This document shows positions 1 to 64,000 of a stretch of DNA of 64,000 bases, one piece after another. Within the stretch, counting starts at the first letter, position 1, and each line of letters opens with the position of its first letter. The notes beneath the pieces are model-generated. The model saw nothing but the letters and a program-made list of their open reading frames with translations, did not search any database and was not told the origin of the DNA. This DNA is from Candidatus Daviesbacteria bacterium (GTDB lineage: Bacteria > Patescibacteriota > Microgenomatia > Daviesbacterales > UBA10151). The stretch lies in the NCBI GenBank assembly GCA_030648645.1, contig JAUSHL010000038.1:3657-67656 (forward strand). Reading direction: 5' to 3'. The position numbers were made by a program, and so were the translations under genes.

Positions 1-12
1 GTAGCTCATAAT

Positions 13-510
13 TTGGAAATATCTCCCCCCAAATTTACCTCGCCGATAGGCGGGCCAAAACTAGTCAGAATAGCTCCCAGAATTTTACCTCCCCAACAAC
101 CCATACTTCCCCCATTACCCCAACCTATTCCTCAACCTGTAATTACCATTCCTCTACCACCAAAATTTACACCCTCAACTCCAGTTGTCACTATCGCCGA
201 AAAACCAAAAATGGTGCAAAAGTCTCTGGTTTTAACATCTTTACCCAATGTAGTCAATGGTATTGTGACTGATTTTTCCGGCAATTATATTGAAAATGTG
301 ATTGTGATTATTCACAATCAAGATGGAATTCCGGTTAGAGCCTCCAAAACCAATAAACTAGGTCAATTTTCCGGTGCCACTCCGCTTCCGGCCGGTCTTT
401 ATAATGTCACTTTTGAAAAAGAAGGATTAAGTTTTGAAACTTTACAGATTAATTTAAATAATGAAATTATGCCGGCCTTAAGTATTCAACCAATGAAAGG
501 AATCTCGTGA
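13..510 (+). CDS. Pro-rich protein with C-terminal carboxypeptidase-regulatory-like beta-sandwich motif; first visible gene of a T4SS-like operon (true N-terminus may lie outside window)
   Basis: ORF track; long PQP/PxP low-complexity stretch then VVNGIVTDFSGNYIENVIVII...GLYNVTFEKEG resembling CarbopepD_reg-like folds; stop overlaps GTG start of next gene (GTGA). Confidence 0.3.
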   Translation: MEISPPKFTSPIGGPKLVRIAPRILPPQQPILPPLPQPIPQPVITIPLPPKFTPSTPVVTIAEKPKMVQKSLVLTSLPNVVNGIVTDFSGNYIENVIVIIHNQDGIPVRASKTNKLGQFSGATPLPAGLYNVTFEKEGLSFETLQINLNNEIMPALSIQPMKGIS

Positions 511-1262
511 ATTCTTCCCAAAATTTCATACCAATTAAAAATATTCAGGACGATTTAGTTTTTTTGAATGATGGTGCAGCTAGTATGGTAATTTCCACTT
601 CAGCTGTAAATTTTGGATTATTATTTGAAACTGAACAAATTTCTATTATTGAATCATTTGCCGGTTTTTTAAATTCTTTGTCTTTTCCAATTCAAATTGT
701 AATTTTATCTCATCGGTTAGATATCTCTTCATATTTAAAAACATTAGACAAAGCTCAAAGTTTACAAACTAACCCCAAGCTAAAAGAATTAACCGCCCAT
801 TATCATCAATTCATTGAAAGTATTATTAAAGAAAATGATGTTTTAGATAAAAAATTTTATGTTTGCCTCAATGTTGGATCTGCTGAACTGGGACTATTAT
901 CAAAAAGCATTGCTGATACCAGTAGAAAAGCTTTTACTCTACTATCCCCCAGAAGAGATCATATTATCCGTCAATTAGGACGAATGGGGCTCAAAGCCAG
1001 ACAACTAACCACTAAAGAGCTCATTAAGCTCTTTTATGTGGTTTACAACGACTTGGAAGATATCATAATCGAGGAACCTACCTCACCAAATCCAGGCGGG
1101 ACTGCAAAAATTCCTACTCCAACTATCCCAACTCCACCTCCGGTTTTACAACCTGCTGTTTTACCTGTTGTTCCACCTCCTCAATCCATACCTATATCCA
1201 CACCCCAACCAATTAGCAGATCTGCGCCTTTTATTGTGGAGGAGTTAAATGATGACAACTGA
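507..1262 (+). CDS. VirB4-N-terminal-domain-like protein (resembles the N-terminal region of Gram-positive TrsE/TcpF/PrgJ-type conjugation ATPases) with Pro-rich C-terminal tail
   Basis: Motif IKNIQDDLVFLNDGAASMVISTSAVNFGLL resembles start of VirB4/TrsE proteins; overlaps downstream ATPase gene by 14 nt; ends in PTPTIPTPPPVLQPAVLPVVPPP tail. Confidence 0.4.
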   Translation: MNSSQNFIPIKNIQDDLVFLNDGAASMVISTSAVNFGLLFETEQISIIESFAGFLNSLSFPIQIVILSHRLDISSYLKTLDKAQSLQTNPKLKELTAHYHQFIESIIKENDVLDKKFYVCLNVGSAELGLLSKSIADTSRKAFTLLSPRRDHIIRQLGRMGLKARQLTTKELIKLFYVVYNDLEDIIIEEPTSPNPGGTAKIPTPTIPTPPPVLQPAVLPVVPPPQSIPISTPQPISRSAPFIVEELNDDN

Positions 1263-2988
1263 CCCTAAAAAAAATACTGTTGATTTTTCTTTGGCCGATG
1301 CCATTGCTCCTTTGGAAATTGAGGTAGATTTCGCTCATTTAAGATTAAATCAAACACTATACCGTACTTTTTTTGTTTCAGGCTACCCACGATTCGTTGC
1401 CCCAAATTGGCTGGAACCTTTAATTTCTTTTGAACATTCTTTAAATGTTTCAATGTTTATTTACCCGACTAAATCAGCCGGAGTTTTAGGTGAGTTAAAG
1501 CGAAAAATTGCCGAGATGGAAGCCACTATTCAAACCGATTCCGATCGCGGCAGGGAAATAGATCCGGCAGTATTGGCTTCGTTAGAAGATGCACAAGAGT
1601 TACAGGCACAAATGGTCCGCGGTGCCGAAAGATTTTTTCAATTTAGTTTATATGTCACTGTACCTGCGCAGAATAAAGAAGAATTAAATAATATTTCTAA
1701 ACTCGTGGAATCAACTCTGGGAAGTATCTCTATTACCACTCATCCTGTGACCTTACAGATGACTGAAGGTTTTTCTTCAACTGTTCCTTTGGGTGAAAAT
1801 CCCTTGTATCTAACTCATAACATGGATACAACGTCCTTAGCCACAACATTTCCTTTTACAACCTCAGAACTTACTTCACCTGAAGGAGTGGTTTATGGAA
1901 TCAATGAACACAATGATTCTTTAATTATTTATGACCGGTTTGCCGGAGAAAACGCCAATTCAGTGATACTTGCTACCTCAGGATCCGGCAAATCCTATTT
2001 TATAAAATTGGAAGCTTTAAGGTCATTAATGCTGGGAACAGATGTTATTATCATTGATCCGGAAAAAGAATATGCTCATTTGGCAGAAGCGGTTGGTGGT
2101 GACTATATTAATTTTTCTACCTCCTCTCCTGTTAAAATTAATCCTTTTGATTTGCCTTCTCCAACAACAGAGTCACAAGGTGAAGATGAGTTGGGTAGAA
2201 AAATATTATCGTTGATGGGATTTTTAAAATTGGTTTTAGGTGATCTGAATGCTAATGAAACAGCAATGCTGGATAGGGCAATTAATACTACTTACAGATT
2301 AAAAGGAATTACCAAATCAGCAGATTATCAACAGGGTATGCAACTGCCTTTAATGGAGGATTTATATAAGGTACTAATTGGCATGGAAGATGCGATGTCC
2401 CAAAGTTTGGCCCTGCGACTCGAAAGATTTATCAAAGGATCACTGGCCGGTATTTTTTCTGCCCAGTCAAATGTGCAGATTAATAATCAACTCACAGTAT
2501 TTTCAGTCAGGGATTTACCGGAATCCTTAAGACCATTGGCAATGTATCTAATTTTGGATTATATCTGGACCAAAATCAGATTTGAACTTAAAAAAAGAAT
2601 ACTAATCGTTGATGAAGCTTGGTACATGATGAAATATCCTGATTCGGCAGCATTCTTAGTAGAACTTGTGAAAAGAGCCAGAAAATATTATTTGGGAGTA
2701 ACAACGATCTCACAGGATGTAGAAGATTTTTGGGGAGAAAATAAAGGTAAGGAAATAATTTCCAACTCTGCTATGCAGGTACTATTTAAACAAGCTCCGG
2801 TTTCGATTGAAAGAATTGGAGACACTTTTAATTTATCTCAAGGAGAAAGAAGGTTACTACTTTCAGCAGGAGTTGGAAGAGGGATTTTTTTTGCCGGTAA
2901 TGTTCATGTAGCAATGAGAGTAGTAGCCTCTGAGGAGGAACATAAATTAATTACCACTAAACCGGAAGAGATCATTAAAGCAACATGA
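1249..2988 (+). CDS. virB4: VirB4/TraC/TrsE-family type IV secretion (conjugal transfer) ATPase
   Basis: Walker A ATSGSGKSYF, Walker B ILIVDEAWYM, conserved N-region YRTFFVSGYPRFVAPNWLEPL typical of the VirB4 family; operon with neighbours. Confidence 0.75.
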   Translation: MMTTDPKKNTVDFSLADAIAPLEIEVDFAHLRLNQTLYRTFFVSGYPRFVAPNWLEPLISFEHSLNVSMFIYPTKSAGVLGELKRKIAEMEATIQTDSDRGREIDPAVLASLEDAQELQAQMVRGAERFFQFSLYVTVPAQNKEELNNISKLVESTLGSISITTHPVTLQMTEGFSSTVPLGENPLYLTHNMDTTSLATTFPFTTSELTSPEGVVYGINEHNDSLIIYDRFAGENANSVILATSGSGKSYFIKLEALRSLMLGTDVIIIDPEKEYAHLAEAVGGDYINFSTSSPVKINPFDLPSPTTESQGEDELGRKILSLMGFLKLVLGDLNANETAMLDRAINTTYRLKGITKSADYQQGMQLPLMEDLYKVLIGMEDAMSQSLALRLERFIKGSLAGIFSAQSNVQINNQLTVFSVRDLPESLRPLAMYLILDYIWTKIRFELKKRILIVDEAWYMMKYPDSAAFLVELVKRARKYYLGVTTISQDVEDFWGENKGKEIISNSAMQVLFKQAPVSIERIGDTFNLSQGERRLLLSAGVGRGIFFAGNVHVAMRVVASEEEHKLITTKPEEIIKAT

Positions 2989-4607
2989 ATGAACAAAATC
3001 AATTTTCTGCAAAATTATTACAAAACACTAAGGATTTAGTTTCCCTTTATAATACCGACAGTGAATTTAAGAAAGTCTTCAATAGGTTAGTGACTGTTCC
3101 TAAAGTAACATATAAAGGACAACTTCTGCGTACTTACGTTCACATAATTGCTGTCACTACTCCTAAATATTATCCGTTTGAAAGAAAGGTTGGTAATTCA
3201 CCGGAAAAATATGAGGAGCTATTCACTTCTTTTTATAAAGATCCACGGGGATATTCTGTGCTTGCAAAAAATTTAACAGATATTAAAAATGGAAAATATT
3301 CTTTACCTTTGACTCCTCAGGAACTAAAACTTCTGCAGGAATTAGATAAAATGCCGGATGATAATTCCAAATTATCTGCCGGTGATAAAAAGAAAAAGGA
3401 AGAAATTATTACCAAAATATCCGGAGGTTCCGGACATACTGATCAGAAAATCGCTGAAGAAAATAAAATTAAAGAAGACAAAGAAAAACAGGAACAAACA
3501 CAGACAGAGGAGCAAAAACCGGCAGAAAAAACCGAAGAAAAAGTAGTCGAAACACCGGTAATAATTGTTCCGGAAACCTCAGGCTTAAAAGATGTTAATG
3601 GTGAGCCTTTAAAGGTTTACAATCCTCAACCTATTTCCGCAATCACTCCTCCCATTATTATTCCTACTATCACTTCTATTCCGATGTCTGATTCTGCCCC
3701 ATCCGGCTCTTCTTCTGCCTCTGGGCCATCCTTTCATCTTCCTTCAGTCCGTCTTCCTTCAAGTGTTAAAGAGGGTTTAAAAAACAGTATGTCAAAAGCT
3801 AAAATATCTGCCGGTAATTTTTTAAAGAAAACTTTCCCAAAAGCTTCAAAGGGTATATTAAAAGGCTTAGGACTGGGAGCAAAAACAGCTGCCGGACTGG
3901 GAGCCAAAGCGGGATTGGCTGCCACCGGAGTTGGTGCACCTGTCGCTGCCGCTTTAATGGCACCAGATATTATTAAAGCCGGATTAAAAATTGCAAAATA
4001 TGTTGCCATTATTGTTGGAGCAATTATATTTTACTTTTTATTTAGTGATGTAAACCAAACAGGTTCACTATTTTCTCCCGGTACAATCACTGAATCAGCC
4101 GTTTTGCCACCGGAAGACACATATATCGCCTCCTGTCCTGCCTCAGGAAAAATAAGTTACCCTTCATATCGTGAAAATGGTCATTGCTCCGAAGGCTATG
4201 GTTTTGGTTGTCCTTGCACTCCGGTCGGACAGGGAAGACGGGCCAATGCCATCGATGTTTACACAAATAATCAAAGCATTATTCTGCCAAAAATCGATGA
4301 ACAAAATGTTCAATGGCAATTAATTGCCAAAAATTATCCGGTTAATAGTTCGGAAGGTGGGGGGTTTGGAGATACTTTTAAAGCATCCGTGGGAGGTGAT
4401 ACTTGGTTTTTAGATTTAATCCATCTTCAATCAATCAATCTTGAAACAAATATATTGTATCCATCCGGACAATCTATTGCCCAATCTGACGGACCAATTG
4501 TTCATATTAGTATTGGTAAAAATATTCAAGATCCGGTAGTTATTAGTCCCGGCAGTAGTTATGATTGTTCACCTAATTGGATTCCGGCTGATTTTATGTG
4601 TCAATAA
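2985..4607 (+). CDS. T4SS-operon membrane protein: K/E-rich N-domain, Pro/Ser-rich linker, single TM segment, Cys-rich C-terminal extracytoplasmic domain (possible hydrolase)
   Basis: ORF track; hydrophobic stretch ...AKYVAIIVGAIIFYFLF; C-terminal region with many Cys/His (GHCSEGYGFGCPCT...); 4-nt overlap with virB4 stop. Confidence 0.3.
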   Translation: MNEQNQFSAKLLQNTKDLVSLYNTDSEFKKVFNRLVTVPKVTYKGQLLRTYVHIIAVTTPKYYPFERKVGNSPEKYEELFTSFYKDPRGYSVLAKNLTDIKNGKYSLPLTPQELKLLQELDKMPDDNSKLSAGDKKKKEEIITKISGGSGHTDQKIAEENKIKEDKEKQEQTQTEEQKPAEKTEEKVVETPVIIVPETSGLKDVNGEPLKVYNPQPISAITPPIIIPTITSIPMSDSAPSGSSSASGPSFHLPSVRLPSSVKEGLKNSMSKAKISAGNFLKKTFPKASKGILKGLGLGAKTAAGLGAKAGLAATGVGAPVAAALMAPDIIKAGLKIAKYVAIIVGAIIFYFLFSDVNQTGSLFSPGTITESAVLPPEDTYIASCPASGKISYPSYRENGHCSEGYGFGCPCTPVGQGRRANAIDVYTNNQSIILPKIDEQNVQWQLIAKNYPVNSSEGGGFGDTFKASVGGDTWFLDLIHLQSINLETNILYPSGQSIAQSDGPIVHISIGKNIQDPVVISPGSSYDCSPNWIPADFMCQ

Positions 4608-4625
4608 TGTATAATAATAAATAAG

Positions 4626-5105
4626 ATGCCAAAACTTAATTTAAAACAAATTATTATTGCAATTGTCACAATAATTGGAGCATTACTGATCTTAATTTTT
4701 GGCAGAGGGTTATATTCTTCCCCACCAGCTTCTCAAAAAAACACAGCAGTAAAATCTGCCCAAACAGAGACAAAAGATGAAAATAATAAAGAAATAAAAG
4801 TAGTTTCCACTAACCCTGAAGATCTGGACGGCTCAACAATTTTACCCAACCAAACCATCGAAATAACTTTCAATCAGCCAATGGAAAACAGAGGTGAATT
4901 TAAAAATAAAATTGAACCTCCCGCAGATTATGAAATCAAGCTTTCTGATGACCGGAAAACTGCCAAAATTATTTTAGCCAAACCATTTAAATTAGGCACA
5001 GGTTATACTTTATTTATAAAATCTGATACAAAATTCGATGGAAAGAAAACTTTAGATAAAGAAATAATTTATCATTTTAATACAATATCATACAAAGGAG
5101 TTTAA
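4626..5105 (+). CDS. small secreted/membrane-anchored protein (N-terminal TM, possible Ig-like domain)
   Basis: N-terminal hydrophobic IIIAIVTIIGALLILIF; last gene of same-strand cluster. Confidence 0.3.
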   Translation: MPKLNLKQIIIAIVTIIGALLILIFGRGLYSSPPASQKNTAVKSAQTETKDENNKEIKVVSTNPEDLDGSTILPNQTIEITFNQPMENRGEFKNKIEPPADYEIKLSDDRKTAKIILAKPFKLGTGYTLFIKSDTKFDGKKTLDKEIIYHFNTISYKGV

Positions 5106-5169
5106 TTTTAAATTTTTAATTTTAAATTTTAAAATTGATTTAAAATTTGATTTTTGAGTTTTAAAATTA

Positions 5170-6270
5170 TCAACTTAGATTCACCGGCATTATAATATAT
5201 TGTAACCCCTCTTCTCCAATTGGTTTAATTAAAGTCGCAGATAAAATCCCGGAAAATTCCATTACTACCTTTGTGGTATTTAAATTAGAAAAAGCATCAA
5301 TTAAAAACTTAGTATTAAAAGCAATAGCAATATCTTCTCCCTCTTTTTCTGCTTCAAATTGTTTTTCCTGACTCCCCAACTCTTTTGCCTCAGAACTTAA
5401 AATAATTTTTCCCTCCAGACAATTTAATTTAACAATATTGGCTTCATTTCGGGAAAACACAGCTGCCAATTTTACTGCTTTCAAAAATCCACTTCTGTCT
5501 AAAATAACTTTAGTAATTACTTTTTCCGGAATAATTTTTTCCCAAGCCGGAAATTGTCCTTCAATCAAGCGGGAGGATACTTGGGTATTACCAAAAGAAA
5601 AAATCATTTGATTATTATCTTCCGACACGGCAATTTTAACCAAATCAGCAGAATCTTCTGAAATTAAACGGACAATTTCTTCAAAAGTCCTCTTTGGCAC
5701 TAAAGCTTTAAAAGAAGATGTTTCGGCAATCGGCACAATTTTATGTGCCAGACGATAACCGTCGGTGGCAACCAATTGTAGTTTTTTATCTTTTATCTCC
5801 GTTAAAATTCCGGTTAAAGTTGGTCTGCCATCATCCATGGCGGCGGCAAAAATAATTTCCGGCAAAGATTTAACTAAAATTTCCGATTCAATTGAAACTG
5901 TATCTTTCCCAAGTAAAGGAATTGATGGAAATTCCAAAGCCGAAATACCGTTTAATTTGGAAGAAAAAGTCGGAGTAGAAATTTCTATTTGATCATTACT
6001 TCCACTTATTTCAATTTTTTCACCTGATAAATTAGCAATTACTTCCACAAAAGTTTTAGCCGGCACTGTCACTTCTCCTTCTTCTAAAATTTCGGCATTA
6101 ATAAATTTTACTACGCCAATTTCTAAGTTTGTGGAAGAAAGTTTTAATTTTCCGGAAGAAGCCTGAACTAAAACATTGCCCAAAACCGGAAGTTGTGCAC
6201 GCACACCAGTTGATCTGGCGACAGCTTGCAGTGTGGGTATTAAATCCTGTTGTAAGATTATAAATTTCAT
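5170..6270 (-). CDS. dnaN: DNA polymerase III beta subunit (sliding clamp)
   Basis: N-terminus MKFIILQQDLIPTLQAVARSTGVRAQLPVLGNVLV typical of DnaN; 366 aa; adjacent to dnaA. Confidence 0.9.
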   Translation of the reverse strand: MKFIILQQDLIPTLQAVARSTGVRAQLPVLGNVLVQASSGKLKLSSTNLEIGVVKFINAEILEEGEVTVPAKTFVEVIANLSGEKIEISGSNDQIEISTPTFSSKLNGISALEFPSIPLLGKDTVSIESEILVKSLPEIIFAAAMDDGRPTLTGILTEIKDKKLQLVATDGYRLAHKIVPIAETSSFKALVPKRTFEEIVRLISEDSADLVKIAVSEDNNQMIFSFGNTQVSSRLIEGQFPAWEKIIPEKVITKVILDRSGFLKAVKLAAVFSRNEANIVKLNCLEGKIILSSEAKELGSQEKQFEAEKEGEDIAIAFNTKFLIDAFSNLNTTKVVMEFSGILSATLIKPIGEEGLQYIIMPVNLS

Positions 6271-6354
6271 ATTTTTATAATGAGTATAATTTTAAATTTT
6301 AAATTTTAAATTTTAAAATTGCTTTAAAATTTTAATTTTGGATTTTAAAATTAC

Positions 6355-6816
6355 TCATTTTCCTCTGGTGACAAACCCATGTACTTCTTCTTCACTAACT
6401 TTAATCAATCTAAAATTAACTCTCCCGGTTGTAATTAGGTTTTTAATGTGTTTTTCCTCTTCTGTCAAGACATGAAAATTTCCTGACTTTACTTCAATAA
6501 AATCAATTCTCTCATTATTTTTAATACCAATAAAATCTACAGGCTGACCTAAAGGAATAATCCGGTCATAATCATATCTAAGTTCAGCATAAGTTAAAAG
6601 CTCAGCCATTTTCCCCTTTTGCGGATTAATTGATCCCTGAATAGTTTGCAATACTCTGGCTGGTAAATCCTGTAATCCTTTGTACAGATCAATTAAATCA
6701 GTTGGAATATCACTCCCACCCTTGCGGTGAAGCCTGCCAAACAAATAAGCTACCAATAAGGCTAAAATACCTATTAAAATGTAAATAAAAGTTTGATCCA
6801 TTGTTAGTTTGTCCAC
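6355..6816 (-). CDS. membrane-anchored protein with putative PD-(D/E)xK nuclease-like fold
   Basis: N-terminal TM helix; PVDFIGI...(11 aa)...DFIEVKSG resembles D...(D/E)xK core of Hjc/Mrr-like nucleases; sits between dnaA and dnaN. Confidence 0.3.
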   Translation of the reverse strand: MDKLTMDQTFIYILIGILALLVAYLFGRLHRKGGSDIPTDLIDLYKGLQDLPARVLQTIQGSINPQKGKMAELLTYAELRYDYDRIIPLGQPVDFIGIKNNERIDFIEVKSGNFHVLTEEEKHIKNLITTGRVNFRLIKVSEEEVHGFVTRGK

Positions 6817-7124
6817 ATAGAGCCTGAACTACTTTTTGTAATTAATAAAATAGTAGTAGTATTTATAGGCAGTGTTGATAAGTGTATAAATAGGGTATAT
6901 TTATGAGTAATTGATTGGTGGATAAGCATAGAATCATTTTACAGCTTCAACGAACAACAAACAACAGTCTGTTTACTCTCGAGCTTTTGTCTTATTTTCG
7001 TGTGTAAAAAGTATAGTCAACTTGGGGATAAGTTAGTGGATAACTTCATGTGTAATGTGGAAAACTCTGGAAGAATGAAGAATGAAGAATGAAGAATGAA
7101 GAATTAAGAATTAAGAATTAAGAA
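6808..7124. promoter_or_regulatory. dnaA-dnaN intergenic region with a cluster of DnaA-box-like 9-mers; candidate oriC segment
   Basis: TTGTCCACA (6808-6816), TGTTGATAA (6873-6881, reverse of TTATCAACA), GTGGATAAG (~6919), GGGATAAG (~7025), TGGATAAC (~7037); AT-rich; heptamer tandem repeat at 7071-7127. Confidence 0.6.
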
Positions 7125-7127
7125 TTA
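7071..7127. repeat. 7-nt tandem repeat (AAGAATG x3 then AAGAATT x4) abutting dnaA stop codon
   Basis: Directly visible: gaagaatgaagaatgaagaatgaagaattaagaattaagaattaagaatta. Confidence 0.9.
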
Positions 7128-8459
7128 ATCCAATAATTTTTGCTTTATCTCTCCAATAATTTTTTGAATTTCACTGTCTGTATTTAAAATTACCCCAATT
7201 TTTTCTACGCCGTGCATAATAGTTGTGTGATCTCTTCCTCCCAACATTTCACCGATCTTTTCATAAGGTAGTTTACAGTCTTGATATAAGATATACATAG
7301 CAATCTGACGGGATCTGACGAGATCTTTTTTACGGTTTGGTCCCACTAAATCTGCCATTTTAATATCAAAATATTGATTAATACCGGCTAAAACCTTTTT
7401 TTGATCAATTTTAAAGCCACTGGTTACACTTACTTTTCCCAACAGAAATCGGACATTTTCCTCATTAAATTCTTTCCCTGTGAGTTTTAAGGTTTGAATA
7501 ATCTGCATTAATTTACCTTCTAACTCACGCCCATTGGTAGAGATATTTTCAGCAATTAAAGTTAAACAATTTTCCGGAATATCATCCCCTTTTTCCTTAC
7601 ATTTAGCCTTTAAAATTGCGACCCTAGTATCAAAATCAGGAAGTTGAATATCAACCATCATTCCTCCCTGAAAACGGGAAGCCAAACGGGGTTCTAATTT
7701 CTGAATTTCATGAGGAGGACGGTCGGCTGTGACAATAATTTGGATATTTTTACCTTGTAGATCATTAAAAGTGTGAAAAAATTCTTCCTGTGTTGAATCA
7801 CGGCCGGATAAAAATTGGACATCATCAATTAGTAATAAATTACAGCTCCTATATTTAGTTCTAAATTGGGTCATACTTTTGGTCTGAATCCCCTGTACTA
7901 AATCATTGGTAAATTGCTCCAGTGGTGAGTAAATTATTTTTAAATTAGGATTTTTTTTAAGAAGAGCGTGTCCTACACCGACCATTAAATGAGTCTTTCC
8001 TACTCCGGTTCCGCCATATAAAAATAAAGGATTGTAAGAAAGTCCGGGATTGGCAATGACAGCTTGGGCTGCAGCATAGGCTAGATTGTTAGAAAGTCCA
8101 ACCACAAAATTCTCCAGAGAATATTTGGGATTTAAGTTGGTAATATTAGTTTTTGGGGTACTGGAAAATAAATTTAGTTCAAAATTATCATCTTCCGGAT
8201 TTTCTTCAGAGCGAGATTTAGTACTGCTCACTCTCAAATCAATTGGAATGGGCTTACCTAGGATCTGTTTTACAGCTTCTTCTAATACATCCTGATGTTT
8301 AGTATGGATTTCCTGCTTGATAAAATGAGTTGCTACAAAAATCACAAATTTTCCATCCACTTCCCCATCACAACTAGCCTTAGCAAACCACATTTTGTAA
8401 TTTATCGGAGAAACCTGATCTTTTATTATTTCCAGTACTTTATGCCATTCTTTATTCAT
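7125..8459 (-). CDS. dnaA: chromosomal replication initiator protein DnaA
   Basis: AAA+ Walker A GGTGVGKTHL, DnaA box-binding C-terminal domain; 444 aa; followed by dnaN. Confidence 0.95.
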   Translation of the reverse strand: MNKEWHKVLEIIKDQVSPINYKMWFAKASCDGEVDGKFVIFVATHFIKQEIHTKHQDVLEEAVKQILGKPIPIDLRVSSTKSRSEENPEDDNFELNLFSSTPKTNITNLNPKYSLENFVVGLSNNLAYAAAQAVIANPGLSYNPLFLYGGTGVGKTHLMVGVGHALLKKNPNLKIIYSPLEQFTNDLVQGIQTKSMTQFRTKYRSCNLLLIDDVQFLSGRDSTQEEFFHTFNDLQGKNIQIIVTADRPPHEIQKLEPRLASRFQGGMMVDIQLPDFDTRVAILKAKCKEKGDDIPENCLTLIAENISTNGRELEGKLMQIIQTLKLTGKEFNEENVRFLLGKVSVTSGFKIDQKKVLAGINQYFDIKMADLVGPNRKKDLVRSRQIAMYILYQDCKLPYEKIGEMLGGRDHTTIMHGVEKIGVILNTDSEIQKIIGEIKQKLLD

Positions 8460-8647
8460 ATGTTATATCCAAAATTCTTATTTTGGATTCAAGCCATTTA
8501 ATGAGAATTATGCATCCGAGTTAAATTGGCTTATCCACATCCCAGATTCTAGTGTATAAGTTATCCACATTGAAAGATGGAGGAAGTATAAATAACTAGA
8601 TCAATTTTTATATTTAAAGATAATAATTTTTGTGATACTGTAAATAT
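8460..8647. promoter_or_regulatory. dnaA upstream region with two perfect DnaA boxes; candidate oriC segment / dnaA autoregulation
   Basis: TTATCCACA at 8531-8539 and 8561-8569. Confidence 0.65.
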
Positions 8648-9298
8648 ATGACAAATAATGATTTAGTTTATGGATTTTTAGACGAGTCTCCTAATTTACA
8701 GGATAAATTTGCTTTCTTTTCAGTAGTTATTATATTAAGCACTAACCCAGATGAGAAAAGTTATAGATCAATTTTTAAAAAAACTCGCAAGAATGTTCTT
8801 AAAAAGAAACAGAAAGAAATCCCTGAATTAAAGTTTGCCAATTCTACTCCTCAAGTAAGAATTAAAATACTGAAGGCCATTGGTAAAAGATCTATTAAAA
8901 TATCTGCTTATATTTTGGATAAAGCAGGAAGACGTATACCAGATACGCCTGAAAATTATGGTATTGTGGCTGGTTTTGCGATTAGTGAGGTATTAAAGAA
9001 ATACCCTGTTATTGTTTTAACTTTTGATAAAAAATATACCAAAGTTAAAGATCAAGAAGAAGTGGAGAGAGTAACATTAAAAGTTGTAGCTAAAGTTTTA
9101 AAGAAAGGTGTATTACAGTTTAAGGAGCATGGTGATAGCAAAGCAAACAGTATACTTCAAATGGCAGATTTTGTAGCTGGGGCAGTAAGTTATAAATACA
9201 ATTTGAATGATAAGAGCTACTGGGAGTTGATAAAGGATTTAATTGAACAGGAAAATAAGGAATCATGGATAGATATTAAAGCAATTTATAAGCAATAA
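8648..9298 (+). CDS. DUF3800-like protein (accessory cassette gene)
   Basis: N-terminal VYGFLDESPN resembles the Y-x-DESG signature of DUF3800; bracketed by repeat modules. Confidence 0.3.
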   Translation: MTNNDLVYGFLDESPNLQDKFAFFSVVIILSTNPDEKSYRSIFKKTRKNVLKKKQKEIPELKFANSTPQVRIKILKAIGKRSIKISAYILDKAGRRIPDTPENYGIVAGFAISEVLKKYPVIVLTFDKKYTKVKDQEEVERVTLKVVAKVLKKGVLQFKEHGDSKANSILQMADFVAGAVSYKYNLNDKSYWELIKDLIEQENKESWIDIKAIYKQ

Positions 9299-9485
9299 AA
9301 AAGAATAGTCAATCCCTGGGCTCCGATTCTCACCGCCTTTTTCGAGGGTAAACCCCGATGGGTCTACTTTGCACGGAATAAGACCGCTATTGCTGGACTA
9401 GAGATCCCAGGACTTACTCGACTATTCTTGATTAAGATTGTACCAAATTTTCACCAATTTTTCAAGGCCCAGATTTTAAAATAAC

Positions 9486-9722
9486 TCAAGCAAAGGAAGG
9501 AAGTATAAGCTTATTTAGTTTCACTAAATATCTTGAACCCAAAATAAGTATTTTGGGTATAATCTAATTCAACTCAAGCTTGTAAAAATTCGTTGAATAT
9601 CTTGAATTCAAAATGAAGCATTTTGAATATAAACCAATTTAACTCGTCCACCAGTGGCGGACTCATTAAATAGTTTGAACCAAAAATTTGCAAATTTTTG
9701 GTATAAATAACTAGATCAATTT
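9486..9722. repeat. ~235-bp direct repeat copy 1 (three tandem -35/palindrome/-10-like modules plus a GC hairpin), left flank of the HEPN/MNT cassette
   Basis: Near-identical to 10586-10812; contains TTGAAC-ccaaaatNNNattttgg-gTATAAT style units. Confidence 0.85.
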
Positions 9723-9736
9723 TTGAGTTCTGGGAG

Positions 9737-10093
9737 TTATTGGATTTTATCTTTCACAAAGCTTGTAATTTCTTTAGCAAACTTATAAGCTTCTTCTGAT
9801 TTTTCCTTAGTAAAATGAATAAATTCTGAAAGATCTGGGTAGCGTGAAGGAATGTAATAGGTGTTAAGAGCAACACACTCGTTTCTTAAACTCTCAAAAG
9901 ACTGGTCACTTTTAATACATTCTTCAAGTAGTGCTCTTAAATCGTGAATTTTCTTGATGTCTTTTTCTTGACTAATCAAATAAGCTTTTAGAGCTTTTTC
10001 CACTGCTTGCTGGGATGTAAAACAAGCTCCATACCAAATTTTTCCTTCCAGACTATTTTTGTAACTATTCAGAGTTTCCCAGTAGACTGTCAT
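9737..10093 (-). CDS. HEPN domain protein (toxin component of HEPN/MNT pair)
   Basis: C-terminal YYIPSRYPD motif characteristic of HEPN proteins partnered with minimal nucleotidyltransferases; 118 aa. Confidence 0.6.
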   Translation of the reverse strand: MTVYWETLNSYKNSLEGKIWYGACFTSQQAVEKALKAYLISQEKDIKKIHDLRALLEECIKSDQSFESLRNECVALNTYYIPSRYPDLSEFIHFTKEKSEEAYKFAKEITSFVKDKIQ

Positions 10094-10157
10094 CGCGAGG
10101 GTCGAAACTTCGACCCGTGGCGATCTAATTAGATTGCTTCGCTACGCTCGCAATGAC
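10088..10157. mobile_element. MITE-like GC-rich palindromic element (tgtcatcgcgagg...ctcgcaatgac)
   Basis: Terminal inverted repeats shared with >10 other copies in window; its terminal tgtcat supplies the ATG of the HEPN gene. Confidence 0.6.
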
Positions 10158-10261
10158 GATTTTATTGGGAAGAACTAATTAGTTACCTATTTTTTGTCCA
10201 GGAAAGATCATCTAATGCATAATTAAGCCATTTCTGAGATGACTTATTTATTGATTTACGA

Positions 10262-10558
10262 TTATCCATATACAATTTTACCAGTCTCGTTAGCCTCTTT
10301 TATAAAAAGATTATCTAGTTTTGCTTTTTCGAATTCCTGGGGTGTTAACACAAATATGTCAACAGCAGTTACTGTTCTTAGAAGTAGATGTACTTGTTTT
10401 TGTCTTTCAAGAAAAGGCAGGGTAGTTTTTTTTATAACGACAAGATCTACATCACTATCTGAGCTGGGTTTACCATTAGCATAAGATCCAAAAAGAATTA
10501 TTTTTTCCGGGTTATAAGGCATAATTTGATCAATAATGTCTTGAACTACTGAATTCAT
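10262..10558 (-). CDS. minimal nucleotidyltransferase (MNT, antitoxin component of HEPN/MNT pair)
   Basis: LFGSYANGKPSSDSDVDLVVI = GS...D.D nucleotidyltransferase motif; 98 aa. Confidence 0.7.
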   Translation of the reverse strand: MNSVVQDIIDQIMPYNPEKIILFGSYANGKPSSDSDVDLVVIKKTTLPFLERQKQVHLLLRTVTAVDIFVLTPQEFEKAKLDNLFIKEANETGKIVYG

Positions 10559-10585
10559 GAGTACATTGTATCATAAAAAAAAAGG

Positions 10586-10812
10586 GGGGGGAGGAAGTAT
10601 AAGCTTATTTAGTTTCACTAAATATCTTGAACCCAAAATTTTGGAGAATTTTAGGTATAAACCAATTTAACTCAATTTTACAACTCTCGTTAAATGGCTT
10701 GAATTCAAAATGAAGCATTTTGAATATAAACCAATTTAACTCGTCCACCAGTGGCGGACTCATTAAATAGTTTGAACCAAAAATTTGCAAATTTTTGGTA
10801 TAAATAACTAGA
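10586..10812. repeat. ~230-bp direct repeat copy 2, right flank of the HEPN/MNT cassette
   Basis: Near-identical to 9486-9722 (shared ggaagtataagcttatttagtttcactaaatatcttgaaccc... and ...tccaccagtggcggactcattaaatagtttgaaccaaaaatttgcaaatttttggtataaataactagatca). Confidence 0.85.
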
Positions 10813-10863
10813 TCAGTTTTTGGGGTTGATAAATTATGCCTCTGTGGTTTATACTTAATAAGT

Positions 10864-11001
10864 ATGCCAAAGCGCACATATCAACCAAAAAAATTAAAAA
10901 GATTGCGAAAACATGGATTCATCAAAAGAATGGAAACTCGTGATGGACAAAAAGTTTTAAAAAGAAGAAGAGCCAGGGGTAGAAAAAAGTTGACGGTATA
11001 G
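10864..11001 (+). CDS. rpmH: 50S ribosomal protein L34 (absent from the ORF track because it is only 45 aa)
   Basis: Translates to [45 protein letters not shown], a classic L34; precedes rnpA. Confidence 0.9.
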
Positions 11002-11003
11002 TC

Positions 11004-11114
11004 TGTCATTCTGAGCACTTCGATGTCATTGCGAGCGAAGTGAAGCAATCTCAGTGTAAACTCAGCGAAGAATCTCTTGAGATTGCTTCTCCGGCTTCGC
11101 CGGATCGCAATGAC
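11004..11114. mobile_element. MITE-like palindromic element between rpmH and rnpA
   Basis: gtcattgcgagcgaagtgaagcaatctc ... gagattgcttctccggcttcgccggatcgcaatgac forms one long imperfect palindrome. Confidence 0.6.
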
Positions 11115-11125
11115 AATAAAATAAA

Positions 11126-11470
11126 ATGCTTCCAAAAAATAAAAGACTTAATCTCAACAAAGATTTTAGATGGGTGGCTTCTGGGAAAAGAATTGAAAAT
11201 AATCTGGTAAAGATGTTTTTAAAAATGAGTCCACCATCTGATGTAGAATTACCACAACCCAAAATAGGAATTTCTCTATCTAAAAATGTTTTTAAGAAAG
11301 CTGTGGATAGAAACAGAGCAAGGCGTCTTGTTTCCAAAGCTTTAGAAAACCTGTATAATGAATTGCCAAGCGGGTTAAATATTGTAGCAATGCCCAAAAA
11401 AGATATTCTGGAAATGAACTCAAATGAGATTACCAAGAACTTGGAAGAGCTATTAAAGAAAGTTTGGTGA
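11126..11470 (+). CDS. rnpA: ribonuclease P protein component
   Basis: Position after rpmH; basic 114-aa protein with RNase P protein-like N-terminus. Confidence 0.8.
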   Translation: MLPKNKRLNLNKDFRWVASGKRIENNLVKMFLKMSPPSDVELPQPKIGISLSKNVFKKAVDRNRARRLVSKALENLYNELPSGLNIVAMPKKDILEMNSNEITKNLEELLKKVW

Positions 11471-11562
11471 ATTTTAAATTTTTAATTTTAAATCAATTTT
11501 TAATTTTTAAACATTTAAACATTAGAAATTCATTAGAAATTATTAATTAGAAATTAAAAATT

Positions 11563-11763
11563 ATGAAACAGATTATAATTTGGCTAATAAATTTTTATCA
11601 GACCTTTTTATCTTTTGATAAAGGGATGTTGGCTATCTTTGCTCCGGGTGGGGCTTGCAAAAACTCCCCCACTTGTTCAGAATATACAAAACTTATGATT
11701 AAAAAACACGGAAGTGTTAAAGGTATAATAATGGGTGGAAGGAGAATTATCTCGTGCAGGTAA
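11563..11763 (+). CDS. yidD: membrane protein insertion efficiency factor YidD
   Basis: SPTCSEY motif (YidD family CxxCSxY); sits between rnpA and yidC. Confidence 0.7.
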   Translation: MKQIIIWLINFYQTFLSFDKGMLAIFAPGGACKNSPTCSEYTKLMIKKHGSVKGIIMGGRRIISCR

Positions 11764-12587
11764 TAACTGATATTTTTAATACTTTCTTCATGGGACCAAT
11801 CCTTAATTTATTGGTACTGATTTTGGATGGTCTAAATTTCCTGCATATTCCGGGAGCTTTTGGTTTATCTATTATTATCCTGACTATTTTAATTAGAATT
11901 TTAGTTTGGCCATTAATGACTAAACAGCTAAAATCTGCCAAGAAAATGCAGGATTTAAAACCTCATTTGGATGCTTTAAAAGTCAAACATAAAGGTGACA
12001 AGAAAGCCTTTGCGGCAGCACAAATGGATCTTTATAAACAACATGGAGTAAATCCTGCCGGTGGATGTTTGCCGGTTTTAATCCAATTCCCGGTGTTGAT
12101 TGCTCTTTATCAAACTATTTTTGCTTTTTTTAATGGCCCCACAGGTTTGGTTCAGATAAATAATATGCTCTATCCTTTTGTCCCTCACCTAAAAACAGTC
12201 CCCAGTTTAGATTTTCTTGGAATTAGTTTAGCAGTTAAGCCTTCAGAATTTAGTCAATATGGTTTTTTACTTTTAGCAATTCCGCTGATCACGGCTCTTC
12301 TAACTTTTTTCCAGTCAAAAATGATGATGCCACCAAAACCATTAAAGGAATACCCAGCAGATTCTCCTAAAGAAAAGAAAGACAAAGTAAGTACTGAGGA
12401 TGCAATGGGGGCAATGCAGGGACAAATGATGTACATGATGCCTGTAATGATTGGTTATTTTGCTTTTCAGTTCCCCATTGGTTTGGCTCTTTATTGGAAC
12501 ACCATGACAATTTTAGGAATTTACCAACAATACAAAGTTTCCGGCTGGGGTGGAATGGAGAGTTGGGTGAAGATTATTAAAAAGTAG
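11754..12587 (+). CDS. yidC: membrane protein insertase YidC (short Gram-positive-type form)
   Basis: YidC/Oxa1 core ...LYKQHGVNPAGGCLPVLIQFPVLIALY...; 277 aa with multiple TM segments. Confidence 0.85.
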   Translation: MQVITDIFNTFFMGPILNLLVLILDGLNFLHIPGAFGLSIIILTILIRILVWPLMTKQLKSAKKMQDLKPHLDALKVKHKGDKKAFAAAQMDLYKQHGVNPAGGCLPVLIQFPVLIALYQTIFAFFNGPTGLVQINNMLYPFVPHLKTVPSLDFLGISLAVKPSEFSQYGFLLLAIPLITALLTFFQSKMMMPPKPLKEYPADSPKEKKDKVSTEDAMGAMQGQMMYMMPVMIGYFAFQFPIGLALYWNTMTILGIYQQYKVSGWGGMESWVKIIKK

Positions 12588-12600
12588 AGATTTTTGTTGT

Positions 12601-12788
12601 GTCATTGCGATCCGGCGAAGCCGGAGTGGCAATCTTTTCTATCTACAATAAACTAATTTAACTCGTCCGCCAACCGGCGGACTCGTTAAATATTTTGAAC
12701 CCAAAATTTTGATTAAAAGTTGTAGACTGGAGTATTTTGGGTATAGATTGCTTCGTCGTCCGCCAGCTGGCGGACTCCTCGCAATGAC
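12601..12788. mobile_element. composite MITE-like element (gtcattgcga...ctcgcaatgac termini) enclosing a hairpin plus promoter-like module
   Basis: Termini match the MITE family; interior carries atttaactcgtccgccaaccggcggactcgttaaat hairpin and ttgaacccaaaatttt...attttgggtata unit. Confidence 0.5.
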
Positions 12789-12924
12789 AGTAATTTTTTC
12801 TGATTGACTGATCCTAGATTTTCCTTTATACCCACATTACTTTAATGGGTTCAAACTTTTTAATGAGACCGCCAGCTGGCGGTTGCAAAATCGAATTAAA
12901 ATAGTTTATACTTACCTTCATTGT

Positions 12925-13416
12925 ATGGAACAAAAAGTTTCGGAAATTTTAGAAAATATTTTAGGACTCCTGGCCCTTGAGGGTTCATTTGAAGTTGTAG
13001 AAAATCCGGAAGAAGTTAGTGTAACTATTGAAACTACAGACCCGGGAAGGCTGATTGGTTTTAGAGGAGAAACTTTAGATTCTTTACAACTCATTGTAAA
13101 TTTAATTTTAAGCAGACAAATAAGTGATGAGGAAAAGTTTAAAAGAGTAGTGATTGATGTTGAAGGCTGGAGAAAAAATAAGGAAGCAGATTTACAAAGA
13201 AGGGCAGAAGATTGGGGCAAAGAAGTACTGGAAACCGGAAAAGAAATAGAACTTGAACCAATGCCTTCTTGGCAAAGAAGAATTGTACATATGGTAATTT
13301 CAGAAACAAAAGGTGTGGAATCAGAAAGTATGGGAGATGGACGAGATAGACATTTAGTCCTCAGACCGGAAATTACTAAAAAAGAAGTTACCAAAAAAAC
13401 TGCAAAGAAAGAATAA
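12925..13416 (+). CDS. jag: Jag/KhpB-like RNA-binding protein (KH + R3H domains)
   Basis: R3H motif region RRIVHMVISETKGVES...GDGRDRHLVL; classic position after yidC; start moved to ATG 12925 because 12883-12924 lies inside a repeat element. Confidence 0.65.
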   Translation: MEQKVSEILENILGLLALEGSFEVVENPEEVSVTIETTDPGRLIGFRGETLDSLQLIVNLILSRQISDEEKFKRVVIDVEGWRKNKEADLQRRAEDWGKEVLETGKEIELEPMPSWQRRIVHMVISETKGVESESMGDGRDRHLVLRPEITKKEVTKKTAKKE

Positions 13417-13479
13417 AGAATAAAGCTTAATTCTTTATTCTGGTTGCTTAATTCTCCATTAATTGGATAGAATAAAGAA

Positions 13480-14751
13480 GTGGATATTATTAAGAAAATT
13501 TTACATCAAACAAGTTGGCAGATGGTGGCCAAGGTTGTATCTTCCCTTTCAACAATTATCATTTTAAGTTTGGTTGCCAGAAATTATGGCACTTCCGGCA
13601 CCGGAGTTTATACTCTAGCCGTTGCCTATCTCTCATTCTTTTATATTGCTGTTGATTTTGGCATCAATGCTCATGTCCTGCCAAACTTAATCAAAGAAAA
13701 TTTTGGCTCCCCTTTTCAAAAACTTCTGGGACTGCGAATTTTATGGGCATTTGTACTAATGATTTTGGCCTCATCTATAATTTTGCTCTGGCCAGATGTT
13801 AATAAAGATTTCCAGCAGGCAGTTTTAATTGCCATTCCAGCTATTTTAGGAGTTGGTGTCTTTGCAACTTCCACAGCCCTATTTCAGGGAAAATTAAAAT
13901 TTCAACTGGCAACTATTGCTTCTTCCTTTGGGGTCTTAATAACTCTTTTACTGACCATACTTGTTGTTTATTTAGGTTTAGGTGCTCCCGATTTATTATT
14001 TGCTCATGCCGTAGGTCTTATTTTAGGTGCAGTATTATCCCTATTTTTAATCCAATCATTTACCAAAATTATTCCCCTGTTTGATTTTTCCTATATTAAG
14101 AAAACCGTTTCGCAGTCGTGGCCGATATCTCTGACACTTTTATTAAATATTATCTATTTTAGAGCCGATGCTTTTATTTTAACTTCCTTAAAAAGTTTTG
14201 CTGAGGTTGGAATTTATAATGTTGCTTATCAGGTTTTTCAATCACTACTTGTGATCCCTGCTTTTATTATGAATAGTTTTTATCCAATTATGTTAAAAGA
14301 TTTTGCAGAAGATAAGCCAAAGTTTATAAATAATTTATTGAAAATGTCTCTCACTATGTTTGGATTATCTTTTGTCGGTATGCTTTTAACACTACTTTTT
14401 GCTCCCCTTGTCATCGATATTATCACCGGTGGTAAAAGCTTTGCCGGATCCATCTCATCACTCCGTATGTTATCTTTGGGCTTTCCTGCTTTTTTTGTAA
14501 CCTCAGTGCTCATGTGGACTTTGATAGTTTTGAAAAAATATAAAACAATGTTGATAATTTATTTGGTAGGAATGATCTTCAATATTTCTTTGAACTTCAT
14601 TCTAATTCCTGCATATTCCTATATTGGAGCATCGGGAGTCACAGTATTATCAGAGTACTTGATTTTAAGCCTCCAGTTAGTTATTCTGATTCCTGCATTA
14701 AAAGAAAACTCAAAATCCAAAACTCAAATTTTAAGACCTTTGCAATCGTAA
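13480..14751 (+). CDS. polysaccharide/oligosaccharide flippase family protein (MOP superfamily, Wzx-like)
   Basis: ~12 predicted TM segments; N-terminal region typical of Polysacc_synt family. Confidence 0.55.
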   Translation: MDIIKKILHQTSWQMVAKVVSSLSTIIILSLVARNYGTSGTGVYTLAVAYLSFFYIAVDFGINAHVLPNLIKENFGSPFQKLLGLRILWAFVLMILASSIILLWPDVNKDFQQAVLIAIPAILGVGVFATSTALFQGKLKFQLATIASSFGVLITLLLTILVVYLGLGAPDLLFAHAVGLILGAVLSLFLIQSFTKIIPLFDFSYIKKTVSQSWPISLTLLLNIIYFRADAFILTSLKSFAEVGIYNVAYQVFQSLLVIPAFIMNSFYPIMLKDFAEDKPKFINNLLKMSLTMFGLSFVGMLLTLLFAPLVIDIITGGKSFAGSISSLRMLSLGFPAFFVTSVLMWTLIVLKKYKTMLIIYLVGMIFNISLNFILIPAYSYIGASGVTVLSEYLILSLQLVILIPALKENSKSKTQILRPLQS

Positions 14752-14832
14752 TTCAATAGGTCGCAAGGTCTTGCGAACTTGAGAGCAAGTTCTTAAACCA
14801 AATTTAAAATTTAAAATTAAAAATTTAAAATT

Positions 14833-15246
14833 ATGAACAAGATTATTATAAATACAGATGGTGGGTCGAGAGGTAATCCGGGTCCAGGTGCTTGTGCTTT
14901 TGTGATCTCGGATGAACATGGAAAACAAATTGCCGGAGAAGGGAAGTTCTTGGGTGTTTGTACCAATAATGAAGCCGAATATGAAGCAGTTATTTTGGCC
15001 TTTGAGTGGGTGGTAAATAATTTGGCAAATAATTTACCTGAGAATATAGCGTTCAAAGCCGATTCGAAATTAGTGGTAGAGCAACTTTCTGGCAGGTTCA
15101 AAGTCAAAAATCCTCGTATTGCAGTGTTACATGGGCGGGTGAGGGTATTGGAAAAAAATATGTCTGAAATTACTTACACTTATATTCCGCGTGAGGAGAA
15201 TTATCAGGCAGACAATCTGGTAAATCAAATCCTGGATCTTCAGTAA
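14833..15246 (+). CDS. rnhA: ribonuclease HI
   Basis: NTDGGSRGNPGPGACAFVI...TNNEAEYEAVILAFEW... matches RNase H catalytic DEDD core. Confidence 0.85.
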   Translation: MNKIIINTDGGSRGNPGPGACAFVISDEHGKQIAGEGKFLGVCTNNEAEYEAVILAFEWVVNNLANNLPENIAFKADSKLVVEQLSGRFKVKNPRIAVLHGRVRVLEKNMSEITYTYIPREENYQADNLVNQILDLQ

Positions 15247-15368
15247 TTTTAAAATTAAAAATTTAAAATTTAAAATTGACGCAGTCTTATACCTTTCCTC
15301 TCTCTTGATTTGAGCATGAAATATTACTAAGATGTGTGAAGTGGGTGATATCTATCATCTAAATTAAT

Positions 15369-18176
15369 ATGATTACGCTTTCGCGAAACGTACCTCTAGC
15401 CTTAGTTGTGGGAGCTGCCGGTTTCATAGGATCTCATCTAACAGAAAAACTTCTGGAAAAAAATGTGCAGGTTTTGGCGATTGATAATCTTTCGTCCGGT
15501 AATCATTCAAATATTGAAGAAGCAACCAAGGATAAGAATTTTCATCTACTTCATCAGTCAATTGCCGATAAACTGGAATTAGATCTCCCCCGCCTTGATT
15601 ATGCTTTCTTTATAATTTCTGAAGATATTAGTAAAACTGATTACCGTACTGGTATAAGCAACTTTGTAAAATTATGTGAAAAGTGGAGTCCTAAAATAGT
15701 TTATGTTTCCTCAATCGATCTGTATGATAAAAAAAGTGAGGGTTTAGAAAATATCCGCGAAGCCGAAAGATTTTTGGCAACTCACGCTTTCGAGAATAAA
15801 TCAAATATCCGTGTGGTAAGGTTGAGTGAAATATATGGTCCCCGCATGCATTTTCGGGGTTCTGATCCAATTATTAGATTACTTAAAAGTGCCGGCTTAA
15901 ACAATATTCAGGAAGATGGATCCCCTCTGGATTTTACTACCAGAGCTATTTTTATCAATGATGCAGTGAACTTATTAATTAAGGCTTTGATGCACGGTGC
16001 AACAGCCCAGAAAATTTATGATGGGACACTACTCAATCCAATCAAAGTTGCAGAAATAAAACAAATTTTACTTGATCCGCTGTGGCATGAAAACCGGAAT
16101 TTTGCTCCAACCGAGCTTCCACCTTGGCCAACTCCTAATATTTTAAAAACAGAAAAAGAGCTTGCCTGGAAACCAAGTACTAATATTGTTTCAGCTCTCA
16201 GGCAAACCTTATATTTTCTAAAAGAAAATCAGGAAAGATTGAAAGAGCCAGAAGAACCATCCACCTACGCTGACAGCCGTCGGCCAGAGCCTATGGCGTC
16301 GGACGAAGCTTCGGTGGACAAGAAGGAGCCAAAGGAAATAAAGATTAAGGAATTTAAGAAAAAGGGGAGTGGTAAATTTGGAAAATATTTAATCACGGGA
16401 TTTGGTTTAGCGATAATTATTTATGCTTTATTTTATCCATTATTTATTTTTGTCTGGCAGGCGGTGGTGACTAAAAATTATTTACAAAGCTCTTTGAGTC
16501 AAGTACGTGCGGGCAATATAGATCAAGCTGAAAATGAGCTAAAAATGACCGGAGAGAGTGCGCAATTTTTTCAAAAATGGGTCAGCAATTTTCAGGCTTT
16601 GGGTAATGCCGGCATATTTAAATCACAGCTCCAATTTGGGGAAGATTCATTAAATATTATGACTGACGGGATTAAGGCAGTGTCTTTTTGGATCAATGGC
16701 ATTAAGGATTTAGAGATATCGATGCAAATATTATCCGGTGGAAAAGAGGGGAATCTGGAAGAAATATATGCCGATGCCAACACTAATTTTAATTCTGCCG
16801 GTGCCATTTTAAGTGATATTAATCAAAAATTAACTGATCCAAGATATCAGAGAATTAGTGATTATAAAAAAAGAGTCGAGTTTTATCAGAAATTAGTTGA
16901 AGATTCAAAAAATATCGCCCGTATTTTGCCAAGTATTTTTAGCAATTCAGATAAATTTTTAATTGTTTTGGTAGATAATGATTATCAAAGAGCCGGTGGA
17001 GGAAAACCAAAAACTGTTGCCCAATTAAGCTTAGATCAGGGAAAATTAAAAGAGATAAAAATTGACTCGGTTGAGTCCTTGGATAAGAAACTGACAGAAA
17101 ATATAGAAATTCCCTTAAATCTAAAAAATTATTTACCTAAAGGTAATTGGAAGATGGGGGATACGAATTTTGAAGTTGATAATCCTGCCAATGGAAAATT
17201 GTTCGAATGGTTTTACCAAAAAGAATCCGGAGAAAAAACTGCCGGAGTTTTAACTTTGGATAAAAATGGTTTAAATGAACTATTAAAAGTGGTGGGACCG
17301 ATAACTTTATCTAGTCAAAAGCAGGTTAGCAGTGATAATTTTCTGGCAATGTCAGAAGGGGGTAGTGACCAATTTTACAGTGATGTTTTACAAGGAGTTT
17401 TAAATAATATCTTTTTCCTCTCCAATCAAAATTATGTGGGACTGGCGATGAATTTAAACAAGGCATTTACAGAAAAGCATGCTTTAATTTATATGAATAA
17501 TCCTTTACTTTTTTCGGAGTTAAATTCTTTAGGAATAGCAGGGGTTTTACCAAGACAACAAACAAGTAAAATAGGGGAGAAAGATGAATTTTTGGCAATC
17601 TTTGAAACAGATTTAAGCAGTGAAAGTTTTTCATTAAGTAAAAACATTAATTTGCAAAGTACAATTGAAAATACAGAAACAATTACTCATCAACTCCAAA
17701 TTAATTTCATTAATCAGTCAGGAGCAGTGAATGCTAAATTTAATGAACAGGTCTTTTTACCAGCTGGGACCAAGCTAAACAAGGCATCGTTTGCCGGAAA
17801 AGATATATTAAAAATGATAAGTTCTTATAGTGATTTTGGCAGGGCTGTGTATGCTGTAAATTTAGAAGTTGGATCCCCTTCGACAGATTCGACAGGCTCA
17901 CTGCAAGCAAGCTCAGGGCAAGGTAAAGAGGTAAAAACACTGATCTTAGAATATCAGGACAATAAAAAATTGGAATTTGATGCAGGGGTAGTAACTATTA
18001 ATCTGGAAGTTTTAAAACAAGCAGGGGAGGGGGATAATAATTTTAATTATAAACTTATTTATCCCCAAAATTTCACCTTGGTTTCTCCAACTAAGGATCA
18101 AAATATTCCTCAGGAAGTTTCTTTTTCAACAGTGCTAGATACAGATAAAAACTTTCAAGTAGTATTGAAAAAATGA
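15369..18176 (+). CDS. fusion protein: N-terminal NAD-dependent sugar epimerase/dehydratase domain, TM helix, large C-terminal extracytoplasmic domain (DUF4012-like?)
   Basis: Rossmann motif VVGAAGFIGSHL; hydrophobic helix YLITGFGLAIIIYALFYPLFIFVW near residue 335; ~570-aa C-terminal domain of unknown function. Confidence 0.5.
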   Translation: MITLSRNVPLALVVGAAGFIGSHLTEKLLEKNVQVLAIDNLSSGNHSNIEEATKDKNFHLLHQSIADKLELDLPRLDYAFFIISEDISKTDYRTGISNFVKLCEKWSPKIVYVSSIDLYDKKSEGLENIREAERFLATHAFENKSNIRVVRLSEIYGPRMHFRGSDPIIRLLKSAGLNNIQEDGSPLDFTTRAIFINDAVNLLIKALMHGATAQKIYDGTLLNPIKVAEIKQILLDPLWHENRNFAPTELPPWPTPNILKTEKELAWKPSTNIVSALRQTLYFLKENQERLKEPEEPSTYADSRRPEPMASDEASVDKKEPKEIKIKEFKKKGSGKFGKYLITGFGLAIIIYALFYPLFIFVWQAVVTKNYLQSSLSQVRAGNIDQAENELKMTGESAQFFQKWVSNFQALGNAGIFKSQLQFGEDSLNIMTDGIKAVSFWINGIKDLEISMQILSGGKEGNLEEIYADANTNFNSAGAILSDINQKLTDPRYQRISDYKKRVEFYQKLVEDSKNIARILPSIFSNSDKFLIVLVDNDYQRAGGGKPKTVAQLSLDQGKLKEIKIDSVESLDKKLTENIEIPLNLKNYLPKGNWKMGDTNFEVDNPANGKLFEWFYQKESGEKTAGVLTLDKNGLNELLKVVGPITLSSQKQVSSDNFLAMSEGGSDQFYSDVLQGVLNNIFFLSNQNYVGLAMNLNKAFTEKHALIYMNNPLLFSELNSLGIAGVLPRQQTSKIGEKDEFLAIFETDLSSESFSLSKNINLQSTIENTETITHQLQINFINQSGAVNAKFNEQVFLPAGTKLNKASFAGKDILKMISSYSDFGRAVYAVNLEVGSPSTDSTGSLQASSGQGKEVKTLILEYQDNKKLEFDAGVVTINLEVLKQAGEGDNNFNYKLIYPQNFTLVSPTKDQNIPQEVSFSTVLDTDKNFQVVLKK

Positions 18177-18185
18177 CAGTTGTAC

Positions 18186-18317
18186 TGTCATCCCGGACTT
18201 CGTCCAAAGGACGATCAGCCTTTGGCTGATGATCCGGGATCCATGAATTTATTTATATAGATTCCTGCCCCTCGGTCCTGAGTCCCTCGGGATCGAAGGA
18301 CTTTCGCAGGAATGACA
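18186..18317. mobile_element. MITE-like element, subfamily 2 (tgtcatcccgg...caggaatgaca)
   Basis: First 60 bp nearly identical to the copy inside valS at 21304-21388. Confidence 0.6.
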
Positions 18318-18359
18318 ATGTTTCTTGCTTCAATGAACAAAATGTGGTAAATTATCACA

Positions 18360-19124
18360 ATGGATAGAATAGCTTTAAAAGCGGAAGAACGGGAAATATT
18401 GGGTAAAAAAGTTAAAAACCTTCGAAGTCAGGGTTTAATTCCGGCCCACGTTTTCGGAAAGGGACTTCAAACAGAGCATGTTACAGTAAGTGCTTTAGAA
18501 TTTAAAAAAGTTTATGACCAAGCCGGAGAAACCGGTTTGATTGATTTAAAGATCGGGGCAGAAAAAATCAGACCGGTGTTGATTCGGGGTGTTCAACTGG
18601 ATCCGGTCAGAGATAATCTTTTACACATTGATTTTTATCAAGTTAATTTATCGGTGAAAGTTAAAGTATTTGTACCGATTGAAATTATTGGGGAAGAGGC
18701 AGAAGCAGTACATACAGGGGAAGCTGTGGTTATTCAGCCAATGTCAGAGATTGAAGTTGAAGCTTTACCTGCCGATTTGCCGGAAAAAATTACTGTGGAT
18801 ATTACCTCACTTAAAGCAATTGATGATGCAATTTTAGTTTCCGGTTTATCTGTACCGGAGGGGGTGACAATTTTAGCCGAACCTGAAGCAGTGGTGGTAA
18901 AGCTTGATAGCGCAGTAACTGAAGAAATGAAGAGATTATTGGAAGAGCAAGCTGCTGAAGCTGCGGCGGCAGCTGCTGCACAGGCTCCTGCCGAAGGAGA
19001 ACCCGCCTCCGCTGAAGCTACGGCGGGCAAGGAAGCAGAGGGAGAAAAAGGTGCACAAGTTTCAACTGAGGCTGAACCCGCCTCCGCTGAAGCTACGGTG
19101 GGCAAGGAAGAAACTCCTGAATAA
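18360..19124 (+). CDS. rplY: 50S ribosomal protein L25 / general stress protein Ctc with Ala/Glu-rich C-terminal extension
   Basis: N-terminal L25 fold sequence ...REILGKKVKNLRSQGLIPAHVFGKG...; tail contains tandem EPASAEAT.GKE repeat. Confidence 0.85.
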   Translation: MDRIALKAEEREILGKKVKNLRSQGLIPAHVFGKGLQTEHVTVSALEFKKVYDQAGETGLIDLKIGAEKIRPVLIRGVQLDPVRDNLLHIDFYQVNLSVKVKVFVPIEIIGEEAEAVHTGEAVVIQPMSEIEVEALPADLPEKITVDITSLKAIDDAILVSGLSVPEGVTILAEPEAVVVKLDSAVTEEMKRLLEEQAAEAAAAAAAQAPAEGEPASAEATAGKEAEGEKGAQVSTEAEPASAEATVGKEETPE

Positions 19125-19223
19125 GCCCCCTGCGGTGATTTTACGTTAAATTTGCGGTAATTTCAGGCACAAACCTATTTAAATATTACTATCTAGCCCA
19201 TATTTTGCTAATATTTATGTACT

Positions 19224-19751
19224 ATGGAAGGTTATAAAAAGTTGGCAAGCTATATTTTAGCTACAGTGATTCATGATTTAACTGCTATATTTGTTAAACG
19301 TTGGATAAGTCCATATTCCCGGACAACAGATCAAATGGAACAGGCAGCCAGATCCGGTAAACAAAATATTGCCGAAGGGTATACAGTCCAAAGCCTGGAG
19401 AGTTATATAAAACTTTGTGGAGTAGCTGAAGGCTCAATTAAAGAACTGGCAATTGATTTTGAAGATTTTTTAAGACAAAGAGGATATTCTATTTGGGATA
19501 AGAATGATGAAAGAGTTAGGGGATTTAGGGCTTTTAGGGCTGTTTGGAAAATACCTAATATCCCCAATACCCCAAATTTACCTAATAATCCTGAAGAAGC
19601 AGCAAATATGCTTTTAACTTTTTGCCAGATGGAGTCTTTTCTTCTTCATAGGCAAATTGAAGCTTTAAGAAATAAGTTTATTTCAGAGGGTGGTTTTAGA
19701 GAAAATTTATTCAAAGAAAGGTTGATAGAAAAGAAAAAGCAAATTAGATAG
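19224..19751 (+). CDS. four-helix-bundle protein of the 23S rRNA intervening-sequence-encoded family (TIGR02436-like), with C-terminal extension
   Basis: MEGYKKLASYILATVIHDLTAIFVKRW...EQAARSGKQNIAEGY resembles IVS-protein family; here free-standing. Confidence 0.45.
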   Translation: MEGYKKLASYILATVIHDLTAIFVKRWISPYSRTTDQMEQAARSGKQNIAEGYTVQSLESYIKLCGVAEGSIKELAIDFEDFLRQRGYSIWDKNDERVRGFRAFRAVWKIPNIPNTPNLPNNPEEAANMLLTFCQMESFLLHRQIEALRNKFISEGGFRENLFKERLIEKKKQIR

Positions 19752-21996
19752 TTTTTGGCCAATTTTTAGTCATAATAGATTCTCCTGGAGCTATCTTTTG
19801 CCATAACTCTTCTGATAAAAAAGGCATAAAAGGATGGAGGAGCTTTAAGCAGGTTTGGAAAACATATTCTAAAACTGGTTGAGCCTCAGCTCTTCTGTCT
19901 TTGCTTTTTTCAATATAAACATCAGCAAACTTATGCCAGATAAATTCATATAATGTTTCTGTGGCCAGATGAAGCTGGAAGGATTCTAAATTTTTGGTCA
20001 CATCATTAATAGTTTTGTTTAGTTCTTCTAGTATTTTTTTATTATCGATATGAGATTGCTTCTCCGGCAATTGCCGGATCGCAATGACGTCAGTGCCGAG
20101 CGTTGTTGAAATGTCATTGCGAGGAGCCGTAGGCGACGTGGCAATCTCTTTTGGTTTTAGTTCATAAATAAATCTGTAAATATTTTTTATCTTTGTCCCA
20201 AAGTTCCGGTAATTTCTGCATCTTTCATCTATTATTTGTCGGGAGGTTCTGCCATCACGGCCGGGGGCAGAGTAGGAATAGAGTGCCATGCGGGTAGCAT
20301 CTACTCCCCACAGTTGTACCAAATCATAAGGATTAATACCATTGCCTAATGATTTGGAAAACTTTTTTCCATCTATTCCTCTGAGTGTTCCATGGAAAAA
20401 CATGTTTTTAAAAGGAATACTATCCTTAAACCAAAGACTTAACATAATTTGGCGGGCAATCCAAAGGTATTTAATCTCCGGAGCAGTTAGTTCAAAATCC
20501 CAGGGGAAGTATTTTTCCAATTCATCAGATTTGTCAGGTTTACCCTCCGAAGCTTTAGCGGAGGAGGGCCAATTAAGTGTAGATAAGGGCCACATTCCGG
20601 AAGAAAACCAAGTGTCTAAAACTTTCTCTTCCTGCACCCAGTCTTCTCCAGGTGAGTCTTTTGATACTTGTATTTGATTCCCTTTGTACCATATCGGTAT
20701 ACGGTGTCCCCACCAAAGATTGCGTGAGATACACCAATCATGAATTCCACTTAGCCAGTCTCCCAGAATTTTGTCATAGTTTTTGGGTAAAAAGTTGATT
20801 TTATCTAAATTCTTTAAAGCTTTTTCTGCCAATGGTTTCATTTTGATAAACCATTCCTCGGAGATTAAAGGCTCAACAGTAGTTTTGCATCTTTCGCAAA
20901 CAGGGACTGAATGAGTATATTCTTCTACTTTTTCGATTGTTCCATTTTGTTCTAAAATTTCAGCAACTTTTGCTCGGGCCTCGGCAATTTTTAAACCCTG
21001 CAAATCTCCGGCTAGATCAGTCATTTTTCCTAATTTATCAATGGCATGTAAAATCGGAAGGTTATGATCTTTGCCGATGGCAAAGTCCAAAGGATCATGA
21101 CCGGGGGTAATTTTTAAAGCCCCAGTCCCAAAATCTTTTTCAACACGGGTATCTTCAAAAATTGGGATTTGATTATTGTTTAATGGATTGATGGCAAATT
21201 TTCCAATAAATTTGGCAAATTTTGGATGATTGGGAAAAACTGCAATACCGCAATCTGCATAAATTGTTTCCGGACGGGCGGTGGCAATAGTAATAAATTG
21301 ATCTGTCATCCCGTACTTCGTCCAAAAGACGATCAGCCTTTGGCTGATGATACGGGATCCATGGATTCCCGCTTCCGCGGGAATGACATTATTGTTTTGT
21401 ATTTGATATTTAACATAATAAAGCTTTTCTTTTCTTTCCTCATATTCCATTTCCACATCTTCAATGGCAGTGTTGCATTTGGGACACCACTCTACAATAT
21501 AAGCCCCTTTATAAATTAAATCTTGCTCCCACAAAGTTTTAAATTCTACAAAAGTGGCTTGTTGAATTTTGGGATCCAAGGTAAAAACTTCTCTTGACCA
21601 GTCAGCCGAAATACCTAAAAAAGTCCAGGTGTTATGAAAAGAATTATAAATTTTTTCTTTAAATTTCCAAGCCCTTTTCATCCAACTATCATATCCTAAC
21701 TTTTGTTTGGAAAGATTTTCTTTGGCCAGTTCTTTGTTAAAAGTTGATTCAAAAATAATGCCGGCATGATCAACCCCCGGTAATAATAAAACATCAAATC
21801 CTTGCATTCGTTTGAAACGGGCAACTGCATCCAAAATTGATTGTTGCATAGCATGACCGAGGTGCAAATCTCCATTGACATTGGGTGGAGGCATTAAAAG
21901 GGAATAAGGTTTTTTAGAAGACTTAGGATCTGCTTTAAACAGCCCCGCCTTTTCCCAGAAATCATACAATTTTTGTTCTGAAGTTTGTTCATCCAT
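19744..21996 (-). CDS. valS: valine--tRNA ligase (short form) carrying two in-frame repeat-element insertions
   Basis: HIGH-type motif PPPNVNGDLHLGHA, KMSKS-type KFSKSLGN, editing-domain region WCPKCNTAIEDVEME; insertions at 20052-20148 and 21304-21388. Confidence 0.8.
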   Translation of the reverse strand: MDEQTSEQKLYDFWEKAGLFKADPKSSKKPYSLLMPPPNVNGDLHLGHAMQQSILDAVARFKRMQGFDVLLLPGVDHAGIIFESTFNKELAKENLSKQKLGYDSWMKRAWKFKEKIYNSFHNTWTFLGISADWSREVFTLDPKIQQATFVEFKTLWEQDLIYKGAYIVEWCPKCNTAIEDVEMEYEERKEKLYYVKYQIQNNNVIPAEAGIHGSRIISQRLIVFWTKYGMTDQFITIATARPETIYADCGIAVFPNHPKFAKFIGKFAINPLNNNQIPIFEDTRVEKDFGTGALKITPGHDPLDFAIGKDHNLPILHAIDKLGKMTDLAGDLQGLKIAEARAKVAEILEQNGTIEKVEEYTHSVPVCERCKTTVEPLISEEWFIKMKPLAEKALKNLDKINFLPKNYDKILGDWLSGIHDWCISRNLWWGHRIPIWYKGNQIQVSKDSPGEDWVQEEKVLDTWFSSGMWPLSTLNWPSSAKASEGKPDKSDELEKYFPWDFELTAPEIKYLWIARQIMLSLWFKDSIPFKNMFFHGTLRGIDGKKFSKSLGNGINPYDLVQLWGVDATRMALYSYSAPGRDGRTSRQIIDERCRNYRNFGTKIKNIYRFIYELKPKEIATSPTAPRNDISTTLGTDVIAIRQLPEKQSHIDNKKILEELNKTINDVTKNLESFQLHLATETLYEFIWHKFADVYIEKSKDRRAEAQPVLEYVFQTCLKLLHPFMPFLSEELWQKIAPGESIMTKNWPKTI

Positions 21997-22028
21997 AGGG
22001 TAAGTATAAAGCTAGTACTATCTCTTGG

Positions 22029-23348
22029 TCAATCAGAAAGAGAGATGTTAGGGTTTGCTTGTAGTTTGATTGGTTCAATTGGGTGATAGTTGTATAAAGC
22101 ACTAGTTGCAATATAGACAGCATTATCGGTACAAAGCTTGGGGGTAGGAATAGAAATTCGCACATTCATCTTTTTTTGCAAAGATTGTGCCACAAGCTTT
22201 TTGGCAAGAATTTGGTTGGCTGCAACTCCTCCTGCAACCAAAATTTGTTCAACTTTAAATGTTTGGACGGCTTTTAAAGTTTTGGCAACTAAAACATCGG
22301 TGATTGCTTCTTGGATAGAGGCTGAGAGGTTTGATATTTCTTGGGATTGCTTCTCCGGCAATTGCCGGATCGCAATGACATTGTTCTTCTTGTCATCGCG
22401 AGGAGTGTTAACGACGAAGCGATCTCTTGCAATATTTGAAATTGCAGTTTTTAAACCGGAAAAAGAAAAATCCCAGCCATAGGCTGGTCCGCCTTTGGCG
22501 GAAAAATTTCCATTCTCCAGCATTGGTCGGGGTAGTGGATATGCTTTGGGATTTCCTTTTTCTGCCATTTTTGAAATGGACGGACCTCCGGGATAAGGTA
22601 AACCCAGTAGCCTGGCAGATTTATCAAAACATTCACCGGCAGCATCGTCACGGGTTCCACCTAAATATTTATATTTACCATGATCTGTCATTAAAATTAA
22701 ATCTGTATGACCTCCTGAAACAAGAAGACCAATGGCGGGGAAGGTGGGTACTGTAAAATTGTCATTGCGAGGAAGGTCGATACTTCGACCCGGCGCGGCA
22801 ATCTTATTAATTGATTTGGCAGATTGTTTCGCGGAGTTTACGCTGAGATTGCTTCGCTCTGCTCGCAATGACGTCGAAGTGTTCGCAATGACAGGAGAAA
22901 TCCAATTTGCATAAAAATGACCCAGTAAGTGATTCACCGGTATTAATGGTTTATTCCAAACAGTTGCCAGAACTTTAGCAGTTTCTACTCCCACAAGGAG
23001 AGAACCAATTAGCCCCGGACCTTCGGTAACAGCAATGGCATCGATAGATTTTATTATCTCTTTATTGTCATGCTGAACTTGTTTCAGCATCTTGTCTGTG
23101 GATCCCGAAATAAATTCGGGATGACACTTTGCTTGAGTAAGTGCTTCCTGAATGACGGGAATAATGGATTTTAATTGTTCACGGGCTGCCTGTTCCGGGA
23201 TCACACCGCCGAATTTAGCTTGTAACTCAGCCGAGGATGCCACAATATTGGACAATATCGTTACTCGTTTCTCGTCACTCGCCACGATAGCACAAGCTGT
23301 CTCATCACAGGATGACTCAATTCCTAAAATGATACGGGGATTTTTCAT
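22029..23348 (-). CDS. tsaD: tRNA N6-adenosine threonylcarbamoyltransferase TsaD (Kae1/Gcp family) carrying two in-frame repeat-element insertions
   Basis: N-terminus ILGIESSCDETACAIV, HLLGHFYAN and LVSGGHT motifs; 439 aa vs ~340 typical; insertions at 22345-22436 and 22760-22893. Confidence 0.85.
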   Translation of the reverse strand: MKNPRIILGIESSCDETACAIVASDEKRVTILSNIVASSAELQAKFGGVIPEQAAREQLKSIIPVIQEALTQAKCHPEFISGSTDKMLKQVQHDNKEIIKSIDAIAVTEGPGLIGSLLVGVETAKVLATVWNKPLIPVNHLLGHFYANWISPVIANTSTSLRAERSNLSVNSAKQSAKSINKIAAPGRSIDLPRNDNFTVPTFPAIGLLVSGGHTDLILMTDHGKYKYLGGTRDDAAGECFDKSARLLGLPYPGGPSISKMAEKGNPKAYPLPRPMLENGNFSAKGGPAYGWDFSFSGLKTAISNIARDRFVVNTPRDDKKNNVIAIRQLPEKQSQEISNLSASIQEAITDVLVAKTLKAVQTFKVEQILVAGGVAANQILAKKLVAQSLQKKMNVRISIPTPKLCTDNAVYIATSALYNYHPIEPIKLQANPNISLSD

Positions 23349-23827
23349 GGAAACAAACTCTCTGCTTTTAGACCTGTAAATTGCTCTATTCCCTGAGTAT
23401 AAGCATTAACTTTGCTCAATATTGTTGTTTTCCAAGGTTCAATGGTTTCTCTTAAAGCTTGTTTTGTATTCAAATTGCTTCTCACGATTGCCTGAACAAT
23501 AGCTTGGGCGATTCTTTCCTGACGGTGGTTATCAGATAAAGATAGTTCAATACATTCACCTGCCACAAGTCTTTCATCAAATTTTCTGCATAAAGATATA
23601 AATTGATCTTTGGAACATCCTGCAATATATAAAAGAGATTCCGGTGTCCAACCATTTATTTTTTCAGAAATTGCTTTTAAGTGATAAGACGGAAGACCAA
23701 CAAGTTGAATGGGGGGATTTTCTAAACTTATAAGTTCAACTAAATCTTGTACAACAGTCACTGCTCCCTCTAGTTTATTAGGCTGATGTGGATGCCAATG
23801 TGTCTGATCATGTTCAGGAATAGCCAT
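23345..23827 (-). CDS. hypothetical protein translationally coupled to tsaD
   Basis: ORF track; stop overlaps tsaD start by 4 nt; His-rich N-terminus HDQTHWHPH. Confidence 0.3.
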   Translation of the reverse strand: MAIPEHDQTHWHPHQPNKLEGAVTVVQDLVELISLENPPIQLVGLPSYHLKAISEKINGWTPESLLYIAGCSKDQFISLCRKFDERLVAGECIELSLSDNHRQERIAQAIVQAIVRSNLNTKQALRETIEPWKTTILSKVNAYTQGIEQFTGLKAESLFP

Positions 23828-23863
23828 GTCGTAAAGTATTGTAGCATAATCGTAAACTGATTA

Positions 23864-24280
23864 TTAGGTAGAAATTTTAACAGAGTGGGCTTTTAACCAT
23901 TCGGATATTTGTTCCACTGAATAATTTTCATTTACTACTTTTCTTGTAAATTTGACTGCTTCTTTCCTTTTAATTTTTAAGGAATATTTATTATATTCAA
24001 GAAATAAAATAGCACAAAAAAGGGAAGTTCTTTTGTTTCCATCTAAAAAAGGATGGTTATTGATTATAGAATGAAATAAAGATGCACTTTTATCAAAAAT
24101 GGATTTATAAGCATCTTGAAATCCGATTGACATTTGAGGCCTACCTACAGAAGAACTTAATATATGTAAATCCCTTACACCATGAATGCCACCAAATTGA
24201 GACACCAATTCTTCATTGATAGCGATTATTTCTGCCTCAGAAAGATAGTGAATTATTATACTCTTGCCAGATCTTGCCAT
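23864..24280 (-). CDS. doc: Fic/Doc family toxin (death-on-curing)
   Basis: Fic motif HPFLDGNKRTSLF. Confidence 0.75.
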   Translation of the reverse strand: MARSGKSIIIHYLSEAEIIAINEELVSQFGGIHGVRDLHILSSSVGRPQMSIGFQDAYKSIFDKSASLFHSIINNHPFLDGNKRTSLFCAILFLEYNKYSLKIKRKEAVKFTRKVVNENYSVEQISEWLKAHSVKIST

Positions 24281-24495
24281 ACTCCTGCATATTTTTTAGA
24301 AATTTTTTTAATCAACTTTACTACTGTTGGGTCTATATCTGTTGGTTTTTTAGCCTTTTTCTCGTGCATCAAGAGCAATCCTTCATCGGTATTTTTCCAC
24401 TCAATAGTGGATCCATCTCTAATACTGAGTTGATGAGCATAAGCTTTTGGTACTGTTACTGCTAGAGAGTTGCCGTTTTTAAATACTTTTCTCAT
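24256..24495 (-). CDS. AbrB/MazE-fold antitoxin (Phd-like partner of Doc)
   Basis: SpoVT/AbrB-like N-terminus MRKVFKNGNSLAVTVPKAY; overlaps doc start. Confidence 0.6.
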   Translation of the reverse strand: MRKVFKNGNSLAVTVPKAYAHQLSIRDGSTIEWKNTDEGLLLMHEKKAKKPTDIDPTVVKLIKKISKKYAGVWQDLARV

Positions 24496-24568
24496 ACGAT
24501 TATTATATCACATTATGTACTGACAATGTACTGACCCCGATTTAATCGGGGCTGGCCTTTTTGCTATA

Positions 24569-24596
24569 TTGAAAGTATCATTCTCGGATGTATAAT
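24569..24596 (+). promoter_or_regulatory. sigma70-like promoter (TTGAAA-16-TATAAT) upstream of the 457-aa gene
   Basis: ttgaaagtatcattctcggatgtataat. Confidence 0.4.
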
Positions 24597-24604
24597 CTGT
24601 CTAT

Positions 24605-25978
24605 ATGTTGGAAACAGAACAGCTTGCCAAAGAGAATTTTGCCTCGGCTGTAGCTTTGGCAAAGACATTTGATTTTCGTTCGGATCAAATCCGGCTCAAT
24701 AGTCATATTGGAAAGTGTCTCGCAGGAGCAGGATTAGATTATTCTGCACAACTGCAATTTTTGAGTAAGATTCTACCCAGAGTAAAAGGTAAGAAGGAAG
24801 CAGAAGAAAGAAGATCCGCTCTATATGGAATGGCAGATATATATTTGGCCGGTAATGATCCGCAGTCAGCTTTTAAAATAATCTCCTTGGATAGAAATCG
24901 GCAGTCATTTTTGCGACCACATTTTGATCTAAAAATTGCCAGAGAGTTTGCCAAATTAGGGCAAGATCCAAGCAAAGCTTTAAAAAGAGTGTCATCTAAT
25001 ATCAGAAATGTAACAGGAGAGGATGGATTAAAGGATTTTATACAGGCTAATGATTATATTGGACTTGCCGAAACACAATATGATTTAGGTATTGATCATA
25101 AGCCTGCATTAACTAAAGCACATTCTCTATTTGAAAAATTAGGTTCAGAAAAATCAGTTGTCGAAGGTAAGTTAGCAAGGCTGTATGCTATATTCGGCGA
25201 TCCGGAGATGGTTTTGGATATAGTGGAGAAAATACAAGATCAAAATCCGGATCAAACCATTCATCGAAAAACAGAGGTTTTGCGGTCTGCATCCAGAGCA
25301 AGTTTGGCCAGAGGAGATGTTGATACCGCATTGGAAATTGCTGATGAGGAATCGGATTTGCTTATGGCTGAAATTGCTGCAGGTGGAGCAGTACAGGCAG
25401 TACAAAATAAAAATAGTGAATCAGCAGGTATTTTAATTGGAGTTGCAATGGATCATATAGATAGACCACAAGAGGAAGCATTGTCAGATTATGAGGAGGG
25501 GTGGCAGGCAGAAGTTTATTCTTTGATAGACCGAGCTAAGATTTTAACCGGAGTGAATCATGTTATGTATGGAGGAAGACCTTTTCTCCAGTCTTTAGAT
25601 ATTGCCTCTATTGTACGGGATGCACTATATCGTGCATCAACATATAATGAGATAGCCAAAAATCAGGCCTTAGTTGATATAGACGCAAAACCGGCTTGGA
25701 AATTAGCCCTTGAATCTGTTGCCAAAGAACTGAGACGTTCAGAAGGAAATAGTTGGACTGAGGGGGTGTGTTTACTCACCTTGGAAGATTTTACAAATGA
25801 TCAGGTTGAATGCGGTTACTATGATACAGCTTTGGATACAGTGGAGCAAATGATTAAAATTGATGAAATTACAAGCAAGAAGCTTACTAATAGATATTAT
25901 GAAGTATTTAAAACAGAGGTATTGGCAGATATTGGGTTAGCCCAGGTCAAAAAATCCCGCAAATTGGGGGCATCTTGA
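24605..25978 (+). CDS. alpha-helical repeat protein of unknown function (partner of Cas4-like nuclease)
   Basis: ORF track; predicted all-helical, locally higher GC than surroundings; stop 4 nt before next ATG. Confidence 0.3.
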   Translation: MLETEQLAKENFASAVALAKTFDFRSDQIRLNSHIGKCLAGAGLDYSAQLQFLSKILPRVKGKKEAEERRSALYGMADIYLAGNDPQSAFKIISLDRNRQSFLRPHFDLKIAREFAKLGQDPSKALKRVSSNIRNVTGEDGLKDFIQANDYIGLAETQYDLGIDHKPALTKAHSLFEKLGSEKSVVEGKLARLYAIFGDPEMVLDIVEKIQDQNPDQTIHRKTEVLRSASRASLARGDVDTALEIADEESDLLMAEIAAGGAVQAVQNKNSESAGILIGVAMDHIDRPQEEALSDYEEGWQAEVYSLIDRAKILTGVNHVMYGGRPFLQSLDIASIVRDALYRASTYNEIAKNQALVDIDAKPAWKLALESVAKELRRSEGNSWTEGVCLLTLEDFTNDQVECGYYDTALDTVEQMIKIDEITSKKLTNRYYEVFKTEVLADIGLAQVKKSRKLGAS

Positions 25979-25982
25979 ATAA

Positions 25983-26831
25983 ATGATTCAAAGGAAAAAG
26001 GCAGGTTTTGTTAAAAATGCCCTTTACTTATCTCACACCACTTTAAATGATTTTTTAAATTGCCCCCGTGCCTATTATTTAAAAAATATTTATCGTAATC
26101 CTGAGACCGGTTATAAATTACAAATTGCTTCCCCATATCTCAGCTTGGGTGCTACAGTGCATGATGCTATAAAATGGTTTTTGGAACAGGGATCAAAGTT
26201 GTTTTTCAATGATATTGAAGGGCAATACCGTAATCATTGGCAAAAATACCGTGGTAAAAAAGGTGGATTTAGTTCGGATGAGGAAGAAGCAATTTTTGGT
26301 AAGAGGGGATTGAAAATGCTTCAGAATTTTGTCGAAAATTCTTCTAAATTGGAAAAACTCCTACCACTTATAAATTTTCCTAAATATCCATTAACGGAAA
26401 ATATTATTTTGCACGGAAATATGGATTTTGTGGGGGAAAGAAAAGATGACAGTTTGCATGTTTTGGATTTTAAAACCGGCACCCGTGATGAAGACAGTCC
26501 AATTCAGCTTTATATTTATGCAATTTTGGCAGAAAATAATTATGAAAAGCCGGTTTCAAAGGCAAGTTTTTGGTATTTAGATCGGGATGAAAATCCCAAA
26601 GAAATAGTTATTGATTCTTTAGAACACACTATTGATTGGTTAAAAGAAAAGGGTTTACTCATGCAAAAAGCCATTGCCGAAAATAATTGGGTTTGTAAAA
26701 ATGGTCCCGCACCAGACGGTGCAGGATTGTGTAGAGATTGCAAGGAATATCAGGCAATAATTGATGGTAAAGGGGAATTTATGTTCTCAGATTATGCTTT
26801 TAAAAAGGATATATATTTTTTATCTCATTGA
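25983..26831 (+). CDS. PD-(D/E)xK nuclease of the Cas4/RecB family with four-Cys cluster
   Basis: N-terminal Cys (NCPRAYY), GNMDF, VLDFKTG (D-x-K), QLYIYA, C-terminal CKNGPAPDGAGLCRDC. Confidence 0.65.
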   Translation: MIQRKKAGFVKNALYLSHTTLNDFLNCPRAYYLKNIYRNPETGYKLQIASPYLSLGATVHDAIKWFLEQGSKLFFNDIEGQYRNHWQKYRGKKGGFSSDEEEAIFGKRGLKMLQNFVENSSKLEKLLPLINFPKYPLTENIILHGNMDFVGERKDDSLHVLDFKTGTRDEDSPIQLYIYAILAENNYEKPVSKASFWYLDRDENPKEIVIDSLEHTIDWLKEKGLLMQKAIAENNWVCKNGPAPDGAGLCRDCKEYQAIIDGKGEFMFSDYAFKKDIYFLSH

Positions 26832-27434
26832 ATGATCAGGTAAAGGTGGAATTTGAAAATATTTAAAAATCTTTTCCGGCAAAAGGGAAGTTTTAAACTC
26901 AGCGACTACAGGTTGATCTGTTAATTTATCAATAAATTTGTTTTCATTCTTTTTAACAACTGCCCGAAAGTGGGGCAATGAAGGTTTGGGCAGAGAAAGT
27001 TGTTGTTTAGGAAAATGATGAGGACAAAGGGTAAGAATATAGTGCAATTCTTCCTCTACGGTATGTTCCTGGTAACCTCCCGGATAAAAAAATCTGTTAA
27101 AAAAATAAACAAAACGGAGGCGATTGATAGGGAAAAGACCTAATTTTTCTAGCTTTGTAGCCTTATCTATTTTGTTGTGACTAATTGTATTGAACCCTAT
27201 TGAAATAAGTTCTGTGGAACAAACACCCAGGCCTTGGGCTTTTGCTGACTGATAAGCTTCTCTGTGCCTTAAAAAATTGAGATATTTATATTGTTCTTCT
27301 AATTCCAGATTTGCATTGCTGATTCTTGAGCGAAAGGTATCAAATTTTTTCTGCAGTTGGAGGTAAGCATCTCTGGCAGTATTGAATTCTTCCAAACCCT
27401 GTTCATAATTTTTTGGTAATAATTTTTCTGGCAT
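26820..27434 (-). CDS. hypothetical protein
   Basis: ORF track only. Confidence 0.3.
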   Translation of the reverse strand: MPEKLLPKNYEQGLEEFNTARDAYLQLQKKFDTFRSRISNANLELEEQYKYLNFLRHREAYQSAKAQGLGVCSTELISIGFNTISHNKIDKATKLEKLGLFPINRLRFVYFFNRFFYPGGYQEHTVEEELHYILTLCPHHFPKQQLSLPKPSLPHFRAVVKKNENKFIDKLTDQPVVAEFKTSLLPEKIFKYFQIPPLPDHSMR

Positions 27435-27537
27435 ATTTTTTGTTAATTACATTATAAAAATGATGGGGAATATTTTCCAGCCAAGAGAATTTGAGTCAAA
27501 ATTATTTGACCTTTGATGTATAATTCAGTCACAACCT

Positions 27538-28203
27538 ATGCACCCTATTCAAAAACACATCCTGCATGAATTAATTTTTCACTCCTTTCTCCCTTATTCT
27601 CGGTTGAAACCACAAGGTATTGAAAGCAATTTGTTTATCTATCATTTAAAACAGCTAATTTCGGAAGGTTTAATCCAAAAAAGAGCTGATGGTAAATATG
27701 AGTTAAGTCCGGAGGGGCAAAGTTTTATTGAACACTTAAGTCTAAAAAACCTAAAACCAATAATTCAACCTAAAATTGTGACTTTAATTGTTTGTCAAAA
27801 TAAAAATGGAGAATTTTTGCTCTACAAAAGAAATCACCAGCCATTTTTAGGCCTCGTTGGTTTTCCTTATGGGAAGATACATTTGGGAGAGACGATTGCG
27901 GAGGCTGCAGAGAGGGAGTTAAAAGAAAAAACTGACTTGTCTGCAGAGCTACAACATCGGGGGGATGTTTATCTGACAACGTTTCGGGATAAAAATTTAC
28001 TCACCCAGACATTTTGTCATATTTTTACAGCAAACAATGTCAAAGGGGAACTTCTGGCAAAATCAGAAATTGGGGAATGCTTCTGGTCAAAAATAGATTT
28101 TTCTGAAGAAAAATTGATACCGGGGTTTAAAGATGTATTAAATTTGGTTAAAAAATCTAAAAATAATCTCTTTTTCGCTGAGTTTATTTATCATCTAAAA
28201 TAA
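27538..28203 (+). CDS. NUDIX hydrolase with N-terminal winged-helix-like domain
   Basis: Nudix box GKIHLGETIAEAAERELKEKTDL. Confidence 0.7.
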   Translation: MHPIQKHILHELIFHSFLPYSRLKPQGIESNLFIYHLKQLISEGLIQKRADGKYELSPEGQSFIEHLSLKNLKPIIQPKIVTLIVCQNKNGEFLLYKRNHQPFLGLVGFPYGKIHLGETIAEAAERELKEKTDLSAELQHRGDVYLTTFRDKNLLTQTFCHIFTANNVKGELLAKSEIGECFWSKIDFSEEKLIPGFKDVLNLVKKSKNNLFFAEFIYHLK

Positions 28204-28243
28204 AACGAAAAAATAGAAACTAATTAGTTCTTCTCATAGAGTT

Positions 28244-28322
28244 TGTCATTCCGAGTGCATCCGAGGAATCTTCCGTCTTAAGCGGGAAGATTGCCACGCT
28301 CACTATGTTCGCTCGCAATGAC
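28244..28322. mobile_element. MITE-like element (tgtcattccgag...ctcgcaatgac)
   Basis: Termini match the MITE family. Confidence 0.55.
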
Positions 28323-28360
28323 ATTAATGGGAAATACTAAATAGTTGCCAAAATAGGTAT

Positions 28361-28389
28361 TTGACATATTGTCATATGTATGCTATAAT
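28361..28389 (+). promoter_or_regulatory. vapBC promoter TTGACA-17-TATAAT with embedded palindrome tgacatattgtcatatg (probable antitoxin operator)
   Basis: ttgacatattgtcatatgtatgctataat. Confidence 0.55.
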
Positions 28390-28395
28390 ACTTGT

Positions 28396-28626
28396 ATGTT
28401 GATGAGAACTACCTTAAGAATAGAAGAAAACCTAAAAAGAATTGCTGAGCTTAAAGCTTTGGAAGAAGATACTACCCTGCAGGCAATTTTTAACCTGGCT
28501 TTGGAAGATTATTTGGAAAAAGATGCCCGTCAGAACGCCAAAAAGATTATTTTTAAAACACATCATTTAGGAGTTCCTTTAGATAACTTAACTAGGGACG
28601 ATTTTTATCCTGATCCGAAGATTTAA
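28396..28626 (+). CDS. vapB: VapB-family antitoxin (start uncertain: ATG 28396 or 28402; ORF track begins 28369, which would overlap the promoter)
   Basis: Small acidic protein directly preceding PIN gene; stop 2 nt before vapC ATG. Confidence 0.5.
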   Translation: MLMRTTLRIEENLKRIAELKALEEDTTLQAIFNLALEDYLEKDARQNAKKIIFKTHHLGVPLDNLTRDDFYPDPKI

Positions 28627-28627
28627 C

Positions 28628-29038
28628 ATGATTATTGATAGTAATATTTTAATCTATGCAATTAACTCCGACTCTCCCAAAAACAAAAAAGCTCAGGAAT
28701 TTTTAAGAGAGAATTTAAAAAATTTAGAAGTTACTCATCAAAATATATTAGAAACTCTAAGAGTTTTAACCCATCCGAAATTTTCCAAAAAAATGAAATC
28801 ACAAGATGCTCTAGAATCAATTACAGGTATAATAAGAGTTGCCAGAATTATCCAGCCCAGATATGAAACCTATTATGTATTTTTGGAGTTACTAAAAAAA
28901 CACCAGTTTGGGGGAGATAAAATTTTTGATATATATCTTATAGCTACAGCTTTAAGTAATAATATTGAGACAATAGCTACAGATAATACAAAAGATTTTA
29001 TAAAATTCAAGGAGATCAAGACAATAAATCCTTTTTAG
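28628..29038 (+). CDS. vapC: PIN-domain ribonuclease toxin VapC
   Basis: MIIDSNILIYAIN... conserved acidic residues of PIN fold. Confidence 0.75.
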   Translation: MIIDSNILIYAINSDSPKNKKAQEFLRENLKNLEVTHQNILETLRVLTHPKFSKKMKSQDALESITGIIRVARIIQPRYETYYVFLELLKKHQFGGDKIFDIYLIATALSNNIETIATDNTKDFIKFKEIKTINPF

Positions 29039-29108
29039 CTTTGGAGAGTCTTTTTTTGCTGAATTTACGTACCATTTAAAATAAAACATTGCATGGTATA
29101 ATACTACT

Positions 29109-29321
29109 ATGCAAGCTACTGACTGGACAAAAATTTATAAGAATTTCCAAGGTCTTTGGGTGGCTTTAAAAGATGATGAACAAACTGTGATTGCTTCAGG
29201 TAAAAGCTTAAAGGAAACCTCAGAAAAAGCTCTAAAAAAGGGTTTTAGTGATCCTATCTTTATGCAAGTACCTCAAAAGTCAGCTTATTTTATAGGAAGC
29301 ACACATAAAAGTGATATTTAA
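29109..29321 (+). CDS. small protein (DUF5678-like?) preceding retropepsin-like protease
   Basis: ORF track; overlaps next gene by 11 nt. Confidence 0.3.
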   Translation: MQATDWTKIYKNFQGLWVALKDDEQTVIASGKSLKETSEKALKKGFSDPIFMQVPQKSAYFIGSTHKSDI

Positions 29322-29730
29322 ATATCGAAAAATTAATTTATCATCTCCATTTGCTCGTAACAAATATCTTTTAAGACCAATAATTCCGGTAAGTTTAAAT
29401 TATAAAAATCATGCGATTCATTATGAAGCTTTGATTGATTCCGGCGCAGATTTTAGTATTTTTCCCATAGAAATTGCCCAGAAACTGGGTGTTAATTTAA
29501 AGAAGAAAGATGGTATTTGTTTTTCTGGCTTGGGAGAAGAATTTATAGAGGGATTTAAAAGTAAAATTATTTTAAGAATAGATAAATTGGAGTTTAAAAC
29601 CAATGTGGTCTTTGCAGATTTAAGTGGCAAAAGTGGCATTTTAGGACAGAATGGATTTTTTGATTTATATAAGGTTAAATTTAGTTTACTACAAAAAGAA
29701 ATAGAAATAACTCCTTACAAAATTAATTAA
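29311..29730 (+). CDS. retropepsin-like (clan AA) aspartic peptidase
   Basis: ALIDSGADFSIFP contains the D-S/T-G-A catalytic signature; 139 aa single-lobe size. Confidence 0.55.
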   Translation: MIFKYRKINLSSPFARNKYLLRPIIPVSLNYKNHAIHYEALIDSGADFSIFPIEIAQKLGVNLKKKDGICFSGLGEEFIEGFKSKIILRIDKLEFKTNVVFADLSGKSGILGQNGFFDLYKVKFSLLQKEIEITPYKIN

Positions 29731-30313
29731 GGGGTATTTCGGCAATAGTGTTGTGTTTATGAAATCCTTCTTCCGGAATTGATTCAAAAAGTTTAACAGA
29801 GGTAATATTGATTGATTCAAAATCTTCTTTTACTGCCATTTCCTGTAATTTTTTTTCCTGTTCTTCTGATAAAAAATAATTACTGACTTTACCAATCGCA
29901 ATGTGAGGAACATACCTCCTTTCATCAGTATTCAAACCCAATTTAGCAATTCCATCTTTAATTCGTTCACGTAGAACAAACAATTTATCAATATCACCCT
30001 TAACTCCCACCCAGAAAGTGTCAGGATTGTGCAGATTAGGAAAAGCATCAATATAAGCAGGAATGATGGAAAAAGGGGAAATTCCAGATACAGCTTCTTT
30101 GATAATACTGGTAAAATCATCAATCATTTTTTCAGATTGCTCACCAATAAAAGCAATAGTCAGGTGCAGTTTTTCATTATTGGTCAGACGGACTTCAGGC
30201 ACAATCTGTTGCAGATCTTTTTGCACAGCTTTTAAAGACTCTCTGCAGCTATCGGGAATTTCTAAAGCAATGAAAAATCTCATATTATTGTTTAGACGAT
30301 TTTTCCAGTGCAA
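29723..30313 (-). CDS. thpR: RNA 2',3'-cyclic phosphodiesterase / 2'-5' RNA ligase (2H phosphoesterase, LigT/ThpR)
   Basis: Two H-x-T/S-x motifs: HLTIAF and HIAIGK. Confidence 0.7.
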   Translation of the reverse strand: MHWKNRLNNNMRFFIALEIPDSCRESLKAVQKDLQQIVPEVRLTNNEKLHLTIAFIGEQSEKMIDDFTSIIKEAVSGISPFSIIPAYIDAFPNLHNPDTFWVGVKGDIDKLFVLRERIKDGIAKLGLNTDERRYVPHIAIGKVSNYFLSEEQEKKLQEMAVKEDFESINITSVKLFESIPEEGFHKHNTIAEIPLN

Positions 30314-30515
30314 GCACTGTAAAGAATCTCATATGATTGTAATTTTAAAGGTAAGATCCTTTGCGACGCAAGGCGTCTTGAAAAATCTCATATTAGTTTA
30401 TAGTATATGGTTTATGGTTTATTGTAAAATAGAGAAAATAACTTATTGTATTTTTTCTCTTTGTAATTGGATTGCTAGGTTTTGTTATTTCATTGAGTTT
30501 ATTGGAGTTTATAAT

Positions 30516-30788
30516 CTACTTAAACTGTACTGAAAGAGAAGTATCTAGGGCATTTGCCAATCTTTTTAGAAGAGATAAAGAAGGAGTACTTTGGCCACTT
30601 TCTACTCGGGAAATAACAGATTGCTTAGTTTTGAGTTTTTTGGCAAGTTGTGTTTGTGTTAGCTGTTTTTTTACTCTTGCAAGAATTAAAGCCTTGGCAA
30701 TATCATATTCAAGCCTAGTTTCTTTCCAAGCTTTTCTAACCTCAGGGTCTTTCATTAATATTTTTCTGTGTTTTTCCCAAGTCATCAT
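30516..30788 (-). CDS. XRE-family HTH antitoxin (HigA-like)
   Basis: HTH LTQTQLAKKLKTKQSVISRVESG; directly downstream of toxin gene. Confidence 0.65.
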   Translation of the reverse strand: MMTWEKHRKILMKDPEVRKAWKETRLEYDIAKALILARVKKQLTQTQLAKKLKTKQSVISRVESGQSTPSLSLLKRLANALDTSLSVQFK

Positions 30789-30821
30789 AATATAAACATT
30801 ATATCATAATATTGTGATATT

Positions 30822-31187
30822 TCAAGAATTAGTTTCTAGATGTGATTTATAATCATTCAGTCTATTAATGGCAGTTTTTATCTCTCTTGTATCAGTTTTT
30901 TGCTTCTTTTTTTGGAAAGCATGGAGCAATAAAAATTGTCGATTCACTACTGCTACATAAAAGATTCTAATATTGTCACTCCCAAGAATACGAAGTTCCC
31001 ATAAGGGTGTGCCTATTAATTTCTTTGAGTGGGGAGAACCAATTAAGGTACCAAGTTGTTTTAACAAATCCATAACACCTATGACTTTGGATTTAATTTT
31101 AGGATCAAGATTTTGGATAAATTCAAAAGCAGGGGAGCTACCTTGAGAAGTTTCGTAATAGATAATTTTCCATTTCTGATCCATCAA
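30822..31187 (-). CDS. RelE/ParE-superfamily toxin, HigB/phage Gp49-like, upstream of its antitoxin
   Basis: Size, position (toxin-first arrangement), weak similarity to HigB-like proteins. Confidence 0.5.
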   Translation of the reverse strand: MMDQKWKIIYYETSQGSSPAFEFIQNLDPKIKSKVIGVMDLLKQLGTLIGSPHSKKLIGTPLWELRILGSDNIRIFYVAVVNRQFLLLHAFQKKKQKTDTREIKTAINRLNDYKSHLETNS

Positions 31188-31208
31188 TTTAGTCTAGCAT
31201 AACAAGGA

Positions 31209-32972
31209 TTACTGAGTTCCCACTAAGTATATTGCCTGCCAGGGTTTATATGCAGATTTCCAGGTTTCATTGAGTAAAATTTCACCATTTCTGATGACAG
31301 TCCTTTTGAAAGAAACATTGGCTCCCCAAGCTGACCAGTCAACTTGTTTAACAGTGCCTCTTGGTAATGTTGGATCATCTTGTCGGAGTTCTGCAGGGGG
31401 TGGAGTTTGATCAGAAATAATTGGTTTGGTTAAAGTGGTTATTCTTCCATCTGAAGCTCCATATAAATCAATCGTTAAACTTGTGCCATATACATGAGCC
31501 TGAATTAAAACATAAGATCCGGTGTCGTTTTTAAATTGAAAATCAACACTTGGGGAAAAAACAGTTGCATCCAATCCTGCAGGATACCCCTGTTCATAAT
31601 AACCAACTCTGTAGGCATGAGCCGTCCTTTTTGTTACAGGTAATCCGGAATTTAGTACAGCTCTAAATAAAGTTGTGGAAACCTGACAAACTCCGCCACC
31701 ATCATCCAAGACAGTTCTGCCTTCTTTAATTACATAAGCCTGTTTGTAACCGGAATGGGCAGAAATATCCCCCACAGTTTTATTAAAAGAAAAAGTTGCT
31801 CCCGGATCAATTAATGATCCGTTAATTCTGGATGATGCCAGTCCAATATTATAAATCCTATTTTCAATTGATCCTGAAAAATTTGATTGACCCCGACCTA
31901 ATAAATCAGTAATGCCAAAATTATTAGTTTGGGCTGTTGAGATATTTGGTTCAGTAATTTTAACCGGTAAAGTAATATTGGAGTTGGAATTTGAGACTAG
32001 TGCTTGTTCAATTAAATATTTTGTCTGGACTACATCCAATTCTCTTCCCTGTTCAGCCGGTTTAAATTCCGATACTCTTTTACTTGCCGGATCAAAAGTA
32101 AATTTAGCATTTTGGACCGGTTGATTAATTGCCAAAGACAAATCCTCCAAATATGCATCCAGTTTTTTTTGATCGATAATATTATTATCAAAAGTTATAT
32201 TTTGTCCGACTATATTTGAATTTAAAGAAGTGGAAGAATTTTCTTTAAAATCCAAAAGAGAAAGTAGTGTTATCTGATCAATAATTAAAGTTTGTTTTTG
32301 GTAAGTTAATTTGATGGAATTTTCTTTAATTTTTTCCAAAATAGTTTTGTAATATTGAGCATTTTCTGTACTGAATTTTGGTTTTAAAATCTTGATTGGT
32401 AAATCATTAGGTTTTATTCCTTGCAGATTTAAATAATCCTTAATTTGGGAAAGTAGTTTTTGATCATCTAATTCTTTGCCATCTAAAGATGGAGTAATAA
32501 TTACTTCCTGATTGGCAATGGTAATTTTAGCAGATACAGGTTTAACTTTTACAGATTGATTAATCAAAGAAATTTGGGAAATTAAAGATGAGGGGCGGTC
32601 AAATTTTAAAGTGGTAATAAAGTTTTGACCAAAAATTGCAGTTTGAATTTGCTGTTTGGAAAAAATTTGATTTAGAGTTTGATCAATATTTAAAGACGGA
32701 GATGAAGAAGATAAATCAATGACGATTTCATTATCATTTATTGTAAATTGCAAACTATCGTTTGATCTTTTCTTGAATTCCTCGTTTAATAGTGTTTTTG
32801 CCTGTATCTTTGTTTTTCCTTGCAGGGAAATGTTATTGACTTTAATTCCCGGGTAAAATTTATTGCCAAAATAGAAAGTAAAAGCAAGATATGAATAACA
32901 AACTAAGATGGCAATTATTAAAATTACCAGTAGACTAATTCTTAATATTTTGTGTTTGTTTTTTGTTTTCAT
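31209..32972 (-). CDS. VanW-domain protein with N-terminal TM anchor
   Basis: GGGVCQVSTTLFRAVLNSGLPVTKRTAHAY matches the VanW domain signature region. Confidence 0.6.
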   Translation of the reverse strand: MKTKNKHKILRISLLVILIIAILVCYSYLAFTFYFGNKFYPGIKVNNISLQGKTKIQAKTLLNEEFKKRSNDSLQFTINDNEIVIDLSSSSPSLNIDQTLNQIFSKQQIQTAIFGQNFITTLKFDRPSSLISQISLINQSVKVKPVSAKITIANQEVIITPSLDGKELDDQKLLSQIKDYLNLQGIKPNDLPIKILKPKFSTENAQYYKTILEKIKENSIKLTYQKQTLIIDQITLLSLLDFKENSSTSLNSNIVGQNITFDNNIIDQKKLDAYLEDLSLAINQPVQNAKFTFDPASKRVSEFKPAEQGRELDVVQTKYLIEQALVSNSNSNITLPVKITEPNISTAQTNNFGITDLLGRGQSNFSGSIENRIYNIGLASSRINGSLIDPGATFSFNKTVGDISAHSGYKQAYVIKEGRTVLDDGGGVCQVSTTLFRAVLNSGLPVTKRTAHAYRVGYYEQGYPAGLDATVFSPSVDFQFKNDTGSYVLIQAHVYGTSLTIDLYGASDGRITTLTKPIISDQTPPPAELRQDDPTLPRGTVKQVDWSAWGANVSFKRTVIRNGEILLNETWKSAYKPWQAIYLVGTQ

Positions 32973-33142
32973 GACTTTTGCATTGTACCTGTTTAAAAAA
33001 ACTCTGGCAATGATATAACGGACTTGTGTAAAATAATATTGTTCGATACGCCATTGGCGGAGAGAACTAACTTCTCACTTCGCTATGCTTGTTCGAAGAA
33101 TAGATACATAAGCTCTAATATAATCAGTGGTATAATTTATCC

Positions 33143-34423
33143 ATGAAAAAATGGGTGGTACTTGTAATTATTTTAGCAACTACTTTGGGAATTATTTTTT
33201 GGAAATATTATCCGGCGATTTCCAATATGGGTCAGGAAAAAATTAAACAGGTAACTTTAACTTATTGGGGGCTTTCTGAGGATGAACAGATAATGAGACC
33301 GTTAATTTCTGCCTTTGAATCACAGCATCCCAATATTAAAATTAATTTTGAAAAACAATCTCCTTTAAATTATCAAACCAGAGCTCAAACTCAAATTAAA
33401 GCCAGTCCGGCAACTGCCGGGAGTCCGGATATTATTACTATTCACGAAAGCTGGTTACCTGCGTTTTTTCCTGATTTGAAACCGGCTCCAGATTCTTCAA
33501 TATCCTTAGCAGATTTTTCCCAGACATTTTATCCTGTAGCCCGCGATTCTTTAGTAGTTAATAATAAAATTTATGCTATGCCTTTGGAGGTAGACGGTTT
33601 GGCTCTTTTTTATAATGATGATATTTTAAAAGCAGCAGGAGTTAAGGTGCCCAAAAGTTGGCAGGATTTTATCAATGTTTCCCGCACTTTAACGGTAAAA
33701 AATCAGGATGGACAAATTCAAACAGCCGGTGCATCAGTGGGTACTACCACTAATGTTGATTTTTGGCCGGAAATTATTGCTTTGCTTTTTTTGCAACAAC
33801 CGGGAGGGGATTTAAGGTCGCCGGCAAATAATGCCGGAATAGAAATAGTAAAATTTTATACCGGATTTGTAACTGATCCGCAAAATAAAACCTGGGATGT
33901 TAATTTACCAAATTCCACAAAAATGTTTGCTGATGGAAAATTAGCTTTTTATTTTGCTCCATCTTCGCAAATTTCAGTAATTAAAGAATTAAATCCTAAT
34001 TTAAATTTTAAAGTGGCAACTGTTCCACAACTGCCCGGAAAAATTGTTGATCTAGGATCTTTTTGGGTAAAAGCAGTTTCAGTAAACTCTCCTAATCAAA
34101 CTGAGGCTTGGGAATTTTTGAATTTTTTGGCAGGAGCTGAGGTAATGCAGAGTGTAAATATCAATAAACCCTATTCCCGAGTTGATTTGGCAGGATTACA
34201 AATTAATGATCCTTACTTAGGAGCTTATGTGGCAGAAGGGCCTTACTATAAAGCTTGGTTTTTAAATTCTAATACCGGTGATTTAGGGATCAATGAGGAA
34301 ATGATAAAAAGTTATAAAGAGGGGGTTGATGGAATACTTGCAGGCAGAGATCCAATGCAGATGTTACAAATTACTCAAACAGGAGTCGGGCAGGCTTTGG
34401 GAAAATATGGGGTAGGGAAATAA
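33143..34423 (+). CDS. ABC transporter extracellular solute-binding protein (family 1, sugar type)
   Basis: N-terminal signal/anchor; SBP-like length and W/Y-rich composition; weak. Confidence 0.5.
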   Translation: MKKWVVLVIILATTLGIIFWKYYPAISNMGQEKIKQVTLTYWGLSEDEQIMRPLISAFESQHPNIKINFEKQSPLNYQTRAQTQIKASPATAGSPDIITIHESWLPAFFPDLKPAPDSSISLADFSQTFYPVARDSLVVNNKIYAMPLEVDGLALFYNDDILKAAGVKVPKSWQDFINVSRTLTVKNQDGQIQTAGASVGTTTNVDFWPEIIALLFLQQPGGDLRSPANNAGIEIVKFYTGFVTDPQNKTWDVNLPNSTKMFADGKLAFYFAPSSQISVIKELNPNLNFKVATVPQLPGKIVDLGSFWVKAVSVNSPNQTEAWEFLNFLAGAEVMQSVNINKPYSRVDLAGLQINDPYLGAYVAEGPYYKAWFLNSNTGDLGINEEMIKSYKEGVDGILAGRDPMQMLQITQTGVGQALGKYGVGK

Positions 34424-34443
34424 ATCTAAAATTATGGTAAAAT

Positions 34444-34719
34444 ATGAGCATGTTAAAACAAACTACTAAAGTTTTAGAGTATGAATTACCAATTAAAATA
34501 ACTCCTCAGAAAGAAGGAGGGTTTGTAGTAACTTGTCCTGTTTGGTCTACCTGTTATGCTCAGGGAGAAACTGTGGAAGAGGCTGTATTAGAAGCTACTG
34601 CTGTAGCTCAATCACTAATTGAAATTTACAAAGAAGAAGGTTTAAAAATTCCTCTTAAGAAGCAAGAAGAAAAAAGAATGGAAATGTCATTTAATGTTCC
34701 TGTTATTGTGGCTGCATGA
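34444..34719 (+). CDS. hicB: HicB-family antitoxin
   Basis: UPF0150/HicB-like ...GGFVVTCPVWSTCYAQGETVEEAVLEA... Confidence 0.6.
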   Translation: MSMLKQTTKVLEYELPIKITPQKEGGFVVTCPVWSTCYAQGETVEEAVLEATAVAQSLIEIYKEEGLKIPLKKQEEKRMEMSFNVPVIVAA

Positions 34720-34934
34720 TTTACAGACCCTTATCTTACCGGGAGGTAATTAAAAAGGCTCGCAAAGCAGGTTTTGTGTTTCGCCGAAATACTGGTGGTA
34801 CTCATGAGATTTGGTGGAATGAGGAAAAGAAAAAAACTTGTGTTATTCCCCATCATCATGAAATCAAAGCAGGAACATTGAAGAGTATTATTAATCAAAT
34901 GGGCTTAAAATCGGAAGAATTTGAAAAACTTTAA
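34716..34934 (+). CDS. hicA: HicA-family mRNA interferase toxin
   Basis: YREVIKKARKAGFVFRRNTGGTHEIWW; 4-nt overlap with hicB. Confidence 0.6.
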   Translation: MIYRPLSYREVIKKARKAGFVFRRNTGGTHEIWWNEEKKKTCVIPHHHEIKAGTLKSIINQMGLKSEEFEKL

Positions 34935-35135
34935 AATAATTTATGAATTGGGCAAGCGCTTTACAATCAGGACAGAAAATAGTACTGGCGACTTCTTCAA
35001 AGGATAGTAAACCACATGGAAATAAAAGAAGTTTTGATCTTGATAAAAAGGAAAAAGTTTTTTAGTAGATGATAACAAAAAATCAATGGGACAAAACTCA
35101 GCTATAGCTTAATGTTGTCCCACTGAATTTAATAG

Positions 35136-35163
35136 TTGACATATGTAAGATTTTATGTATAAT
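35136..35163 (+). promoter_or_regulatory. sigma70-like promoter TTGACA-16-TATAAT for the phd/relE-like pair
   Basis: ttgacatatgtaagattttatgtataat followed by AGGAG ribosome-binding site and ATG at 35185. Confidence 0.5.
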
Positions 35164-35184
35164 TATATGTAGGAGATTATATAT

Positions 35185-35463
35185 ATGAATATACCTTTAG
35201 GAAATTATGTTTCTGTGTCTGATGTGCAAAGGGATTACCGCAGAGTCTTTGACAAGGCTAAAAAAACTAAACAAACAGTTATGGTTCTTCGCGACAACAA
35301 GCCTGATGTAGGTGTGGTTGACGCAAAAATATTAATGGAAAGAGAAAAAAGATTAGAAGAGTTGGAAATTGAGGATGCCTTAAGAGCAGTTAAAGAAGGA
35401 GAAGAAGAATATCGGACTGGAAAAATTATAAAAGCAAAATCTTTAGCTGATTTACTTAAATGA
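35185..35463 (+). CDS. Phd/YefM-family antitoxin
   Basis: N-terminal Phd/YefM-like sequence; acidic C-terminus; overlaps toxin gene. Confidence 0.55.
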   Translation: MNIPLGNYVSVSDVQRDYRRVFDKAKKTKQTVMVLRDNKPDVGVVDAKILMEREKRLEELEIEDALRAVKEGEEEYRTGKIIKAKSLADLLK

Positions 35464-35723
35464 TCATTAAAATAAATTATGCTAAAAGATTTCTTCGCGC
35501 TTTTAAAAAATTAACTCCGAATAAACAACAACTAGCTATCGAAAGAGAAAAAATTTTTATAAAAGATCCATTTTCTTTAACACTGAAAACTCATAAATTA
35601 TCAGGAGAGCTGAAAGAATACTGGTCTTTTTCTATTACATATCAAGATAGGGTAATGTTTCGTTTTGTAAATGATCATGAGGTGATTTTTTATAGAATTG
35701 GTAGCCATGATATTTATAAATAA
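35460..35723 (+). CDS. RelE/ParE-family toxin
   Basis: C-terminal ...RVMFRFVNDHEVIFYRIGSHDIYK matches RelE/ParE consensus tail. Confidence 0.6.
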   Translation: MIIKINYAKRFLRAFKKLTPNKQQLAIEREKIFIKDPFSLTLKTHKLSGELKEYWSFSITYQDRVMFRFVNDHEVIFYRIGSHDIYK

Positions 35724-35734
35724 AACATATGCAG

Positions 35735-35835
35735 TACCAATTTAGTGGACGACCCGCCGGCTAACGCCTGAGCGCCCGCCCGCTTCGATATGCGAAGCAT
35801 TTCGTGCAGGTAGCGATGGCGGGCAGGTCGCATCA
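35735..35835. other. GC-rich (~65%) nested-hairpin element between convergent genes; candidate structured ncRNA or MITE
   Basis: Outer stem taccaatt/aattggta, inner GC stems (gacgacccgccgg / cggcgggcaggtcgc, gcttcg-atat-gcgaagc). Confidence 0.4.
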
Positions 35836-36558
35836 TGAATTGGTATGGAAAACACGTTTAGTAAATTTTTTAAAAATTCTCAATTGATCAGTGTTTGTTT
35901 GAAGATATAAATTCATTATATTGTCTACTCTCAAAATTATTTCTGCTGTGGCAGGATTTTTATTGGAAATACTATTATTTAACTCATAATATAAAGTTGC
36001 AGTTGGATTATTGGGTTTTATATTTAACATGGTGTATCTGAAATATCCTGTTTTATCTACAGAAATAAAATTATGAATTTTTTCATTTCTTTGTCTGTAA
36101 TCTAAAGGTTTTTTATCAAAACTTATTTCCAGCTTGTTTATATCCGGATCAGAAATATAATAAGTAATTTGTAATATTTCATCATTTATTTTTATTTCGC
36201 GTTGATAGGCAAAAGGGTTTGGTTTTGTTGTTTTTTTATCCTGTAATAATTTATCAATAATTAATTGTCTTAAAGTTTTGATTCTATTGAAGGTTTGCAG
36301 TTTTTCAGCATCTATAATATTTTGTTGTTCTTGGAGAACCGTTTTTTCTTCGAAGGTTTCAAGAAATGTACTTACGGGAACATTGGTATCTAAACACAAC
36401 CATGTTTCAACTTGTTCAATAATTTTTGTATAGGCAGTTATCGGGGTATAGGGTTGACCAATGGAGGTAGAAAATCGTTTACTTTCAACTAAAACTTCCA
36501 GATATTTTAATCTGTCATTAAAAGTTGGTTGACCAGTTGTTTCTTTTTCCTGCAACAT
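35833..36558 (-). CDS. hypothetical protein
   Basis: ORF track only; last codons lie inside the GC-rich element. Confidence 0.3.
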   Translation of the reverse strand: MLQEKETTGQPTFNDRLKYLEVLVESKRFSTSIGQPYTPITAYTKIIEQVETWLCLDTNVPVSTFLETFEEKTVLQEQQNIIDAEKLQTFNRIKTLRQLIIDKLLQDKKTTKPNPFAYQREIKINDEILQITYYISDPDINKLEISFDKKPLDYRQRNEKIHNFISVDKTGYFRYTMLNIKPNNPTATLYYELNNSISNKNPATAEIILRVDNIMNLYLQTNTDQLRIFKKFTKRVFHTNS

Positions 36559-36596
36559 AGACCTATATTATAACCGATAGTATAAGTAAATTCAAA

Positions 36597-37544
36597 TTAT
36601 AGTGGTGGTAGATTGATAAATTGAACTTCAGGTTCTAGGATAATTCCAAATTTTTCTTTTACTTCCTGCATTAAATTATGAGACAATTGCCAGACATCCG
36701 AAGCTTTGCCGTGCCCTTTATTAATTATCAAATTAGCATGAAAATTGGAAACTTCAATATCACCTATTTTTTTGCCTTTAGCTCCAATTAAATCCAAAAG
36801 TACTCCAGCCGGAACTTTTCCATAAACAATTTTATCTTTTGGAATAAGATTTAATCCGGCACCTGCCGGATCTGCAGGAATTTTTTCAACCGGAATATTT
36901 TTAAAAAATGATCCTGGACATTTTAATCCCTGAGGGTATTTGGCCATTCTTTGAGCCAGAATTTCCAGAGATTCTTTACTTAAAAGATCAGTATCTCCTT
37001 TAGGAAATTTAAAATAGGCTTCTAGAATAATTAGTCCGCCGACCGCCGAATTTCTTTTGAAGATACTTTCTCTGTAAGCAAACTCACATTGATTTTTGGG
37101 TAAAAGTTTAATTTCTGTACTATCTAAATAGGCCACTTCGGTTAAATAATCAGCAATAGTTTGTCCATAAGCTCCGGCATTGCCAAAAATTGCCCCACCG
37201 ACTGTGCCGGGAATTCCTGCCATTTTTTGTATTCCTGCCAAACCATTTTCGATACTGTAATCTACCAATTGAGAGAGTTTAGTTCCGCCCTGAACAATCA
37301 ATTCACCATCTTTCTTAATTCCCGAAATATCATTTTTAATAACCAGTCCGGCAAAACCTTCATCAGAGATAAGTAGATTACTGCCACTGCCTAAAATTAA
37401 AACAGGCAGATTTTTGGTCTTAGCCCATTTCACTCCTTCAATTAAATCTGCCTGATTATTTATTACCAGAAAATATTTAGCCGGACCACCAATATCAAAA
37501 GTGGTGAAAGGTGCCAGAGGAATATTTTCTTGAATACTGATCAT
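36597..37544 (-). CDS. murB: UDP-N-acetylenolpyruvoylglucosamine reductase
   Basis: N-terminus ...PLAPFTTFDIGGPAKYF...LPVLILGSGSNLL typical of MurB FAD-binding domain. Confidence 0.85.
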   Translation of the reverse strand: MISIQENIPLAPFTTFDIGGPAKYFLVINNQADLIEGVKWAKTKNLPVLILGSGSNLLISDEGFAGLVIKNDISGIKKDGELIVQGGTKLSQLVDYSIENGLAGIQKMAGIPGTVGGAIFGNAGAYGQTIADYLTEVAYLDSTEIKLLPKNQCEFAYRESIFKRNSAVGGLIILEAYFKFPKGDTDLLSKESLEILAQRMAKYPQGLKCPGSFFKNIPVEKIPADPAGAGLNLIPKDKIVYGKVPAGVLLDLIGAKGKKIGDIEVSNFHANLIINKGHGKASDVWQLSHNLMQEVKEKFGIILEPEVQFINLPPL

Positions 37545-37567
37545 AGTTTAATTATACTCCTTTAAAA

Positions 37568-39190
37568 TCAAAGACCCGGTAAACAGGAGATATAATCTTC
37601 CAAATCAGGCCCATGGGTTGAATAAATTGTTGGAGCAATCGTTCTACTTAAAAATAGTAGACATCTTTTAATCTCAGGAGGCAGATCTTTTAGATTTTTT
37701 GCTTTTATTGTTTTTGCTTCATCACAACCTGCAAATTCAATACAGTGAGCATCTAAATTATTTAACATTTGCTGATAGGGTATATATGGTGTTTCCAGAC
37801 CGGATTTTCTATCACTGTAGTGGGTAATAACCCGCATGGGCTGGTTTGGCCGGATAGCATCTAAATGAGTAACTGCCAGAAAATCATAACCGGCAACTCT
37901 TCGTAAATATTCCAATATAGATAAAGGAATAGGAGAAATACCTCTAAGTCGGCCTGTAGATTTACCTTTTTCCTTAAATTCTATTTGAATATCAGTTTCC
38001 CACTGTTCATTTTTGACATTTGGTAAATTTCTACAACCAACACTGGAGGTGTACGTTTTAAGTGTACCCATTCTATAGGCAATCTCATTCGGTATAATCC
38101 GTCCATATGTTGCATCGGAAATAAAATTTGATCCTGGACGACTGGCTGTTACATCCGGATAAACACCATGATAAGGATCAAGACCCATACCTTGGGCTCC
38201 TTCAAAGGTAATAGGGATGGAAGGATTATTCCAGACTGTTCCTAAAAGATGATAAGCATCTTTTAACAAATGTGGTTTCAAAACTTCACGGCACAACTCA
38301 AGTTTTTCAATAAATTCTCTTTTTGTTCCCACTGGTCGTTCAACTGGTTTACTCGATTTTAATGATTCTTTCATATTATAAACAGAAATTTCTGCTAAAT
38401 TGGCACCGAACCCCCAAAGTTGTTTTTCGCAAAAATCATAATGATTACCAAAAATTTCTTGATAATCCGGTTCAAACAAATCATTAAAGAAAACTGCATT
38501 GCGAAGGAGTAAACTGCTATAAGCAGGAGCAATGCCCCTACCGGTGGATCCCTTTGATCCGGGAAGATCTTGTTTATAAATTTTCTCGATTGCCCGGTGA
38601 GTGTCCAAAGCAAGTGGAGTAAAACCATCAATAAGTAAATTGGCAGGAAGTTTTGTTCCCAAGCTTTGTTCGACTGCATCCATTTCAACAATCAATTCGG
38701 TTGGATGTATTACCATGCCACGGGAGATAATAGCTGTTGCACCCTCTTGTGCAATTGCCATTGGTAATTGATGAGTTACTACAGTTAGTCCATTGAAAAC
38801 AGCTTCATGACCGGCATTTCCTCCTCCATTATATCTTAATGAATAAAGTTGATGATGTTTTTCGTATAATTGGTGGTTTATTTTTGCCATGACTGCACCT
38901 TTGCCTTCATCACCAAAAAGAGCTCCCTCGACACCGTAACTGTTTGGTCTGATATTAGATGTTTGGGATCTATTTAAAGAGTTGGTAAGACATTCGGAAA
39001 GTTCTTTGGTAAGAGTAGTGTCACTTAAGTTTTGTACATAATCATAAAAATATAAAATTTCTGTGCTTATCATTGTAAACAGGCAACCGGACAATTTTAA
39101 CAAATCAAAGAAAGAAAGCAAGTCCTTGACAATAGCAAGAAGCATGTTTAAAATATCAACCCAGAGAGTAATCTGCCAGCTCTTCGACAA
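37568..39190 (-). CDS. purA: adenylosuccinate synthetase-like protein with ~80-aa N-terminal extension
   Basis: FGDEGKG, GGGNAGH and GSTGRGIAPAY motifs match AdSS signatures. Confidence 0.65.
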   Translation of the reverse strand: MSKSWQITLWVDILNMLLAIVKDLLSFFDLLKLSGCLFTMISTEILYFYDYVQNLSDTTLTKELSECLTNSLNRSQTSNIRPNSYGVEGALFGDEGKGAVMAKINHQLYEKHHQLYSLRYNGGGNAGHEAVFNGLTVVTHQLPMAIAQEGATAIISRGMVIHPTELIVEMDAVEQSLGTKLPANLLIDGFTPLALDTHRAIEKIYKQDLPGSKGSTGRGIAPAYSSLLLRNAVFFNDLFEPDYQEIFGNHYDFCEKQLWGFGANLAEISVYNMKESLKSSKPVERPVGTKREFIEKLELCREVLKPHLLKDAYHLLGTVWNNPSIPITFEGAQGMGLDPYHGVYPDVTASRPGSNFISDATYGRIIPNEIAYRMGTLKTYTSSVGCRNLPNVKNEQWETDIQIEFKEKGKSTGRLRGISPIPLSILEYLRRVAGYDFLAVTHLDAIRPNQPMRVITHYSDRKSGLETPYIPYQQMLNNLDAHCIEFAGCDEAKTIKAKNLKDLPPEIKRCLLFLSRTIAPTIYSTHGPDLEDYISCLPGL

Positions 39191-39205
39191 GCTCAGGGTA
39201 AAAAT

Positions 39206-39535
39206 ATGGTAAAAAAAATAACTAGAACCTATAACCTAGAACCTAAAACCTCAGTCAAACCATTGGCAGGTTATGTTTTAATAGAACCTGCTGAAGCGGA
39301 AACTAAAACTTCTTCAGGTATAATCCTTCCGGAAAATGCTCAGGAAAAACCCAGTTTGGGAACAGTTTTAGCTTGTGGAGAAAGTTTGATCTTAGAAAAT
39401 GGCAAAACTATTGGATCCCCAGTCAAACCTGGGGACAAGGTTTATTTTAAAAAATGGGGCAGTGATGATATTAAAATTGAAGGAAAGGAATTAAAATTAG
39501 TCAAATTTGATGATCTGATGGCTATCGTTGAGTGA
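39206..39535 (+). CDS. groES: co-chaperonin GroES
   Basis: ...KPLAGYVLIEPAEAETKTSSGIILPENAQEKPSLGTVLACG... Confidence 0.85.
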   Translation: MVKKITRTYNLEPKTSVKPLAGYVLIEPAEAETKTSSGIILPENAQEKPSLGTVLACGESLILENGKTIGSPVKPGDKVYFKKWGSDDIKIEGKELKLVKFDDLMAIVE

Positions 39536-39554
39536 AGTTGACCCGCCTCTGGCG

Positions 39555-39704
39555 AGGTCATCCTGAGCGTAGTCGAAGGATTGATGACTTAATGGCAATA
39601 GTGGAGTGAGATTGCTTCTCCGCCAGTTGGCGGATCGCAATGACGCCAGCACTGAGTGTAGTTGAAGTGTCATTGCGAGGAGCCGAAGGCGACGTGGCAA
39701 TCTA
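39555..39704. mobile_element. MITE-like element immediately downstream of groES
   Basis: gaggtcatcctgagcg ... gagattgcttctccgccagttggcggatcgcaatgac ... gtcattgcgaggagccgaaggcgacgtggcaatct. Confidence 0.6.
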
Positions 39705-39722
39705 TGAAAAAGGGAGAAAAAT

Positions 39723-40109
39723 ATGGTTATAGAAACAAATAGACAATTTGAAGTGGATGCTAAATCGGTGGAATTAATTGATAGTGGGTTAGTGGCAAAA
39801 TCTGTAGATGGTACTAAACTGTTTAAGTGGGTTGATTACGGGAGCTCTATTATATTCGCCTATGCCCGACACTTATCAGATGACAAATCAGCAATAGAGA
39901 TGTTGGATAACATGTGTCAAGCACGAAATGGTAATATGTCAGCTTTAACTCAATATCGTAGTTTAGTAGAGTCATCATTAAAGCATTATCAACAACTGCA
40001 TCCAGAATATGAGAACTGTGTTTTAGGGGTGGATGTTTCAATTGAAAGAAGGGAACAGATAAAATATAATCATCGTGAAATTGGTATTTGGAAGCCAATT
40101 AGTATTTAA
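39723..40109 (+). CDS. hypothetical protein (gene 1 of 3 inserted between groES and groEL)
   Basis: ORF track; preceded by AGGGAGAAAAATATG. Confidence 0.4.
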   Translation: MVIETNRQFEVDAKSVELIDSGLVAKSVDGTKLFKWVDYGSSIIFAYARHLSDDKSAIEMLDNMCQARNGNMSALTQYRSLVESSLKHYQQLHPEYENCVLGVDVSIERREQIKYNHREIGIWKPISI

Positions 40110-40120
40110 AGGAGAAAAAT

Positions 40121-40573
40121 ATGACAGAAATAGTATCAGAAATAAAACAATTACAGATTAATCCCAGAACTATTAGAAGAAGTGAGGGGGAGTTTTTCGC
40201 AACAGGTAGAAATGGAGTAGATATTTTTTGTCTCTTAGGTAGTGTAGGAAGTTTGCTGGATGAATATCTTACTTATAAGCATTTAGCTGGTCAAAAATTA
40301 TCAGAAGAATTATCAGGCGAATATAGAGATTTAGCCAAAAGAGCTCTTGATTGGTATATAAAAGAAAATTTTGAAAATAGAAGGGATATGGCTTTAGGTG
40401 TTCTGGTTGATGAGAATGAAGAAGGAGAATTAATGTATAAGCATGATGATCTGGGTTATTGGAAAAAAGTTGGCAAAAAAGCTAGACATGCTGGAGGAGT
40501 AATAAGGATAAGGAGACAAAATGGTTATGCGGATGGATATTCATGGAGAATAGTAGAGATACCAGTAACTTAA
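40121..40573 (+). CDS. hypothetical protein (gene 2 of 3 inserted between groES and groEL)
   Basis: ORF track; preceded by TAAAGGAGAAAAATATG. Confidence 0.4.
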   Translation: MTEIVSEIKQLQINPRTIRRSEGEFFATGRNGVDIFCLLGSVGSLLDEYLTYKHLAGQKLSEELSGEYRDLAKRALDWYIKENFENRRDMALGVLVDENEEGELMYKHDDLGYWKKVGKKARHAGGVIRIRRQNGYADGYSWRIVEIPVT

Positions 40574-40583
40574 GGAGAAAAAT

Positions 40584-40865
40584 ATGGCAAATATTTATTT
40601 TGAAATAAGAACAGACCCATCTATAATAAAACAGTTGATAAATTCAAGTCAATGTTTGTGGAATAAAGTTTATGACAATGCCGTGGCAGTTGTTAAAGGG
40701 CAGGAAAAACCGGATTTTCGTGTGAATATTGCATATCTTGAAATCAAAAGGGATTTGGCTACTTTAACCGGGGATATTCATGAAGAAGGCAGACTGAATG
40801 ATTTAAGAAGAAATTTGGAAAGATCATCGAGCACATCCTCTGCTGAAAGAAGAAGGGGATATTAA
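40584..40865 (+). CDS. hypothetical protein (gene 3 of 3 inserted between groES and groEL)
   Basis: ORF track; preceded by TAAGGAGAAAAATATG. Confidence 0.4.
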   Translation: MANIYFEIRTDPSIIKQLINSSQCLWNKVYDNAVAVVKGQEKPDFRVNIAYLEIKRDLATLTGDIHEEGRLNDLRRNLERSSSTSSAERRRGY

Positions 40866-40880
40866 TTAAAGGAAAAAAAT

Positions 40881-42518
40881 ATGGCTAAAATATTGAAATT
40901 TGATAGTGAAGCAAGAGAGAAATTATTAAAAGGGATTAATATCCTGACTGAGGCTGTGGCTTCAACACTGGGACCCAAGGGAAGAAATGTTGCCATAGAT
41001 CGCAAATGGGGTGCTCCCAATGTGGTCCATGACGGAGTAACTGTTGCCAAAGAAATTGAACTGGAAGATCCATTTGAAAATATGGGGGCTCAACTGATTA
41101 AGGAAGCAGCCTCCAAAACCAATGATGTGGCAGGAGATGGAACCACCACTGCTACTATTTTGGCTCAAGCCATTGTGGCAGAAGGCTTAAAAAATATTCA
41201 GGCCGGAGCCAATCCAATGATTTTGCGACACGGTATTGAAAAGGCAGTTGATATTTTAGTTGAGGAATTGAAGAAAATGAGCAAAAAACTTACTCTGCCT
41301 TCAGAAATTACTCAGGTTGCCACTATTTCTGCTCAGGATGAAGTAATCGGTAAAATAATTTCTGATGCTATTTCCCGGGTTGGTAAAGATGGAGTAATTA
41401 CAGTTGAGGAGGGAAAAACTATGGAAATGAGCGTTGATTATAAGGAAGGTATGGAATTTGAAAAAGGCTATGCTTCTCCTTATTTTGTCACTGACACTGA
41501 TAAGATGGAATCTTCTATTGAAGATGCTCACATCTTAATTACTGATAAGAAAATCTCCAATATGGCCGAACTTTTGCCTTTCCTGGAAAAGTTTGTCCAA
41601 GTTTCGAAAAATTTAGTCATTATTGCTGATGAGATTGAGGGAGAAGCCTTAACTACATTGGTGGTTAATAAACTTCGGGGAGTATTTAATGTTTTGGCAG
41701 TAGGAGCACCAGGGTTTGGCGATCGAAGAAAAGAAATGCTTTCCGATATTGCTATTTTAACTGGTGGAACAATAATTTCCGAAGATACCGGCCGAAAACT
41801 TGATTCAGTTGAAGTGACTGATTTAGGTAGAGCTGGAAGAGTCACCTCTTCCAAAGATACAACTTTAATTGTTGATGGAAAAGGATCAAAGAGTAAAATT
41901 GATGCCCGAGTTTTGCAAATAAGAAAAGAACTGGAAAATTCTGATTCAGAATTTGATAAAGAAAAACTGGCTGAAAGATTGGCAAAACTTACCGGTGGAG
42001 TAGCAGTGATAAATGTGGGAGCAGCAACTGAGGTGGAAATGAAAGAGAAAAAAGAAAGAGTGATTGATGCAGTGGCTGCCACTAAAGCTGCCATTGAAGA
42101 AGGAATTGTGGCTGGAGGAGAGATTGCTTTACTTAGAGTAGTCTCAGTTTTAGATAAAACAAAAGCTGACCCTTCAACAGGCTCAGGGCAAGAGGAAAAA
42201 GTGGGAGTGGAAATTATCAAAAAAGCGATTGAACAGCCCTTTAGAAGATTAATGAGTAATGCCGGTTTTGATCCAGGGGTAATGCTTGCTAAAGTTTTAG
42301 AATCTGCAGGGAATATGGGGATAGATGTGTTGGATGGTAGTGTGAAAGATTTAGTCAAAGCAGGTATTATTGATCCGGTTAAAGTTACCAGAACAGCTTT
42401 GCAAAATGCCTCATCGGTGGCTATTATGGTGATGAGTACTAATTGTTTAATTACAGATTTACCGGAGAAAAATTCTCCAGCCATGCCCCAAATCCCTCAG
42501 GGAATGGGTGAATATTAA
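40881..42518 (+). CDS. groEL: chaperonin GroEL
   Basis: MAKILKFDSEAREKLLKGINILTEAVASTLGPKGRNV...AGDGTTTATILAQAIV; 545 aa. Confidence 0.95.
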   Translation: MAKILKFDSEAREKLLKGINILTEAVASTLGPKGRNVAIDRKWGAPNVVHDGVTVAKEIELEDPFENMGAQLIKEAASKTNDVAGDGTTTATILAQAIVAEGLKNIQAGANPMILRHGIEKAVDILVEELKKMSKKLTLPSEITQVATISAQDEVIGKIISDAISRVGKDGVITVEEGKTMEMSVDYKEGMEFEKGYASPYFVTDTDKMESSIEDAHILITDKKISNMAELLPFLEKFVQVSKNLVIIADEIEGEALTTLVVNKLRGVFNVLAVGAPGFGDRRKEMLSDIAILTGGTIISEDTGRKLDSVEVTDLGRAGRVTSSKDTTLIVDGKGSKSKIDARVLQIRKELENSDSEFDKEKLAERLAKLTGGVAVINVGAATEVEMKEKKERVIDAVAATKAAIEEGIVAGGEIALLRVVSVLDKTKADPSTGSGQEEKVGVEIIKKAIEQPFRRLMSNAGFDPGVMLAKVLESAGNMGIDVLDGSVKDLVKAGIIDPVKVTRTALQNASSVAIMVMSTNCLITDLPEKNSPAMPQIPQGMGEY

Positions 42519-42521
42519 GCG

Positions 42522-42788
42522 TTAATACACTTGATTGTGTGAGCCAATATCCATAAAAATAACTTCATCTTCTGAGATCGGCATATAAGTTATACGAATA
42601 TCTCCGGTAACAGAAAAAGAATCTAATCCCTTTTTAGCTCCGGATAGCTCGTGATTTTCTAAAAGGGGATTTCTTAAATTAGCTTTAAACAAATTTATTC
42701 TTGTTTCTGTCTGAAGCACCAATTTCTTATTAAGAGAGATTCTGATTTTGTAAGATTTTTTAAATTTACGATGAAGTCTAATTCTCAT
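42522..42788 (-). CDS. relE: RelE/StbE-family toxin
   Basis: C-terminal ...IRITYMPISEDEVIFMDIGSHNQVY RelE/ParE tail. Confidence 0.6.
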   Translation of the reverse strand: MRIRLHRKFKKSYKIRISLNKKLVLQTETRINLFKANLRNPLLENHELSGAKKGLDSFSVTGDIRITYMPISEDEVIFMDIGSHNQVY

Positions 42789-43062
42789 TCAAATGCTTCA
42801 TTAAGTCACTGACATTTGTAAATGTTGTAAGCTTTGCCTTGCCTGATTCTATTTCATCAATCATCTTGTCATATCGTTTAATAGCTTTAGGGGAGAGTTG
42901 AATAGCTTCTTCAAATTTGAGATTAACTTCTCCGACAGCTATTTTATTGATAAATAATCTTATAATCTCCTGTAAAGAAGAAAAACCCATTTTTTCCACT
43001 CTTAAAGTAGCCTGATCGCGTACGCTTTTATTTATAGGAACCTGTAAAGTAACACTGTTCAT
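42778..43062 (-). CDS. relB: RelB/DinJ-family antitoxin
   Basis: Position upstream of and overlapping relE; small acidic protein. Confidence 0.5.
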   Translation of the reverse strand: MNSVTLQVPINKSVRDQATLRVEKMGFSSLQEIIRLFINKIAVGEVNLKFEEAIQLSPKAIKRYDKMIDEIESGKAKLTTFTNVSDLMKHLNEN

Positions 43063-43143
43063 AGTAATATAATTATACTGTTTTGATATTATTTGTCAAG
43101 ACTAGTAGTAGCGAGATGATGAAAATTGTGTACAATATAGTTA

Positions 43144-43734
43144 ATGGCAAAACTGCACTATCAAAAACCACCAACAGAAAAAGAAAAAAAAGATTATGCC
43201 AAGTTTTTGGCAGAGGATGAAGAATTAGTTTTAATCACCGGTTTGGGAAAAATATATCTTCGATCTTATTTTATCATTGGAATTGCCTGGCCGGGAGGGA
43301 TTTTTTTAATCTTAGGTTTAATTGCTTCTTATTTATTAAGAGTAAATTTAGCTTGGGGTTTAAGTTTTGGTCTGATTTTGGCTTGTGTGGTGGCCTTTGT
43401 AAAAACAAGTTATACCAATCATGCCAATAAATATTTACTAACTACCAGACGGGTAATTATTAAAAAAAGTATTGTGGCTGTAAAACTTACAGCAGCCTTG
43501 TATGACAAAATTACTCACATTGAAGTAGAACAATCGTTTGCAGATAAAATCTTTTATCAACACGGAACAATAATTATTAACACTGCCGGAACAAATAAAG
43601 GTGAAATTACTTTAAAATATATTGATTATCCGGTTGAATTTAAGAATTTATTGGAAAGATTAATTAATAGAGAAAGAGAGCAATATGGATTTAGGGCTGG
43701 GCATTTGGAGACAATAGAAGGGGAAGTAGTTTAG
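43144..43734 (+). CDS. membrane protein with bacterial PH (bPH_2/YdbT-like) domain
   Basis: Two TM helices followed by ...HGTIIINTAGTNKGEITLKYIDYPVEFKNLL typical of bPH_2. Confidence 0.5.
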   Translation: MAKLHYQKPPTEKEKKDYAKFLAEDEELVLITGLGKIYLRSYFIIGIAWPGGIFLILGLIASYLLRVNLAWGLSFGLILACVVAFVKTSYTNHANKYLLTTRRVIIKKSIVAVKLTAALYDKITHIEVEQSFADKIFYQHGTIIINTAGTNKGEITLKYIDYPVEFKNLLERLINREREQYGFRAGHLETIEGEVV

Positions 43735-44359
43735 GTAAAATAAGTTCAGGATTAAAATATTCTCCATTTTTAGTAGTTTCCAAGTGAGTGTGTGGTCCAC
43801 TGGTGCGTCCGGTCATTCCAACTTCCCCTAAAATTGAATTTTGGGTAACAATATCATCTTTTTTTACAAAAATTCTGCCCATATGGCCATAAGTAGATTT
43901 AATGCCCTGTTCATGTTCAATTACTACATAATGTCCTAATCCAAAATAACCAAAAGAGACTTCTATAATTTTACCGGAATTGATCGGATGTATCGGCATT
44001 CCTAATCCCGTGGCGATATCTACTCCAGGATGTCCCGCTGAAAAACTGGTAGTTTTATAACCCGGATGAGGTAGAATAAAAGGATCCTTGAAGCTGGAAT
44101 TTTGGATAATTTGTTCCTGAGAAAATTCAGCTTTGACAATTGATTGGGTAATAGGCGGAATATCTAAAGTAGGCTGGTATCCGGAAAAATAAAATAACAA
44201 AGAGAGCCCCAAAATGACTTTGGAGAGTAAGGAACACTTGAATATTTTTAGCTTTTCGGAACCCCTAACCCTGAAGCTATGTTGGGAAACTATACGATTT
44301 AGGGCGACCCTTTCGTGTAGTTTCTTAGGCAAAAGGCTTTTTAACCTATCTTTAAACAA
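43691..44359 (-). CDS. M23-family peptidoglycan metalloendopeptidase
   Basis: HPGVDIA...GHYVVIEHEQGIKSTYGHM...GPHTHLE (HxxxD and HxH motifs). Confidence 0.8.
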   Translation of the reverse strand: MFKDRLKSLLPKKLHERVALNRIVSQHSFRVRGSEKLKIFKCSLLSKVILGLSLLFYFSGYQPTLDIPPITQSIVKAEFSQEQIIQNSSFKDPFILPHPGYKTTSFSAGHPGVDIATGLGMPIHPINSGKIIEVSFGYFGLGHYVVIEHEQGIKSTYGHMGRIFVKKDDIVTQNSILGEVGMTGRTSGPHTHLETTKNGEYFNPELILPKLLPLLLSPNAQP

Positions 44360-44475
44360 ACTTGTGAATTATAAGCCAATTTAACTCAAATTGCAACTTT
44401 CGTTAAATGGCTTGAGCCCAAATTAAAGTATTTGGGCATAACAAAATTTAGGCACAAAAGCAAATCTGGGTGCGA

Positions 44476-44643
44476 TTAAACTTCCACAAAAGCTCTAATA
44501 GCTTTTTCTGTGTTCTCATAAGCTTCTTTTTTAGTTTTACCCTGTGACATACATCCATATAAATTTACCACATCAGACACATAACCTTTATAGTCCTTGT
44601 CATAAGTCAATTTAATTATGTAATCCAATTTGTCGTGTCTCAT
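44476..44643 (-). CDS. small HicB-like (UPF0150) protein, 55 aa, absent from the ORF track; orphan
   Basis: Translates to MRHDKLDYIIKLTYDKDYKGYVSDVVNLYGCMSQGKTKKEAYENTEKAIRAFVEV; pattern Y.A..E.D.dGGY....P.LPGC.SQGDT.eEA..N..EAI. Confidence 0.35.
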   Translation of the reverse strand: MRHDKLDYIIKLTYDKDYKGYVSDVVNLYGCMSQGKTKKEAYENTEKAIRAFVEV

Positions 44644-45220
44644 CTTTCAATTATACCATCAAATTTCAATATGGTATACTAAAAAGGTGAACACTTCGAA
44701 GCTCAGTGCAAGTCAAAAAGGTTTCGCTACCATTTTAATTTTGGTTGGAATATTGGTAATAGTAGCAGTAGTTGGTGGGACATATTATTTTGATAAATTC
44801 CAAATTTCTAAATCTCAGCCTCAAAGTTCAGTGGCACAAGCCGTGCAGCCGACTATTGTTTTACAACCTACATTAGCAACGAATAACCTGAACACGAATG
44901 AATTGCAAGGGTTTCCAGCTTATCCTAATGCTATCTATATAGGAAAACAACCTATTGTTCCTTGTAGTAACGGCACTGAGCAAAATGGATTCAGTACATG
45001 TAATGCTGTGATTTATTCATGGAAAACATCAGACGATTATGATCAAGTAATACTCTATTATAGAAATAAAGAGTGGTTGTGTGGTGGAGCTGGTTCATAT
45101 GATGGACCAAGGAGTGCTTCTGGGGGAGGTAATAATTGTACCAAGAATAATAGGCGTTTTGGGACTTTTTTTGATGCTTCTGCTAAAGAAACGAAGATAG
45201 ATTTTGCACTATACCCTTAA
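44630..45220 (+). CDS. secreted protein with prepilin-like N-terminus (KG/FATILILVG...); true start probably downstream of the annotated ATG
   Basis: SQKGFATILILVGILVIVAVVGG resembles class III signal peptide but lacks Glu at +5; annotated start overlaps the HicB-like ORF. Confidence 0.3.
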   Translation: MSCLIFQLYHQISIWYTKKVNTSKLSASQKGFATILILVGILVIVAVVGGTYYFDKFQISKSQPQSSVAQAVQPTIVLQPTLATNNLNTNELQGFPAYPNAIYIGKQPIVPCSNGTEQNGFSTCNAVIYSWKTSDDYDQVILYYRNKEWLCGGAGSYDGPRSASGGGNNCTKNNRRFGTFFDASAKETKIDFALYP

Positions 45221-45314
45221 CTCATCAAATTCTTTCCACTTTTAGATTCAACTAATGATCACTACAAGTAAACTTACTCAGTAAATCACAAACTCTTGGA
45301 CGGCCACATCATAA

Positions 45315-45404
45315 ATATCACACCCTTGTGTGTCATATCACACCCCAAGGGTGTGATATGACACACCCTTGGGGTGTGATATGACATTGGGGTGTGATAT
45401 GACA
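45315..45404. repeat. array of 15-16-bp repeats GGGTGTGATATGACA (one inverted pair followed by direct copies)
   Basis: atatcacaccc, tgtcatatcacacccc, gggtgtgatatgaca, ggggtgtgatatgaca, ggggtgtgatatgaca in 90 bp. Confidence 0.85.
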
Positions 45405-45500
45405 AAGGATTAATTTCATACCAATTGCTTGGACGATCGTACACTAAATTGGTTTAACTTTTTCTAATCTTTCAAACTGGTATAATAGATGTAATCTTTT

Positions 45501-46292
45501 ATGAAAAAGAAAATTTTTGTTATTTTAATAGTTTTGAGTGTTTTAGCCTTGCTTTTTCGTTTTGGAGTGCCAATGCTCGCTAGTTTGTGGGAAAATCCTA
45601 AATCAGGGCTGCAGATTAGCTCAACTCCCGAAGCTGATGTTTTATTTGATGGTCAACCAGTGGGCAGAACTCCTTATGAAAATAATGATTTAAAAGTAAG
45701 AGATTATAAAATTACACTTAAAGCAGGAGAATCTATCTGGCAGGGAATGATTCCAACAACAGCAGGTACGGTTTCTATTCTAAATAGAGATTTAGCTCCC
45801 AATATTGCTTCTTCTTCCGGAGAAGCTTTGGTATTAAGAAAAGGAAAAGGGGTTTTTTTAACTTCAACTCCCTCTGAGACAGAAATAGAAATTAATGGGA
45901 AAGTTTATGGTAAAACTCCTCTTTTAATTTCAGATTTAGCACCTGCCGAATATGTTTTTTTGTTATCTCATTCAGGATATAATAAGAGACAAATTAGAGT
46001 AGTTTTACCACCTCAAATGCAACTAAATATTAATACCGACTTAGCTGTCACGGAAGTTGATTTAGGAGTAAGTTCCAATATTCCTAAAGTAAGTTCTGAA
46101 ACTAAAGTTACAGTCAAACAAACTCCCACAGGATTTTTGAGAGTAAGAAATAAACCATCAACTACGGGAAAGGAATTAGCCAGAGTTTCTGCTGGCGATA
46201 GTTTAATTTTATTGGAAGAAGGTACTTGGGATAAAATCAGGACTACTGATGGAATAGAAGGTTATGTTTCCGGGGTTTATATAATTAAGTGA
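45501..46292 (+). CDS. PEGA-domain protein with C-terminal SH3b domain
   Basis: Two PEGA-like segments (PEADVLFDGQPVGRTPY; PSETEIEINGKVYGKTP) and SH3_3-like C-terminus. Confidence 0.5.
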   Translation: MKKKIFVILIVLSVLALLFRFGVPMLASLWENPKSGLQISSTPEADVLFDGQPVGRTPYENNDLKVRDYKITLKAGESIWQGMIPTTAGTVSILNRDLAPNIASSSGEALVLRKGKGVFLTSTPSETEIEINGKVYGKTPLLISDLAPAEYVFLLSHSGYNKRQIRVVLPPQMQLNINTDLAVTEVDLGVSSNIPKVSSETKVTVKQTPTGFLRVRNKPSTTGKELARVSAGDSLILLEEGTWDKIRTTDGIEGYVSGVYIIK

Positions 46293-46295
46293 TTT

Positions 46296-47228
46296 TTAAC
46301 CTCCCAAGTAGTAGATAATTACTATAATAGTGATTAACCAAAGAATAACTGTAGCCAAAATTGGAGTATCAGTTAAAATGACTCTTTCCGGAGACTCTCC
46401 CTCTCTTTTTTCATAAATAATGTAAAGATATCTCATCACTCCATAAAGCACTAAAGGTACAGTGATCATTAAATATTTAGCTTCAATAAAAGGAATAGCA
46501 GCGATATTGAAAAAACCTGTAAAGATAGGTTTTATAATAATAGGGGGTTGTTGAAAAGCAAATAAAGCGTAGGTAAGCCAAGCAGACGTGGCAAACATCG
46601 CAGTTAAAATATCCAAAAAATTTTCCGGGTAATGAAGTAATGTCTCTCTTTGTTTGCCAGCTTCTTTTCGCCAAAGAGTAAGTTCTGATCTTCTTTTTCC
46701 AATTGCTAAAAAGAGAGCGCAGGCAATAATTGAAAGTAAAAACCAAACATTTAAATGAGCATCGATTACCCAAATTCCGGCATAAATTCGAAGGACAAAT
46801 CCGGCTGCAATAACTATTACATCTATTAAAATAATAGATTTTAAATAAGCAGAATATAAAAGTTGTAGTATCAAATAGCCCAAACCTGCATAGAAAAATG
46901 AAGGATTAAGACGGTATGAAAGCGGTAACAAGATGGCAATTAAAACTATGGCGATAGTTATAGCTACTTTGGGTGAAATTAAACCTGAGGCGATAGGGCG
47001 GCGTTTTTTAAATGGATGTTGTCTGTCGCGATTAATATCAAAAACATCATTAATAAAATATGTCGCAGAAGAAAGTCCGCAAAAAATTATAAAAGCCTGA
47101 GTAACAATAAACAGAGAATTTGAATTATCCAGTTGTCCAGAAAAAATTAACCCAGCAAAGAGGGCAAAGTTTTTTATCCATTGTCGCGGTCTGGCCGTTT
47201 TGATAAGTCCCCAAAGGAATTTAGCCAT
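46296..47228 (-). CDS. UbiA-family prenyltransferase, decaprenyl-phosphate phosphoribosyltransferase-like
   Basis: N-terminal ARPRQWIKN motif plus multiple TM segments. Confidence 0.6.
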   Translation of the reverse strand: MAKFLWGLIKTARPRQWIKNFALFAGLIFSGQLDNSNSLFIVTQAFIIFCGLSSATYFINDVFDINRDRQHPFKKRRPIASGLISPKVAITIAIVLIAILLPLSYRLNPSFFYAGLGYLILQLLYSAYLKSIILIDVIVIAAGFVLRIYAGIWVIDAHLNVWFLLSIIACALFLAIGKRRSELTLWRKEAGKQRETLLHYPENFLDILTAMFATSAWLTYALFAFQQPPIIIKPIFTGFFNIAAIPFIEAKYLMITVPLVLYGVMRYLYIIYEKREGESPERVILTDTPILATVILWLITIIVIIYYLGG

Positions 47229-48295
47229 AAAATAAATCCTACAAATATTGTTGATACTGCAATTAAAGCAAATATTTTACTTTGAGTATCGACAAATAAT
47301 GCAATTGCTCCTAAGATAACACTTCCGAAAATATAAAACAAGCTGATTTTTTGATGTGACCAGCCAAGATCATCATATAATCTATGATGCAAGTGTCCGC
47401 GGTCTCCCCAAACGGGTGAGTGACCGGATTTTACTCTTCGATAAAAGGTATAAATAAAATCAGCAGTGGGAATACCTAAAACAAGTAGGGCTGTTGCCAA
47501 TTTTGCTCCGGATAAAATTGCTAAAATTGCCAAAAGATAAGCCAGTATTGTTGATCCGGAAAAACCCGGAAAAATTTTTGCCGGATGCCAATTAAAAATC
47601 AAAAATCCCAAAGATACTCCGGCTGTAATAAAGGCAAGTTTGGCAATGGGTAATTGATTAATATCTCCCTGAATATAAAATTTTAAGGAGAGTATTCCCA
47701 AGACAATAGCTGCAACCATTGTTATCCCGGGCATTTGCCCATCAACTCCTTTGGACCAATTAATAATTTGAGTTAGAGCTACGATCCAAATGAAGGCTAA
47801 AATATCTGCTAATAAAATTATCTTGTGAGTTCCATAAAAATCTACAGGAATAATAATTTGATCTAAGCTTAAAATTGGCGTAGTTAAATTAATTGGTAAA
47901 AGGGGAATATGAGTTAACGGATTGTTAATAAAAGCAACACCAATACCTGCTCCGACAGCACAGCCTGCTGCCAAAAAAATTAATACCAGTCGGAAGTAAG
48001 GGCTAAAATTTCTTTTTTTATCATCAATTAAACCTGTGATTAGAAGGATAGTAATACCTATAAATATGCCAATGAAAGCTTTAGTAATGGGTAAAAATAA
48101 TAAAACGCTGATTACTACTCCAATATAAATAGCTAATCCTCCAGCCCGGGGAATAATATCCAAATGGATATGAGCAGGGTGTGGTCTATTTTTAGGATTA
48201 TCAACTAAATCATATTTTTTGGCCAGTTTAATTACAAATGGTATGGACAGAATAGTTATTAAACAAGAAAAAATAAAAATTAATAAAATTTCCAT
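47174..48295 (-). CDS. glycosyltransferase family 4 polyprenyl-phosphate sugar-1-phosphate transferase (MraY/WecA family)
   Basis: ...KKYDLVDNPKNRPHPAHIHLDIIPRAGGLAIY... typical of WecA/MraY; 11 TM segments. Confidence 0.7.
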   Translation of the reverse strand: MEILLIFIFSCLITILSIPFVIKLAKKYDLVDNPKNRPHPAHIHLDIIPRAGGLAIYIGVVISVLLFLPITKAFIGIFIGITILLITGLIDDKKRNFSPYFRLVLIFLAAGCAVGAGIGVAFINNPLTHIPLLPINLTTPILSLDQIIIPVDFYGTHKIILLADILAFIWIVALTQIINWSKGVDGQMPGITMVAAIVLGILSLKFYIQGDINQLPIAKLAFITAGVSLGFLIFNWHPAKIFPGFSGSTILAYLLAILAILSGAKLATALLVLGIPTADFIYTFYRRVKSGHSPVWGDRGHLHHRLYDDLGWSHQKISLFYIFGSVILGAIALFVDTQSKIFALIAVSTIFVGFILWLNSFGDLSKRPDRDNG

Positions 48296-48301
48296 AACTT
48301 T

Positions 48302-48661
48302 TTATAAAAAAATAGATAATATTTTTAAGAAAGTGGTTAAAATAATCAAATCAATAAATATTAAACTGAGCATTAATAATCTTTTTAAAACTTTTTGCAA
48401 AGGATGAAGTTGAGAAACAATGAAAGTATTGATTAATATTATAACCGATAAAACAATCGGCAATAGAAATAATTGTTGTTTTGAAACCAATTGATTATCT
48501 CCCCAAGATAAAGAATAAAAAAGAGGTAATTGTGGTGGTAGTGATATAAAAAAAATCCAAATTAATATGGTAATTAACAGCACTGTAAATAAGGATATTA
48601 AAAGGGGAATTAAAAAATATTGATCTTTGGATTCAAAAATGAGAGATAGTTTTTTTTTCAT
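48302..48661 (-). CDS. small integral membrane protein
   Basis: ORF track; three hydrophobic segments; 4-nt overlap with upstream GT2 gene. Confidence 0.3.
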   Translation of the reverse strand: MKKKLSLIFESKDQYFLIPLLISLFTVLLITILIWIFFISLPPQLPLFYSLSWGDNQLVSKQQLFLLPIVLSVIILINTFIVSQLHPLQKVLKRLLMLSLIFIDLIILTTFLKILSIFL

Positions 48662-50457
48662 TTTGTAGAAATTCTGGCTTTATTAGTAGTTCTAAATTCC
48701 ATATATTTTCCCAGCATTAGTCGAGTTTGAGCATCAAGTGCGGGAATAGTTAAAATGGATACAAGAGCAATGGGAATAAAAACCCATTGGATATAAGACC
48801 AAATTTTTTGCCAAATATTCCAAGTAGATGGTCTTTTGGGAGCCAATTTTTCATTTACATAAATAGTGGAAAAAAGCCCGATAAAAGCGGCTGTTAAAAT
48901 CCAAGAGGCAATTATATTTAAATTATGCGAAACTACCGATTCGGAATAACCCGGATTAATCAACGGAATAAAAAACCCACCAAAAGTAATAAATAGTGCC
49001 AATGTTCCCCATTTAAAATATGACCAAAGAATAAAGGTTAATTTGTCCATTCTATCATTAAAGTTCATATCTTTATTTTTGAAAAATTGCATGATAATAA
49101 AAGGAATATGTTCCACACCATAAGCCCATCTTTTAAGTTGCAAATATTGATTTTGGAAAGTTTTGACTAAAGTTGTATCCAAACAGGCATCGGCCGAAAT
49201 AGGTAAATAATGAGGAATAACTTTATAATCGCCTTTGAAATGATAATAAGCTTTCCAATAAAAACCGGAGTCGTCATTAACTTTATTGGGGATCCATAGT
49301 CCAATATCCAGTAATGTTTTCATATTAATTGATAGAGAGGAGAAATTAATATATTTATCGGATCCGACCATTTCGGATAATTGCCAAAAGGCAGTACCTG
49401 TAGCAATAATTCTCATGGGAGTTGGAGCCTGCCAGTAATTATTGTTATAGAGAAAAGTTCCGGTGAATGATCTTTTATTTCTTTCATTTTCCGGCGTTTT
49501 CAAATATTTATGCAAAGCACCAGTTAAAAATTGTTTATTAATTACAAAATCGGCATCGAGTGTAGTAACTATTACCTGCTCAGGTTTGATATTTAATTTA
49601 TTAAATTCTTTGATGGCACAATTTATCATCCAATTTCTGTTTGTAGCCGGTCCGGGAATTTCTCCTTCCAGTTCTACAGGATGTAAAGTTGCAAAAACTC
49701 CGCCAATTTTGGAAGAAAGTTTTTTCACGGCATTCATTCTTGTCTTTACTCCTTCCGGATCTTTTTGCATCATCCGATCTTCAAAACCAACTATTAAAAA
49801 AACTTTTTTCTTGGGATAATCAGAATCAATTACGGCATTAATAGCCGGCATAATTACCTCCGATCCTTCGTTATAAGTCGGTAAGACTAACAAATGGTAA
49901 TAATTTTCCCAAGTATCAGGAAAATCATGTTTCAATTTTTCCAGCCAATTTTGTTTCTTGGCAAAATCCATTCTTTTATATCCAACATAAAGTAAAACGG
50001 AAATTCTAATAGCCGAAATGAACCAATAAACATCAGCTAAAATTATCAGATATGCAACAGCAAAGGGGAGTGCAAATGATAACCAAATCGGGGAAGTTAG
50101 AGCCAACCAAGTTAAGGCTCCTGGTAAAATTTCTAGTAATCTTTCAATAGTGCTCTCATGTTTTTTGGCAAAACGCATTTCAATGTCTTCGGAAAGAATA
50201 TAACTTTTGGAAAAAAGATGATGAAAAATTAAACCAAAGCCTGAGCCAATTAAAAAAATAGAAAACAAATATTTAAGAGGTTCAGAAGATGTGAAGAATA
50301 ATCCTGTAAATCCTGCAAAAATTAAAAAAATACCAAAAATACTATGATTGATATGGATTATTTTATTCAGGCCAATTTTTCTGACTAAAGATACCAGGAT
50401 TTCTGCTAAATAAAAACAGATTATTAACCCGACCAGAAAACTTAATAATATTCTCAT
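48658..50457 (-). CDS. membrane glycosyltransferase family 2 (processive, cellulose/chitin-synthase-like, QxxRW)
   Basis: TLDADF (DxD region) and QLKRWAYG (QxxRW) with N- and C-terminal TM bundles. Confidence 0.6.
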   Translation of the reverse strand: MRILLSFLVGLIICFYLAEILVSLVRKIGLNKIIHINHSIFGIFLIFAGFTGLFFTSSEPLKYLFSIFLIGSGFGLIFHHLFSKSYILSEDIEMRFAKKHESTIERLLEILPGALTWLALTSPIWLSFALPFAVAYLIILADVYWFISAIRISVLLYVGYKRMDFAKKQNWLEKLKHDFPDTWENYYHLLVLPTYNEGSEVIMPAINAVIDSDYPKKKVFLIVGFEDRMMQKDPEGVKTRMNAVKKLSSKIGGVFATLHPVELEGEIPGPATNRNWMINCAIKEFNKLNIKPEQVIVTTLDADFVINKQFLTGALHKYLKTPENERNKRSFTGTFLYNNNYWQAPTPMRIIATGTAFWQLSEMVGSDKYINFSSLSINMKTLLDIGLWIPNKVNDDSGFYWKAYYHFKGDYKVIPHYLPISADACLDTTLVKTFQNQYLQLKRWAYGVEHIPFIIMQFFKNKDMNFNDRMDKLTFILWSYFKWGTLALFITFGGFFIPLINPGYSESVVSHNLNIIASWILTAAFIGLFSTIYVNEKLAPKRPSTWNIWQKIWSYIQWVFIPIALVSILTIPALDAQTRLMLGKYMEFRTTNKARISTK

Positions 50458-50583
50458 TTTTTATGGCAAGTTAGTTAATTATATCCAAAACACTCGCTTA
50501 ATCAAAGTTTTGGATTCAAGCTATTTAACGAGACCGCCAGCTGGCGGTTGCAAATTCGAGTTAAATTAGCTTATACTTAAAAT

Positions 50584-51417
50584 TTAGGAGAAATGGAAAA
50601 GTATCTGGGCGTTGTGGAAAGTGACTTGAGCAATTTTCTCACAAGATAAGTCTTTAATTTGGGCAATGACTTTGACCACTTCCACTACATCAGCCGGTTC
50701 ACATCTTTGTCCGCGTTTACTTTGTGGCGGTAAAAAAGGACAATCTGTTTCAGTTAAAATCTTATCTTGTGGCATGAATTTAATAATTTCCCGGAGATAT
50801 TCATTTTTAGGGTAAGTAATAATACAGGAAAATGATAAATAAAATCCTAAATTTAAGGCTTTTTGGGCATCATCAAAGTTGGAAGTAAAACTATGAAAGA
50901 CACCACTTATACCTGTAAAATCAAAATTAAAAATATCTTCCCAAGCCGATCTGCAATGAATTATTAATGGTAGATTGAGCTTTCTGGCTAAATCAATTTG
51001 GGCCTGGAAAAGTTTTTTCTGGATAAACACCTCCGAGGTGGGCTTTGACTCCTCGGAGGTGGAAAAGAAATCCAAACCACATTCACCAACGCCAATCACT
51101 TTTTGCGGATTTGCTAAATATATTTTTTCCAAAGCTCTTATTTTTTCCGGAATAGATTTTGCCGGATTTGCAATTGGCACATATTCAGGGTGTAATCCAA
51201 TGGTAGAAAACATTTTAATTTGATCATTTTCTAATTGGGTTGCTGCCTTAGCAGAATTAACACTGGGCCCAATATTTATAATAGTTGTGACTCCGGCTAT
51301 TTTGGCTCTTTCAATAACATTCTCAAAATCAGGCTTAAATTGCTTCACATCCAGATGTGCATGAGTGTCAATAAGTTGATTCATATAAAAATAAATTAAT
51401 TTTAATTTAGGGAACAA
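50584..51417 (-). CDS. tatD: TatD-family metal-dependent hydrolase/DNase
   Basis: LIDTHAHLD N-terminal motif; ~277 aa. Confidence 0.8.
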   Translation of the reverse strand: MFPKLKLIYFYMNQLIDTHAHLDVKQFKPDFENVIERAKIAGVTTIINIGPSVNSAKAATQLENDQIKMFSTIGLHPEYVPIANPAKSIPEKIRALEKIYLANPQKVIGVGECGLDFFSTSEESKPTSEVFIQKKLFQAQIDLARKLNLPLIIHCRSAWEDIFNFDFTGISGVFHSFTSNFDDAQKALNLGFYLSFSCIITYPKNEYLREIIKFMPQDKILTETDCPFLPPQSKRGQRCEPADVVEVVKVIAQIKDLSCEKIAQVTFHNAQILFHFS

Positions 51418-51451
51418 TTAATCGCTATAGCGACTCGTTGTCCCCCTTTGG

Positions 51452-52081
51452 TCATTTAGACTTTTGGCCAATAAATTTAATTAATTTTACTTTATCTTTA
51501 TATGATTTTCCCTCATGATCCATGATTAAAGTCTTAAATTGGTAAGAAAATTTTTCCATTGATTGAATACTAAAAAATCGTTTAGTAATTCCCGGTAGTA
51601 ATTCAAAAAAATCATTTTCAATTTTATTGCCAGTATTATATTCAGGATCTTTTGTAGAATTAACAATTACAGCTAGTATTCCTTCTGGTTTCAGGACTCT
51701 GTAAATTTCAGAAAATATTTGTGTAGTAATTTTATTATCAAAAAAATGAATTGCAAGGTGTGCATAAATAATGTTGAATTCGTTATCATTAAAAGGGAAG
51801 ACTTTTTTTAGATTTAATTTTTGAATTGAAATTTGTTTAAGGGAGTGTTTTTGTAAATTATATTTTAGAGCTGTTTCTGAAAAATCCGTAGAAATAACTG
51901 AGTATCCTTTGGTTGCAAAAAAATTACCATCTTGACCATGACCAGCGCCTAATTCTAATAATTTGCCGTTTTTGGGAAAAAATTGAATAGCCCACTTTGC
52001 AAAAATAGAGGGTTTATCAATCCATTTTTCTTTGGAATATCCTGTGATTTTTTTATCCCAATAATTTTGCTGATTATCCAT
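51452..52081 (-). CDS. class I SAM-dependent methyltransferase
   Basis: Motif I LLELGAGHGQDGNFFA. Confidence 0.6.
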   Translation of the reverse strand: MDNQQNYWDKKITGYSKEKWIDKPSIFAKWAIQFFPKNGKLLELGAGHGQDGNFFATKGYSVISTDFSETALKYNLQKHSLKQISIQKLNLKKVFPFNDNEFNIIYAHLAIHFFDNKITTQIFSEIYRVLKPEGILAVIVNSTKDPEYNTGNKIENDFFELLPGITKRFFSIQSMEKFSYQFKTLIMDHEGKSYKDKVKLIKFIGQKSK

Positions 52082-52084
52082 AAG

Positions 52085-53476
52085 TTAAATTCTGGGAAAA
52101 AGTGGTGGGGCGGATTTTATTTCACCAGAAAATTGTTTCATAATTTTTTCTGCAGTTTCTGGGAGGAATGGTTTTAAATTAAAGGCAATTTGCTGGATTT
52201 TTAAAACTAAATCTTCCAGAATTGGTTTGGCTTTTTCTTGATCCAATTCCCATGGTTTTGTTTCATTGATTTTTTTATCTGCTTCAGTAATTTCTGACCA
52301 GATATAACTTAAAGCCTCATTTAATTTATATTCTTCAATTAAAGTGCCGAGATTTTTTGCTATTGCAAGATTTCTCGTCACCCCACTAATATTATTATTC
52401 TCACATAGTTTGGCAACGCGGGCTATCAAATTTCCCAAACCATTGGCGAGGTCACTATTGTATTTTTCATTAAACCAAGCAAAATCAACTTCACTATCAG
52501 AATTGTAAGGCATACTGACAGCGAGTAAGTAACGTGTTCCGTCAGTACCATATTTTTCTAACAAATCATCGACAGTAACAGCATTCCCCAAAGATTTTCC
52601 AACTTTTTTTCCTTCAACATTATAATATCCATGAACAAAGATTTTTTTAGGTAGGGGAAGTTCTAGTGAAAGAAGCAGTGCCGGCCAGATTACAGAATGA
52701 AACCAATTATTTCCTTTACCTAAAAAATGTAAATCTGCCGGCCAAAAATCATCTTTTTTAAAAATTTTTGTAGCAGTGTAATAATTCATTAAAGCTTCTA
52801 CCCAAACGTAAACAGTTTGTTGTTCATCCCAAGGTAATTTAATTCCCCAAGGAACATTTTGGCGGGAAATGGATAAATCATGAATTTCGCCATCCAAACG
52901 TGCAAGAATTTCTTTCTTTTTGCTTTCCGGTTCTAAGGGTAATGTGCCATCAAGAATATATTTTTTAATAGTAGGGATATATTTTGTTAATTTGAAAAAA
53001 TAATTTTCTTCTTCTTTTGTTGAAATTTGATCAGAGCGATGTTCAGGACAATGACCATCAACCAAATCCCTTTCCGATTTAAATTCTTCACAACCCACAC
53101 AATACACTCCTGTATAAGTTGCTTTATAAATATCTCCATTTTCTTTGATTTGATTTAAAAGTTTGGCAACTATTTCTTTGTGTTCAGGCAGAGTCGTTCT
53201 CATAAAAATATCATGGCTGATATTTAATTTTTGCCAATAATCCTGCCATTTTTGGGCAAGTTCATCAACAAATTGTTGAGGTTCTTTATCTTCCTTCTTT
53301 GATGCCAGATAAACTTTTTCTCCATGTTCATCTAAACCTGTTAAGAAAAGTACATCATTTTCTTTTAATCTGTTATATCTGGCAATAATATCAGCAAAAA
53401 TAGTTGTGCCGATGTGTCCAATATGAGGATTATCATTGGCATAATAGATTGGCGTAGTCAGATAAAATTTTTTCAT
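52085..53476 (-). CDS. metG: methionine--tRNA ligase (short form)
   Basis: YYANDNPHIGHIGTT (HIGH region), KVGKSLGN (KMSKS), Zn-knuckle-like CVGCEEF...GHCPEH. Confidence 0.85.
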   Translation of the reverse strand: MKKFYLTTPIYYANDNPHIGHIGTTIFADIIARYNRLKENDVLFLTGLDEHGEKVYLASKKEDKEPQQFVDELAQKWQDYWQKLNISHDIFMRTTLPEHKEIVAKLLNQIKENGDIYKATYTGVYCVGCEEFKSERDLVDGHCPEHRSDQISTKEEENYFFKLTKYIPTIKKYILDGTLPLEPESKKKEILARLDGEIHDLSISRQNVPWGIKLPWDEQQTVYVWVEALMNYYTATKIFKKDDFWPADLHFLGKGNNWFHSVIWPALLLSLELPLPKKIFVHGYYNVEGKKVGKSLGNAVTVDDLLEKYGTDGTRYLLAVSMPYNSDSEVDFAWFNEKYNSDLANGLGNLIARVAKLCENNNISGVTRNLAIAKNLGTLIEEYKLNEALSYIWSEITEADKKINETKPWELDQEKAKPILEDLVLKIQQIAFNLKPFLPETAEKIMKQFSGEIKSAPPLFPRI

Positions 53477-53573
53477 ATTATATTTTTAAGGTTAAAATTT
53501 TGATGCTTAGCTTAAAACGTAAAAAGTTTTAATGCTACGCAATATATATTTCATGGCTAAATTGTATCCTTAC

Positions 53574-53813
53574 TTATAACTTTTGTAAATTAGATAGTTT
53601 AGGAATTTTTTTGGACGAGATTTTTTTGGGAATTTTTTTAAAAAACATTTTAAAGATCAGATTAAGTAAAAAGAATAAAAATAAAAACAGGGGAATAAAA
53701 AATAATCCTAATTGTAAAACGGAAGCAAAAGCAAGATCTTTTGGAGGAGTTACTTGATTTATAATAATAATGAAAATGGCTCCAAAAAATAAAATGGGCA
53801 CTAATTTTTTCAT
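53574..53813 (-). CDS. small membrane protein
   Basis: ORF track; two hydrophobic segments. Confidence 0.25.
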   Translation of the reverse strand: MKKLVPILFFGAIFIIIINQVTPPKDLAFASVLQLGLFFIPLFLFLFFLLNLIFKMFFKKIPKKISSKKIPKLSNLQKL

Positions 53814-53982
53814 TAGTTTATTTTAACTGTTTCAGAAGACAGAATGAAGTCTTTACTTTGTTTAAATCATTGATATAAGATGGATATAAGCTAATTTAAC
53901 TCGAGTATGTAGCTCTCGTTAAATATCTTGAACCCAAAATATTATAATATTTTGGGTATAGAGCAAGAAAGGAAAGTTTTAA

Positions 53983-54192
53983 ATGAAAGCAAAGAAACAT
54001 TCAACAGCCAAAATCCAGAAAAAACAAAAAAATTCATTAACTTCCATTCATGGAATGGGAATTGGAGCCGTTGTTATGGCAATTGGCTGGCTGATTGCAG
54101 CCAGTATGGTTACCATAATCGGAGTCTTGATTTTTGTTCCATCAGCAGGCATGGCTCTTGCCAAACATTTTAAAAAGATAAAAAAACACTAA
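53983..54192 (+). CDS. small membrane protein
   Basis: ORF track; hydrophobic core GIGAVVMAIGWLIAASMVTIIGVLIFV. Confidence 0.25.
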   Translation: MKAKKHSTAKIQKKQKNSLTSIHGMGIGAVVMAIGWLIAASMVTIIGVLIFVPSAGMALAKHFKKIKKH

Positions 54193-54575
54193 GGTATGTC
54201 CGTAGTGTCGGCTTCAGCTTCAGCTTTAGTTTTATGGATAACTCCATCCTTGTGATTTGCTGGGCTATAAATTGTGTAAAGTTTTAGTCCGGTACCTCCT
54301 GCGATCACATTATGTTGTGTGCCTGCTGGAACGACGATTGCAAATCCATCGGAAATTTGATGTTGCTCACCATTCATTACAACTTTTCCGGATCCTTTTT
54401 CTATCCTAAAAAATTGGTCAACATTTTCGTGCATTTCCATACCAATTTCCTTATTCGGATTAAGGCTCATTAAAACAAGTTGTGAATGTGGCGCGGTGAA
54501 AATTACTTTTCGGAAATTATCGTTACCTAAAGTGTCAGTGTCTATATTGGTTACAAATCCTGCCATTAAATTCAC
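54189..54575 (-). CDS. cupin-domain protein
   Basis: Cupin_2-like ...GFAIVVPAGTQHNVI... Confidence 0.55.
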   Translation of the reverse strand: MNLMAGFVTNIDTDTLGNDNFRKVIFTAPHSQLVLMSLNPNKEIGMEMHENVDQFFRIEKGSGKVVMNGEQHQISDGFAIVVPAGTQHNVIAGGTGLKLYTIYSPANHKDGVIHKTKAEAEADTTDIP

Positions 54576-54748
54576 CCCCTTTAGAAGTTCAGTATATCAT
54601 GTTGGGTATTTTTAAATGGTTCCATATTTATAATTTATACATATGCTTGAAACATACCAAAATTTCGCTGGAGCGAATAATTGGTATGAAATATATAAAT
54701 ATCATTCTCACTGATTTTAAATTATAATTAGCTAGAATTTACTAAAGT

Positions 54749-55399
54749 ATGAATAGTTTTTTTGAAATCACAAAATATGATCCAAAAATAGATTCTGAAG
54801 AACTTTTAAAAGAGCAAGTAAATAACGCCTATGAGGCAAATAAATTATTTTTTGGGCAGGATGTAGAAATAAAAATAAATATTATTTATAAGCGGGAAGA
54901 AATGAATCAAGTACAGGGTAGAAAAACTGATGATTGGATAGTTGGTACAGCCAGAAATGATCAGATAACAATATTTAGTCCGGAAGTATTTGATAAAGTT
55001 TCAAATCATTCTCGATCTGATTTTAATTTTGTGCTTACTCATGAGATTACACATATATTTACAGATAAAATGTATGGATTTAAATTTCCTGTGTGGTTTA
55101 AAGAAGGATTGGCAGGTTATGTAGCAGAACAATATAAACAAAGTACCATAAATACGGAAAATGTTCAGGATTTTCAAATGTTGCATGGTTATAAAGATTG
55201 GCAGGAACATCCAAATTATAGGCAGGCTTATTCTTTTATTAATTATATAGTCAAAAATGCAGGAAAAGATAAATTGTTCGAATTTTGTTCTAAATTAGAA
55301 GAAAAAGAATCTTATGAAGATTTTTGTCAAAAATTTAAAGAAAATTTTGGTGATGATTTAGATAAATATAAACAAAAGTGGATGCAAAAATTAATTTAA
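54749..55399 (+). CDS. putative HExxH zinc metallopeptidase-like protein
   Basis: VLTHEITHIF motif. Confidence 0.35.
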   Translation: MNSFFEITKYDPKIDSEELLKEQVNNAYEANKLFFGQDVEIKINIIYKREEMNQVQGRKTDDWIVGTARNDQITIFSPEVFDKVSNHSRSDFNFVLTHEITHIFTDKMYGFKFPVWFKEGLAGYVAEQYKQSTINTENVQDFQMLHGYKDWQEHPNYRQAYSFINYIVKNAGKDKLFEFCSKLEEKESYEDFCQKFKENFGDDLDKYKQKWMQKLI

Positions 55400-55430
55400 T
55401 TGAATTATAGAGGTACAATTAGTCGCATCA

Positions 55431-55450
55431 GATTCGTCAGCTGACGAATC
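55431..55450 (+). terminator. perfect 10-bp inverted repeat hairpin after the HExxH gene
   Basis: gattcgtcag/ctgacgaatc; no clear T-run. Confidence 0.3.
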
Positions 55451-55508
55451 GCAAGCTCTGTTTATAGCGATTCATTGCACCCCTAAAATTTCATTGTAGA
55501 TTCGGAAG

Positions 55509-56720
55509 GTGTGTTTTAGTATACTCATACTCAACTTACACAAAAAAATAATCATGACCAATTCTAATAACAAAATGACTGTAACCTGTCCAAAATGCCA
55601 GCATAAATTTTCTGTTGATGAGGCACTGGTTCCGCAAATTGCCGAAGCCCGTTCTCAAATTGAAACAGAACTCCGCCAAAAAATGCTTGATTGGCAAAAA
55701 AATAAAGAAGAAATACTAAATAAGGATGTGGAAGAGAAATTAAAAGCACTAAAAAAAGAAAATGAAAAAAAGACAGAAGAACTTAAAAAAACCCGTGAGT
55801 TGGAACTGAAACTATTAAATGAGAAAAAAGCTTTTGAAGATGAAAAACAAACCTTTGAATTAAAAGTTCAACGGCAGATGAATGAAGAAAGAGAAAAAAT
55901 CCGGGAAAATGTCAGTAAAGTATTAATGGAAGAGCATCAACTTAAGGATGCTGAGAATTTGAAAAAAATTGCTGATATGTCCAAAATGATTGAGGAACTT
56001 AAATTAAAAGCCGGACAAGGTTCACAGCAATTACAGGGTGAAGTTTTGGAATTAGAACTGGAAGAATTACTTATTAAAACTTTTCCTTTGGATGAAATTT
56101 TACCGGTTGGTAAAGGGATTACCGGAGCGGATGTCGTACAAAAAGTTCGTGACACACAGGGTAAAGTGTGTGGGTCAATTATTTGGGAATCAAAAAGAAC
56201 TAAAAACTGGACAGAAGGATGGGTTATGAAATTAAAAGATGATTTGCGCGCGTCAAAAGGAAATGTGGCAGTACTGGTTACTTCAGTTTTACCACCGGAG
56301 ATTAATAAATTTGGTCCCCGCGATGGAATTTATGTGACTAATTTTGAAAGTTTCTTAAGTGTTGCCTCACTACTCCGGATTGCTTTAATTGAACAAAATA
56401 AAACAAAACTTTCTGTGGTGGGAAAAAATGAAAAAATGGATGCAATTTATAATTATTTATCAGGAAGTGAGTTCCGTCAAAGAGTGGAGGCAATCGTCGA
56501 AAGCTTTTCCGGAATGCAATCTGATTTGGAAAAAGAAAAAAGAATGTATACCCAAATTTGGGCAAAAAGAGAAAAACAAATTCAAAAAGTTTTGGATTCA
56601 ACCATTGGTATGCATGGAGATTTACAAGGATTAATGGGAGCATCTTTACCCCAACTACCAAGCTTAGATATTGAAATTGATGAAATTGAAATTATGATTG
56701 AAGAAAATTTAGAAAAATGA
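55509..56720 (+). CDS. DUF2130/RmuC-like protein: N-terminal C4 zinc ribbon, long coiled coil, conserved C-terminal domain (start may be the ATG at 55554)
   Basis: CPKCQHKF zinc ribbon; E/K-rich heptads; C-terminal GSIIWESKRTKNWTEGWVMKLKDD resembles DUF2130. Confidence 0.45.
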   Translation: MCFSILILNLHKKIIMTNSNNKMTVTCPKCQHKFSVDEALVPQIAEARSQIETELRQKMLDWQKNKEEILNKDVEEKLKALKKENEKKTEELKKTRELELKLLNEKKAFEDEKQTFELKVQRQMNEEREKIRENVSKVLMEEHQLKDAENLKKIADMSKMIEELKLKAGQGSQQLQGEVLELELEELLIKTFPLDEILPVGKGITGADVVQKVRDTQGKVCGSIIWESKRTKNWTEGWVMKLKDDLRASKGNVAVLVTSVLPPEINKFGPRDGIYVTNFESFLSVASLLRIALIEQNKTKLSVVGKNEKMDAIYNYLSGSEFRQRVEAIVESFSGMQSDLEKEKRMYTQIWAKREKQIQKVLDSTIGMHGDLQGLMGASLPQLPSLDIEIDEIEIMIEENLEK

Positions 56721-59700
56721 TTTCTAATACTTTTGATAAACTTTATAAACGATTAAATCCGGAACAAAAATTAGCTGTTGATGAGATAGAAGGACCAGTG
56801 ATGGTGATTGCCGGTCCGGGGACCGGAAAGACTCAAATTCTCACACTTCGGATTGCTAATATTTTAATTAAAACTCAAGTTAATCCGGAAAATATTCTGG
56901 CTCTAACTTTTACAGAATCTGCCAAATCAGAAATGAGGCAAAGATTAGTAGAAATTATTGGCACGCCGGCATACCGTGTACAAATTAATACTTTTCATGG
57001 TTTTTCCAATGAAGTTATAAAATCAAATCCAGAAAATTTTCCTCATTTAATTTCCTCAGAAAGTATTACTGAAGTTGAACAAATTGAAAGTTTGGAAAAA
57101 ATTATAACTAACACGGATTTGCAATTTTTAAAACCATTTGGTGATCCGCTGTATTATTTAAAACCCTCTTTATCGGAAATCAGTAATCTAAAAAAAGAGG
57201 GGATTGATTCAAATTTATTGGAGGAAGCAATAAAAAAATGGGAAGATGATTTTACTAAAATTGATGACTTATATCATGAAAAAGGAAAATACGCAGGAGA
57301 AATGAAAGGTAAATATCAAGACGAACTGAAAAGTATTAATAAGACAAAAGAACTGTTATTAATTTATAAAAAATATCAGGAATATTTATTAAAAGAAAGA
57401 AAATATGATTTTAATGACATGCTCTTGGAAGTAAAAAAAGCTTTGGAAAATGATAAAGGCTTATTACTTAGATTACAAGAAAAATATCAATACATTTTAA
57501 TTGATGAACATCAGGATACTAATGCAGTGCAAAATAAAATTGCTGAACTTTTAGGAAGTTTTTTCGAAGACAACCCAAATCTTTTTGTAGTGGGGGATGA
57601 AAAACAGGCAATTTTCCGTTTTCAAGGAGCCTCTCTGGAGAATTTTTTATATTTTCAAAAAAAATATCCAAAAGCTAAAATTATAAAACTTACAGAAAAT
57701 TACCGGTCGCATCAAAAAATCTTAGATGCTGTTGATAGTTTGATTTCTAATAATATTACCGCGAATTTATTATCTCCCAAGAAAATTATTTTGCATGCCC
57801 AATCAAAAAAAATATCTGAACCAATAAAACTGGCGGTGTTAAATAATTATTTTACTGAATATCAATTTATAGTTGATGATATTTCGAAAAAAATTAAACA
57901 AGGAATTCCACTGGAAGAAATTGCTATTATTGGCCGTAATAATAAAGATTTAAAAGTTGTTGCAGAATCCTTGGAAAGAAATGGTATTCCATATTCACTG
58001 CATAGTGATCAAAATATTTTTAATGATTTATATATGCAAAAATTGATCCTGATACTGGAAGCAGTAGGATCTGTGGGAAAGGACTTTGAACTATTAAAAG
58101 TCATGCATATTGATTTATTCAACATTGAGCCTTTGGACATTTATAAAATAATGGGGTATGCCCGCAAAAATAGAAGCTCCGTGTACGAGGTTTTGAGTAC
58201 TTTGAACAAAAGCTTAGCAAAAGAATTAAAACTTAAAAGTTTTGATTCATTAATTTCTTTTTATCAAAAATTAAATAATTGGCAAAAGACTGTACACAAC
58301 GAAAGTTTTGAAAAATTATTTATACAGGTTATAAACGAATCAGGATTTAAGGAAGCAATTTTAAAAAGTCCAAAAAGATTGGAACTTTTAGATAAATTGA
58401 TTACACTTTTTGAAGAAATTAAATCATTGGTTGAAAAAAATCCCAAATTCGGATTAAAGGATTTTTTAGATTATTTGCAGATGTGTCAAAAACATGAGTT
58501 ACCTTTAAAAAGTCATGTAATTTCGATTGATCAAAAAGCAGTAAAACTGATGACGGCACACCGTTCCAAAGGATTGGAATTTGATTATGTTTATATTGTT
58601 AATGCTTACGATGGACATTGGGGAAATGCTAAAAAAAGATCAGCTGGGCTTAAAATTCCTTGGGATATTTTAGGAATTACTTTAAATCTGGATACTGAAA
58701 ATGAAGATGAAAGAAGATTATTTTATGTAGCAATGACCCGCGCCCGCCAAGATATTATTATTACTTATTCAACACGCTGCCTTGAAGGAACAGAAAAAAT
58801 TCCATCACAATTTTTATCAGAAATTAATCCAAAATTAGTTGAAAAAATTGACACGGAGAAATTTGAAAAAGATTTTTTGCAGAAAAAAGAGGTAATTTTT
58901 GATGTAAGTACTGCGGTAAAAATTCCAGTGAAGAATGAATCTTCTCGAGGAGAAGCTTCTCCTAGAAAGGATCAACAATTTTTTAAAGAACTTTTTTTGC
59001 TTAGGGGATTATCAGCAACCGGACTTGATAATTATTTGAAATGTCCATGGCAATATTTTTACCGTAATTTATTGCAGTTTCCTGAAAGTAAAGAGAATTA
59101 TTTAATTTTTGGAACTGCAATCCACTTTGCTTTGGATTCTTTTATTTATCAAAGAAAAATAAAAAAATTAACTGGTAATTTTCTGGTAGAAAAATTTTCG
59201 GAAAGTTTAGATAATGAATTTCTTGTTGAACAAGACCGCAAAACACTTTTAGAAAAAGGTAAAAAAGCTCTACTTGGATACTTTGAAAATATTATTCCAA
59301 CTTGGGGGAAGGAAACCATGAGTGAGTTAAAAATATCTGGAGTAAAATTAACTGAAAATGTAACAATAACCGGAAGATTGGATATGATTGAAATAATTTC
59401 AGGAAACAGTGTTGCAGTACATGATTTTAAAACCGGAAAAATAAAATCCAGATCACAAATTGATGAGACAAATGAAAAAAGTGATTACCATTATTTGCGC
59501 CAGTTAACTTTTTATAAAATCTTATTAGATCGAAGTAAAAACGGATTAATGAAAATGACAGAAGGGGTAATAGATTTTATTGAACCAAATGAAAAAGGAA
59601 TATTTAAAAGTGAGAAATTTGAAGTGACAGAAATAATGGCAAAAGATTTGGAAAAAGAAATTATTAAAGTATCAAATGAGATTATAAATTTAGAATTTTG

Positions 59701-59767
59701 GGATAAAAGATGTGATGATCTAAAATGTGAATATTGTAAATTAAGAGATTTAACTATTTCAGAATAA
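56717..59767 (+). CDS. UvrD/PcrA-like superfamily-1 helicase fused to a C-terminal Cas4/AddB-like PD-(D/E)xK nuclease with Cys cluster
   Basis: Walker A AGPGTGKTQIL, DEHQDTN, VGDEKQAIFRFQGA, ENYRS; C-terminal CPWQYF...HDFKTGK...YLRQLTFY...CDDLKCEYCKL. Confidence 0.75.
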   Translation: MISNTFDKLYKRLNPEQKLAVDEIEGPVMVIAGPGTGKTQILTLRIANILIKTQVNPENILALTFTESAKSEMRQRLVEIIGTPAYRVQINTFHGFSNEVIKSNPENFPHLISSESITEVEQIESLEKIITNTDLQFLKPFGDPLYYLKPSLSEISNLKKEGIDSNLLEEAIKKWEDDFTKIDDLYHEKGKYAGEMKGKYQDELKSINKTKELLLIYKKYQEYLLKERKYDFNDMLLEVKKALENDKGLLLRLQEKYQYILIDEHQDTNAVQNKIAELLGSFFEDNPNLFVVGDEKQAIFRFQGASLENFLYFQKKYPKAKIIKLTENYRSHQKILDAVDSLISNNITANLLSPKKIILHAQSKKISEPIKLAVLNNYFTEYQFIVDDISKKIKQGIPLEEIAIIGRNNKDLKVVAESLERNGIPYSLHSDQNIFNDLYMQKLILILEAVGSVGKDFELLKVMHIDLFNIEPLDIYKIMGYARKNRSSVYEVLSTLNKSLAKELKLKSFDSLISFYQKLNNWQKTVHNESFEKLFIQVINESGFKEAILKSPKRLELLDKLITLFEEIKSLVEKNPKFGLKDFLDYLQMCQKHELPLKSHVISIDQKAVKLMTAHRSKGLEFDYVYIVNAYDGHWGNAKKRSAGLKIPWDILGITLNLDTENEDERRLFYVAMTRARQDIIITYSTRCLEGTEKIPSQFLSEINPKLVEKIDTEKFEKDFLQKKEVIFDVSTAVKIPVKNESSRGEASPRKDQQFFKELFLLRGLSATGLDNYLKCPWQYFYRNLLQFPESKENYLIFGTAIHFALDSFIYQRKIKKLTGNFLVEKFSESLDNEFLVEQDRKTLLEKGKKALLGYFENIIPTWGKETMSELKISGVKLTENVTITGRLDMIEIISGNSVAVHDFKTGKIKSRSQIDETNEKSDYHYLRQLTFYKILLDRSKNGLMKMTEGVIDFIEPNEKGIFKSEKFEVTEIMAKDLEKEIIKVSNEIINLEFWDKRCDDLKCEYCKLRDLTISE

Positions 59768-59799
59768 ATTTAATGTGTAATTTTTAATTAACTGCTATA

Positions 59800-60366
59800 A
59801 TGAAACAATCAATGAAAGCTACACAGCAATTAAAAGACGAACATCAAGGTGTACTCATAGCTCTTTCCATATTGGAAAAAATTAACAAGAAACTTAAAAA
59901 GGGTGAAAATGTTGATTATAAACATCTTGAACAACTTTTAGAATTTATAAGGGTATTTGTCGATAAATGCCATCATGGTAAAGAAGAAGATTTACTTTTT
60001 CCGGCGATGGAAAAAGCTGGAATCCCAAATGAGGGCGGACCAATTGGGATGATGTTAGAAGAACATAATTTAGGAAGAAATTATGTCAAAAATTTTGCTC
60101 AAGCTATAGAAGATTTTAAAACAGGTGATCCAAAAGCTGCTAATAAAATTATCAAAAGTACTAGTAGTTATATCGCTCTATTGAAAGACCATATTGATAA
60201 AGAGGATAATATTTTATACATGATTGCCGATGCTCATCTTTCCCAAAAAACTCAAAAAGATTTATTAGAGAAATTTGAGATAGTTGAGAATGAAAAAGTT
60301 GGTAAAGGAAAACATGAAGAATTTCATAAAATGCTGGATAATTTACAAAAGATTTATCTGAGCTAA
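59800..60366 (+). CDS. hemerythrin-like (HHE cation-binding) domain protein
   Basis: H/E/D ligands in helical repeats: DEHQGV, CHHGKEEDLLFP, EEHNLG, HIDKED. Confidence 0.6.
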   Translation: MKQSMKATQQLKDEHQGVLIALSILEKINKKLKKGENVDYKHLEQLLEFIRVFVDKCHHGKEEDLLFPAMEKAGIPNEGGPIGMMLEEHNLGRNYVKNFAQAIEDFKTGDPKAANKIIKSTSSYIALLKDHIDKEDNILYMIADAHLSQKTQKDLLEKFEIVENEKVGKGKHEEFHKMLDNLQKIYLS

Positions 60367-60393
60367 AATTTATTTTATTCTTGAACCAGAATA

Positions 60394-60469
60394 CCTCGCA
60401 GCTTGCTGCGAGGATGAATGGTTCACAGAAGAACTTGCCCGAAGGGATACTCCGCAATTTATTGCGGAG
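60394..60469. terminator. two perfect palindromes between convergent genes (likely bidirectional terminators)
   Basis: cctcgcagc-tt-gctgcgagg (60394-60413) and ctccgcaat-tt-attgcggag (60450-60469). Confidence 0.4.
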
Positions 60470-60476
60470 TAGTTCA

Positions 60477-61262
60477 TTATTTCTTCTGCCAACCAGTAAT
60501 GACATGATTTTTAAATCTTCGGGGGTCGAAAATTTCTAAAATATCTGTTTTTTGAAATTTAGTTTTTAAATATTTTTCCAATTCAAATCCACCATTTCTT
60601 GATTCTTGATTATGAGCAGGTCTGTTAAAAATAATCATGCCATCATTTTTTAAAAATGGCATAATTTTTTCAATAAAGTTTGGCTGATTAGAATTTAAAG
60701 AAACATAGGGTGGTTGCCCGGTAAAAATATCAACAATTATAATATCGAATAAAGAATTAAGAATAAAGAATTTAGAATAAGCGGAGCTTGCGAGCAGATG
60801 CTCTTTAAGAATCTGAAATGCGTCAGCTTTTAAAATCTGATAATTGGGTAATTGATCCAGATTAAAATATTTTCGGCAGGCTTCAATTATAAATTTATCT
60901 ATTTCAATAATAGTCTGAAGAATTTTGGGATTTTTTTGAGCAATTAAACTAGGAATAGTGTTTGCCCCTAATCCCAAAAGTAGTACTTGGCTATTCTTCC
61001 TTGAAGAACAAAATTTAACTACTAATTCTGCTACGGTGAACCAATAACTTTTTTCGATACTTTGATCTTTAATGGAAACTCCCTGAGGATATGAATTTAT
61101 CGTTAAAACTTTTTCTTTATTATATTTTTCAAAAACTTCAATTTTTCCCAAAATAAGGGATTTATAAATTGCTATTTTTTTTAACCGGAGTCTCCAATAA
61201 AAAAATAACAAAATTGGAATTAATATTAAAGTAAAAATTATTAAGGTAAAATTTTGCTGCAT
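60477..61262 (-). CDS. membrane-anchored spermidine-synthase-like / class I methyltransferase-fold protein
   Basis: N-terminal TM; LLLGLGANT glycine-rich motif, IIIVDIF acidic motif. Confidence 0.4.
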   Translation of the reverse strand: MQQNFTLIIFTLILIPILLFFYWRLRLKKIAIYKSLILGKIEVFEKYNKEKVLTINSYPQGVSIKDQSIEKSYWFTVAELVVKFCSSRKNSQVLLLGLGANTIPSLIAQKNPKILQTIIEIDKFIIEACRKYFNLDQLPNYQILKADAFQILKEHLLASSAYSKFFILNSLFDIIIVDIFTGQPPYVSLNSNQPNFIEKIMPFLKNDGMIIFNRPAHNQESRNGGFELEKYLKTKFQKTDILEIFDPRRFKNHVITGWQKK

Positions 61263-62173
61263 AAATATAATAACTTATAAACCGGATTATAAATTTTTAT
61301 AAAAGATCCGGGATATTCAATGACATTACCATGAAATCTTTTTTTGAACTCAGAAAAATTTTTCCATGATTTTCTCTCTTTCGGAAATCTTGGATCATAA
61401 ATTCCTTCAAAATCAAAAATAGGCAATTTTTTACTTTTGGCAAATTTAATACTTTCCCAAACCAATAAATAATTTGCTAAGGTTTCATAGCCTACTTTGG
61501 TAATACCTGTGTTCATATAAACAGCCCGATCTTCTAAAATTCCCAGCCAAACAGCTGCGACGGGTTGAGAAGATTGCTTCTCCGGCTTTCGCCGGATCGC
61601 AATGACATTATGATAGGCAAATAAAATATATGAAGAGTTTTTAAAAGCCATCATTTTTTTATGAAATTCGGAATGTCCCGGAATATAAAATTTTTTTAAA
61701 TGAGTTAAATTAGATAAAAGAGAATAAAATTTTTTAAATTGTAAATCACGGTCGCTATCTTTTAATGAAATTATTTTAATTTCTAAATTATTATTTTGCG
61801 CCTTTTTAATATTTCTTCTGGCATTTTCGGAAAATCCGGATAAAATTTTATTCTCTGATTTATTTATATCAATATAAATTGTTGAAGTGTGAGTGAGAGA
61901 GCTTTTCGATCGAACATATCCATTTTTTAAAACAGCTTCTTTATTAAAGTTATTTTTATCCGGTTCTAAAATTACAAATAAAGAATGATGCTTTTTGGCA
62001 AATTTATCAATTTCGGAAAATGATAAATTATTTTGAGGATGTTGAATTTTAATAACTGAATATTTTAAAAATGGTAAATTTCGAATAAAGACCCGAGAGT
62101 TTCCGATTTTTTCTACTTTCCAGCCAATTGAAGATAAATAATCTCCCCATTCTTTTGATTGTCTGATGTCCAT
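61241..62173 (-). CDS. FemAB-family peptidoglycan aminoacyltransferase-like protein carrying an in-frame repeat half-element
   Basis: FemAB-like N-terminus ...SKEWGDYLSSIGW...; VAIRRKPEKQSS encoded by MITE half-copy 61572-61616. Confidence 0.5.
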   Translation of the reverse strand: MDIRQSKEWGDYLSSIGWKVEKIGNSRVFIRNLPFLKYSVIKIQHPQNNLSFSEIDKFAKKHHSLFVILEPDKNNFNKEAVLKNGYVRSKSSLTHTSTIYIDINKSENKILSGFSENARRNIKKAQNNNLEIKIISLKDSDRDLQFKKFYSLLSNLTHLKKFYIPGHSEFHKKMMAFKNSSYILFAYHNVIAIRRKPEKQSSQPVAAVWLGILEDRAVYMNTGITKVGYETLANYLLVWESIKFAKSKKLPIFDFEGIYDPRFPKERKSWKNFSEFKKRFHGNVIEYPGSFIKIYNPVYKLLYLCSKILP

Positions 62174-62244
62174 AAAAAATTTCTAATTTCTAATTTCTAA
62201 TTTCTAATAAGCGAAGCTTGAAAACTCAGTTTTCAAGCAAGCTT

Positions 62245-63342
62245 TCAAACTTCGTTTATTAACCTAAGAAGTAATAATTTTAGTGGCATAAATTTTTCAA
62301 CTATATTAAATAAAATATAAATTGGCCAATTTAAAATTAAATCATAAGTTCCAATATATTCTATAAGTTCGGCACCCAACCCTCCTTTAAATTTAGTAAA
62401 TCCAAAATAAGAATCTTTTTCTCCTTTACTGAGATCTGCTGCTCCCCAAAGATCAAATTTTTTTAATCCCAATTTTTTACCCAATCTGATGGCATCCCAA
62501 GCCAATAAATTAGATGACATTACATTACGGTGTAATTCTGATGAGCCACCATAAGGATAATATAATGTATCTTTAAAATTTATTAACATCCAAGCGGTTA
62601 AAGGAATTTTTTCATAATAAGCAACTAATACTCTAACCATATTTTCTTTTTTCAGAGATTGCCAGACTGATTTGTGATAACTCATATTGTGTCCATGATA
62701 GCCTTGTCGTTTGGTAGTATCGAAATATAATTTTATGTAATCTGCAAAAAGCTGATCATCTGTGCCTTCTTTGATTATGACTTCATGTTTTTTTGCTACC
62801 TTGATGTTATATCTAAATTTTTGATGCATGTTTTGTAAAATTTCATCTTCGGATTTGGTTAAATCTAAAACATAATTGAATTTGGTAAAAAGTGGTTTAG
62901 GCGATGGTTTAAATTTTTTTGATATCAATGTGTTGTCATTGCGAGGAGCTCCGGCAGAGCCGGACGACGAAGCAATCTCTGTTTCAGATTGCTTCTCCGG
63001 CAATTGCCGGATCGCAATGACATCAGGTTCAATCTTAATGAAGGCACAATTATTTTCTTTGCCAATTTGTGTTAGGGCTTTGGCCAAATTTTTATCAGGA
63101 AATGGGCCTTTTGGTAAATATCCTACAAAATATTTTGTCAGAGGAATTTTATGAAAAGTAATTTGAAAAGCAGTTACTAATTGATTATTTTCAAAAAGAC
63201 CATATCTTTTTAATTTTGTATCCAAACTTTTTCTAAACTGCCCCCAAGCCCATGATTGCATGAGATGAGATACTGATTTATTGTAAATATTTTTTTCTTT
63301 TTCAGTAATTTCTCGCAAGTCCATAGCTGAATTATATATCAA
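62245..63342 (-). CDS. FemAB-family peptidoglycan aminoacyltransferase (FemX-like) carrying an in-frame repeat element
   Basis: ...HLMQSWAWGQFRKS...YLPKGPF... FemAB signature; insertion PDVIAIRQLPEKQSETEIASSSGSAGAPRNDNTLIS from 62934-63021. Confidence 0.6.
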   Translation of the reverse strand: MIYNSAMDLREITEKEKNIYNKSVSHLMQSWAWGQFRKSLDTKLKRYGLFENNQLVTAFQITFHKIPLTKYFVGYLPKGPFPDKNLAKALTQIGKENNCAFIKIEPDVIAIRQLPEKQSETEIASSSGSAGAPRNDNTLISKKFKPSPKPLFTKFNYVLDLTKSEDEILQNMHQKFRYNIKVAKKHEVIIKEGTDDQLFADYIKLYFDTTKRQGYHGHNMSYHKSVWQSLKKENMVRVLVAYYEKIPLTAWMLINFKDTLYYPYGGSSELHRNVMSSNLLAWDAIRLGKKLGLKKFDLWGAADLSKGEKDSYFGFTKFKGGLGAELIEYIGTYDLILNWPIYILFNIVEKFMPLKLLLLRLINEV

Positions 63343-63372
63343 AAAGGTGGTTTGTGGTAAAATACCCTAGTT

Positions 63373-63969
63373 ATGGATCAAAGAAACAAAGTTATCATTT
63401 TTGGAGGGGTGGGTTTGCTTATTTTAGCCGTAGTTTTTGTGTCTTTATTTTATATTTTAAAATCTTCTAAAATTACGAAGGTAACACAGTCGGCAAATGT
63501 GCCCAATTCTTTATCCAGACTTCCCAGTGTGGCAACTACTCCTTCTATAGTTTCTGATTTATCGCCTACACCAGTTTTATCAAATGATAAAATTTTTAAA
63601 GGTTTAGGTTATACTTTAAACTTTCCCAATAATTGGGGACTTTTAACTTGTAATAATTCCAATAATTTTGAGTTTGATCCAAGCGGTGAAAACAGAAAAG
63701 ATATAGTTTGTGATAGCGCCTTAAAACCGGTGACATTTTTGATAGTAAATAAGTTAAATTGCAGTGGCGAACCAATTAAATTAGGTGATAATCATGCGAC
63801 CAAAACAAAAACTTTAAGTGATAATGGGGATATTTCTTATAGATGGTGCTCAGCAGTAAGAGGTACGAATTTTGATATTTCTCACAGAGTATCACAGGAC
63901 GGAAGCCGGGCTACAAGTAAAAATGATTTTTCTAAGGAAGTGGAACAGATTATTTCTTCAATTAAATGA
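63373..63969 (+). CDS. membrane-anchored secreted protein, unknown function
   Basis: N-terminal TM VIIFGGVGLLILAVVFVSLFYIL; four Cys in ectodomain. Confidence 0.3.
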   Translation: MDQRNKVIIFGGVGLLILAVVFVSLFYILKSSKITKVTQSANVPNSLSRLPSVATTPSIVSDLSPTPVLSNDKIFKGLGYTLNFPNNWGLLTCNNSNNFEFDPSGENRKDIVCDSALKPVTFLIVNKLNCSGEPIKLGDNHATKTKTLSDNGDISYRWCSAVRGTNFDISHRVSQDGSRATSKNDFSKEVEQIISSIK

Positions 63970-64000
63970 AATCTAGAAGATAGAAACTTTAGCAGATGAT

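Follow-up and report, generated by a model that had tools for sequence, protein, structure and literature searches.

A VirB4-type operon with a stand-alone TrsD-like gene beside dnaN and dnaA in Candidatus Daviesbacteria

Gene content and chromosomal setting

Five co-directional genes occupy positions 1 to 5105 on the + strand of the window, which is the whole 64,000-nucleotide stretch of a Candidatus Daviesbacteria (Microgenomates, CPR) MAG contig that was analysed, and they lie up against dnaN and dnaA (Table 1). A first-pass annotation had described the five genes as overlapping. The co-direction and the coordinates held, and genes 1 to 4 overlap successively by 4, 14 and 4 nt, but gene 5 is separated from gene 4 by an 18-nt gap. 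The Pro-rich segments that had been reported on consecutive proteins are present as well, with 15 Pro per 40 residues both in the gene 1 fragment and in the tail of the 251-aa protein, and 9 per 40 in the central part of the 540-aa protein.

Table 1. Features of the operon and of the adjoining replication-origin region (positions are those of the window).
Feature	Position (nt)	Strand	Details
Gene 1, PrgI/VirB3-like membrane protein gene, 3′ part	1-510	+	169 codons; Pro-rich linker and C-terminal CarboxypepD_reg Ig-like domain
Gene 2, TrsD-like protein, stand-alone	507-1262	+	251 aa; homologous to the first ~185 residues of the VirB4 N-terminal domain; Pro-rich linker at residues ~186-240
C-terminal peptide PFIVEEL of the TrsD-like protein	1227-1247	+	Conserved; shares nucleotides with the virB4 ribosome-binding site GGAGG
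Gene 3, VirB4-family ATPase	1249-2988	+	579 aa; without the first N-terminal subdomain; NF045971, Pfam, PDB 4ag5
Walker A, ATSGSGKS	1972-1995	+	Residues 242-249; VirB4 ATPase motif
Walker B, ILIVDE	2599-2616	+	Residues 451-456; VirB4 ATPase motif
Gene 4, predicted VirB1/PrgK-like membrane-anchored protein	2985-4607	+	540 aa; conserved cytoplasmic N-terminal module, charged and Pro/Ser-rich low-complexity stretch, Gly/Ala-zipper, one transmembrane segment, extracytoplasmic domain
Predicted transmembrane segment of gene 4	~3987-4049	+	Residues ~335-355
Divergent LytM/M23-fold ectodomain of gene 4	4125-4604	+	Residues ~381-540; H400, C401, D424, H480, H507; Ile505
Gene 5, membrane-anchored Big_5 Ig-like protein	4626-5105	+	159 aa; Pfam Big_5, E 2.9e-8; N-terminal transmembrane segment at residues 3-32
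dnaN	5170-6270	-	Pfam; replication-origin region marker
Holliday-resolvase-like endonuclease	6355-6816	-	Pfam; replication-origin region marker
dnaA	7125-8459	-	Pfam; replication-origin region marker

That the operon adjoins dnaN, as had been proposed, was confirmed by Pfam for both dnaN and dnaA. The order of dnaN, the endonuclease gene and dnaA is repeated in three related loci (L001 to L003) and in most of 80 genome loci, and the order of the whole region is kept in relatives, namely PrgI-like, TrsD-like, VirB4, hydrolase, Big_5, dnaN (-) and dnaA (-). In most Daviesbacteria-type loci a Big_5 gene comes before dnaN, and it is the conserved last gene of the operon. A position near dnaA and dnaN in Microgenomatia, with a trsD gene adjoining virB4, is as described for Patescibacteria type IV secretion systems (T4SS) in a recent survey (Quinonero-Coronel et al. 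2025, PMC12102498).

The reading frame of gene 1 is open from base 1, and the gene is cut by the window edge. From its first codon on, its product (residues 1-169) aligns with residues 119-289 of the orthologue from locus L005, a protein of 289 aa, with 79% identity, and therefore the TTG at position 13 is not the real start; of the first ORF as originally called (13-510), the frame and its Pro-rich segment stand and the start does not. The fragment contains a Pfam CarboxypepD_reg match (32.9 bits, E 8e-8), and the orthologues from L001, L002 and L005 match Pfam PrgI with 31-37 bits relative to a cut-off of 27 and also start with transmembrane segments. An N-terminal transmembrane segment was predicted in 76 of 81 orthologues of this upstream gene, and the N-terminal PrgI transmembrane hairpin of gene 1 is accordingly placed, by prediction, upstream of the window. 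In this fusion of PrgI to CarboxypepD_reg, a two-helix hairpin, if formed, would leave the N terminus and the Ig-like domain facing one side of the membrane.

The TrsD-like protein and the VirB4 ATPase

The resemblance of the 251-aa product to the N-terminal region of VirB4, noted at first pass, was found again in profile and structure searches. The product matched NCBIfam VirB4_plasma (positions 102-279, E 7.5e-11), the CD1110-family VirB4 model NF045971 (model positions 2-173, E 2.5e-5) and the TrsD/TraD model NF041427 (positions 19-200 of 201, E 5e-8), the last with 32.9 bits, far under the curated cut-off of 200. In a Foldseek search with the model of this protein, the top 14 matches were all TrwK/VirB4 chains. 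A Candidatus Daviesbacteria database protein (P0001) matches it at 100% identity, and for P0001, as for nearly all of its best 120 homologues, a match to PF26593 (TraC-like) is precomputed; our local Pfam copy is without this model. The product is a small, stand-alone protein, encoded immediately 5′ of virB4, that has a VirB4 N-domain fold.

The 579-aa product had been taken for the ATPase core, and this is correct: it contains Walker A and B motifs, it scored 378.5 bits relative to a cut-off of 325 with NF045971 (E 6e-113, positions 186-735 of 752), its Pfam matches were P-loop_TraG, AAA_10 and DUF87, and the closest solved structure was 4ag5 (E 7e-42). The closest homologues, as judged by similarity, all come from Daviesbacteria, Microgenomates or Patescibacteria MAGs.

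The CD1110 model is therefore covered by two proteins rather than a single polypeptide, and the 14-nt overlap of the two ORFs in different frames could suggest a continuous VirB4 that was broken by a frameshift in sequencing or assembly, or that had become a pseudogene. This is almost certainly not the case. In each of the 85 related loci the TrsD-like and VirB4 proteins have an ORF apiece; the frames differ in 76 loci, the modal overlap is 4 nt, and the junctions range from 155 nt of overlap to a gap of 191 nt. The virB4 ATG is preceded, at 6 nt, by a GGAGG site. A conserved motif at the C terminus and a variable linker are features of the 251-aa protein itself, and the best 120 of its 855 homologues are stand-alone proteins, nearly all of about 220-340 aa; TrsD is, moreover, a recognised separate component of pGO1-type systems (PMC12102498). 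The frameshift or pseudogene reading is refuted by these comparative data. The separate coding of the N-domain, which the first-pass annotation had proposed, is real and not peculiar to this locus, and the protein belongs to the known TrsD family, also found in pGO1-type Gram-positive systems.

The Pro-rich linker of the TrsD-like protein is followed by the C-terminal motif PF[VI]VEEL, which was found in no fewer than 54 of the 85 loci. In our alignment (A3), conservation is 90% or higher at P241, F242, V244 and L247 and complete at E245 and E246. The peptide overlaps a ribosome-binding site, and the codons of the two Glu residues vary synonymously (GAGGAG 19, GAGGAA 16, GAAGAA 10, GAAGAG 9), which points to constraint at the protein level. 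The motif would act as a tethered docking motif, and this conserved end after a Pro-rich linker is a small addition to the published system.

The predicted wall hydrolase

The product of gene 4 had been noted for a Cys-rich ectodomain, and all 6 of its 6 Cys residues are indeed C-terminal to the predicted transmembrane segment. In a moderate-confidence structure model built from a 3-sequence alignment (mean pLDDT 56), this ectodomain showed the LytM β-fold, and the best PDB profile match to M23 was borderline (E 0.11). The Pfam model PF01551 gave no match for the window protein and matched 1 of 27 family members (E 4e-4).

The N-terminal module of the 540-aa protein is common to 48 of 56 first genes 3′ of virB4. 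Among 20 positional orthologues that were tested, 5 have a canonical Peptidase_M23 domain, 2 Amidase_2, 1 CHAP, and 5 C39_2 with or without SLT. As judged from the model and these orthologues, we read the 540-aa protein as a VirB1/PrgK-like cell-wall hydrolase. The gene after virB4 would thus encode a hydrolase with a fixed N-terminal module and exchangeable C-terminal domains (a new LytM-like family, M23, SLT, CHAP, Amidase_2), a second small addition to what has been published.

The LytM-like domain of the window protein itself may be non-catalytic. The canonical HxxxD spacing was not found, as H400 and D424 are 24 residues apart, not 4, and the first His of HxH, which is present in 84% of the family, is replaced in the window copy by Ile505 (IVH). 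It is an appreciable possibility, although not our favoured one, that the ectodomain is not an enzyme but a degenerate module that binds peptidoglycan or has a regulatory or scaffolding role, as do PrgK-LytM, EnvC, DipM and SpoIIQ. Pfam found no second hydrolase domain in the 540-aa protein, and the LytM domain of PrgK is inactive and regulatory (PMC11323569). However, across 121 family members H400, D424, H480 and H507 are 99-100% conserved, which together with the frequent His at position 505 is a pattern typical of a retained metal site and unlike that of degenerate LytM domains. In sister genomes, moreover, the positional orthologues have M23 domains at this place that are canonical and presumably active.

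The turnover of the wall-degrading domain between close genomes could be taken to mean that the hydrolase targets the host wall, that the T4SS is a host-wall-breaching, pilus-based conduit that takes up or exchanges host material, and that the hydrolase domain is a determinant of host range; linked to this, the TrsD tether tipped by PF[VI]VEEL would be a regulatory docking switch of the split VirB4. We consider this extended interpretation unlikely.

Identity and role of the system

The window starts inside the PrgI-like gene and shows no pilin, VirB6-like or other further components, but components that would lie beyond its edge can be seen in relatives. Arrays of three to five genes matching Pfam T4SS_pilin lie upstream in L001 to L003, and phmmer matches to VirB2-like pilins were found in at least 10 further loci. 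In relatives, the arrays of VirB2-like pilin genes, together with genes for two large proteins that are uncharacterised, are found 3-9 kb upstream. The first-pass annotation had suggested a minimal, non-conjugative apparatus of the kind found in CPR bacteria. The VirB4-type, CPR-type and non-conjugative parts of this description hold, but because of these pilin arrays and large proteins the system is probably not minimal.

The reported absence of a coupling protein (T4CP) and relaxase was also borne out: no relaxase, T4CP or integrase was detected with Pfam among the 36 window ORFs scanned, which included every ORF of at least 300 aa except one antisense to groEL, and no relaxase or T4CP was found within 10 kb upstream in relatives. 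This bears on whether the locus belongs to an integrated conjugative element, or to a conjugative plasmid that has decayed, and transfers or once transferred DNA. VirB4 is nearest to models of conjugative CD1110-type and ICE-type VirB4, and the whole machinery descends from a monoderm conjugation apparatus, but most T4SS clusters of Patescibacteria have no relaxase (PMC12102498). The GC content of the operon (36.7%) is also set against a mobile origin when compared with that of the window (34.1%), and the same gene order against dnaN and dnaA in dozens of Daviesbacteria and Microgenomates genomes indicates vertical chromosomal inheritance and not a mobile insertion. The idea of a conjugative element is largely refuted by this conserved synteny, and we regard it as very improbable.

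A role in DNA uptake had also been put forward, and such a machine could resemble ComB or Ced and serve natural transformation or nucleotide scavenging. The ATPase gave weak partial matches to two proteins of archaeal DNA import, CedB (E 1e-13) and CedD (E 2.5e-6), although these were limited to the P-loop region and far under cut-offs. CPR bacteria are devoid of nucleotide synthesis, a point in favour of such a machine. In the ABY1 class, T4SS genes adjoin comF, recG and radA (PMC12102498), whereas no competence genes adjoin the operon among the window ORFs scanned. In S. epibionticum, deletion of comEC abolishes competence and yet the cells are viable (PMC12857230), whereas the T4SS (SEML1_0006-0019) is essential, this essentiality being known for one Saccharibacteria species only (Wang et al. 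2023, PMC10633639). Therefore, the role of the T4SS there is not ComEC-dependent DNA uptake, and these published genetics disfavour the proposal for the present locus, which we consider quite improbable.

The homologous Saccharibacteria system is essential for epibiotic growth and is without a recognisable relaxase and coupling protein; together with the lack of a ComEC route, this makes a host-directed pilus and translocation device likeliest, rather than conjugation. Positions 1-5105 very probably represent the origin-proximal core operon of a Patescibacteria-clade chromosomal T4SS, derived from monoderm (MPF-FATA) conjugation machinery, as judged from homology and synteny.

The gene identities, the split, the folds and the conserved synteny are shown by the results above, whereas the physical contacts, the pilus, the hydrolase activity and the transported substrate are inferred. 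In a working model of this device, the PrgI/VirB3-like hairpin protein would lie in the membrane, and the cytoplasmic TrsD-like protein would supply in trans the first N-terminal subdomain that is absent from the 579-aa VirB4, probably being kept attached by its flexible Pro-rich linker and conserved PF[VI]VEEL end. A VirB4 hexamer would power assembly of the channel and of the VirB2-like pilins encoded a few kb upstream in relatives. The bitopic 540-aa protein would hold a LytM-fold wall-binding or wall-cleaving domain outside the membrane, opening or organising peptidoglycan in the role of VirB1/PrgK/TraG, and the Big_5 protein would be an extracytoplasmic accessory.

No T4SS had been shown to be essential to its bearer before that of Patescibacteria, which is a leading candidate for how ultrasmall epibionts exploit their hosts. 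The present locus is an ordinary example of this already-known system, described in 2023-2025 (Wang et al. 2023; Quinonero-Coronel et al. 2025); it adds no new kind of system but sharpens the Microgenomates parts list, and its contributions are the divergent VirB3-like and VirB1-like genes adjoining virB4, the modular hydrolase, and the terminal peptide of the TrsD-like protein, the last a concrete handle for interaction studies.

Comparison with known systems

The locus resembles the Patescibacteria T4SS described previously (PMC12102498, PMC10633639) in having virB4 with an adjoining TrsD homologue, TrsD being the commonest virB4-associated component in the survey, and a PrgI/VirB3-like gene, with pilin arrays in relatives, as PrgI and VirB2 arrays were also present there. 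No relaxase or coupling protein gene is nearby, the operon lies beside dnaN/dnaA, and a peptidase-type gene directly follows virB4. In contrast to the same survey, in which VirB3 and VirB1 homologues were poorly tied to virB4 in Microgenomatia, both adjoin virB4 here in divergent forms: the PrgI-CarboxypepD_reg fusion and a LytM-like family missed by Pfam.

The MPF-FATA systems of pGO1, pSK41 and pIP501 (TrsC-TrsD-TrsE-TrsG; TraD-TraE-TraG) likewise encode, in this order, a VirB3-like protein, a separate small TrsD/TraD homologous to the N terminus of VirB4, the VirB4 ATPase and a membrane-anchored wall hydrolase, but these conjugative systems are carried on plasmids, include a relaxase and T4CP, and have no pilins. 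The match to pGO1-type TrsD is remote, as given by the bit score above, and the Pro-rich tail with its PF[VI]VEEL end was seen in Daviesbacteria-type loci, the only set examined.

PrgK of pCF10 has three ectodomains (LytM, muramidase and CHAP), and its LytM domain (structure 8S0U) is without any metal ligand, whereas the window protein is limited to one ectodomain, in which His/Asp/His/His are conserved and the H...D pair is broken by a 23-residue Cys-containing insert.

In the diderm system R388, VirB4 touches VirB3 and the membrane through its N-terminal domain. When superposed, the model of the TrsD-like protein matches the N-terminal region of TrwK/VirB4, which was solved with TrwM/VirB3 by cryo-EM (7O41/7O42/8RTB), and the ATPase core is homologous. 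In R388, however, the N-domain and ATPase form one polypeptide and there is an outer-membrane core complex, and identity to the window proteins is 9-14%.

Operon layout and conserved gene order

A six-frame ORF list reproduced exactly, on the plus strand, the five positions that the first-pass annotation had claimed for the operon, with successive genes overlapping by 4, 14 and 4 nt and the last gene starting after an 18-nt gap. For the first ORF, the coordinates held but its status as a full gene did not: the frame is open from base 1, and the fragment aligns from its first codon with residues 119–289 of a 289-aa orthologue (79% identity). Therefore, this "ORF" is the 3′ part of a gene that begins outside and is truncated by the window edge. 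The Pro-rich stretches that had been noted on three of the products are present: the truncated first product and the 251-aa protein's tail each have 15 Pro per 40 residues, and the central part of the 540-aa protein has 9 per 40.

Coordinates of the operon and of neighboring features in the window
Feature	Position	Strand	Basis or location
PrgI-like gene, 3′ part	13–510 as listed ORF, frame open from base 1	+	six-frame ORF list
TrsD-like gene	507–1262	+	six-frame ORF list
PF[VI]VEEL codons	1227–1247		C-terminus of TrsD-like protein
VirB4 gene	1249–2988	+	six-frame ORF list
540-aa protein gene	2985–4607	+	six-frame ORF list
Last operon gene, Big_5	4626–5105	+	six-frame ORF list
dnaN	5170–6270	-	Pfam
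Holliday-resolvase-like gene	6355–6816	-	Pfam
dnaA	7125–8459	-	Pfam
DUF3800 gene	8648–9298	+	between dnaA and rpmH
Rfam DUF3800-III RNA	9302–9428	- (opposite to preceding DUF3800 gene)	52 bits
118-aa ORF	9737–10093	-	between dnaA and rpmH
98-aa ORF	10262–10558	-	between dnaA and rpmH
rpmH	10864–11001		
137-aa ORF, RVT_3/RNase H-like domains	14833–15246		amid housekeeping genes

The truncated gene encodes a fusion in which a Pro-rich linker joins a VirB3/PrgI-like protein to an Ig-like domain of the CarboxypepD_reg type (window 1–510; related loci L001:8841–9998 and L005:211–1080). A two-helix hairpin in this fusion would put the CarboxypepD_reg domain and the N-terminus on one side of the membrane. 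Beyond dnaA, the window holds extra genes at 8648–10558, and in the related locus L002 rpmH directly follows dnaA. The 118-aa and 98-aa ORFs found there look, by eye, like a HEPN/minimal-nucleotidyltransferase toxin–antitoxin pair, and an RVT_3-containing ORF lies further along.

A hypothetical protein from a Candidatus Daviesbacteria MAG matches the 251-aa protein with 100% identity. The 251-aa protein has 855 database homologues; nearly all of the best 120 stand alone, measure about 220–340 aa and carry Pfam PF26593 (TraC-like). On longer contigs of relatives the order is fixed: PrgI-like with CarboxypepD_reg, TraC-like, VirB4, a 500–570-aa protein, in some cases a small protein, and Big_5, followed by dnaN, the resolvase gene and dnaA (all on the minus strand) and then rpmH-rnpA-yidC. 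In three relatives (L001–L003), the region 3–9 kb upstream encodes three to five T4SS_pilin proteins in an array, together with two large uncharacterized proteins. The conserved origin-proximal synteny rules out a mobile-element origin of the operon, and an integrated conjugative element is excluded also by the scan of 36 window ORFs, in which relaxase, coupling protein (T4CP) and integrase were not found; the absence of VirD4 and relaxase from the window had been remarked on from the sequence.

The survey set comprised 85 loci, 80 of them from a scan of species-representative genomes, and was analyzed by ORF and HMM searches. In a more distant group (L054, L055, L068, L069 and L074), virB4 abuts or overlaps dnaN, with the hydrolase and Big_5 genes absent between them; L054 has a LytM-like gene upstream on the opposite strand (1699–4401). 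In Candidatus Gottesmanbacteria (L078:2615–6274 and L079:8666–12370), the VirB4-matching ORF is about twice as long as usual (about 1,220–1,235 aa), which suggests a VirB4 fused C-terminally to another module. The records of L010, L011, L013 and about 30 other loci are titled "uncultured Gammaproteobacteria bacterium" despite clear Daviesbacteria-type synteny (PrgI-TrsD-VirB4-hydrolase-Big_5-dnaN-dnaA), probably reflecting mislabelled taxonomy in TPA assemblies.

A VirB4 encoded in two parts

The 251-aa and 579-aa proteins were found to cover complementary parts of one NCBIfam VirB4 model, the CD1110 family: the former matches positions 2–173 (E 2.5e-5) and the latter positions 186–735 of 752, with 378.5 bits against a cut-off of 325 bits. 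This agrees with the earlier assignment of the two products as a VirB4-like N-terminal region and an ATPase core. In the same database, the 251-aa protein matches positions 102–279 of the mycoplasma ICE VirB4 (E 7.5e-11), and it matches nearly the full length of the TrsD/TraD model (E 5e-8), although well under the model cut-off. The 579-aa protein has Walker A at residues 242–249 and Walker B at 451–456, and its match to 4ag5, a solved C-terminal domain of VirB4, has an E value of 7e-42. The TrsD alignment used as a profile against the PDB gave no significant sequence match. An AlphaFold2 model of the TrsD-like protein (47 homologues) was confident over residues 10–185, with pLDDT mostly above 90, and its best PDB matches were R388 TrwK/VirB4, which occupied Foldseek ranks 1–14 with probabilities of 0.85–1.0.

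The separate encoding of the VirB4 N-domain was borne out in the survey, in which TrsD-like and VirB4 genes are distinct ORFs in 85/85 loci and in different frames in 76 of them, the commonest overlap being 4 nt; no fused TrsD-VirB4 ORF was found in the 85 loci. A sequencing or assembly frameshift within one VirB4 gene is ruled out by this uniform two-ORF state, and the gene structures indicate that the split is ancient and functional.

After its folded domain, the TrsD-like protein continues as a Pro-rich linker of variable length that ends in PF[VI]VEEL. In an alignment of 47 sequences both Glu residues of this peptide are invariant, and conservation is 90% or more at four further positions. 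At least 54 of the 85 loci have the peptide, all of them Daviesbacteria-type (L001–L053, L060, L064), and it is absent in the more distant loci of the set, such as those of the Gottesmanbacteria type. The codons overlap the GGAGG ribosome-binding site of virB4, so that the VEE codons might be kept solely as a Shine-Dalgarno sequence; however, the two Glu codons show synonymous variation, which rules this out and argues for constraint at the protein level. We infer that PF[VI]VEEL is a putative tethered docking peptide.

The membrane-anchored protein encoded after virB4

The 540-aa protein had no match in Pfam or NCBIfam. From N- to C-terminus it consists of a conserved cytoplasmic region, a charged and Pro/Ser-rich low-complexity region, a Gly/Ala-zipper with a single strong transmembrane segment (about residues 335–355), and an ectodomain of 180 residues, which contains all six cysteines of the protein, as expected from the Cys-rich ectodomain described earlier. 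With the full-length query, low-complexity words swamped the homologue search (4 matches only), whereas an exhaustive search among cluster representatives with the ectodomain gave 140, in most of which it is C-terminal in a protein of 450–850 aa.

The resemblance of the ectodomain to M23 is borderline at the sequence level, and the LytM-like alignment used as a profile against the PDB gave no significant sequence match; structure prediction from a three-sequence alignment was of moderate confidence. Over 121 family members, His400, Asp424 and His507 are conserved in 100% and Cys401 and His480 in 99%; position 505 is His in 84% and Ile in the window, so that the window copy lacks the first His of HxH. 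Judged from conservation, this set looks like the M23 metal and catalytic residues, with HxxxD broken by a 23-residue Cys-containing insert. The LytM-like domain may be non-catalytic, since the canonical motifs are missing and PrgK-LytM provides a precedent; against this, the His/Asp/His/His set is near-invariant and orthologous positions hold canonical M23 domains.

The first gene after virB4 carries the LytM-like family in 27/65 loci. When 20 of the remaining proteins were tested with Pfam, five had canonical Peptidase_M23 (some with SLT), two Amidase_2, one CHAP, five Peptidase_C39_2 with or without SLT, and three DUF11 with or without SLT, and four had no match. When the module formed by the N-terminal and membrane regions was searched for with an iterated HMM, 48/56 of the post-virB4 proteins were recovered regardless of the C-terminal domain. 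On this domain content and common N-terminal module, the slot is predicted to encode a membrane-anchored wall hydrolase of the VirB1/PrgK type whose catalytic module can be swapped.

Across L006–L085 the C-terminal domain of this slot varies between related genomes (LytM-like, M23, SLT, CHAP, Amidase_2, C39_2, DUF11 or GH5-like) and the N-terminal module is kept. In the close paralogue P0123, a database protein, the LytM-like domain is replaced by sequence that by eye looks like an SLT motif and has no Pfam SLT match.

Comparison with known Patescibacteria systems

Quinonero-Coronel et al. (2025) described a VirB4 clade that is specific to Patescibacteria and descends from MPF-FATA systems, with PrgI/VirB3 homologues, VirB2-like pilin arrays that are especially abundant in Microgenomatia, relaxases essentially absent, coupling proteins encoded elsewhere, and a cluster near dnaA/dnaN in Paceibacteria and Microgenomatia (PMC12102498). 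In Saccharibacteria, Tn-seq showed the T4SS (SEML1_0006-0019) and its pilins to be essential, and the system is without a recognizable relaxase and coupling protein (Wang et al. 2023; PMC10633639). A DNA-uptake machine is disfavored on two grounds: a comEC deletion is viable, as given in a 2025 nomenclature review (PMC12857230), and the CedB and CedD matches are weak. The same review offers the speculation that the system serves exchange with the host as a pilus conduit, and a 2026 preprint reports tubular structures at the parasite–host interface, possibly T4SS pili. The interpretation in the first-pass annotation matches these descriptions; therefore, the system in the window is real, was read correctly, and is already described.

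A modest addition concerns the neighbors of virB4. VirB3 and VirB1 homologues were found to be poorly associated with virB4 in Microgenomatia (PMC12102498), whereas in Daviesbacteria-type loci VirB3-like and VirB1-like genes adjoin it, as variants that standard profiles overlook or pick up only marginally: a PrgI-CarboxypepD_reg fusion and a gene carrying a LytM-like family invisible to Pfam. The main use of the window operon is as a clean Microgenomates example with these two small annotations.

Follow-up and report, generated by a model that had tools for sequence, protein, structure and literature searches.

The dnaA-rpmH spacer of a Candidatus Daviesbacteria genome as a candidate accretion site for small accessory modules

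The genes dnaA and rpmH are usually adjacent, and the locus described here raises the question of what occupies the 2404 bp between dnaA (7125-8459, minus strand) and rpmH (10864-11001, plus strand) and how this DNA came to be there. The locus lies in a 64-kb stretch of a metagenome-assembled contig, here called the window, whose DnaA matches those of Candidatus Daviesbacteria. In four relatives, L087, L088, L082 and L084 (DnaA identity 86, 83, 78 and 66%, respectively), the gap measures only about 90-135 bp and holds no gene and no repeat unit of the kind described below, the order being dnaA, two DnaA boxes, a short segment, the rpmH promoter and rpmH. The wide separation noted in the original prediction is borne out by this difference, and the comparison of relatives that it called for gave these four empty sites and, in L081 and L091, other cassettes. 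In the spacer alignment, both DnaA boxes (TTATCCACA) are kept in all relatives, and the rpmH promoter, which ends 8 nt upstream of the rpmH ATG at 10864, is conserved in L082, L084, L087 and L088. The comparison supports reading the cassette genes as lineage-specific insertions where dnaA and rpmH normally adjoin. The features of the interval are collected in Table 1.

Table 1. Features between dnaA and rpmH, in window coordinates (a caret marks a joint or point of insertion)
Feature	Position	Strand	Basis
Single unit U7, between DnaA box and dnaA ATG	8462..8537	-	Covariance model, 82 bits
Two perfect DnaA boxes	8531-8539 and 8561-8569 (span 8531..8569)	+	Direct sequence reading
Segment copy 1, unit-free ancestral form GGAGGAAG-TATAA-ATAACTAGATCAATTTTT	8579..8609	+	Repeat and k-mer search
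DUF3800 gene, 216 aa (cassette 1)	8648..9298	+	Pfam PF12686, E 1e-6
DUF3800-III sRNA, convergent with the DUF3800 ORF	9302..9428	-	Rfam RF02962
Putative sRNA promoter (TTGAAA, 17 nt, TACAAT preceded by TG)	9437..9465	-	Promoter scan, 10/12 matches
Repeat R1: segment copy 2 with three-unit array at GTATAA^A	9495..9725	+	Repeat search, covariance model
Units of the R1 array	9502-9555, 9556-9633, 9634-9707	+	Covariance model
HEPN, C-terminal 118 codons	9737..10093	-	Pfam HEPN PF05168, E 6.5e-30
GC-rich inverted-repeat mini-element, 69 bp (GTCATCGCGAG...CTCGCAATGAC), splitting HEPN	10089..10157	.	Sequence
HEPN, N-terminal 30 codons (MYMDNRKSINKSSQKWLNYALDDLSWTKNR)	10183..10275	-	Aligns with N-termini of P0148, P0151, P0154, P0161
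MNT (minimal nucleotidyltransferase) gene	10262..10558	-	Pfam NTP_transf_2/Polbeta (PF01909/PF18765), E 3e-10
Repeat R2: segment copy 3 with three-unit array; right arm chromosomal	10589..10822	+	Repeat search, covariance model
Units of the R2 array	10596-10653, 10654-10730, 10731-10804	+	Covariance model
Native rpmH promoter (TTGATA, 18 nt, TATACT)	10826..10855	+	Promoter scan

The short segment of the empty sites, (AAAGG)GGAGGAAG-TATAA-ATAACTAGATCARTTTTT, about 38 bp long, occurs three times in the window, each module being bounded by one copy. Its 24-mer GTATAAATAACTAGATCAATTTTT is found at 8586, 9701 and 10798 and nowhere else in the 64 kb, with no occurrence expected by chance (0 of 100 shuffles), the 13-mer GGAGGAAGTATAA at 8579, 9496 and 10590, and the segment ends likewise only in these three copies. 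The sequence of copy 1 also lies between dnaA and rpmH in L081, L082, L084, L087, L088 and L091, and in the spacer alignment DnaA box and segment are almost invariant over relatives with 66-88% DnaA identity. Copy 1 had been taken for a fused or truncated repeat (8581-8610 in that earlier reading); since it is near-invariant in six relatives, it is the ancestral spacer and not a deletion product. The direct repeats of about 230 bp that were predicted to flank the HEPN and MNT genes are present, and each does contain three tandem units and the GC hairpin TCCACCAGTGGCGGA. Their extents had to be revised, and their near-identity holds for two blocks, of 49 nt (98%) and 136 nt (97%), the middle 45-50 nt or so being only about 65% alike. 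These repeats are read here as the ancestral segment with an inserted three-unit array. The boundaries of the cassettes are the ends of the ancestral segment, not the ends of units. The right arm GATCAATTTTT stands upstream of both window cassettes, and the chromosomal form GATCAGTTTTTG stands upstream of rpmH, as in L082; this R2 arm and the rpmH promoter that follows it match L082 and L084. The arms travel with the cassettes.

The first cassette contains the gene that had been called DUF3800-like, an assignment upheld by Pfam; an identical protein in a Daviesbacteria MAG bears the name DUF3800, and homologs of 72-87% identity occur in four unrelated contexts. Convergent with this gene, and 4 nt from its stop codon, lies a DUF3800-III sRNA, whose Rfam match is full-length (model positions 1-108; 52.0 bits against a gathering score of 43.8; E 2e-9). 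Both the pairing with a PF12686 gene and the convergence are repeated in L095, L096 and L097, and the sRNA is 95% identical to that of L099, compared with 84% for the DUF3800 ORF. The promoter-like site preceding the sRNA had the top score of the promoter scan, the predicted transcription start (about 9428-9430) coincides with the point where the Rfam match begins, and the closing stem with its following T-run (9296-9310) is a predicted terminator. Homology to the four other contexts does not extend beyond the start of the ORF on one side and the 5' end of the sRNA on the other, and the two genes have the appearance of a self-contained, portable module. In those other contexts the module is found without the segment, which is therefore not an intrinsic end of it. 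DUF3800-associated RNAs are known to adjoin DUF3800 genes in either orientation (Weinberg et al. 2017, PMC5737381). The window pair, an RF02962 match above gathering score beside a DUF3800 gene, does not differ from these systems in any essential way; it adds a putative promoter and terminator of its own, an sRNA conserved above the ORF, and portability.

The second cassette resembles MNT-HEPN toxin-antitoxin pairs in that its genes are adjacent, co-directional on the minus strand, as in an operon, and both matched in Pfam, which agrees with the original prediction of such a pair. The pair is not intact, however. HEPN homologs of 128-137 aa align with the 118-codon ORF plus the fragment at 10183-10275, the halves are in different frames with the 69-bp GC-rich element between them, and the start ATG of the 118-codon ORF lies inside that element. 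Related GC-rich copies are found at about 11003-11118, 12591-12635 and 12745-12790 (pairs I1, I3 and I5). Unlike known MNT-HEPN systems, the pair in the window has thus an interrupted and frame-shifted HEPN and has probably lost its toxin-antitoxin function. The motif TGATACAAT lies 6 nt upstream of the MNT ATG, which would fit a leaderless mRNA.

Sister strains carry other genes at the same place. L081 has an isochorismatase gene at the same insertion point. L091 has a Polbeta-NTase (MNT) gene with HepT, a partial unit array, the segment right arm and the same DUF3800 cassette start, with two copies of the att-like direct repeat against three in the window; this order (toxin-antitoxin cassette, array, right arm, DUF3800) was found independently in L089, from another metagenome. 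The L081 and L091 cassettes start just after GATCAnTTTT, as in the window, and the starting nucleotide after the T-run is shared by four different cassettes in three strains. In L091, the MNT/HepT cassette has its right end inside a unit (TTTTGGAGAATTTTGGGTATAA^) and not at GGAGGAAGTATAA, so that junctions do not always fall on the same nucleotide, and homologous or core-level recombination fits this junction better than a strict att site. Because sister strains hold different cassettes, and four relatives none, cassette turnover is real, as the proposal of repeat-bracketed gain and loss had anticipated.

The units inside R1 and R2 have a wider distribution. They are non-coding, about 75-100 nt long, and have two hairpins each; the covariance model found 12 copies in the window (E 5e-4 or better), occupying six places outside R1 and R2, and further copies on six metagenome contigs, which removes the idea that they are special to the cassettes. 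They form a dispersed, lineage-restricted family: the covariance model gave no hit in relatives L081-L088, nor in nine further loci of the Candidate Phyla Radiation (CPR), and a regular expression found none in 1.19 Mb of other genomes. With no Rfam match and no literature report found, this two-hairpin mini-repeat family is previously undescribed. In an alignment of 13 unit sequences, 98.3% of cells are paired, compared with 24-49% when the partners are slid, and six pairs have changed on both sides, a number reached in none of 500 shuffles; given these compensatory changes, the palindromes are hairpins. The stems, AATTTAAC/GTTAAAT and TTGAACCCAAAAT/ATTTTGGGTATAA, are unrelated to each other and co-vary while the loops range from 3 to 25 nt, and fold z-scores run from -2.1 to -4.9.

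All aligned units have the left flank ATAA(A/G) and end in RTATAA, and their arrays are strictly head-to-tail. In all three comparisons with an empty site, the ATAAR directly 5' of the unit is native: at the segment (GGAAGTATAA^ATAACTAG), at the jag -10 region (GTAAGTATAAAG^GATAAGG in L084, GTAAGTATAAA-unit-GGAAAATC in the window) and at the dnaA start (GTGGATAAG^, compared with L081 and L091). GTATAA(A) stands on both sides of the unit in two of these comparisons, the right copy being in all units part of the element's own hairpin. U7, at dnaA, shows instead a diverged duplication of about 11 nt, with GTGGATAAG before it and, after it, ATATGAATAAAG, a diverged duplicate of ATGTGGATAAG. The dnaA start codon of relatives lies inside the adjoining DnaA box, and L081 and L091, unit-free here, start at the GTG of gtggataag.

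Such units recall the Correia elements of Neisseria, pneumococcal BOX, REP/BIME and IS200/IS605-derived elements in being intergenic beside gene starts, multi-copy, lineage-restricted, strongly folded and inserted beside a fixed short sequence, with -10-like ends as in Correia elements, whose ends (TATAG...) create promoters, and with modular or tandem arrays as in BOX and BIME. They are short, non-coding and multi-copy, as MITEs are, and their fixed insertion 3' of ATAAR is that of IS200/IS605-derived palindrome-associated elements. They differ from these structured repeats in that terminal inverted repeats are weak (TATAAACCAATTT against TATACCCAAAAT, the reverse complement of the 3' end, about 10/13 by eye), no target duplication of fixed length is seen, and the two hairpins are dissimilar, so that the similar subterminal hairpins of IS200/IS605-like elements are absent.

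Taken together, these findings make it reasonably likely that the dnaA-rpmH spacer is an accretion site for small accessory modules, built up by serial Campbell-type integration at the att-like segment. The starting point would be an ancestral spacer of about 90-135 bp with two DnaA boxes, the near-invariant segment and the rpmH promoter. A circular DNA carrying one copy of the site would recombine with the chromosomal copy, adding one segment copy per integration. The DUF3800 gene with its convergent, independently transcribed sRNA, and the now decaying MNT-HEPN module, its HEPN split by the GC-rich mini-element, would both have integrated in this way immediately downstream of the segment, giving the order att, DUF3800+sRNA, att, HEPN<-MNT, att, rpmH. 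Separately, the two-hairpin element would have invaded the middle of the segment, where three units in head-to-tail order each lie directly 3' of ATAAR and end in RTATAA. This array would predate the arrival of MNT-HEPN and would for that reason have been duplicated along with the segment, yielding the two repeats of about 230 bp. Recombination could have been catalysed by a trans-acting site-specific recombinase, or by RecA using 38-230 bp of homology; a Pfam scan of about 60 window ORFs gave no integrase, transposase or other recombinase, and searches for phage or plasmid relatives of the region gave none.

Tandem accretion at one att site is known from the cis-mobilisable elements beside ICESt1 and ICESt3 and from composite SCC elements of staphylococci at rlmH, near oriC. 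The window shares with them the stacking of unrelated modules between att direct repeats, the lack of a recombinase in the modules themselves, a content that varies from strain to strain and, with SCC, a site close to the origin. It differs in that no recombinase was found, the modules are tiny (0.9 kb each), the repeat is an intergenic spacer beside DnaA boxes and not a gene 3' end, and one junction, in L091, is offset.

The arrays may also be considered for what they do. Canonical sigma-70 promoters have -35 and -10 hexamers 16-18 nt apart. In the units, which had been described as promoter-like modules, TTGAAY and TATAAW are 18, 19, 19, 19, 20, 20, 21, 21, 23, 23, 30 and 41 nt apart (U2 and U4 hand-counted; 19-21 nt in the R1 and R2 arrays), and the promoter scan called no such pair, which rejects the canonical promoter; this spacing, the hairpin-type compensatory changes and the dispersal of the family speak against ordinary promoter modules. 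A tentative alternative, and on the whole a doubtful one, is that the arrays do work as tandem promoters and that the one upstream of HEPN is a duplicated rpmH promoter region. Unit ends read TATAAT or TATAAA after TTTTG(G), forming the extended -10 TGGTATAAA in U3 and U6, and those of U9, U10, L092 and L094 fall 9-23 nt from start codons; that of the dnaA-side unit, however, is 2 nt from the ATG, too close for a promoter of that start. In the five co-directional intergenic regions 5/5 units are oriented with the downstream gene, but U12 is directed away from any gene and R1 into the HEPN 3' end. The reverse complement of unit 5' flanks is the lineage -10 consensus TTTATACTT before jag and TATAAT before the gene for an M23 peptidase; in relatives, on the other hand, the orthologous promoters are unit-free, and rpmH and jag have promoters of their own.

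Cassettes might also spread with no dedicated site, by natural transformation and RecA-dependent homologous recombination, in which case the dnaA and rpmH flanks, the repeated segments and the arrays would supply the homology and the extra segment copies would stem from unequal crossing-over or illegitimate events. This is unlikely, even though several observations suit it: the arrays could supply about 230 bp of homologous sequence; R1 and R2 are both mosaic, with identical blocks around a diverged centre, a pattern such as recombination or gene conversion leaves between copies that are not identical; the window and L091 have different numbers and types of unit; the junction in L091 falls within a unit; and no recombinase was found among the window ORFs. 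It leaves unexplained the origin of the first duplicate of the segment, whose 38 bp are marginal homology for RecA-dependent recombination, and the same-nucleotide start of four cassettes in three strains.

Improbable to a greater degree is a single hairpin-guided system with a TATAA core that moves units and cassettes alike, its trans-acting enzyme, perhaps an IS200/IS605-type HUH/Y1 transposase or a tyrosine recombinase that works on folded, attC-like DNA, inserting 3' of ATAAR. As each element ends in TATAA, the target would be recreated, and head-to-tail arrays and cassette stacking would both be explained. All joints, whether between two units, between left arm and unit, between unit and right arm or between the two arms, do read RTATAA^N, and the same RTATAA closes the units and the right ends of the cassettes. 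The left flanks are uniform, and native in all three empty-site comparisons, the arrays are strictly oriented, and stems that co-vary around loops of varying length are what recognition of a single strand in folded form would lead one to expect. Against this, the 64 kb yielded neither a Y1 transposase nor a recombinase; a unit's two hairpins differ from each other, whereas IS200/IS605 elements have similar hairpins at their left and right ends; the gene cassettes lack a terminal hairpin and end in the ancestral segment arms; and insertion shows no preference for one strand with respect to the origin, about six independent plus-strand insertions standing against three on the minus strand.

A related comparison is that with integrons, whose R''/R' consensus is RYYYAAC/GTTRRRY and whose attC sites are imperfect palindromes of 57-141 nt. 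The first-hairpin arms ATTTAAC/GTTAAAT fit this consensus, and integron arrays and CALINs are likewise composed of small serial cassettes, toxin-antitoxin pairs included, with structured repeats between them. The unit hairpin, though, measures 36-50 nt, the supposed R' GTT is ATT in four units (U3, U6, U7 and the L091 unit), and boundaries lie at GATCARTTTTT^ and ^(AAAGG)GGAGGAAG, with copy 1 hairpin-free, instead of at G^TT, so that neither attC sites nor an integron or CALIN can be recognised. In contrast to integron cassettes, those of the window have their own promoters and opposite orientations, and the scanned window ORFs gave no match to IntI or Phage_integrase. The chance that units and cassettes are substrates of one novel hairpin-guided TATAA-core system, inserting 3' of ATAAR and very often at -10 boxes, is slim; if true, it would be an integron-like platform with no known integrase, stacking cassettes beside the origin in candidate-phylum bacteria.

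An assembly artefact, in which strain variants or a circular element were collapsed into the one MAG contig of 68,474 nt, is very improbable: the 136-nt block is not phasable by k-mers alone, so that joins between the array middle and its flanks could be mis-assembled, and the closest relatives' contigs, only 1.5-3 kb long, end near the region as if assemblers struggle here, but R1 and R2 are told apart by a 45-nt block and by single-position differences and have unique flanks each, and the same type of junction recurs in two independent contigs from metagenomes, L089 and L091.

On the reading preferred here, serial accretion at the segment, accessory genes are stacked beside the replication origin, and the plasticity of this genome comes from known kinds of parts. 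Candidate-phylum genomes are tiny and usually regarded as streamlined. At the present locus, close relatives differ in the small defence or addiction modules that come and go at a site beside the origin, and intergenic DNA, the start of dnaA and the toxin gene HEPN are being actively reshaped by two or more mini-repeat families. The unit family is a candidate target-specific mini-element sitting at -10 boxes. The locus is moreover a clean case of a DUF3800 gene travelling with its sRNA, useful for working out the role of the RNA, and the 38-bp segment provides a concrete marker for cassette traffic in Daviesbacteria metagenomes.

The window begins near the replication origin, and protein searches with its DnaA gave best matches named Candidatus Daviesbacteria. 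Proteins identical to its DUF3800 and HEPN products are recorded from a Daviesbacteria MAG, evidently its source. dnaA and rpmH are 2404 bp apart, and rpmH is followed by rnpA, yidD, yidC, and jag. The accessory genes originally predicted in this interval were confirmed by Pfam matches for all three: a DUF3800 gene (cassette 1, together with an sRNA) and an MNT-HEPN pair (cassette 2). Exact-sequence look-ups with RpmH and DnaA had no hits, and searching the GTDB representatives for DnaA returned only relatives at 38-45% identity, useless for spacer comparison; close relatives (88, 86, 83, 78, 66, and 63% DnaA identity) were found by protein search and contig look-ups. In four of these (contigs L087, L088, L082, and L084) dnaA lies ~90-135 bp from rpmH with no gene between them, as had been expected, and the spacer contains two DnaA boxes, GGGAGGAAGTATAAATAACTAGATCAGTTTTT with a few substitutions, and the rpmH promoter. 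When these spacers were aligned, the DnaA box and the 38-bp att-like segment were almost invariant and the rpmH promoter spacer was variable. The short window copy of the segment (8579-8609), proposed as a fused or truncated repeat, is therefore the ancestral sequence. No segment was recognisable in the most distant relative, L086 (63% DnaA identity), where a bestrophin-like gene is present.

The two long repeats, R1 (9495-9725) and R2 (10589-10822), consist of the ancestral segment with ~200 bp inserted between GTATAA and ATAAC. Their description as near-identical holds for two blocks, 9590-9725 versus 10687-10822 (97% match) and 9495-9545 versus 10589-10639 (98%), but not for the 45-50 nt between these, which are only ~65% alike. 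The 64 kb contain exactly three copies of the 24-mer GTATAAATAACTAGATCAATTTTT (at 8586, 9701, and 10798), where none is expected by chance; GGAGGAAGTATAA is also present in three copies.

Sister strains carry other cassettes at the same point, which upheld the proposed repeat-associated cassette turnover. In L081 (88% DnaA identity) an isochorismatase-family gene lies directly 3' of the segment. A metagenome scan for the pattern of the mini-repeat units that fill R1 and R2 gave six contigs. One of them, L091, has a dnaA 86% identical to that of the window at the DNA level, followed by DnaA boxes, an intact segment, and a Polbeta-type nucleotidyltransferase with a HepT RNase in + orientation; after HepT come the 3' half of one unit, one full unit, and the right arm of the segment, and then the leader and DUF3800 gene start as in the window. 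The same type of junction was found in L089, from a different metagenome, so the left junction of the DUF3800 cassette is common to the window and the sister strain. The toxin-antitoxin cassette of the window is of another family than that of L091 and is placed and oriented differently. Four different cassette bodies from three strains all start directly after GATCAnTTTT, and no shared motif was seen by eye at their inner ends. Each window cassette is preceded by the right arm GATCAATTTTT, and rpmH by a different, chromosomal arm (GATCAGTTTTTG, as in L082); the arms therefore travel with the cassettes. In L089 the DUF3800 homolog (846-1082) keeps the first ~45 codons, then diverges and ends after 78 aa without a Pfam match; it is possibly a decayed copy.

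Features of the window referred to in the text
Feature	Position	Strand	Basis or remark
dnaN	5170-6270	-	
Holliday-junction-resolvase-like gene	6355-6816	-	between dnaN and dnaA
dnaA	7125-8459	-	
DUF3800	8648-9298		Pfam
DUF3800-III RNA	9302-9428	opposite to DUF3800	52 bits vs gathering score 43.8; directly after DUF3800 stop codon
HEPN	9737-10093		Pfam
MNT-type nucleotidyltransferase	10262-10558		Pfam
rpmH	10864-11001	+	
GC-rich inverted-repeat element	10089-10157		
GC-rich inverted-repeat element	about 11003-11118		
GC-rich inverted-repeat element	12591-12635		
GC-rich inverted-repeat element	12745-12790		
Units in R1 and R2 arrays, and one adjoining dnaA			covariance model
Unit	12645-12747	+	covariance model
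Unit	12825-12912	-	covariance model
Unit	44368-44442	+	covariance model
Unit	50478-50577	-	covariance model
Unit	53883-53962	+	covariance model

DUF3800 genes are known to be associated with structured RNAs, an association that is unexplained (PMC5737381), and an RNase H-like fold has been predicted for DUF3800 (PMC10910872). In cassette 1, the best promoter-like site of the region in a promoter scan is near consensus (TTGAAA, 17 nt, TACAAT preceded by TG; 9465-9437, - strand); its predicted transcription start coincides with the nucleotide where the Rfam match begins, and a closing stem plus T-run, a predicted terminator, overlaps the end of the DUF3800 ORF. Promoter-like site, Rfam match, and terminator together describe a putative discrete sRNA of ~130 nt. 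DUF3800 homologs with 72-87% identity were found in four unrelated neighbourhoods, one of them beside a tyrosine recombinase and another a toxin-antitoxin island. DNA homology of these loci to the window covers only two stretches, 8651-9296 (ORF) and 9302-9432 (RNA). The RNA is present in each, always convergent with the ORF (L095, L096, L097, and L099), and better conserved than it (95% versus 84% DNA identity to L099); neither segment nor units were found at the four loci. In L096 (5691-6748) the module lies directly downstream of genes for a 287-aa Phage_integrase-family protein and a LexA-like protein, which hints that the DUF3800 and sRNA module may belong to an integrative element. All PADLOC hits were weak and fell on candidate systems, DUF3800 on PDC-M04A and MNT on PDC-S09.

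The HEPN toxin gene of cassette 2 is disrupted: homologs have 128-137 aa, the window ORF has 118 aa and lacks their N-terminus, which is encoded in another frame at 10183-10275, and between these fragments lies a 69-bp GC-rich inverted-repeat element, from which the 118-aa ORF takes its ATG. This element belongs to a second mini-repeat family, GTCATTGCGAGCGAAG...CAATC...TCGCAATGAC. One member sits between rpmH and rnpA, which overlap by 1 nt in L087, and two lie in the yidC-jag spacer (340 nt in the window versus 113 nt in L084). Other toxin-like genes of the window (Fic/DOC, PIN, and Gp49/HigB-like; 23864-24280, 28628-29038, and 30822-31187) have no units or segment nearby.

Each long repeat holds three head-to-tail units, as predicted. 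The distance from TTGAAY to TATAR varies from 18 to 41 nt and no unit appears in the promoter scan list; the units are not canonical sigma-70 promoters, although they may have some promoter activity. They form a new family of dispersed mini-repeats with two hairpins each. Thirteen copies aligned well, with the consensus TATAA-RCYAATTTAACTC-(12-27 nt)-CTCRTTAAATAKYTTGAAYYCAAAAT-(loop)-ATTTTGRRTATAR, and 98.3% of cells were paired over 19 specified pairs, versus 24-49% with partners slid. Six pairs changed on both sides, and none of 500 shuffles reached the observed values; fold z-scores of single units ranged from -2.1 to -4.9. As to which strand folds, 14 cells with G-T wobbles speak for the sense strand, against 4 with C-A mismatches (wobble pairs if the opposite strand folds), a count that does not decide the matter. 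A covariance model found 12 unit copies in the window and none in L081-L088 or nine other candidate-phylum loci; a regular expression found none in 1.19 Mb of other genomes, and Rfam gave no match. The units are similar to Correia, BOX, REP, and palindrome-associated elements but fit none fully, and a literature search on MITEs in the Candidate Phyla Radiation gave nothing relevant.

Three comparisons of empty with filled sites were possible (a slash marks the insertion point). The segment reads GGAAGTATAA/ATAACTAG in six relatives and is filled in the window. Upstream of jag, L084 (reverse complement) has GTAAGTATAAAG/GATAAGG and the window GTAAGTATAAA-unit-GGAAAATC. At the dnaA start, relatives have GTGGATAAG/TCATGG and the window GTGGATAAG-unit-ATATGAATAAAGAATGG. 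Each time the ATAAR on the unit's left belongs to the native sequence; it does not vary among the units, and every unit's own end is RTATAR. In the first two cases the insertion target, read in reverse complement, is the lineage -10 consensus TTTATACTT, which every relative has ahead of rpmH and jag; this explains the closeness of units to gene starts and their -10-like ends. The dnaA start codon of relatives (L081, L082, and L091) is a GTG within a DnaA box (tGTGGATAAg); in the window (8459-8540) a diverged target duplicate (ATGAATAAAG) gives a replacement ATG only 2 nt beyond the unit, with no Shine-Dalgarno sequence or obvious promoter between them. Many genes (10864, 10558, and 8648; also in loci L092 and L094) lack a Shine-Dalgarno sequence and show a -10 box, often TGnTAnnnT, at 6-9 nt ahead of the ATG, which suggests that leaderless mRNAs are common in this organism.

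Origin unwinding was judged by published criteria for the DnaA-trio element (PMC8287927). The dnaA-dnaN spacer contains the textbook module at 6851-6889, with TAGTAGTAGTAT(TTATAG), GCAG, and TGTTGATAAGTGTATAA in order, the opposite strand reading tandem DnaA boxes, GC spacer, and 3'-GAT-5' DnaA-trios, and the unwinding site is therefore probably here and not in the dnaA-rpmH spacer. The 31-nt copy of the segment was rejected as the unwinding element, having no run of at least 3 NAN triplets when read on the strand that shows the neighbouring box as TGTGGATAA, and its lack of dyad symmetry rules out a dif/Xer site. Tandem heptamers, (GAAGAAT)x5 then (TAAGAAT)x3, directly follow the dnaA stop codon (7070-7125). 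Upstream of dnaN, a 579-aa TraG/HerA-like P-loop ATPase (1249-2988) among large ORFs without Pfam matches may belong to machinery for secretion or DNA transfer.

The alternation of att-like segments and cassettes (att / cassette / att / cassette / att), with travelling arms, is what serial Campbell-type integration of one-site circles produces. It resembles att-site accretion, as in cis-mobilisable elements and composite SCC. The likeness to integron arrays is superficial, since none of four defining integron features, attC sites included, was found. A single hairpin-guided system moving units and cassettes alike is improbable: every joint, unit-unit or arm-arm, is RTATAA/N, but hairpins are absent from the ends of the gene cassettes, a unit's two hairpins do not resemble one another, and there is no enzyme in view as a candidate. 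With serial integration, the most economical order would be that the DUF3800 module integrated, units then entered the segment copy next to rpmH, and the MNT-HEPN module integrated into this unit-bearing copy, duplicating segment and array together; an exchange within the central part of one array, and the disruption of HEPN, would have followed. A phage or plasmid origin was rejected, as no units, segment, DUF3800 relatives, or DNA matches were found in IMG/VR, INPHARED, or PLSDB. No integrase or transposase was found among the ~60 ORFs of the window, and literature searches on an rpmH-dnaA integration hotspot gave nothing relevant. The enzyme could be a recombinase in trans, or RecA could have used the 38-230 bp of homology; some homologous exchange is suggested by the offset L091 junction and the mosaicism of the arrays, and a defined site by the start point that four cassettes share. 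For the cassettes, the 38-bp segment is the repeat that counts. Cassette turnover was rightly proposed and the parts are of known kinds, the DUF3800 gene and its RNA being members of known families and the MNT-HEPN pair a known family in a degraded state.

Follow-up and report, generated by a model that had tools for sequence, protein, structure and literature searches.

The hairpin repeats of a 64-kb window (the whole stretch of DNA analysed, from a Patescibacteria-type MAG) are best explained as members of the pan-bacterial (C/T)GTC-tagged hairpin superfamily to which the CGTC REPs and the NTS/SRM repeats belong, and they are probably geneless, Ssn-dependent derivatives, about half of which lie within genes. 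They are a further case of a known, very widespread hairpin family and not a new one.

A dispersed family of tagged hairpins

We curated 31 hairpin units, grouped in 14 clusters that span 10088 to 63022. The sequence TGTCATTGCGAG, allowing at most one mismatch, was matched 18 times compared to 0.13 times expected from dinucleotide shuffles, and 0 of 100 shuffles reached 18. With the same tolerance, TGTCATCCCG gave 9 matches in the window where 1.6 were expected. This bears out the dispersed, GC-rich palindromic family with common termini described in the initial annotation, and its six named intergenic loci were all recovered, with coordinates right to within 1-2 nt. Its figure of at least 13 copies referred to real repeats and understated their number, while its range of 10088-39704 was too narrow since more copies lie at 45331-45404, 61571-61607 and 62934-63022. 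The GC content of 55-60% was also set too high; that of the clusters was 43-55% (50% overall), compared to 34% for the window. Copies are not confined to this locus, as the TGTCATTGCGAG-type unit was seen across numerous bacterial phyla and also on viral contigs.

The units are 26-59 nt long, occur in both orientations at equal frequency and are arranged as singles or as inverted dimers. An inverted pair is present in 12 of the 14 clusters, with dimer spacers that range from 5 to 111 nt and with two arms that are often of different subtypes. Solo units were found at 20112, 39668 and 61571, and tags-inward pairs at 20052/20112 and 22343/22391. Fifteen of the 31 units are wholly intragenic and in frame (in the genes for ValRS, TsaD and two FemAB-like proteins), and a 16th overlaps the HEPN start codon.

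The units follow one basic plan on one DNA strand, in which a free (T/C)GTC tag precedes a stem that opens with A-T/T-A pairs, the interior is variable and a C stands directly 3' of the stem. When folded with DNA parameters, 28 of 28 complete units had four unpaired tag nucleotides, a stem that begins with AT and a tail. Apart from 39556 and the 45331 group, all complete units combine YGTC, the AT-stem and the C. The same tag and tail go with six or more stem types (ATTGC, ATCGC, ATCCCGGA, ATTCCC/ATTCCT, ATGCTGAA and ATATCACACCC), and tag and tail are constant while the stem letters covary from subtype to subtype. Of the two subfamilies originally proposed, the principle holds in that several exist, while the dimers of "subfamily 2" are in fact heterodimers of two unit types.

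The commonest type here, SRM-1, reads TGTC-ATTGC-GA-(variable G/C stem and loop)-G(A/T)(A/G)-GCAAT-CT. It is long and bipartite, consisting of a 5-bp stem, a GA/GNR internal loop, a hypervariable second stem and the tail CT. In seven copies stem 2 is CCGGC/GCCGG (six) or the compensated CCGCC/GGCGG (39609), and other genomes supplied 154 instances in which the inner stem was almost always paired while its letters varied by copy. A compensatory G-C to T-A change likewise separates the 57-nt unit at 18186 from that at 21304. Three short units (21363, 23066 and 23100) have 8-bp stems, loops of 4-5 nt and the tails CCA or CT.

Intergenic clusters

The inverted, tags-outward dimer at 10088..10158 (units 10088-10126(+), with an ATCGC stem, and 10131-10158(-)) lies between the genes for MNT (10262-10558 -) and HEPN (9737-10093 -). 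As had been proposed, it supplies the HEPN ATG, which is read on the opposite strand from the CAT of its TGTCAT tag (10088-10093). A composite cluster at 11004..11115 starts 3 nt past the rpmH stop codon and ends before rnpA. It contains a split or truncated ATTCT-type unit (11004-11023, the 3' part lying at ~11060-11076) in which an SRM-1 unit is nested (11024-11051(+)), followed by a second SRM-1 at 11080-11115(-). The inverted dimer at 12600..12789 (12600-12635(+) and 12745-12789(-)), which has yidC (11754-12587) on one side and a KH/R3H gene (12883-13416) on the other, encloses a 109-nt spacer with an unrelated hairpin and a promoter-like module.

Upstream of the L25 gene, the intergenic heterodimer at 18186..18317 combines a 57-nt three-way unit (18186-18242(+), outer stem ATCCCGGA, tail CCA) with a unit at 18259-18317(-) that has the stem ATTCCTGC. 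Another inverted heterodimer, at 28244..28323, pairs a unit with stem ATTCC (28244-28271(+)) with an SRM-1 (28288-28323(-)) and is flanked by a NUDIX gene (27538-28203) on one side and by an 85-aa ORF and then a PIN gene (28369-29038) on the other. The three-unit cluster at 39556..39703 is located 3' of groES (39206-39535), ahead of the three unannotated ORFs by which groES and groEL are kept apart; it consists of a degenerate ATCCT-type unit (39556-39583(+)) and two SRM-1 units (39609-39645(-) and 39668-39703(+)). A third subfamily at 45331..45404 is formed by overlapping tandem perfect palindromes (TGTCATATCACACCC-CAAG-GGGTGTGATATGACA) that carry the same tag as the other units. Its family membership is less certain, with a G instead of a C directly 3' of the stem.

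Hairpins within conserved genes

The ValRS gene (19744-21996 -) harbours a tags-inward pair at 20052..20147 (units 20052-20089(-) and 20112-20147(+)), translated as ...EIATSPTAPRNDISTTLGTDVIAIRQLPEKQS..., and a heterodimer at 21304..21388. The latter is composed of 21304-21360(+), almost identical to the 18186 unit, and 21363-21388(-), which reads TGTCATTCCCGCGGAAGCGGGAATCC. The identity between the intergenic and the ValRS copy of this 57-nt unit begins at the tag. The heterodimer encodes ValRS residues 203-233, for which T. thermophilus ValRS (1GAX) has no counterpart.

Three insert sites were found in the TsaD gene (22029-23348 -). Site 1 corresponds to a short canonical heterodimer at 23066..23126 (23066-23092(+) with stem ATGCTGAA; 23100-23126(-) with stem ATCCCGAA and tail CCA), which encodes CHPEFISGSTDKMLKQVQHDN. 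Site 2 is an insert of ~45 aa (VIANTSTSLRAERSNL...IAAPGRSIDLPRNDN) encoded by a dimer plus a truncated third unit at 22760..22893 (22760-22804(+), 22846-22873(-) and 22874-22893(-)), while site 3 (...VVNTPRDDKKNNVIAIRQLPEKQS...) is a tags-inward pair at 22343..22425 (22343-22380(-) and 22391-22425(+)). The TsaD inserts are missing in many homologues and coincide with segments of the structure model with pLDDT<50, i.e. low-confidence loops. The same three loops carry inserts in several lineages, and SRM-1 hallmark peptides were present in 15 of 120 TsaD homologues compared to 0.56 in shuffles. The best TsaD match is 66% identical, and sites with and without inserts were thus compared at the protein level.

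Two FemAB-like paralogues each contain an in-frame insert that is missing from the other. The gene at 61241-62173(-) has a single SRM-1 (61571..61607 (-)) that reads VIAIRRKPEKQS and is lacking in the paralogue, and the gene at 62245-63342(-) has an inverted SRM-1 dimer at 62934..63022 (62934-62978(+) and 62985-63022(-)), within whose insert region the BLASTP alignment of the two proteins shows a gap of 23 columns in the paralogue. In-frame insertion into conserved genes, absent from homologues or a paralogue, was thus seen for TsaD, ValRS and the FemAB-like pair. As read off the sequence, five of the six reading frames of SRM-1 (TGTCATTGCGATCCGGC...GCCGGAGAAGCAATCT) are stop-free, so that copies landing in frame in tolerant loops would persist as peptide inserts.

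Association with GIY-YIG nuclease genes

In other genomes, GIY-YIG genes (PF01541) were found between inverted SRM-1 units (loci L051, L024 and L048). The flanks of 80 metagenomic ssn homologues, picked by protein only, were compared with a background of 0.06 units per 150 nt. A unit was present upstream in 53 of 74 and downstream in 63 of 77 of these homologues, and 49 of the 71 that were evaluable had TGTCATTGCGAG...GCAATCT units on both sides. Intact ssn genes of Patescibacteria (L321, L323 and L325) are bracketed by TGTCATTGCGAG...GCAATCTCTGGTT / AACCAGAGATTGC...CGCAATGACA. The bracketed genes encode proteins of ~95-98 aa that match PF01541, and they are candidates for the cd10448-type ssn genes with a single GIY-YIG domain. 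This link between units and ssn was recovered independently here, though it has already been published (PMC11893778).

Ssn proteins are GIY-YIG ssDNA nucleases that cut NTS/SRM hairpins (Chenal et al., Nat Commun 2025, PMC11893778). Experiments on four Neisseria and Wolbachia proteins demonstrated ssDNA hairpin binding and cutting a few nt upstream; the NTS is CGTCATTCCCGCGMAVGCGGGAATCYRG, in which a GTC just before the palindrome and a C directly behind it are critical for cleavage and binding by Ssn (PMC11893778). By analogy, we infer that SRM-1 would also be bound and cut, as ssDNA and on one strand only, by its cognate Ssn. As no Ssn-like GIY-YIG ORF of at least 50 aa is present in the 64-kb window, to which the analysis of this genome was confined, the repeats described here may be relics.

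Relation to known repeat systems

The units share with SRM/NTS the YGTC tag, the AT-initiated hairpin, the C directly after the stem and the bracketing of genes for GIY-YIG proteins of ~95-98 aa (SRM-ssn-SRM, here known from other genomes), as well as a high copy number in the reduced genomes of host-associated bacteria. Compared to the Neisseria NTS consensus, unit 21363-21388 has two deviations, namely the T of its tag (consensus C, with TGTC as a common variant) and a single base of the loop. The search pattern published for SRMs, HGTCWYN(0-2)YYVSBRHN(0-5)WNVSBRGN(0-2)RNCYNB (PMC11893778), had 0 strict matches in the window compared to 0.06 in shuffles. When one mismatch was allowed there were 6 matches against 1.8 expected, two of which are real units (21361-21388 and 28244-28273); unit 21363-21388 misses the pattern by this single mismatch. 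The Neisseria NTS itself is matched by the pattern, whereas SRM-1, which dominates here, is longer and bipartite and falls outside it, the pattern being too short. The present host, a Patescibacteria-type MAG with a window lacking ssn, also differs: neither "Patescibacteria" nor any "Candidat..." name occurs in the main text of PMC11893778, and gene-internal copies are not treated there.

The CGTC-tagged REPs comprise the families CGTC-1 to -4, including Neisseria dRS3 (Di Nocera et al., BMC Genomics 2013, PMC3733652). They have the tag CGTC, often TGTC, complementary A and T at the first two stem positions, a stem of 8-9 bp, a loop of 4-5 nt and a 3-nt tail with the consensus CCA; RPE-4 and RPE-6 of Rickettsia are CGTC-4 and CGTC-1, respectively (PMC3733652). 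The units described here agree with them in the tag, the complementary A-T/T-A stem start, the CCA tail on some short units, the predominance of inverted dimers, the presence of some intragenic units and the lack of RAYT association. By contrast, only the short units (23066, 23100 and 21363) fit an 8-9 bp stem and a 4-5 nt loop, SRM-1 and the 57-59-nt units do not conform to the stem and loop description of CGTC-1 to CGTC-4, and the phylum is outside the five reported (PMC3733652).

The REPIN/RAYT system (Bertels and Rainey 2011; Nunvar 2010) is similar in its tagged hairpins, in inverted doublets as the likely replicating form, in the absence of target-site duplications (TSDs) and in an enzyme present in few copies and flanked by repeats. 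It differs in its GTAG (or GTGG) tag as opposed to YGTC, and in its HUH Y1 transposase as opposed to a GIY-YIG nuclease; the units do not have the GTAG/GTGG tag, and no flanked Y1 gene was found at 120 repeat-bearing loci. A further parallel is offered by the Rickettsia palindromic elements, which are also in-frame palindromes in essential genes of a reduced genome, adding 12-45 aa in apparently tolerant loops. They belong to another lineage, and the likeness is taken as a functional analogy. RPE-1 is longer, about 100-150 bp.

Alternative explanations

The initial annotation regarded the repeats as MITE-like. Classical MITEs arise by deletion from an IS that encodes a DDE transposase, and they carry terminal inverted repeats (TIRs) and TSDs. 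The dimers are indeed numerous, short and flanked by AT, the two inverted ends are identical, a gene-carrying version with matching ends exists, and a palindromic, plausibly non-autonomous family with common termini is what we observed. Yet the palindrome stops at the tag and no TSD was detected in 77 unique dimers, with abutting direct repeats of k>=2 occurring once compared to 6.4 expected. Moreover, each presumed TIR is a hairpin unit in its own right, present twice in a dimer and found elsewhere alone, in tandem or tags-inward, and the variable spacers and the unlike arms are not those of a TIR-bounded MITE. A search for the cognate transposase that had been suggested (IS200/IS605, IS630/Tc1 or IS5) by ORF clustering of 120 repeat-bearing loci turned up no transposase family, neither Y1 nor DDE. 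We consider classical MITEs highly improbable. The lack of TIRs and TSDs, the outcome that the initial annotation had itself set against its reading, makes the elements REP-like, specifically CGTC-tagged REPs (PMC3733652). Movement in trans by a RAYT, an IS200-like Y1/HUH transposase, would suit a REPIN-like plan of a short unpaired tag by a hairpin, inverted dimers foldable to a long hairpin, singles and no TSD. We nevertheless consider it very unlikely in view of the YGTC tag, of the Y1 genes in species with CGTC repeats, none of which is flanked by CGTC units (PMC3733652), and of the GIY-YIG genes that the units do bracket. In addition, no Y1 gene was recovered at the 120 loci, and neither an IS200 TnpA probe nor one for E. 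coli RayT had a tblastn match in the window or at any locus, a weak test since the probe sequences were approximate. This agrees with the earlier statement that the window contains no transposase.

Selection at each site for non-mobile functional motifs (RNA terminators, mRNA stabilisers or protein-binding sites) could explain why many copies are situated just downstream of genes (rpmH, yidC, groES, NUDIX), and a GC-rich hairpin in an AT-rich genome could act in transcript termination or stabilisation, roles discussed in PMC3733652. This is quite unlikely to be the general explanation, however, since both orientations are equally common, nearly half of the units lie within ORFs where a terminator would be harmful, and near-identical copies occur at unrelated sites as well as across phyla and viral contigs. 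Furthermore, Rfam had no match at the units, and the RNA form of the hairpin is not bound by Ssn (PMC11893778). Some copies may secondarily be used as terminators. The imperfect palindromes adjoining small accessory genes (HEPN/MNT, PIN, the groES-groEL insert) are also reminiscent of integron-like attC sites that mark gene cassettes, but they end in YGTCAT ... ATGACR instead of RYYYAAC ... GTTRRRY core sites, no integrase is nearby, most copies are in or beside housekeeping genes and the accessory genes are not individually bracketed, which makes such an origin vanishingly improbable.

A model for the origin of the repeats

Under the preferred reading, that of Ssn-dependent tagged hairpins, the single-stranded hairpins would be recognised and cut by small GIY-YIG Ssn nucleases. 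The "autonomous" form is an IS-like SRM-ssn-SRM element in which two inverted units bracket an ssn gene of ~300 bp, and the geneless dimers and single units of the window would be non-autonomous derivatives or solo ends. Copying around the genome would be an Ssn-dependent, single-strand process without duplication of the target, with the enzyme encoded elsewhere in the genome or since lost, and copies that landed in frame where an essential protein has a tolerant surface loop would persist there. The spreading mechanism is in its entirety something we infer, because Ssn is, to our knowledge, known only to bind and cut ssDNA and not for strand transfer or copying. In Neisseria, its documented role is the restriction of transforming ssDNA, not transposition.

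A more far-reaching joint reading holds that SRM-ssn-SRM elements are truly mobile, active and driven by a GIY-YIG single-strand nuclease, that SRM-1 is a distinct pan-bacterial and phage-borne class missed by SRM searches, and that geneless derivatives in Patescibacteria reshape TsaD, ValRS and FemAB. We regard this combination as tentative and, on balance, rather doubtful. If true, it would define a class of transposons without a DDE, HUH or serine/tyrosine recombinase, and the geneless derivatives in Patescibacteria would still be supplying in-frame peptide insertions to essential proteins.

Implications

The recently characterised Ssn ssDNA nucleases and their hairpin repeats are now extended to Patescibacteria-type genomes. 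Since the published pattern does not capture TGTCATTGCGAG...GCAATCT, the unit type with the widest spread, the copy-number surveys published so far probably undercount the family. The hairpins have repeatedly entered essential genes in frame, as RPEs did in Rickettsia, and this may account for some lineage-specific insertions in conserved CPR proteins, which matters to annotators and structure modellers. Small, repeat-dense genomes such as this one could help to settle whether Ssn moves repeats.

The repeats are single, oriented hairpin units

With one mismatch allowed, the 12-mer TGTCATTGCGAG occurs 18 times in the 64-kb window as compared with 0.13 in dinucleotide-preserving shuffles (n=100, none of which reached 18), and TGTCATCCCG matches 9 times at the same tolerance versus 1.6 expected. 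The repeat family proposed in the initial annotation is therefore real, and all six intergenic copies that it had listed were recovered at their positions. A scan for GTCAT plus a 5-nt stem with its complement no more than 70 nt away, followed by inspection and folding, yielded 31 units in 14 clusters. These clusters sum to 1,392 nt (2.2% of the window) and have a G+C content of 50%, which is lower than the 55-60% previously given, against 34% for the window. The extent reported before was also too narrow, since the clusters at 45331-45404, 61571-61607 and 62934-63022 fall outside it.

The repeating entity is one oriented hairpin of 26-59 nt and not, as had been suggested, a 45-190 bp element with terminal inverted repeats. 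All complete units adopt one common fold when DNA energy parameters are used: four unpaired nucleotides at the 5' end (TGTC, less often CGTC), a stem with A-T and T-A as its first two pairs and a variable interior, and a C immediately 3' of the stem that is followed by T or C. Subtypes vary in their stem letters (ATTGC/GCAAT, ATCGC/GCGAT, ATCCCGGA/TCCGGGAT, ATTCCCGC/GCGGGAAT, ATGCTGAA/TTCAGCAT and ATCCCGAA/TTCGGGAT), but complementarity is always kept, and tag and tail are invariant. The commonest type, here called SRM-1 (for Ssn-related motif), is bipartite and reads TGTC-ATTGC-GA, a G/C-rich second stem and loop, and then G(A/T/C)(A/G)-GCAAT-CT. A K-turn was considered for its GA/GAA internal loop and rejected by argument, not computation, because the loop sizes do not fit. 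Ten matches to a fuzzy SRM-1 regular expression on the window (at 8030, 13210, 13858, 22879, 24622, 32472, 33775, 33961, 35233 and 57538) were dropped as false after inspection.

Units are found singly (61571, 39668), as inverted dimers with outward tags and spacers of 5-111 nt (10088, 12600, 22760, 23066, 28244, 62934 and the nested pair at 11024-11115), as pairs with inward tags (20052/20112, 22343/22391), and in nested or truncated form (11004-11115, 22874-22893). Dimers frequently combine arms of different subtype. Accordingly, the elements at 18186 and 21304 that had been assigned to a second subfamily do exist, but they are heterodimers of different unit subtypes. The cluster at 45331-45404 consists of overlapping, tandem perfect palindromes (TGTCATATCACACCC-CAAG-GGGTGTGATATGACA) with the TGTCAT tag on both strands and no C tail, a layout like that of the NTSvar type (CGTCATACTCGGG...).

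Several other features of the window were recorded. A second, unrelated repeat module (around 10600-10810, 12655-12745 and 12846-12882) comprises a GC hairpin (GTCCGCCAnCnGGCGGAC) and then a sigma-70-like promoter with TTGAAC, a palindromic AAAATTT spacer and TATAAA; three copies lie in tandem upstream of rpmH, one lies between the units of the 12600-12789 dimer and one, inverted, closely follows that dimer. Imperfect intergenic palindromes built of A and T only, with TTTTAAA/TAATTTT repeats, occur at 5103-5169, 6287-6353 and 11477-11562. The sole Rfam match in the window is a DUF3800-III RNA (RF02962) at 9302-9428(-), directly downstream of the ORF at 8648-9298 (52 bits versus a gathering threshold of 43.8, E = 2e-9).

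Copying of units to unrelated sites leaves no target duplication

Two 57-nt three-way units, one intergenic (18186) and one in the ValRS gene (21304), match almost completely from the tag to ...GGGATCCATGRATT. Their identity starts at the tag, their flanks are unrelated, and one stem pair has changed in a compensatory manner from G-C to T-A. The second stem of seven SRM-1 copies is CCGGC/GCCGG in six and the compensated CCGCC/GGCGG in one (39609), and GAGCCG(T/A)AGGCGAC is common to two other SRM-1 copies; these shared forms indicate sub-lineages inside the genome. Tag, first stem and tail of SRM-1 are conserved, while the interior varies yet stays paired.

Target-site duplications, which the initial annotation had proposed to look for, were sought in a non-redundant set of 77 SRM-1 dimers, taken from both the window and the fetched loci. 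None were evident: complementarity of the dimers ends at the tag, and abutting direct repeats of at least 2 nt were present in 1 dimer versus 6.4 expected. Copies of a unit have reached unrelated sites, and no target was duplicated in the process. In the same dimers, the 8 nt 5' of the tag are pyrimidine-rich and G-poor, with a mirror-image purine bias on the other side, and this may reflect a preference at the site of cleavage or insertion by the nuclease Ssn.

Essential genes carry in-frame copies

Fifteen units lie wholly within long minus-strand ORFs, and a sixteenth reaches into the start of the HEPN ORF at 9737-10093(-). According to Pfam, the unit-bearing ORFs encode a class-I aminoacyl-tRNA synthetase (19744-21996(-); ValRS, best PDB match 1GAX), TsaD (22029-23348(-)) and two FemAB-family proteins (61241-62173(-) and 62245-63342(-)). 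No genic unit shifts the reading frame or introduces a stop codon. Read by eye, the commonest SRM-1 subtype (TGTCATTGCGATCCGGC...GCCGGAGAAGCAATCT) is stop-free in five of its six reading frames, which goes some way to explain why genic copies survive.

TsaD of the window has 439 aa, whereas the 119 other homologues among the matches listed have 331-429 aa, the closest of these being 66% identical. In an alignment with 17 homologues the extra length falls at three sites, of which sites one and two are empty in homologues P0003, P0004, P0006, P0020, P0069 and P0097; other homologues have different inserts at the same sites together with hallmark peptides (e.g. P0007, ...SLRASAKQS...IATSVASLLPRND...). 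An AlphaFold2 model built on this alignment has a confident core, and the three inserts coincide with segments of pLDDT <50 (79-92, 154-196 and 314-327), suggesting that they form exposed, tolerated loops. A fourth low-pLDDT segment (284-290) belongs to an unrelated lineage-specific insert: at residues ~280-292 the sequence FSAKGGPAYGW, also seen in P0002 and P0007, does not derive from the hairpin repeats. SRM-1 hallmark peptides were detected in 15 of the 120 TsaD homologues among the matches listed, including that of the window, versus 0.56 after shuffling, and TsaD has therefore been colonised recurrently among its relatives. Those of the listed homologues that bear a source name are designated Patescibacteria, 'Candidatus ...' or Microgenomates.

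Residues 203-233 of ValRS sit exactly between two blocks that align to T. thermophilus ValRS, and the second insert region gives only gaps in that alignment. When the FemAB-like paralogues are aligned, each is gapped at the insert of the other, over 23 and 12 columns. The ATG of the HEPN ORF is the complement of CAT in the tag at 10088, and the HEPN profile match begins near residue one, which bears out the earlier proposal that an element supplies this start codon.

Two gene arrangements were also noted. The ORF at 19224-19751(+) overlaps the 3' end of the ValRS gene and has a sub-threshold match to 23S rRNA-intervening-sequence proteins (31.8 versus 33.8 bits). Between groES (39206-39535) and groEL (40881-42518), a three-unit hairpin cluster precedes three ORFs of 128, 150 and 93 aa without a Pfam match (39723-40865), an unusual interruption of the groESL operon.

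SRM-1 is found in many phyla

An exact scan for TGTCATTGCGAG-N10-40-GCAATCT in a collection with one genome per species returned at least 120 loci. The matches listed include Chloroflexota (among them the isolate Chloroflexus islandicus), Planctomycetota, Nitrospirota, Desulfobacterota, Bacillota, Gammaproteobacteria, Rickettsiales, the Bacteroidota isolates Chryseobacterium, Flavobacterium and Ochrovirga, Omnitrophota, Atribacterota, Leptospirales and several Patescibacteria lineages. By our own arithmetic, a uniform random model predicts ~135 chance matches in this 596-Gb collection. The matches are nevertheless genuine family members, because in nearly all of the 154 pattern instances the interior pairs perfectly into a hairpin although its sequence varies, many instances are joined as inverted dimers or lined up in tandem, and 3-5 copies occur at several loci. 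Head-to-tail tandem SRM-1 arrays with periods of ~50 and ~92 nt occur at L003 1371-1957 and L064 1626-2273 (Chloroflexus sp.); no such array was seen within the window.

The pattern was also present at a minimum of 120 loci (L201-L320) in IMG/VR viral contigs. Some of these contigs may be misassigned host DNA; those that are not would be a possible route for spread between phyla. An Ssn-like protein (E = 1e-36) is encoded as well at one of the loci, L271.

The same units bracket ssn genes

The ORFs of all 120 repeat-bearing loci were clustered in search of a RAYT or other transposase. No such family emerged, and the sole suggestive one was a GIY-YIG protein of ~95 aa (PF01541). At locus L051 the gene for this protein is directly enclosed by an inverted pair of SRM-1 units, with 9 nt between the upstream unit and the ATG and 7 nt between the TAA stop and the inverted unit, and the arrangement is alike at L024 and L048. 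At L048 (2514-3019, Candidatus Falkowbacteria) the bracketed ssn gene is split by a ~200-nt insert with inverted ends (GATGGTTACAAAACTATTT...), a different small element within the nuclease gene.

To control for bias, 80 metagenomic GIY-YIG homologues were picked by protein alone, and flanks were counted with a corrected detector, as one demanding a 6-bp stem misses SRM-1 units. Against a background of 0.06 units per 150 nt, a unit was present upstream of 53 of 74 genes (median gap 29 nt) and downstream of 63 of 77 (median gap 21 nt, often over the stop codon), and 49 of 71 evaluable genes were flanked on both sides with tags outward. Searching for proteins similar to the product of the reconstructed Falkowbacteria gene gave 2,888 homologues; many of the best have 98 aa, and several are named as Patescibacteria, Parcubacteria or Falkowbacteria. 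Three of these genes were inspected together with their flanks and are all bracketed, by TGTCATTGCGAG...GCAATCTCTGGTTAA- upstream and -ACC(A/G)GAGATTGC...C(G/A)CAATGACA downstream. In one of the three, L325, the element lies between pheS and pheT. The window itself contains no ssn gene.

These results meet two published descriptions. In the first (Di Nocera et al. 2013, PMC3733652), 'CGTC-tagged REPs', a group that takes in Neisseria dRS3 as well as Rickettsia RPE-4 and RPE-6, carry short tails that fit CCA, are mostly dimers with some intragenic copies, and 'seem lacking a dedicated transposase'. SsnA, a 94-aa GIY-YIG protein, binds the Neisseria NTS (CGTCATTCCCGCGMAVGCGGGAATCYRG) as ssDNA and cuts a few nucleotides upstream of it, and the critical positions are the three nucleotides that precede the palindrome and the C that follows it; homologues of various phyla have 'Ssn-related motifs' at their flanks, and NTS-ssnA-NTS as a whole resembles an insertion sequence (Chenal et al. 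2025, PMC11893778). Since these papers already cover the system, the GIY-YIG link found here is an independent re-derivation. The unit at 21363-21388 (TGTCATTCCCGCGGAAGCGGGAATCC) departs from the NTS consensus at just two bases, the T of its tag and one base in the loop. The published degenerate SRM pattern has no strict match in the window and reaches two true units at one mismatch; strict or fuzzy, it was unusable as a detector there.

Mechanism and alternatives

Reading the repeats as classical MITEs captures a real family, but the terminal inverted repeats resolve into single hairpins, the 77 dimers fail the test for target duplication, and the cognate transposase of an IS type that was to be sought was absent from the 120 loci. 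RAYT-driven REPINs resemble the units in architecture and differ in both tag and enzyme; no Y1 transposase turned up among the ORFs of the 120 loci, nor in a tblastn search with approximate probes, which is a weak test. RNA or terminator motifs fit poorly: copies 3' of genes could act in this way secondarily, but both strands are equally used, many copies are genic, and Rfam at gathering thresholds gave no match at the repeats. As attC sites the hairpins lack the core sequences.

The repeats instead belong to the CGTC-REP/Ssn-related hairpin family, to which they bring a long variant and a host lineage that is new. Once folded, the top strand is bound by Ssn proteins, which nick it 5' of the tag (PMC11893778), and the same unit type brackets ssn genes, those of Patescibacteria included. 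Dimers and solo units that lack the gene would derive from SRM-ssn-SRM elements as non-autonomous forms and would have spread through a single-strand process that depends on Ssn, for instance at replication forks or on incoming ssDNA, and stop-free, in-frame copies would persist in tolerant loops. It would be equally possible that Ssn acts here, by analogy with Neisseria, to curb the recombination of transforming ssDNA, which is compatible with the spreading of elements by Ssn.

A literature search on palindromic elements in CPR bacteria returned nothing relevant, a search with sequence strings gave unrelated primers only, and the main text of PMC11893778 holds neither 'Patescibacteria' nor a 'Candidat...' name. 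To the known system the window contributes a Patescibacteria-type host, the dense, in-frame and RPE-like colonisation of its essential genes, and a dominant long SRM-1 unit that is invisible to the published degenerate SRM pattern. These observations touch on the question of whether Ssn drives the spread of the repeats.
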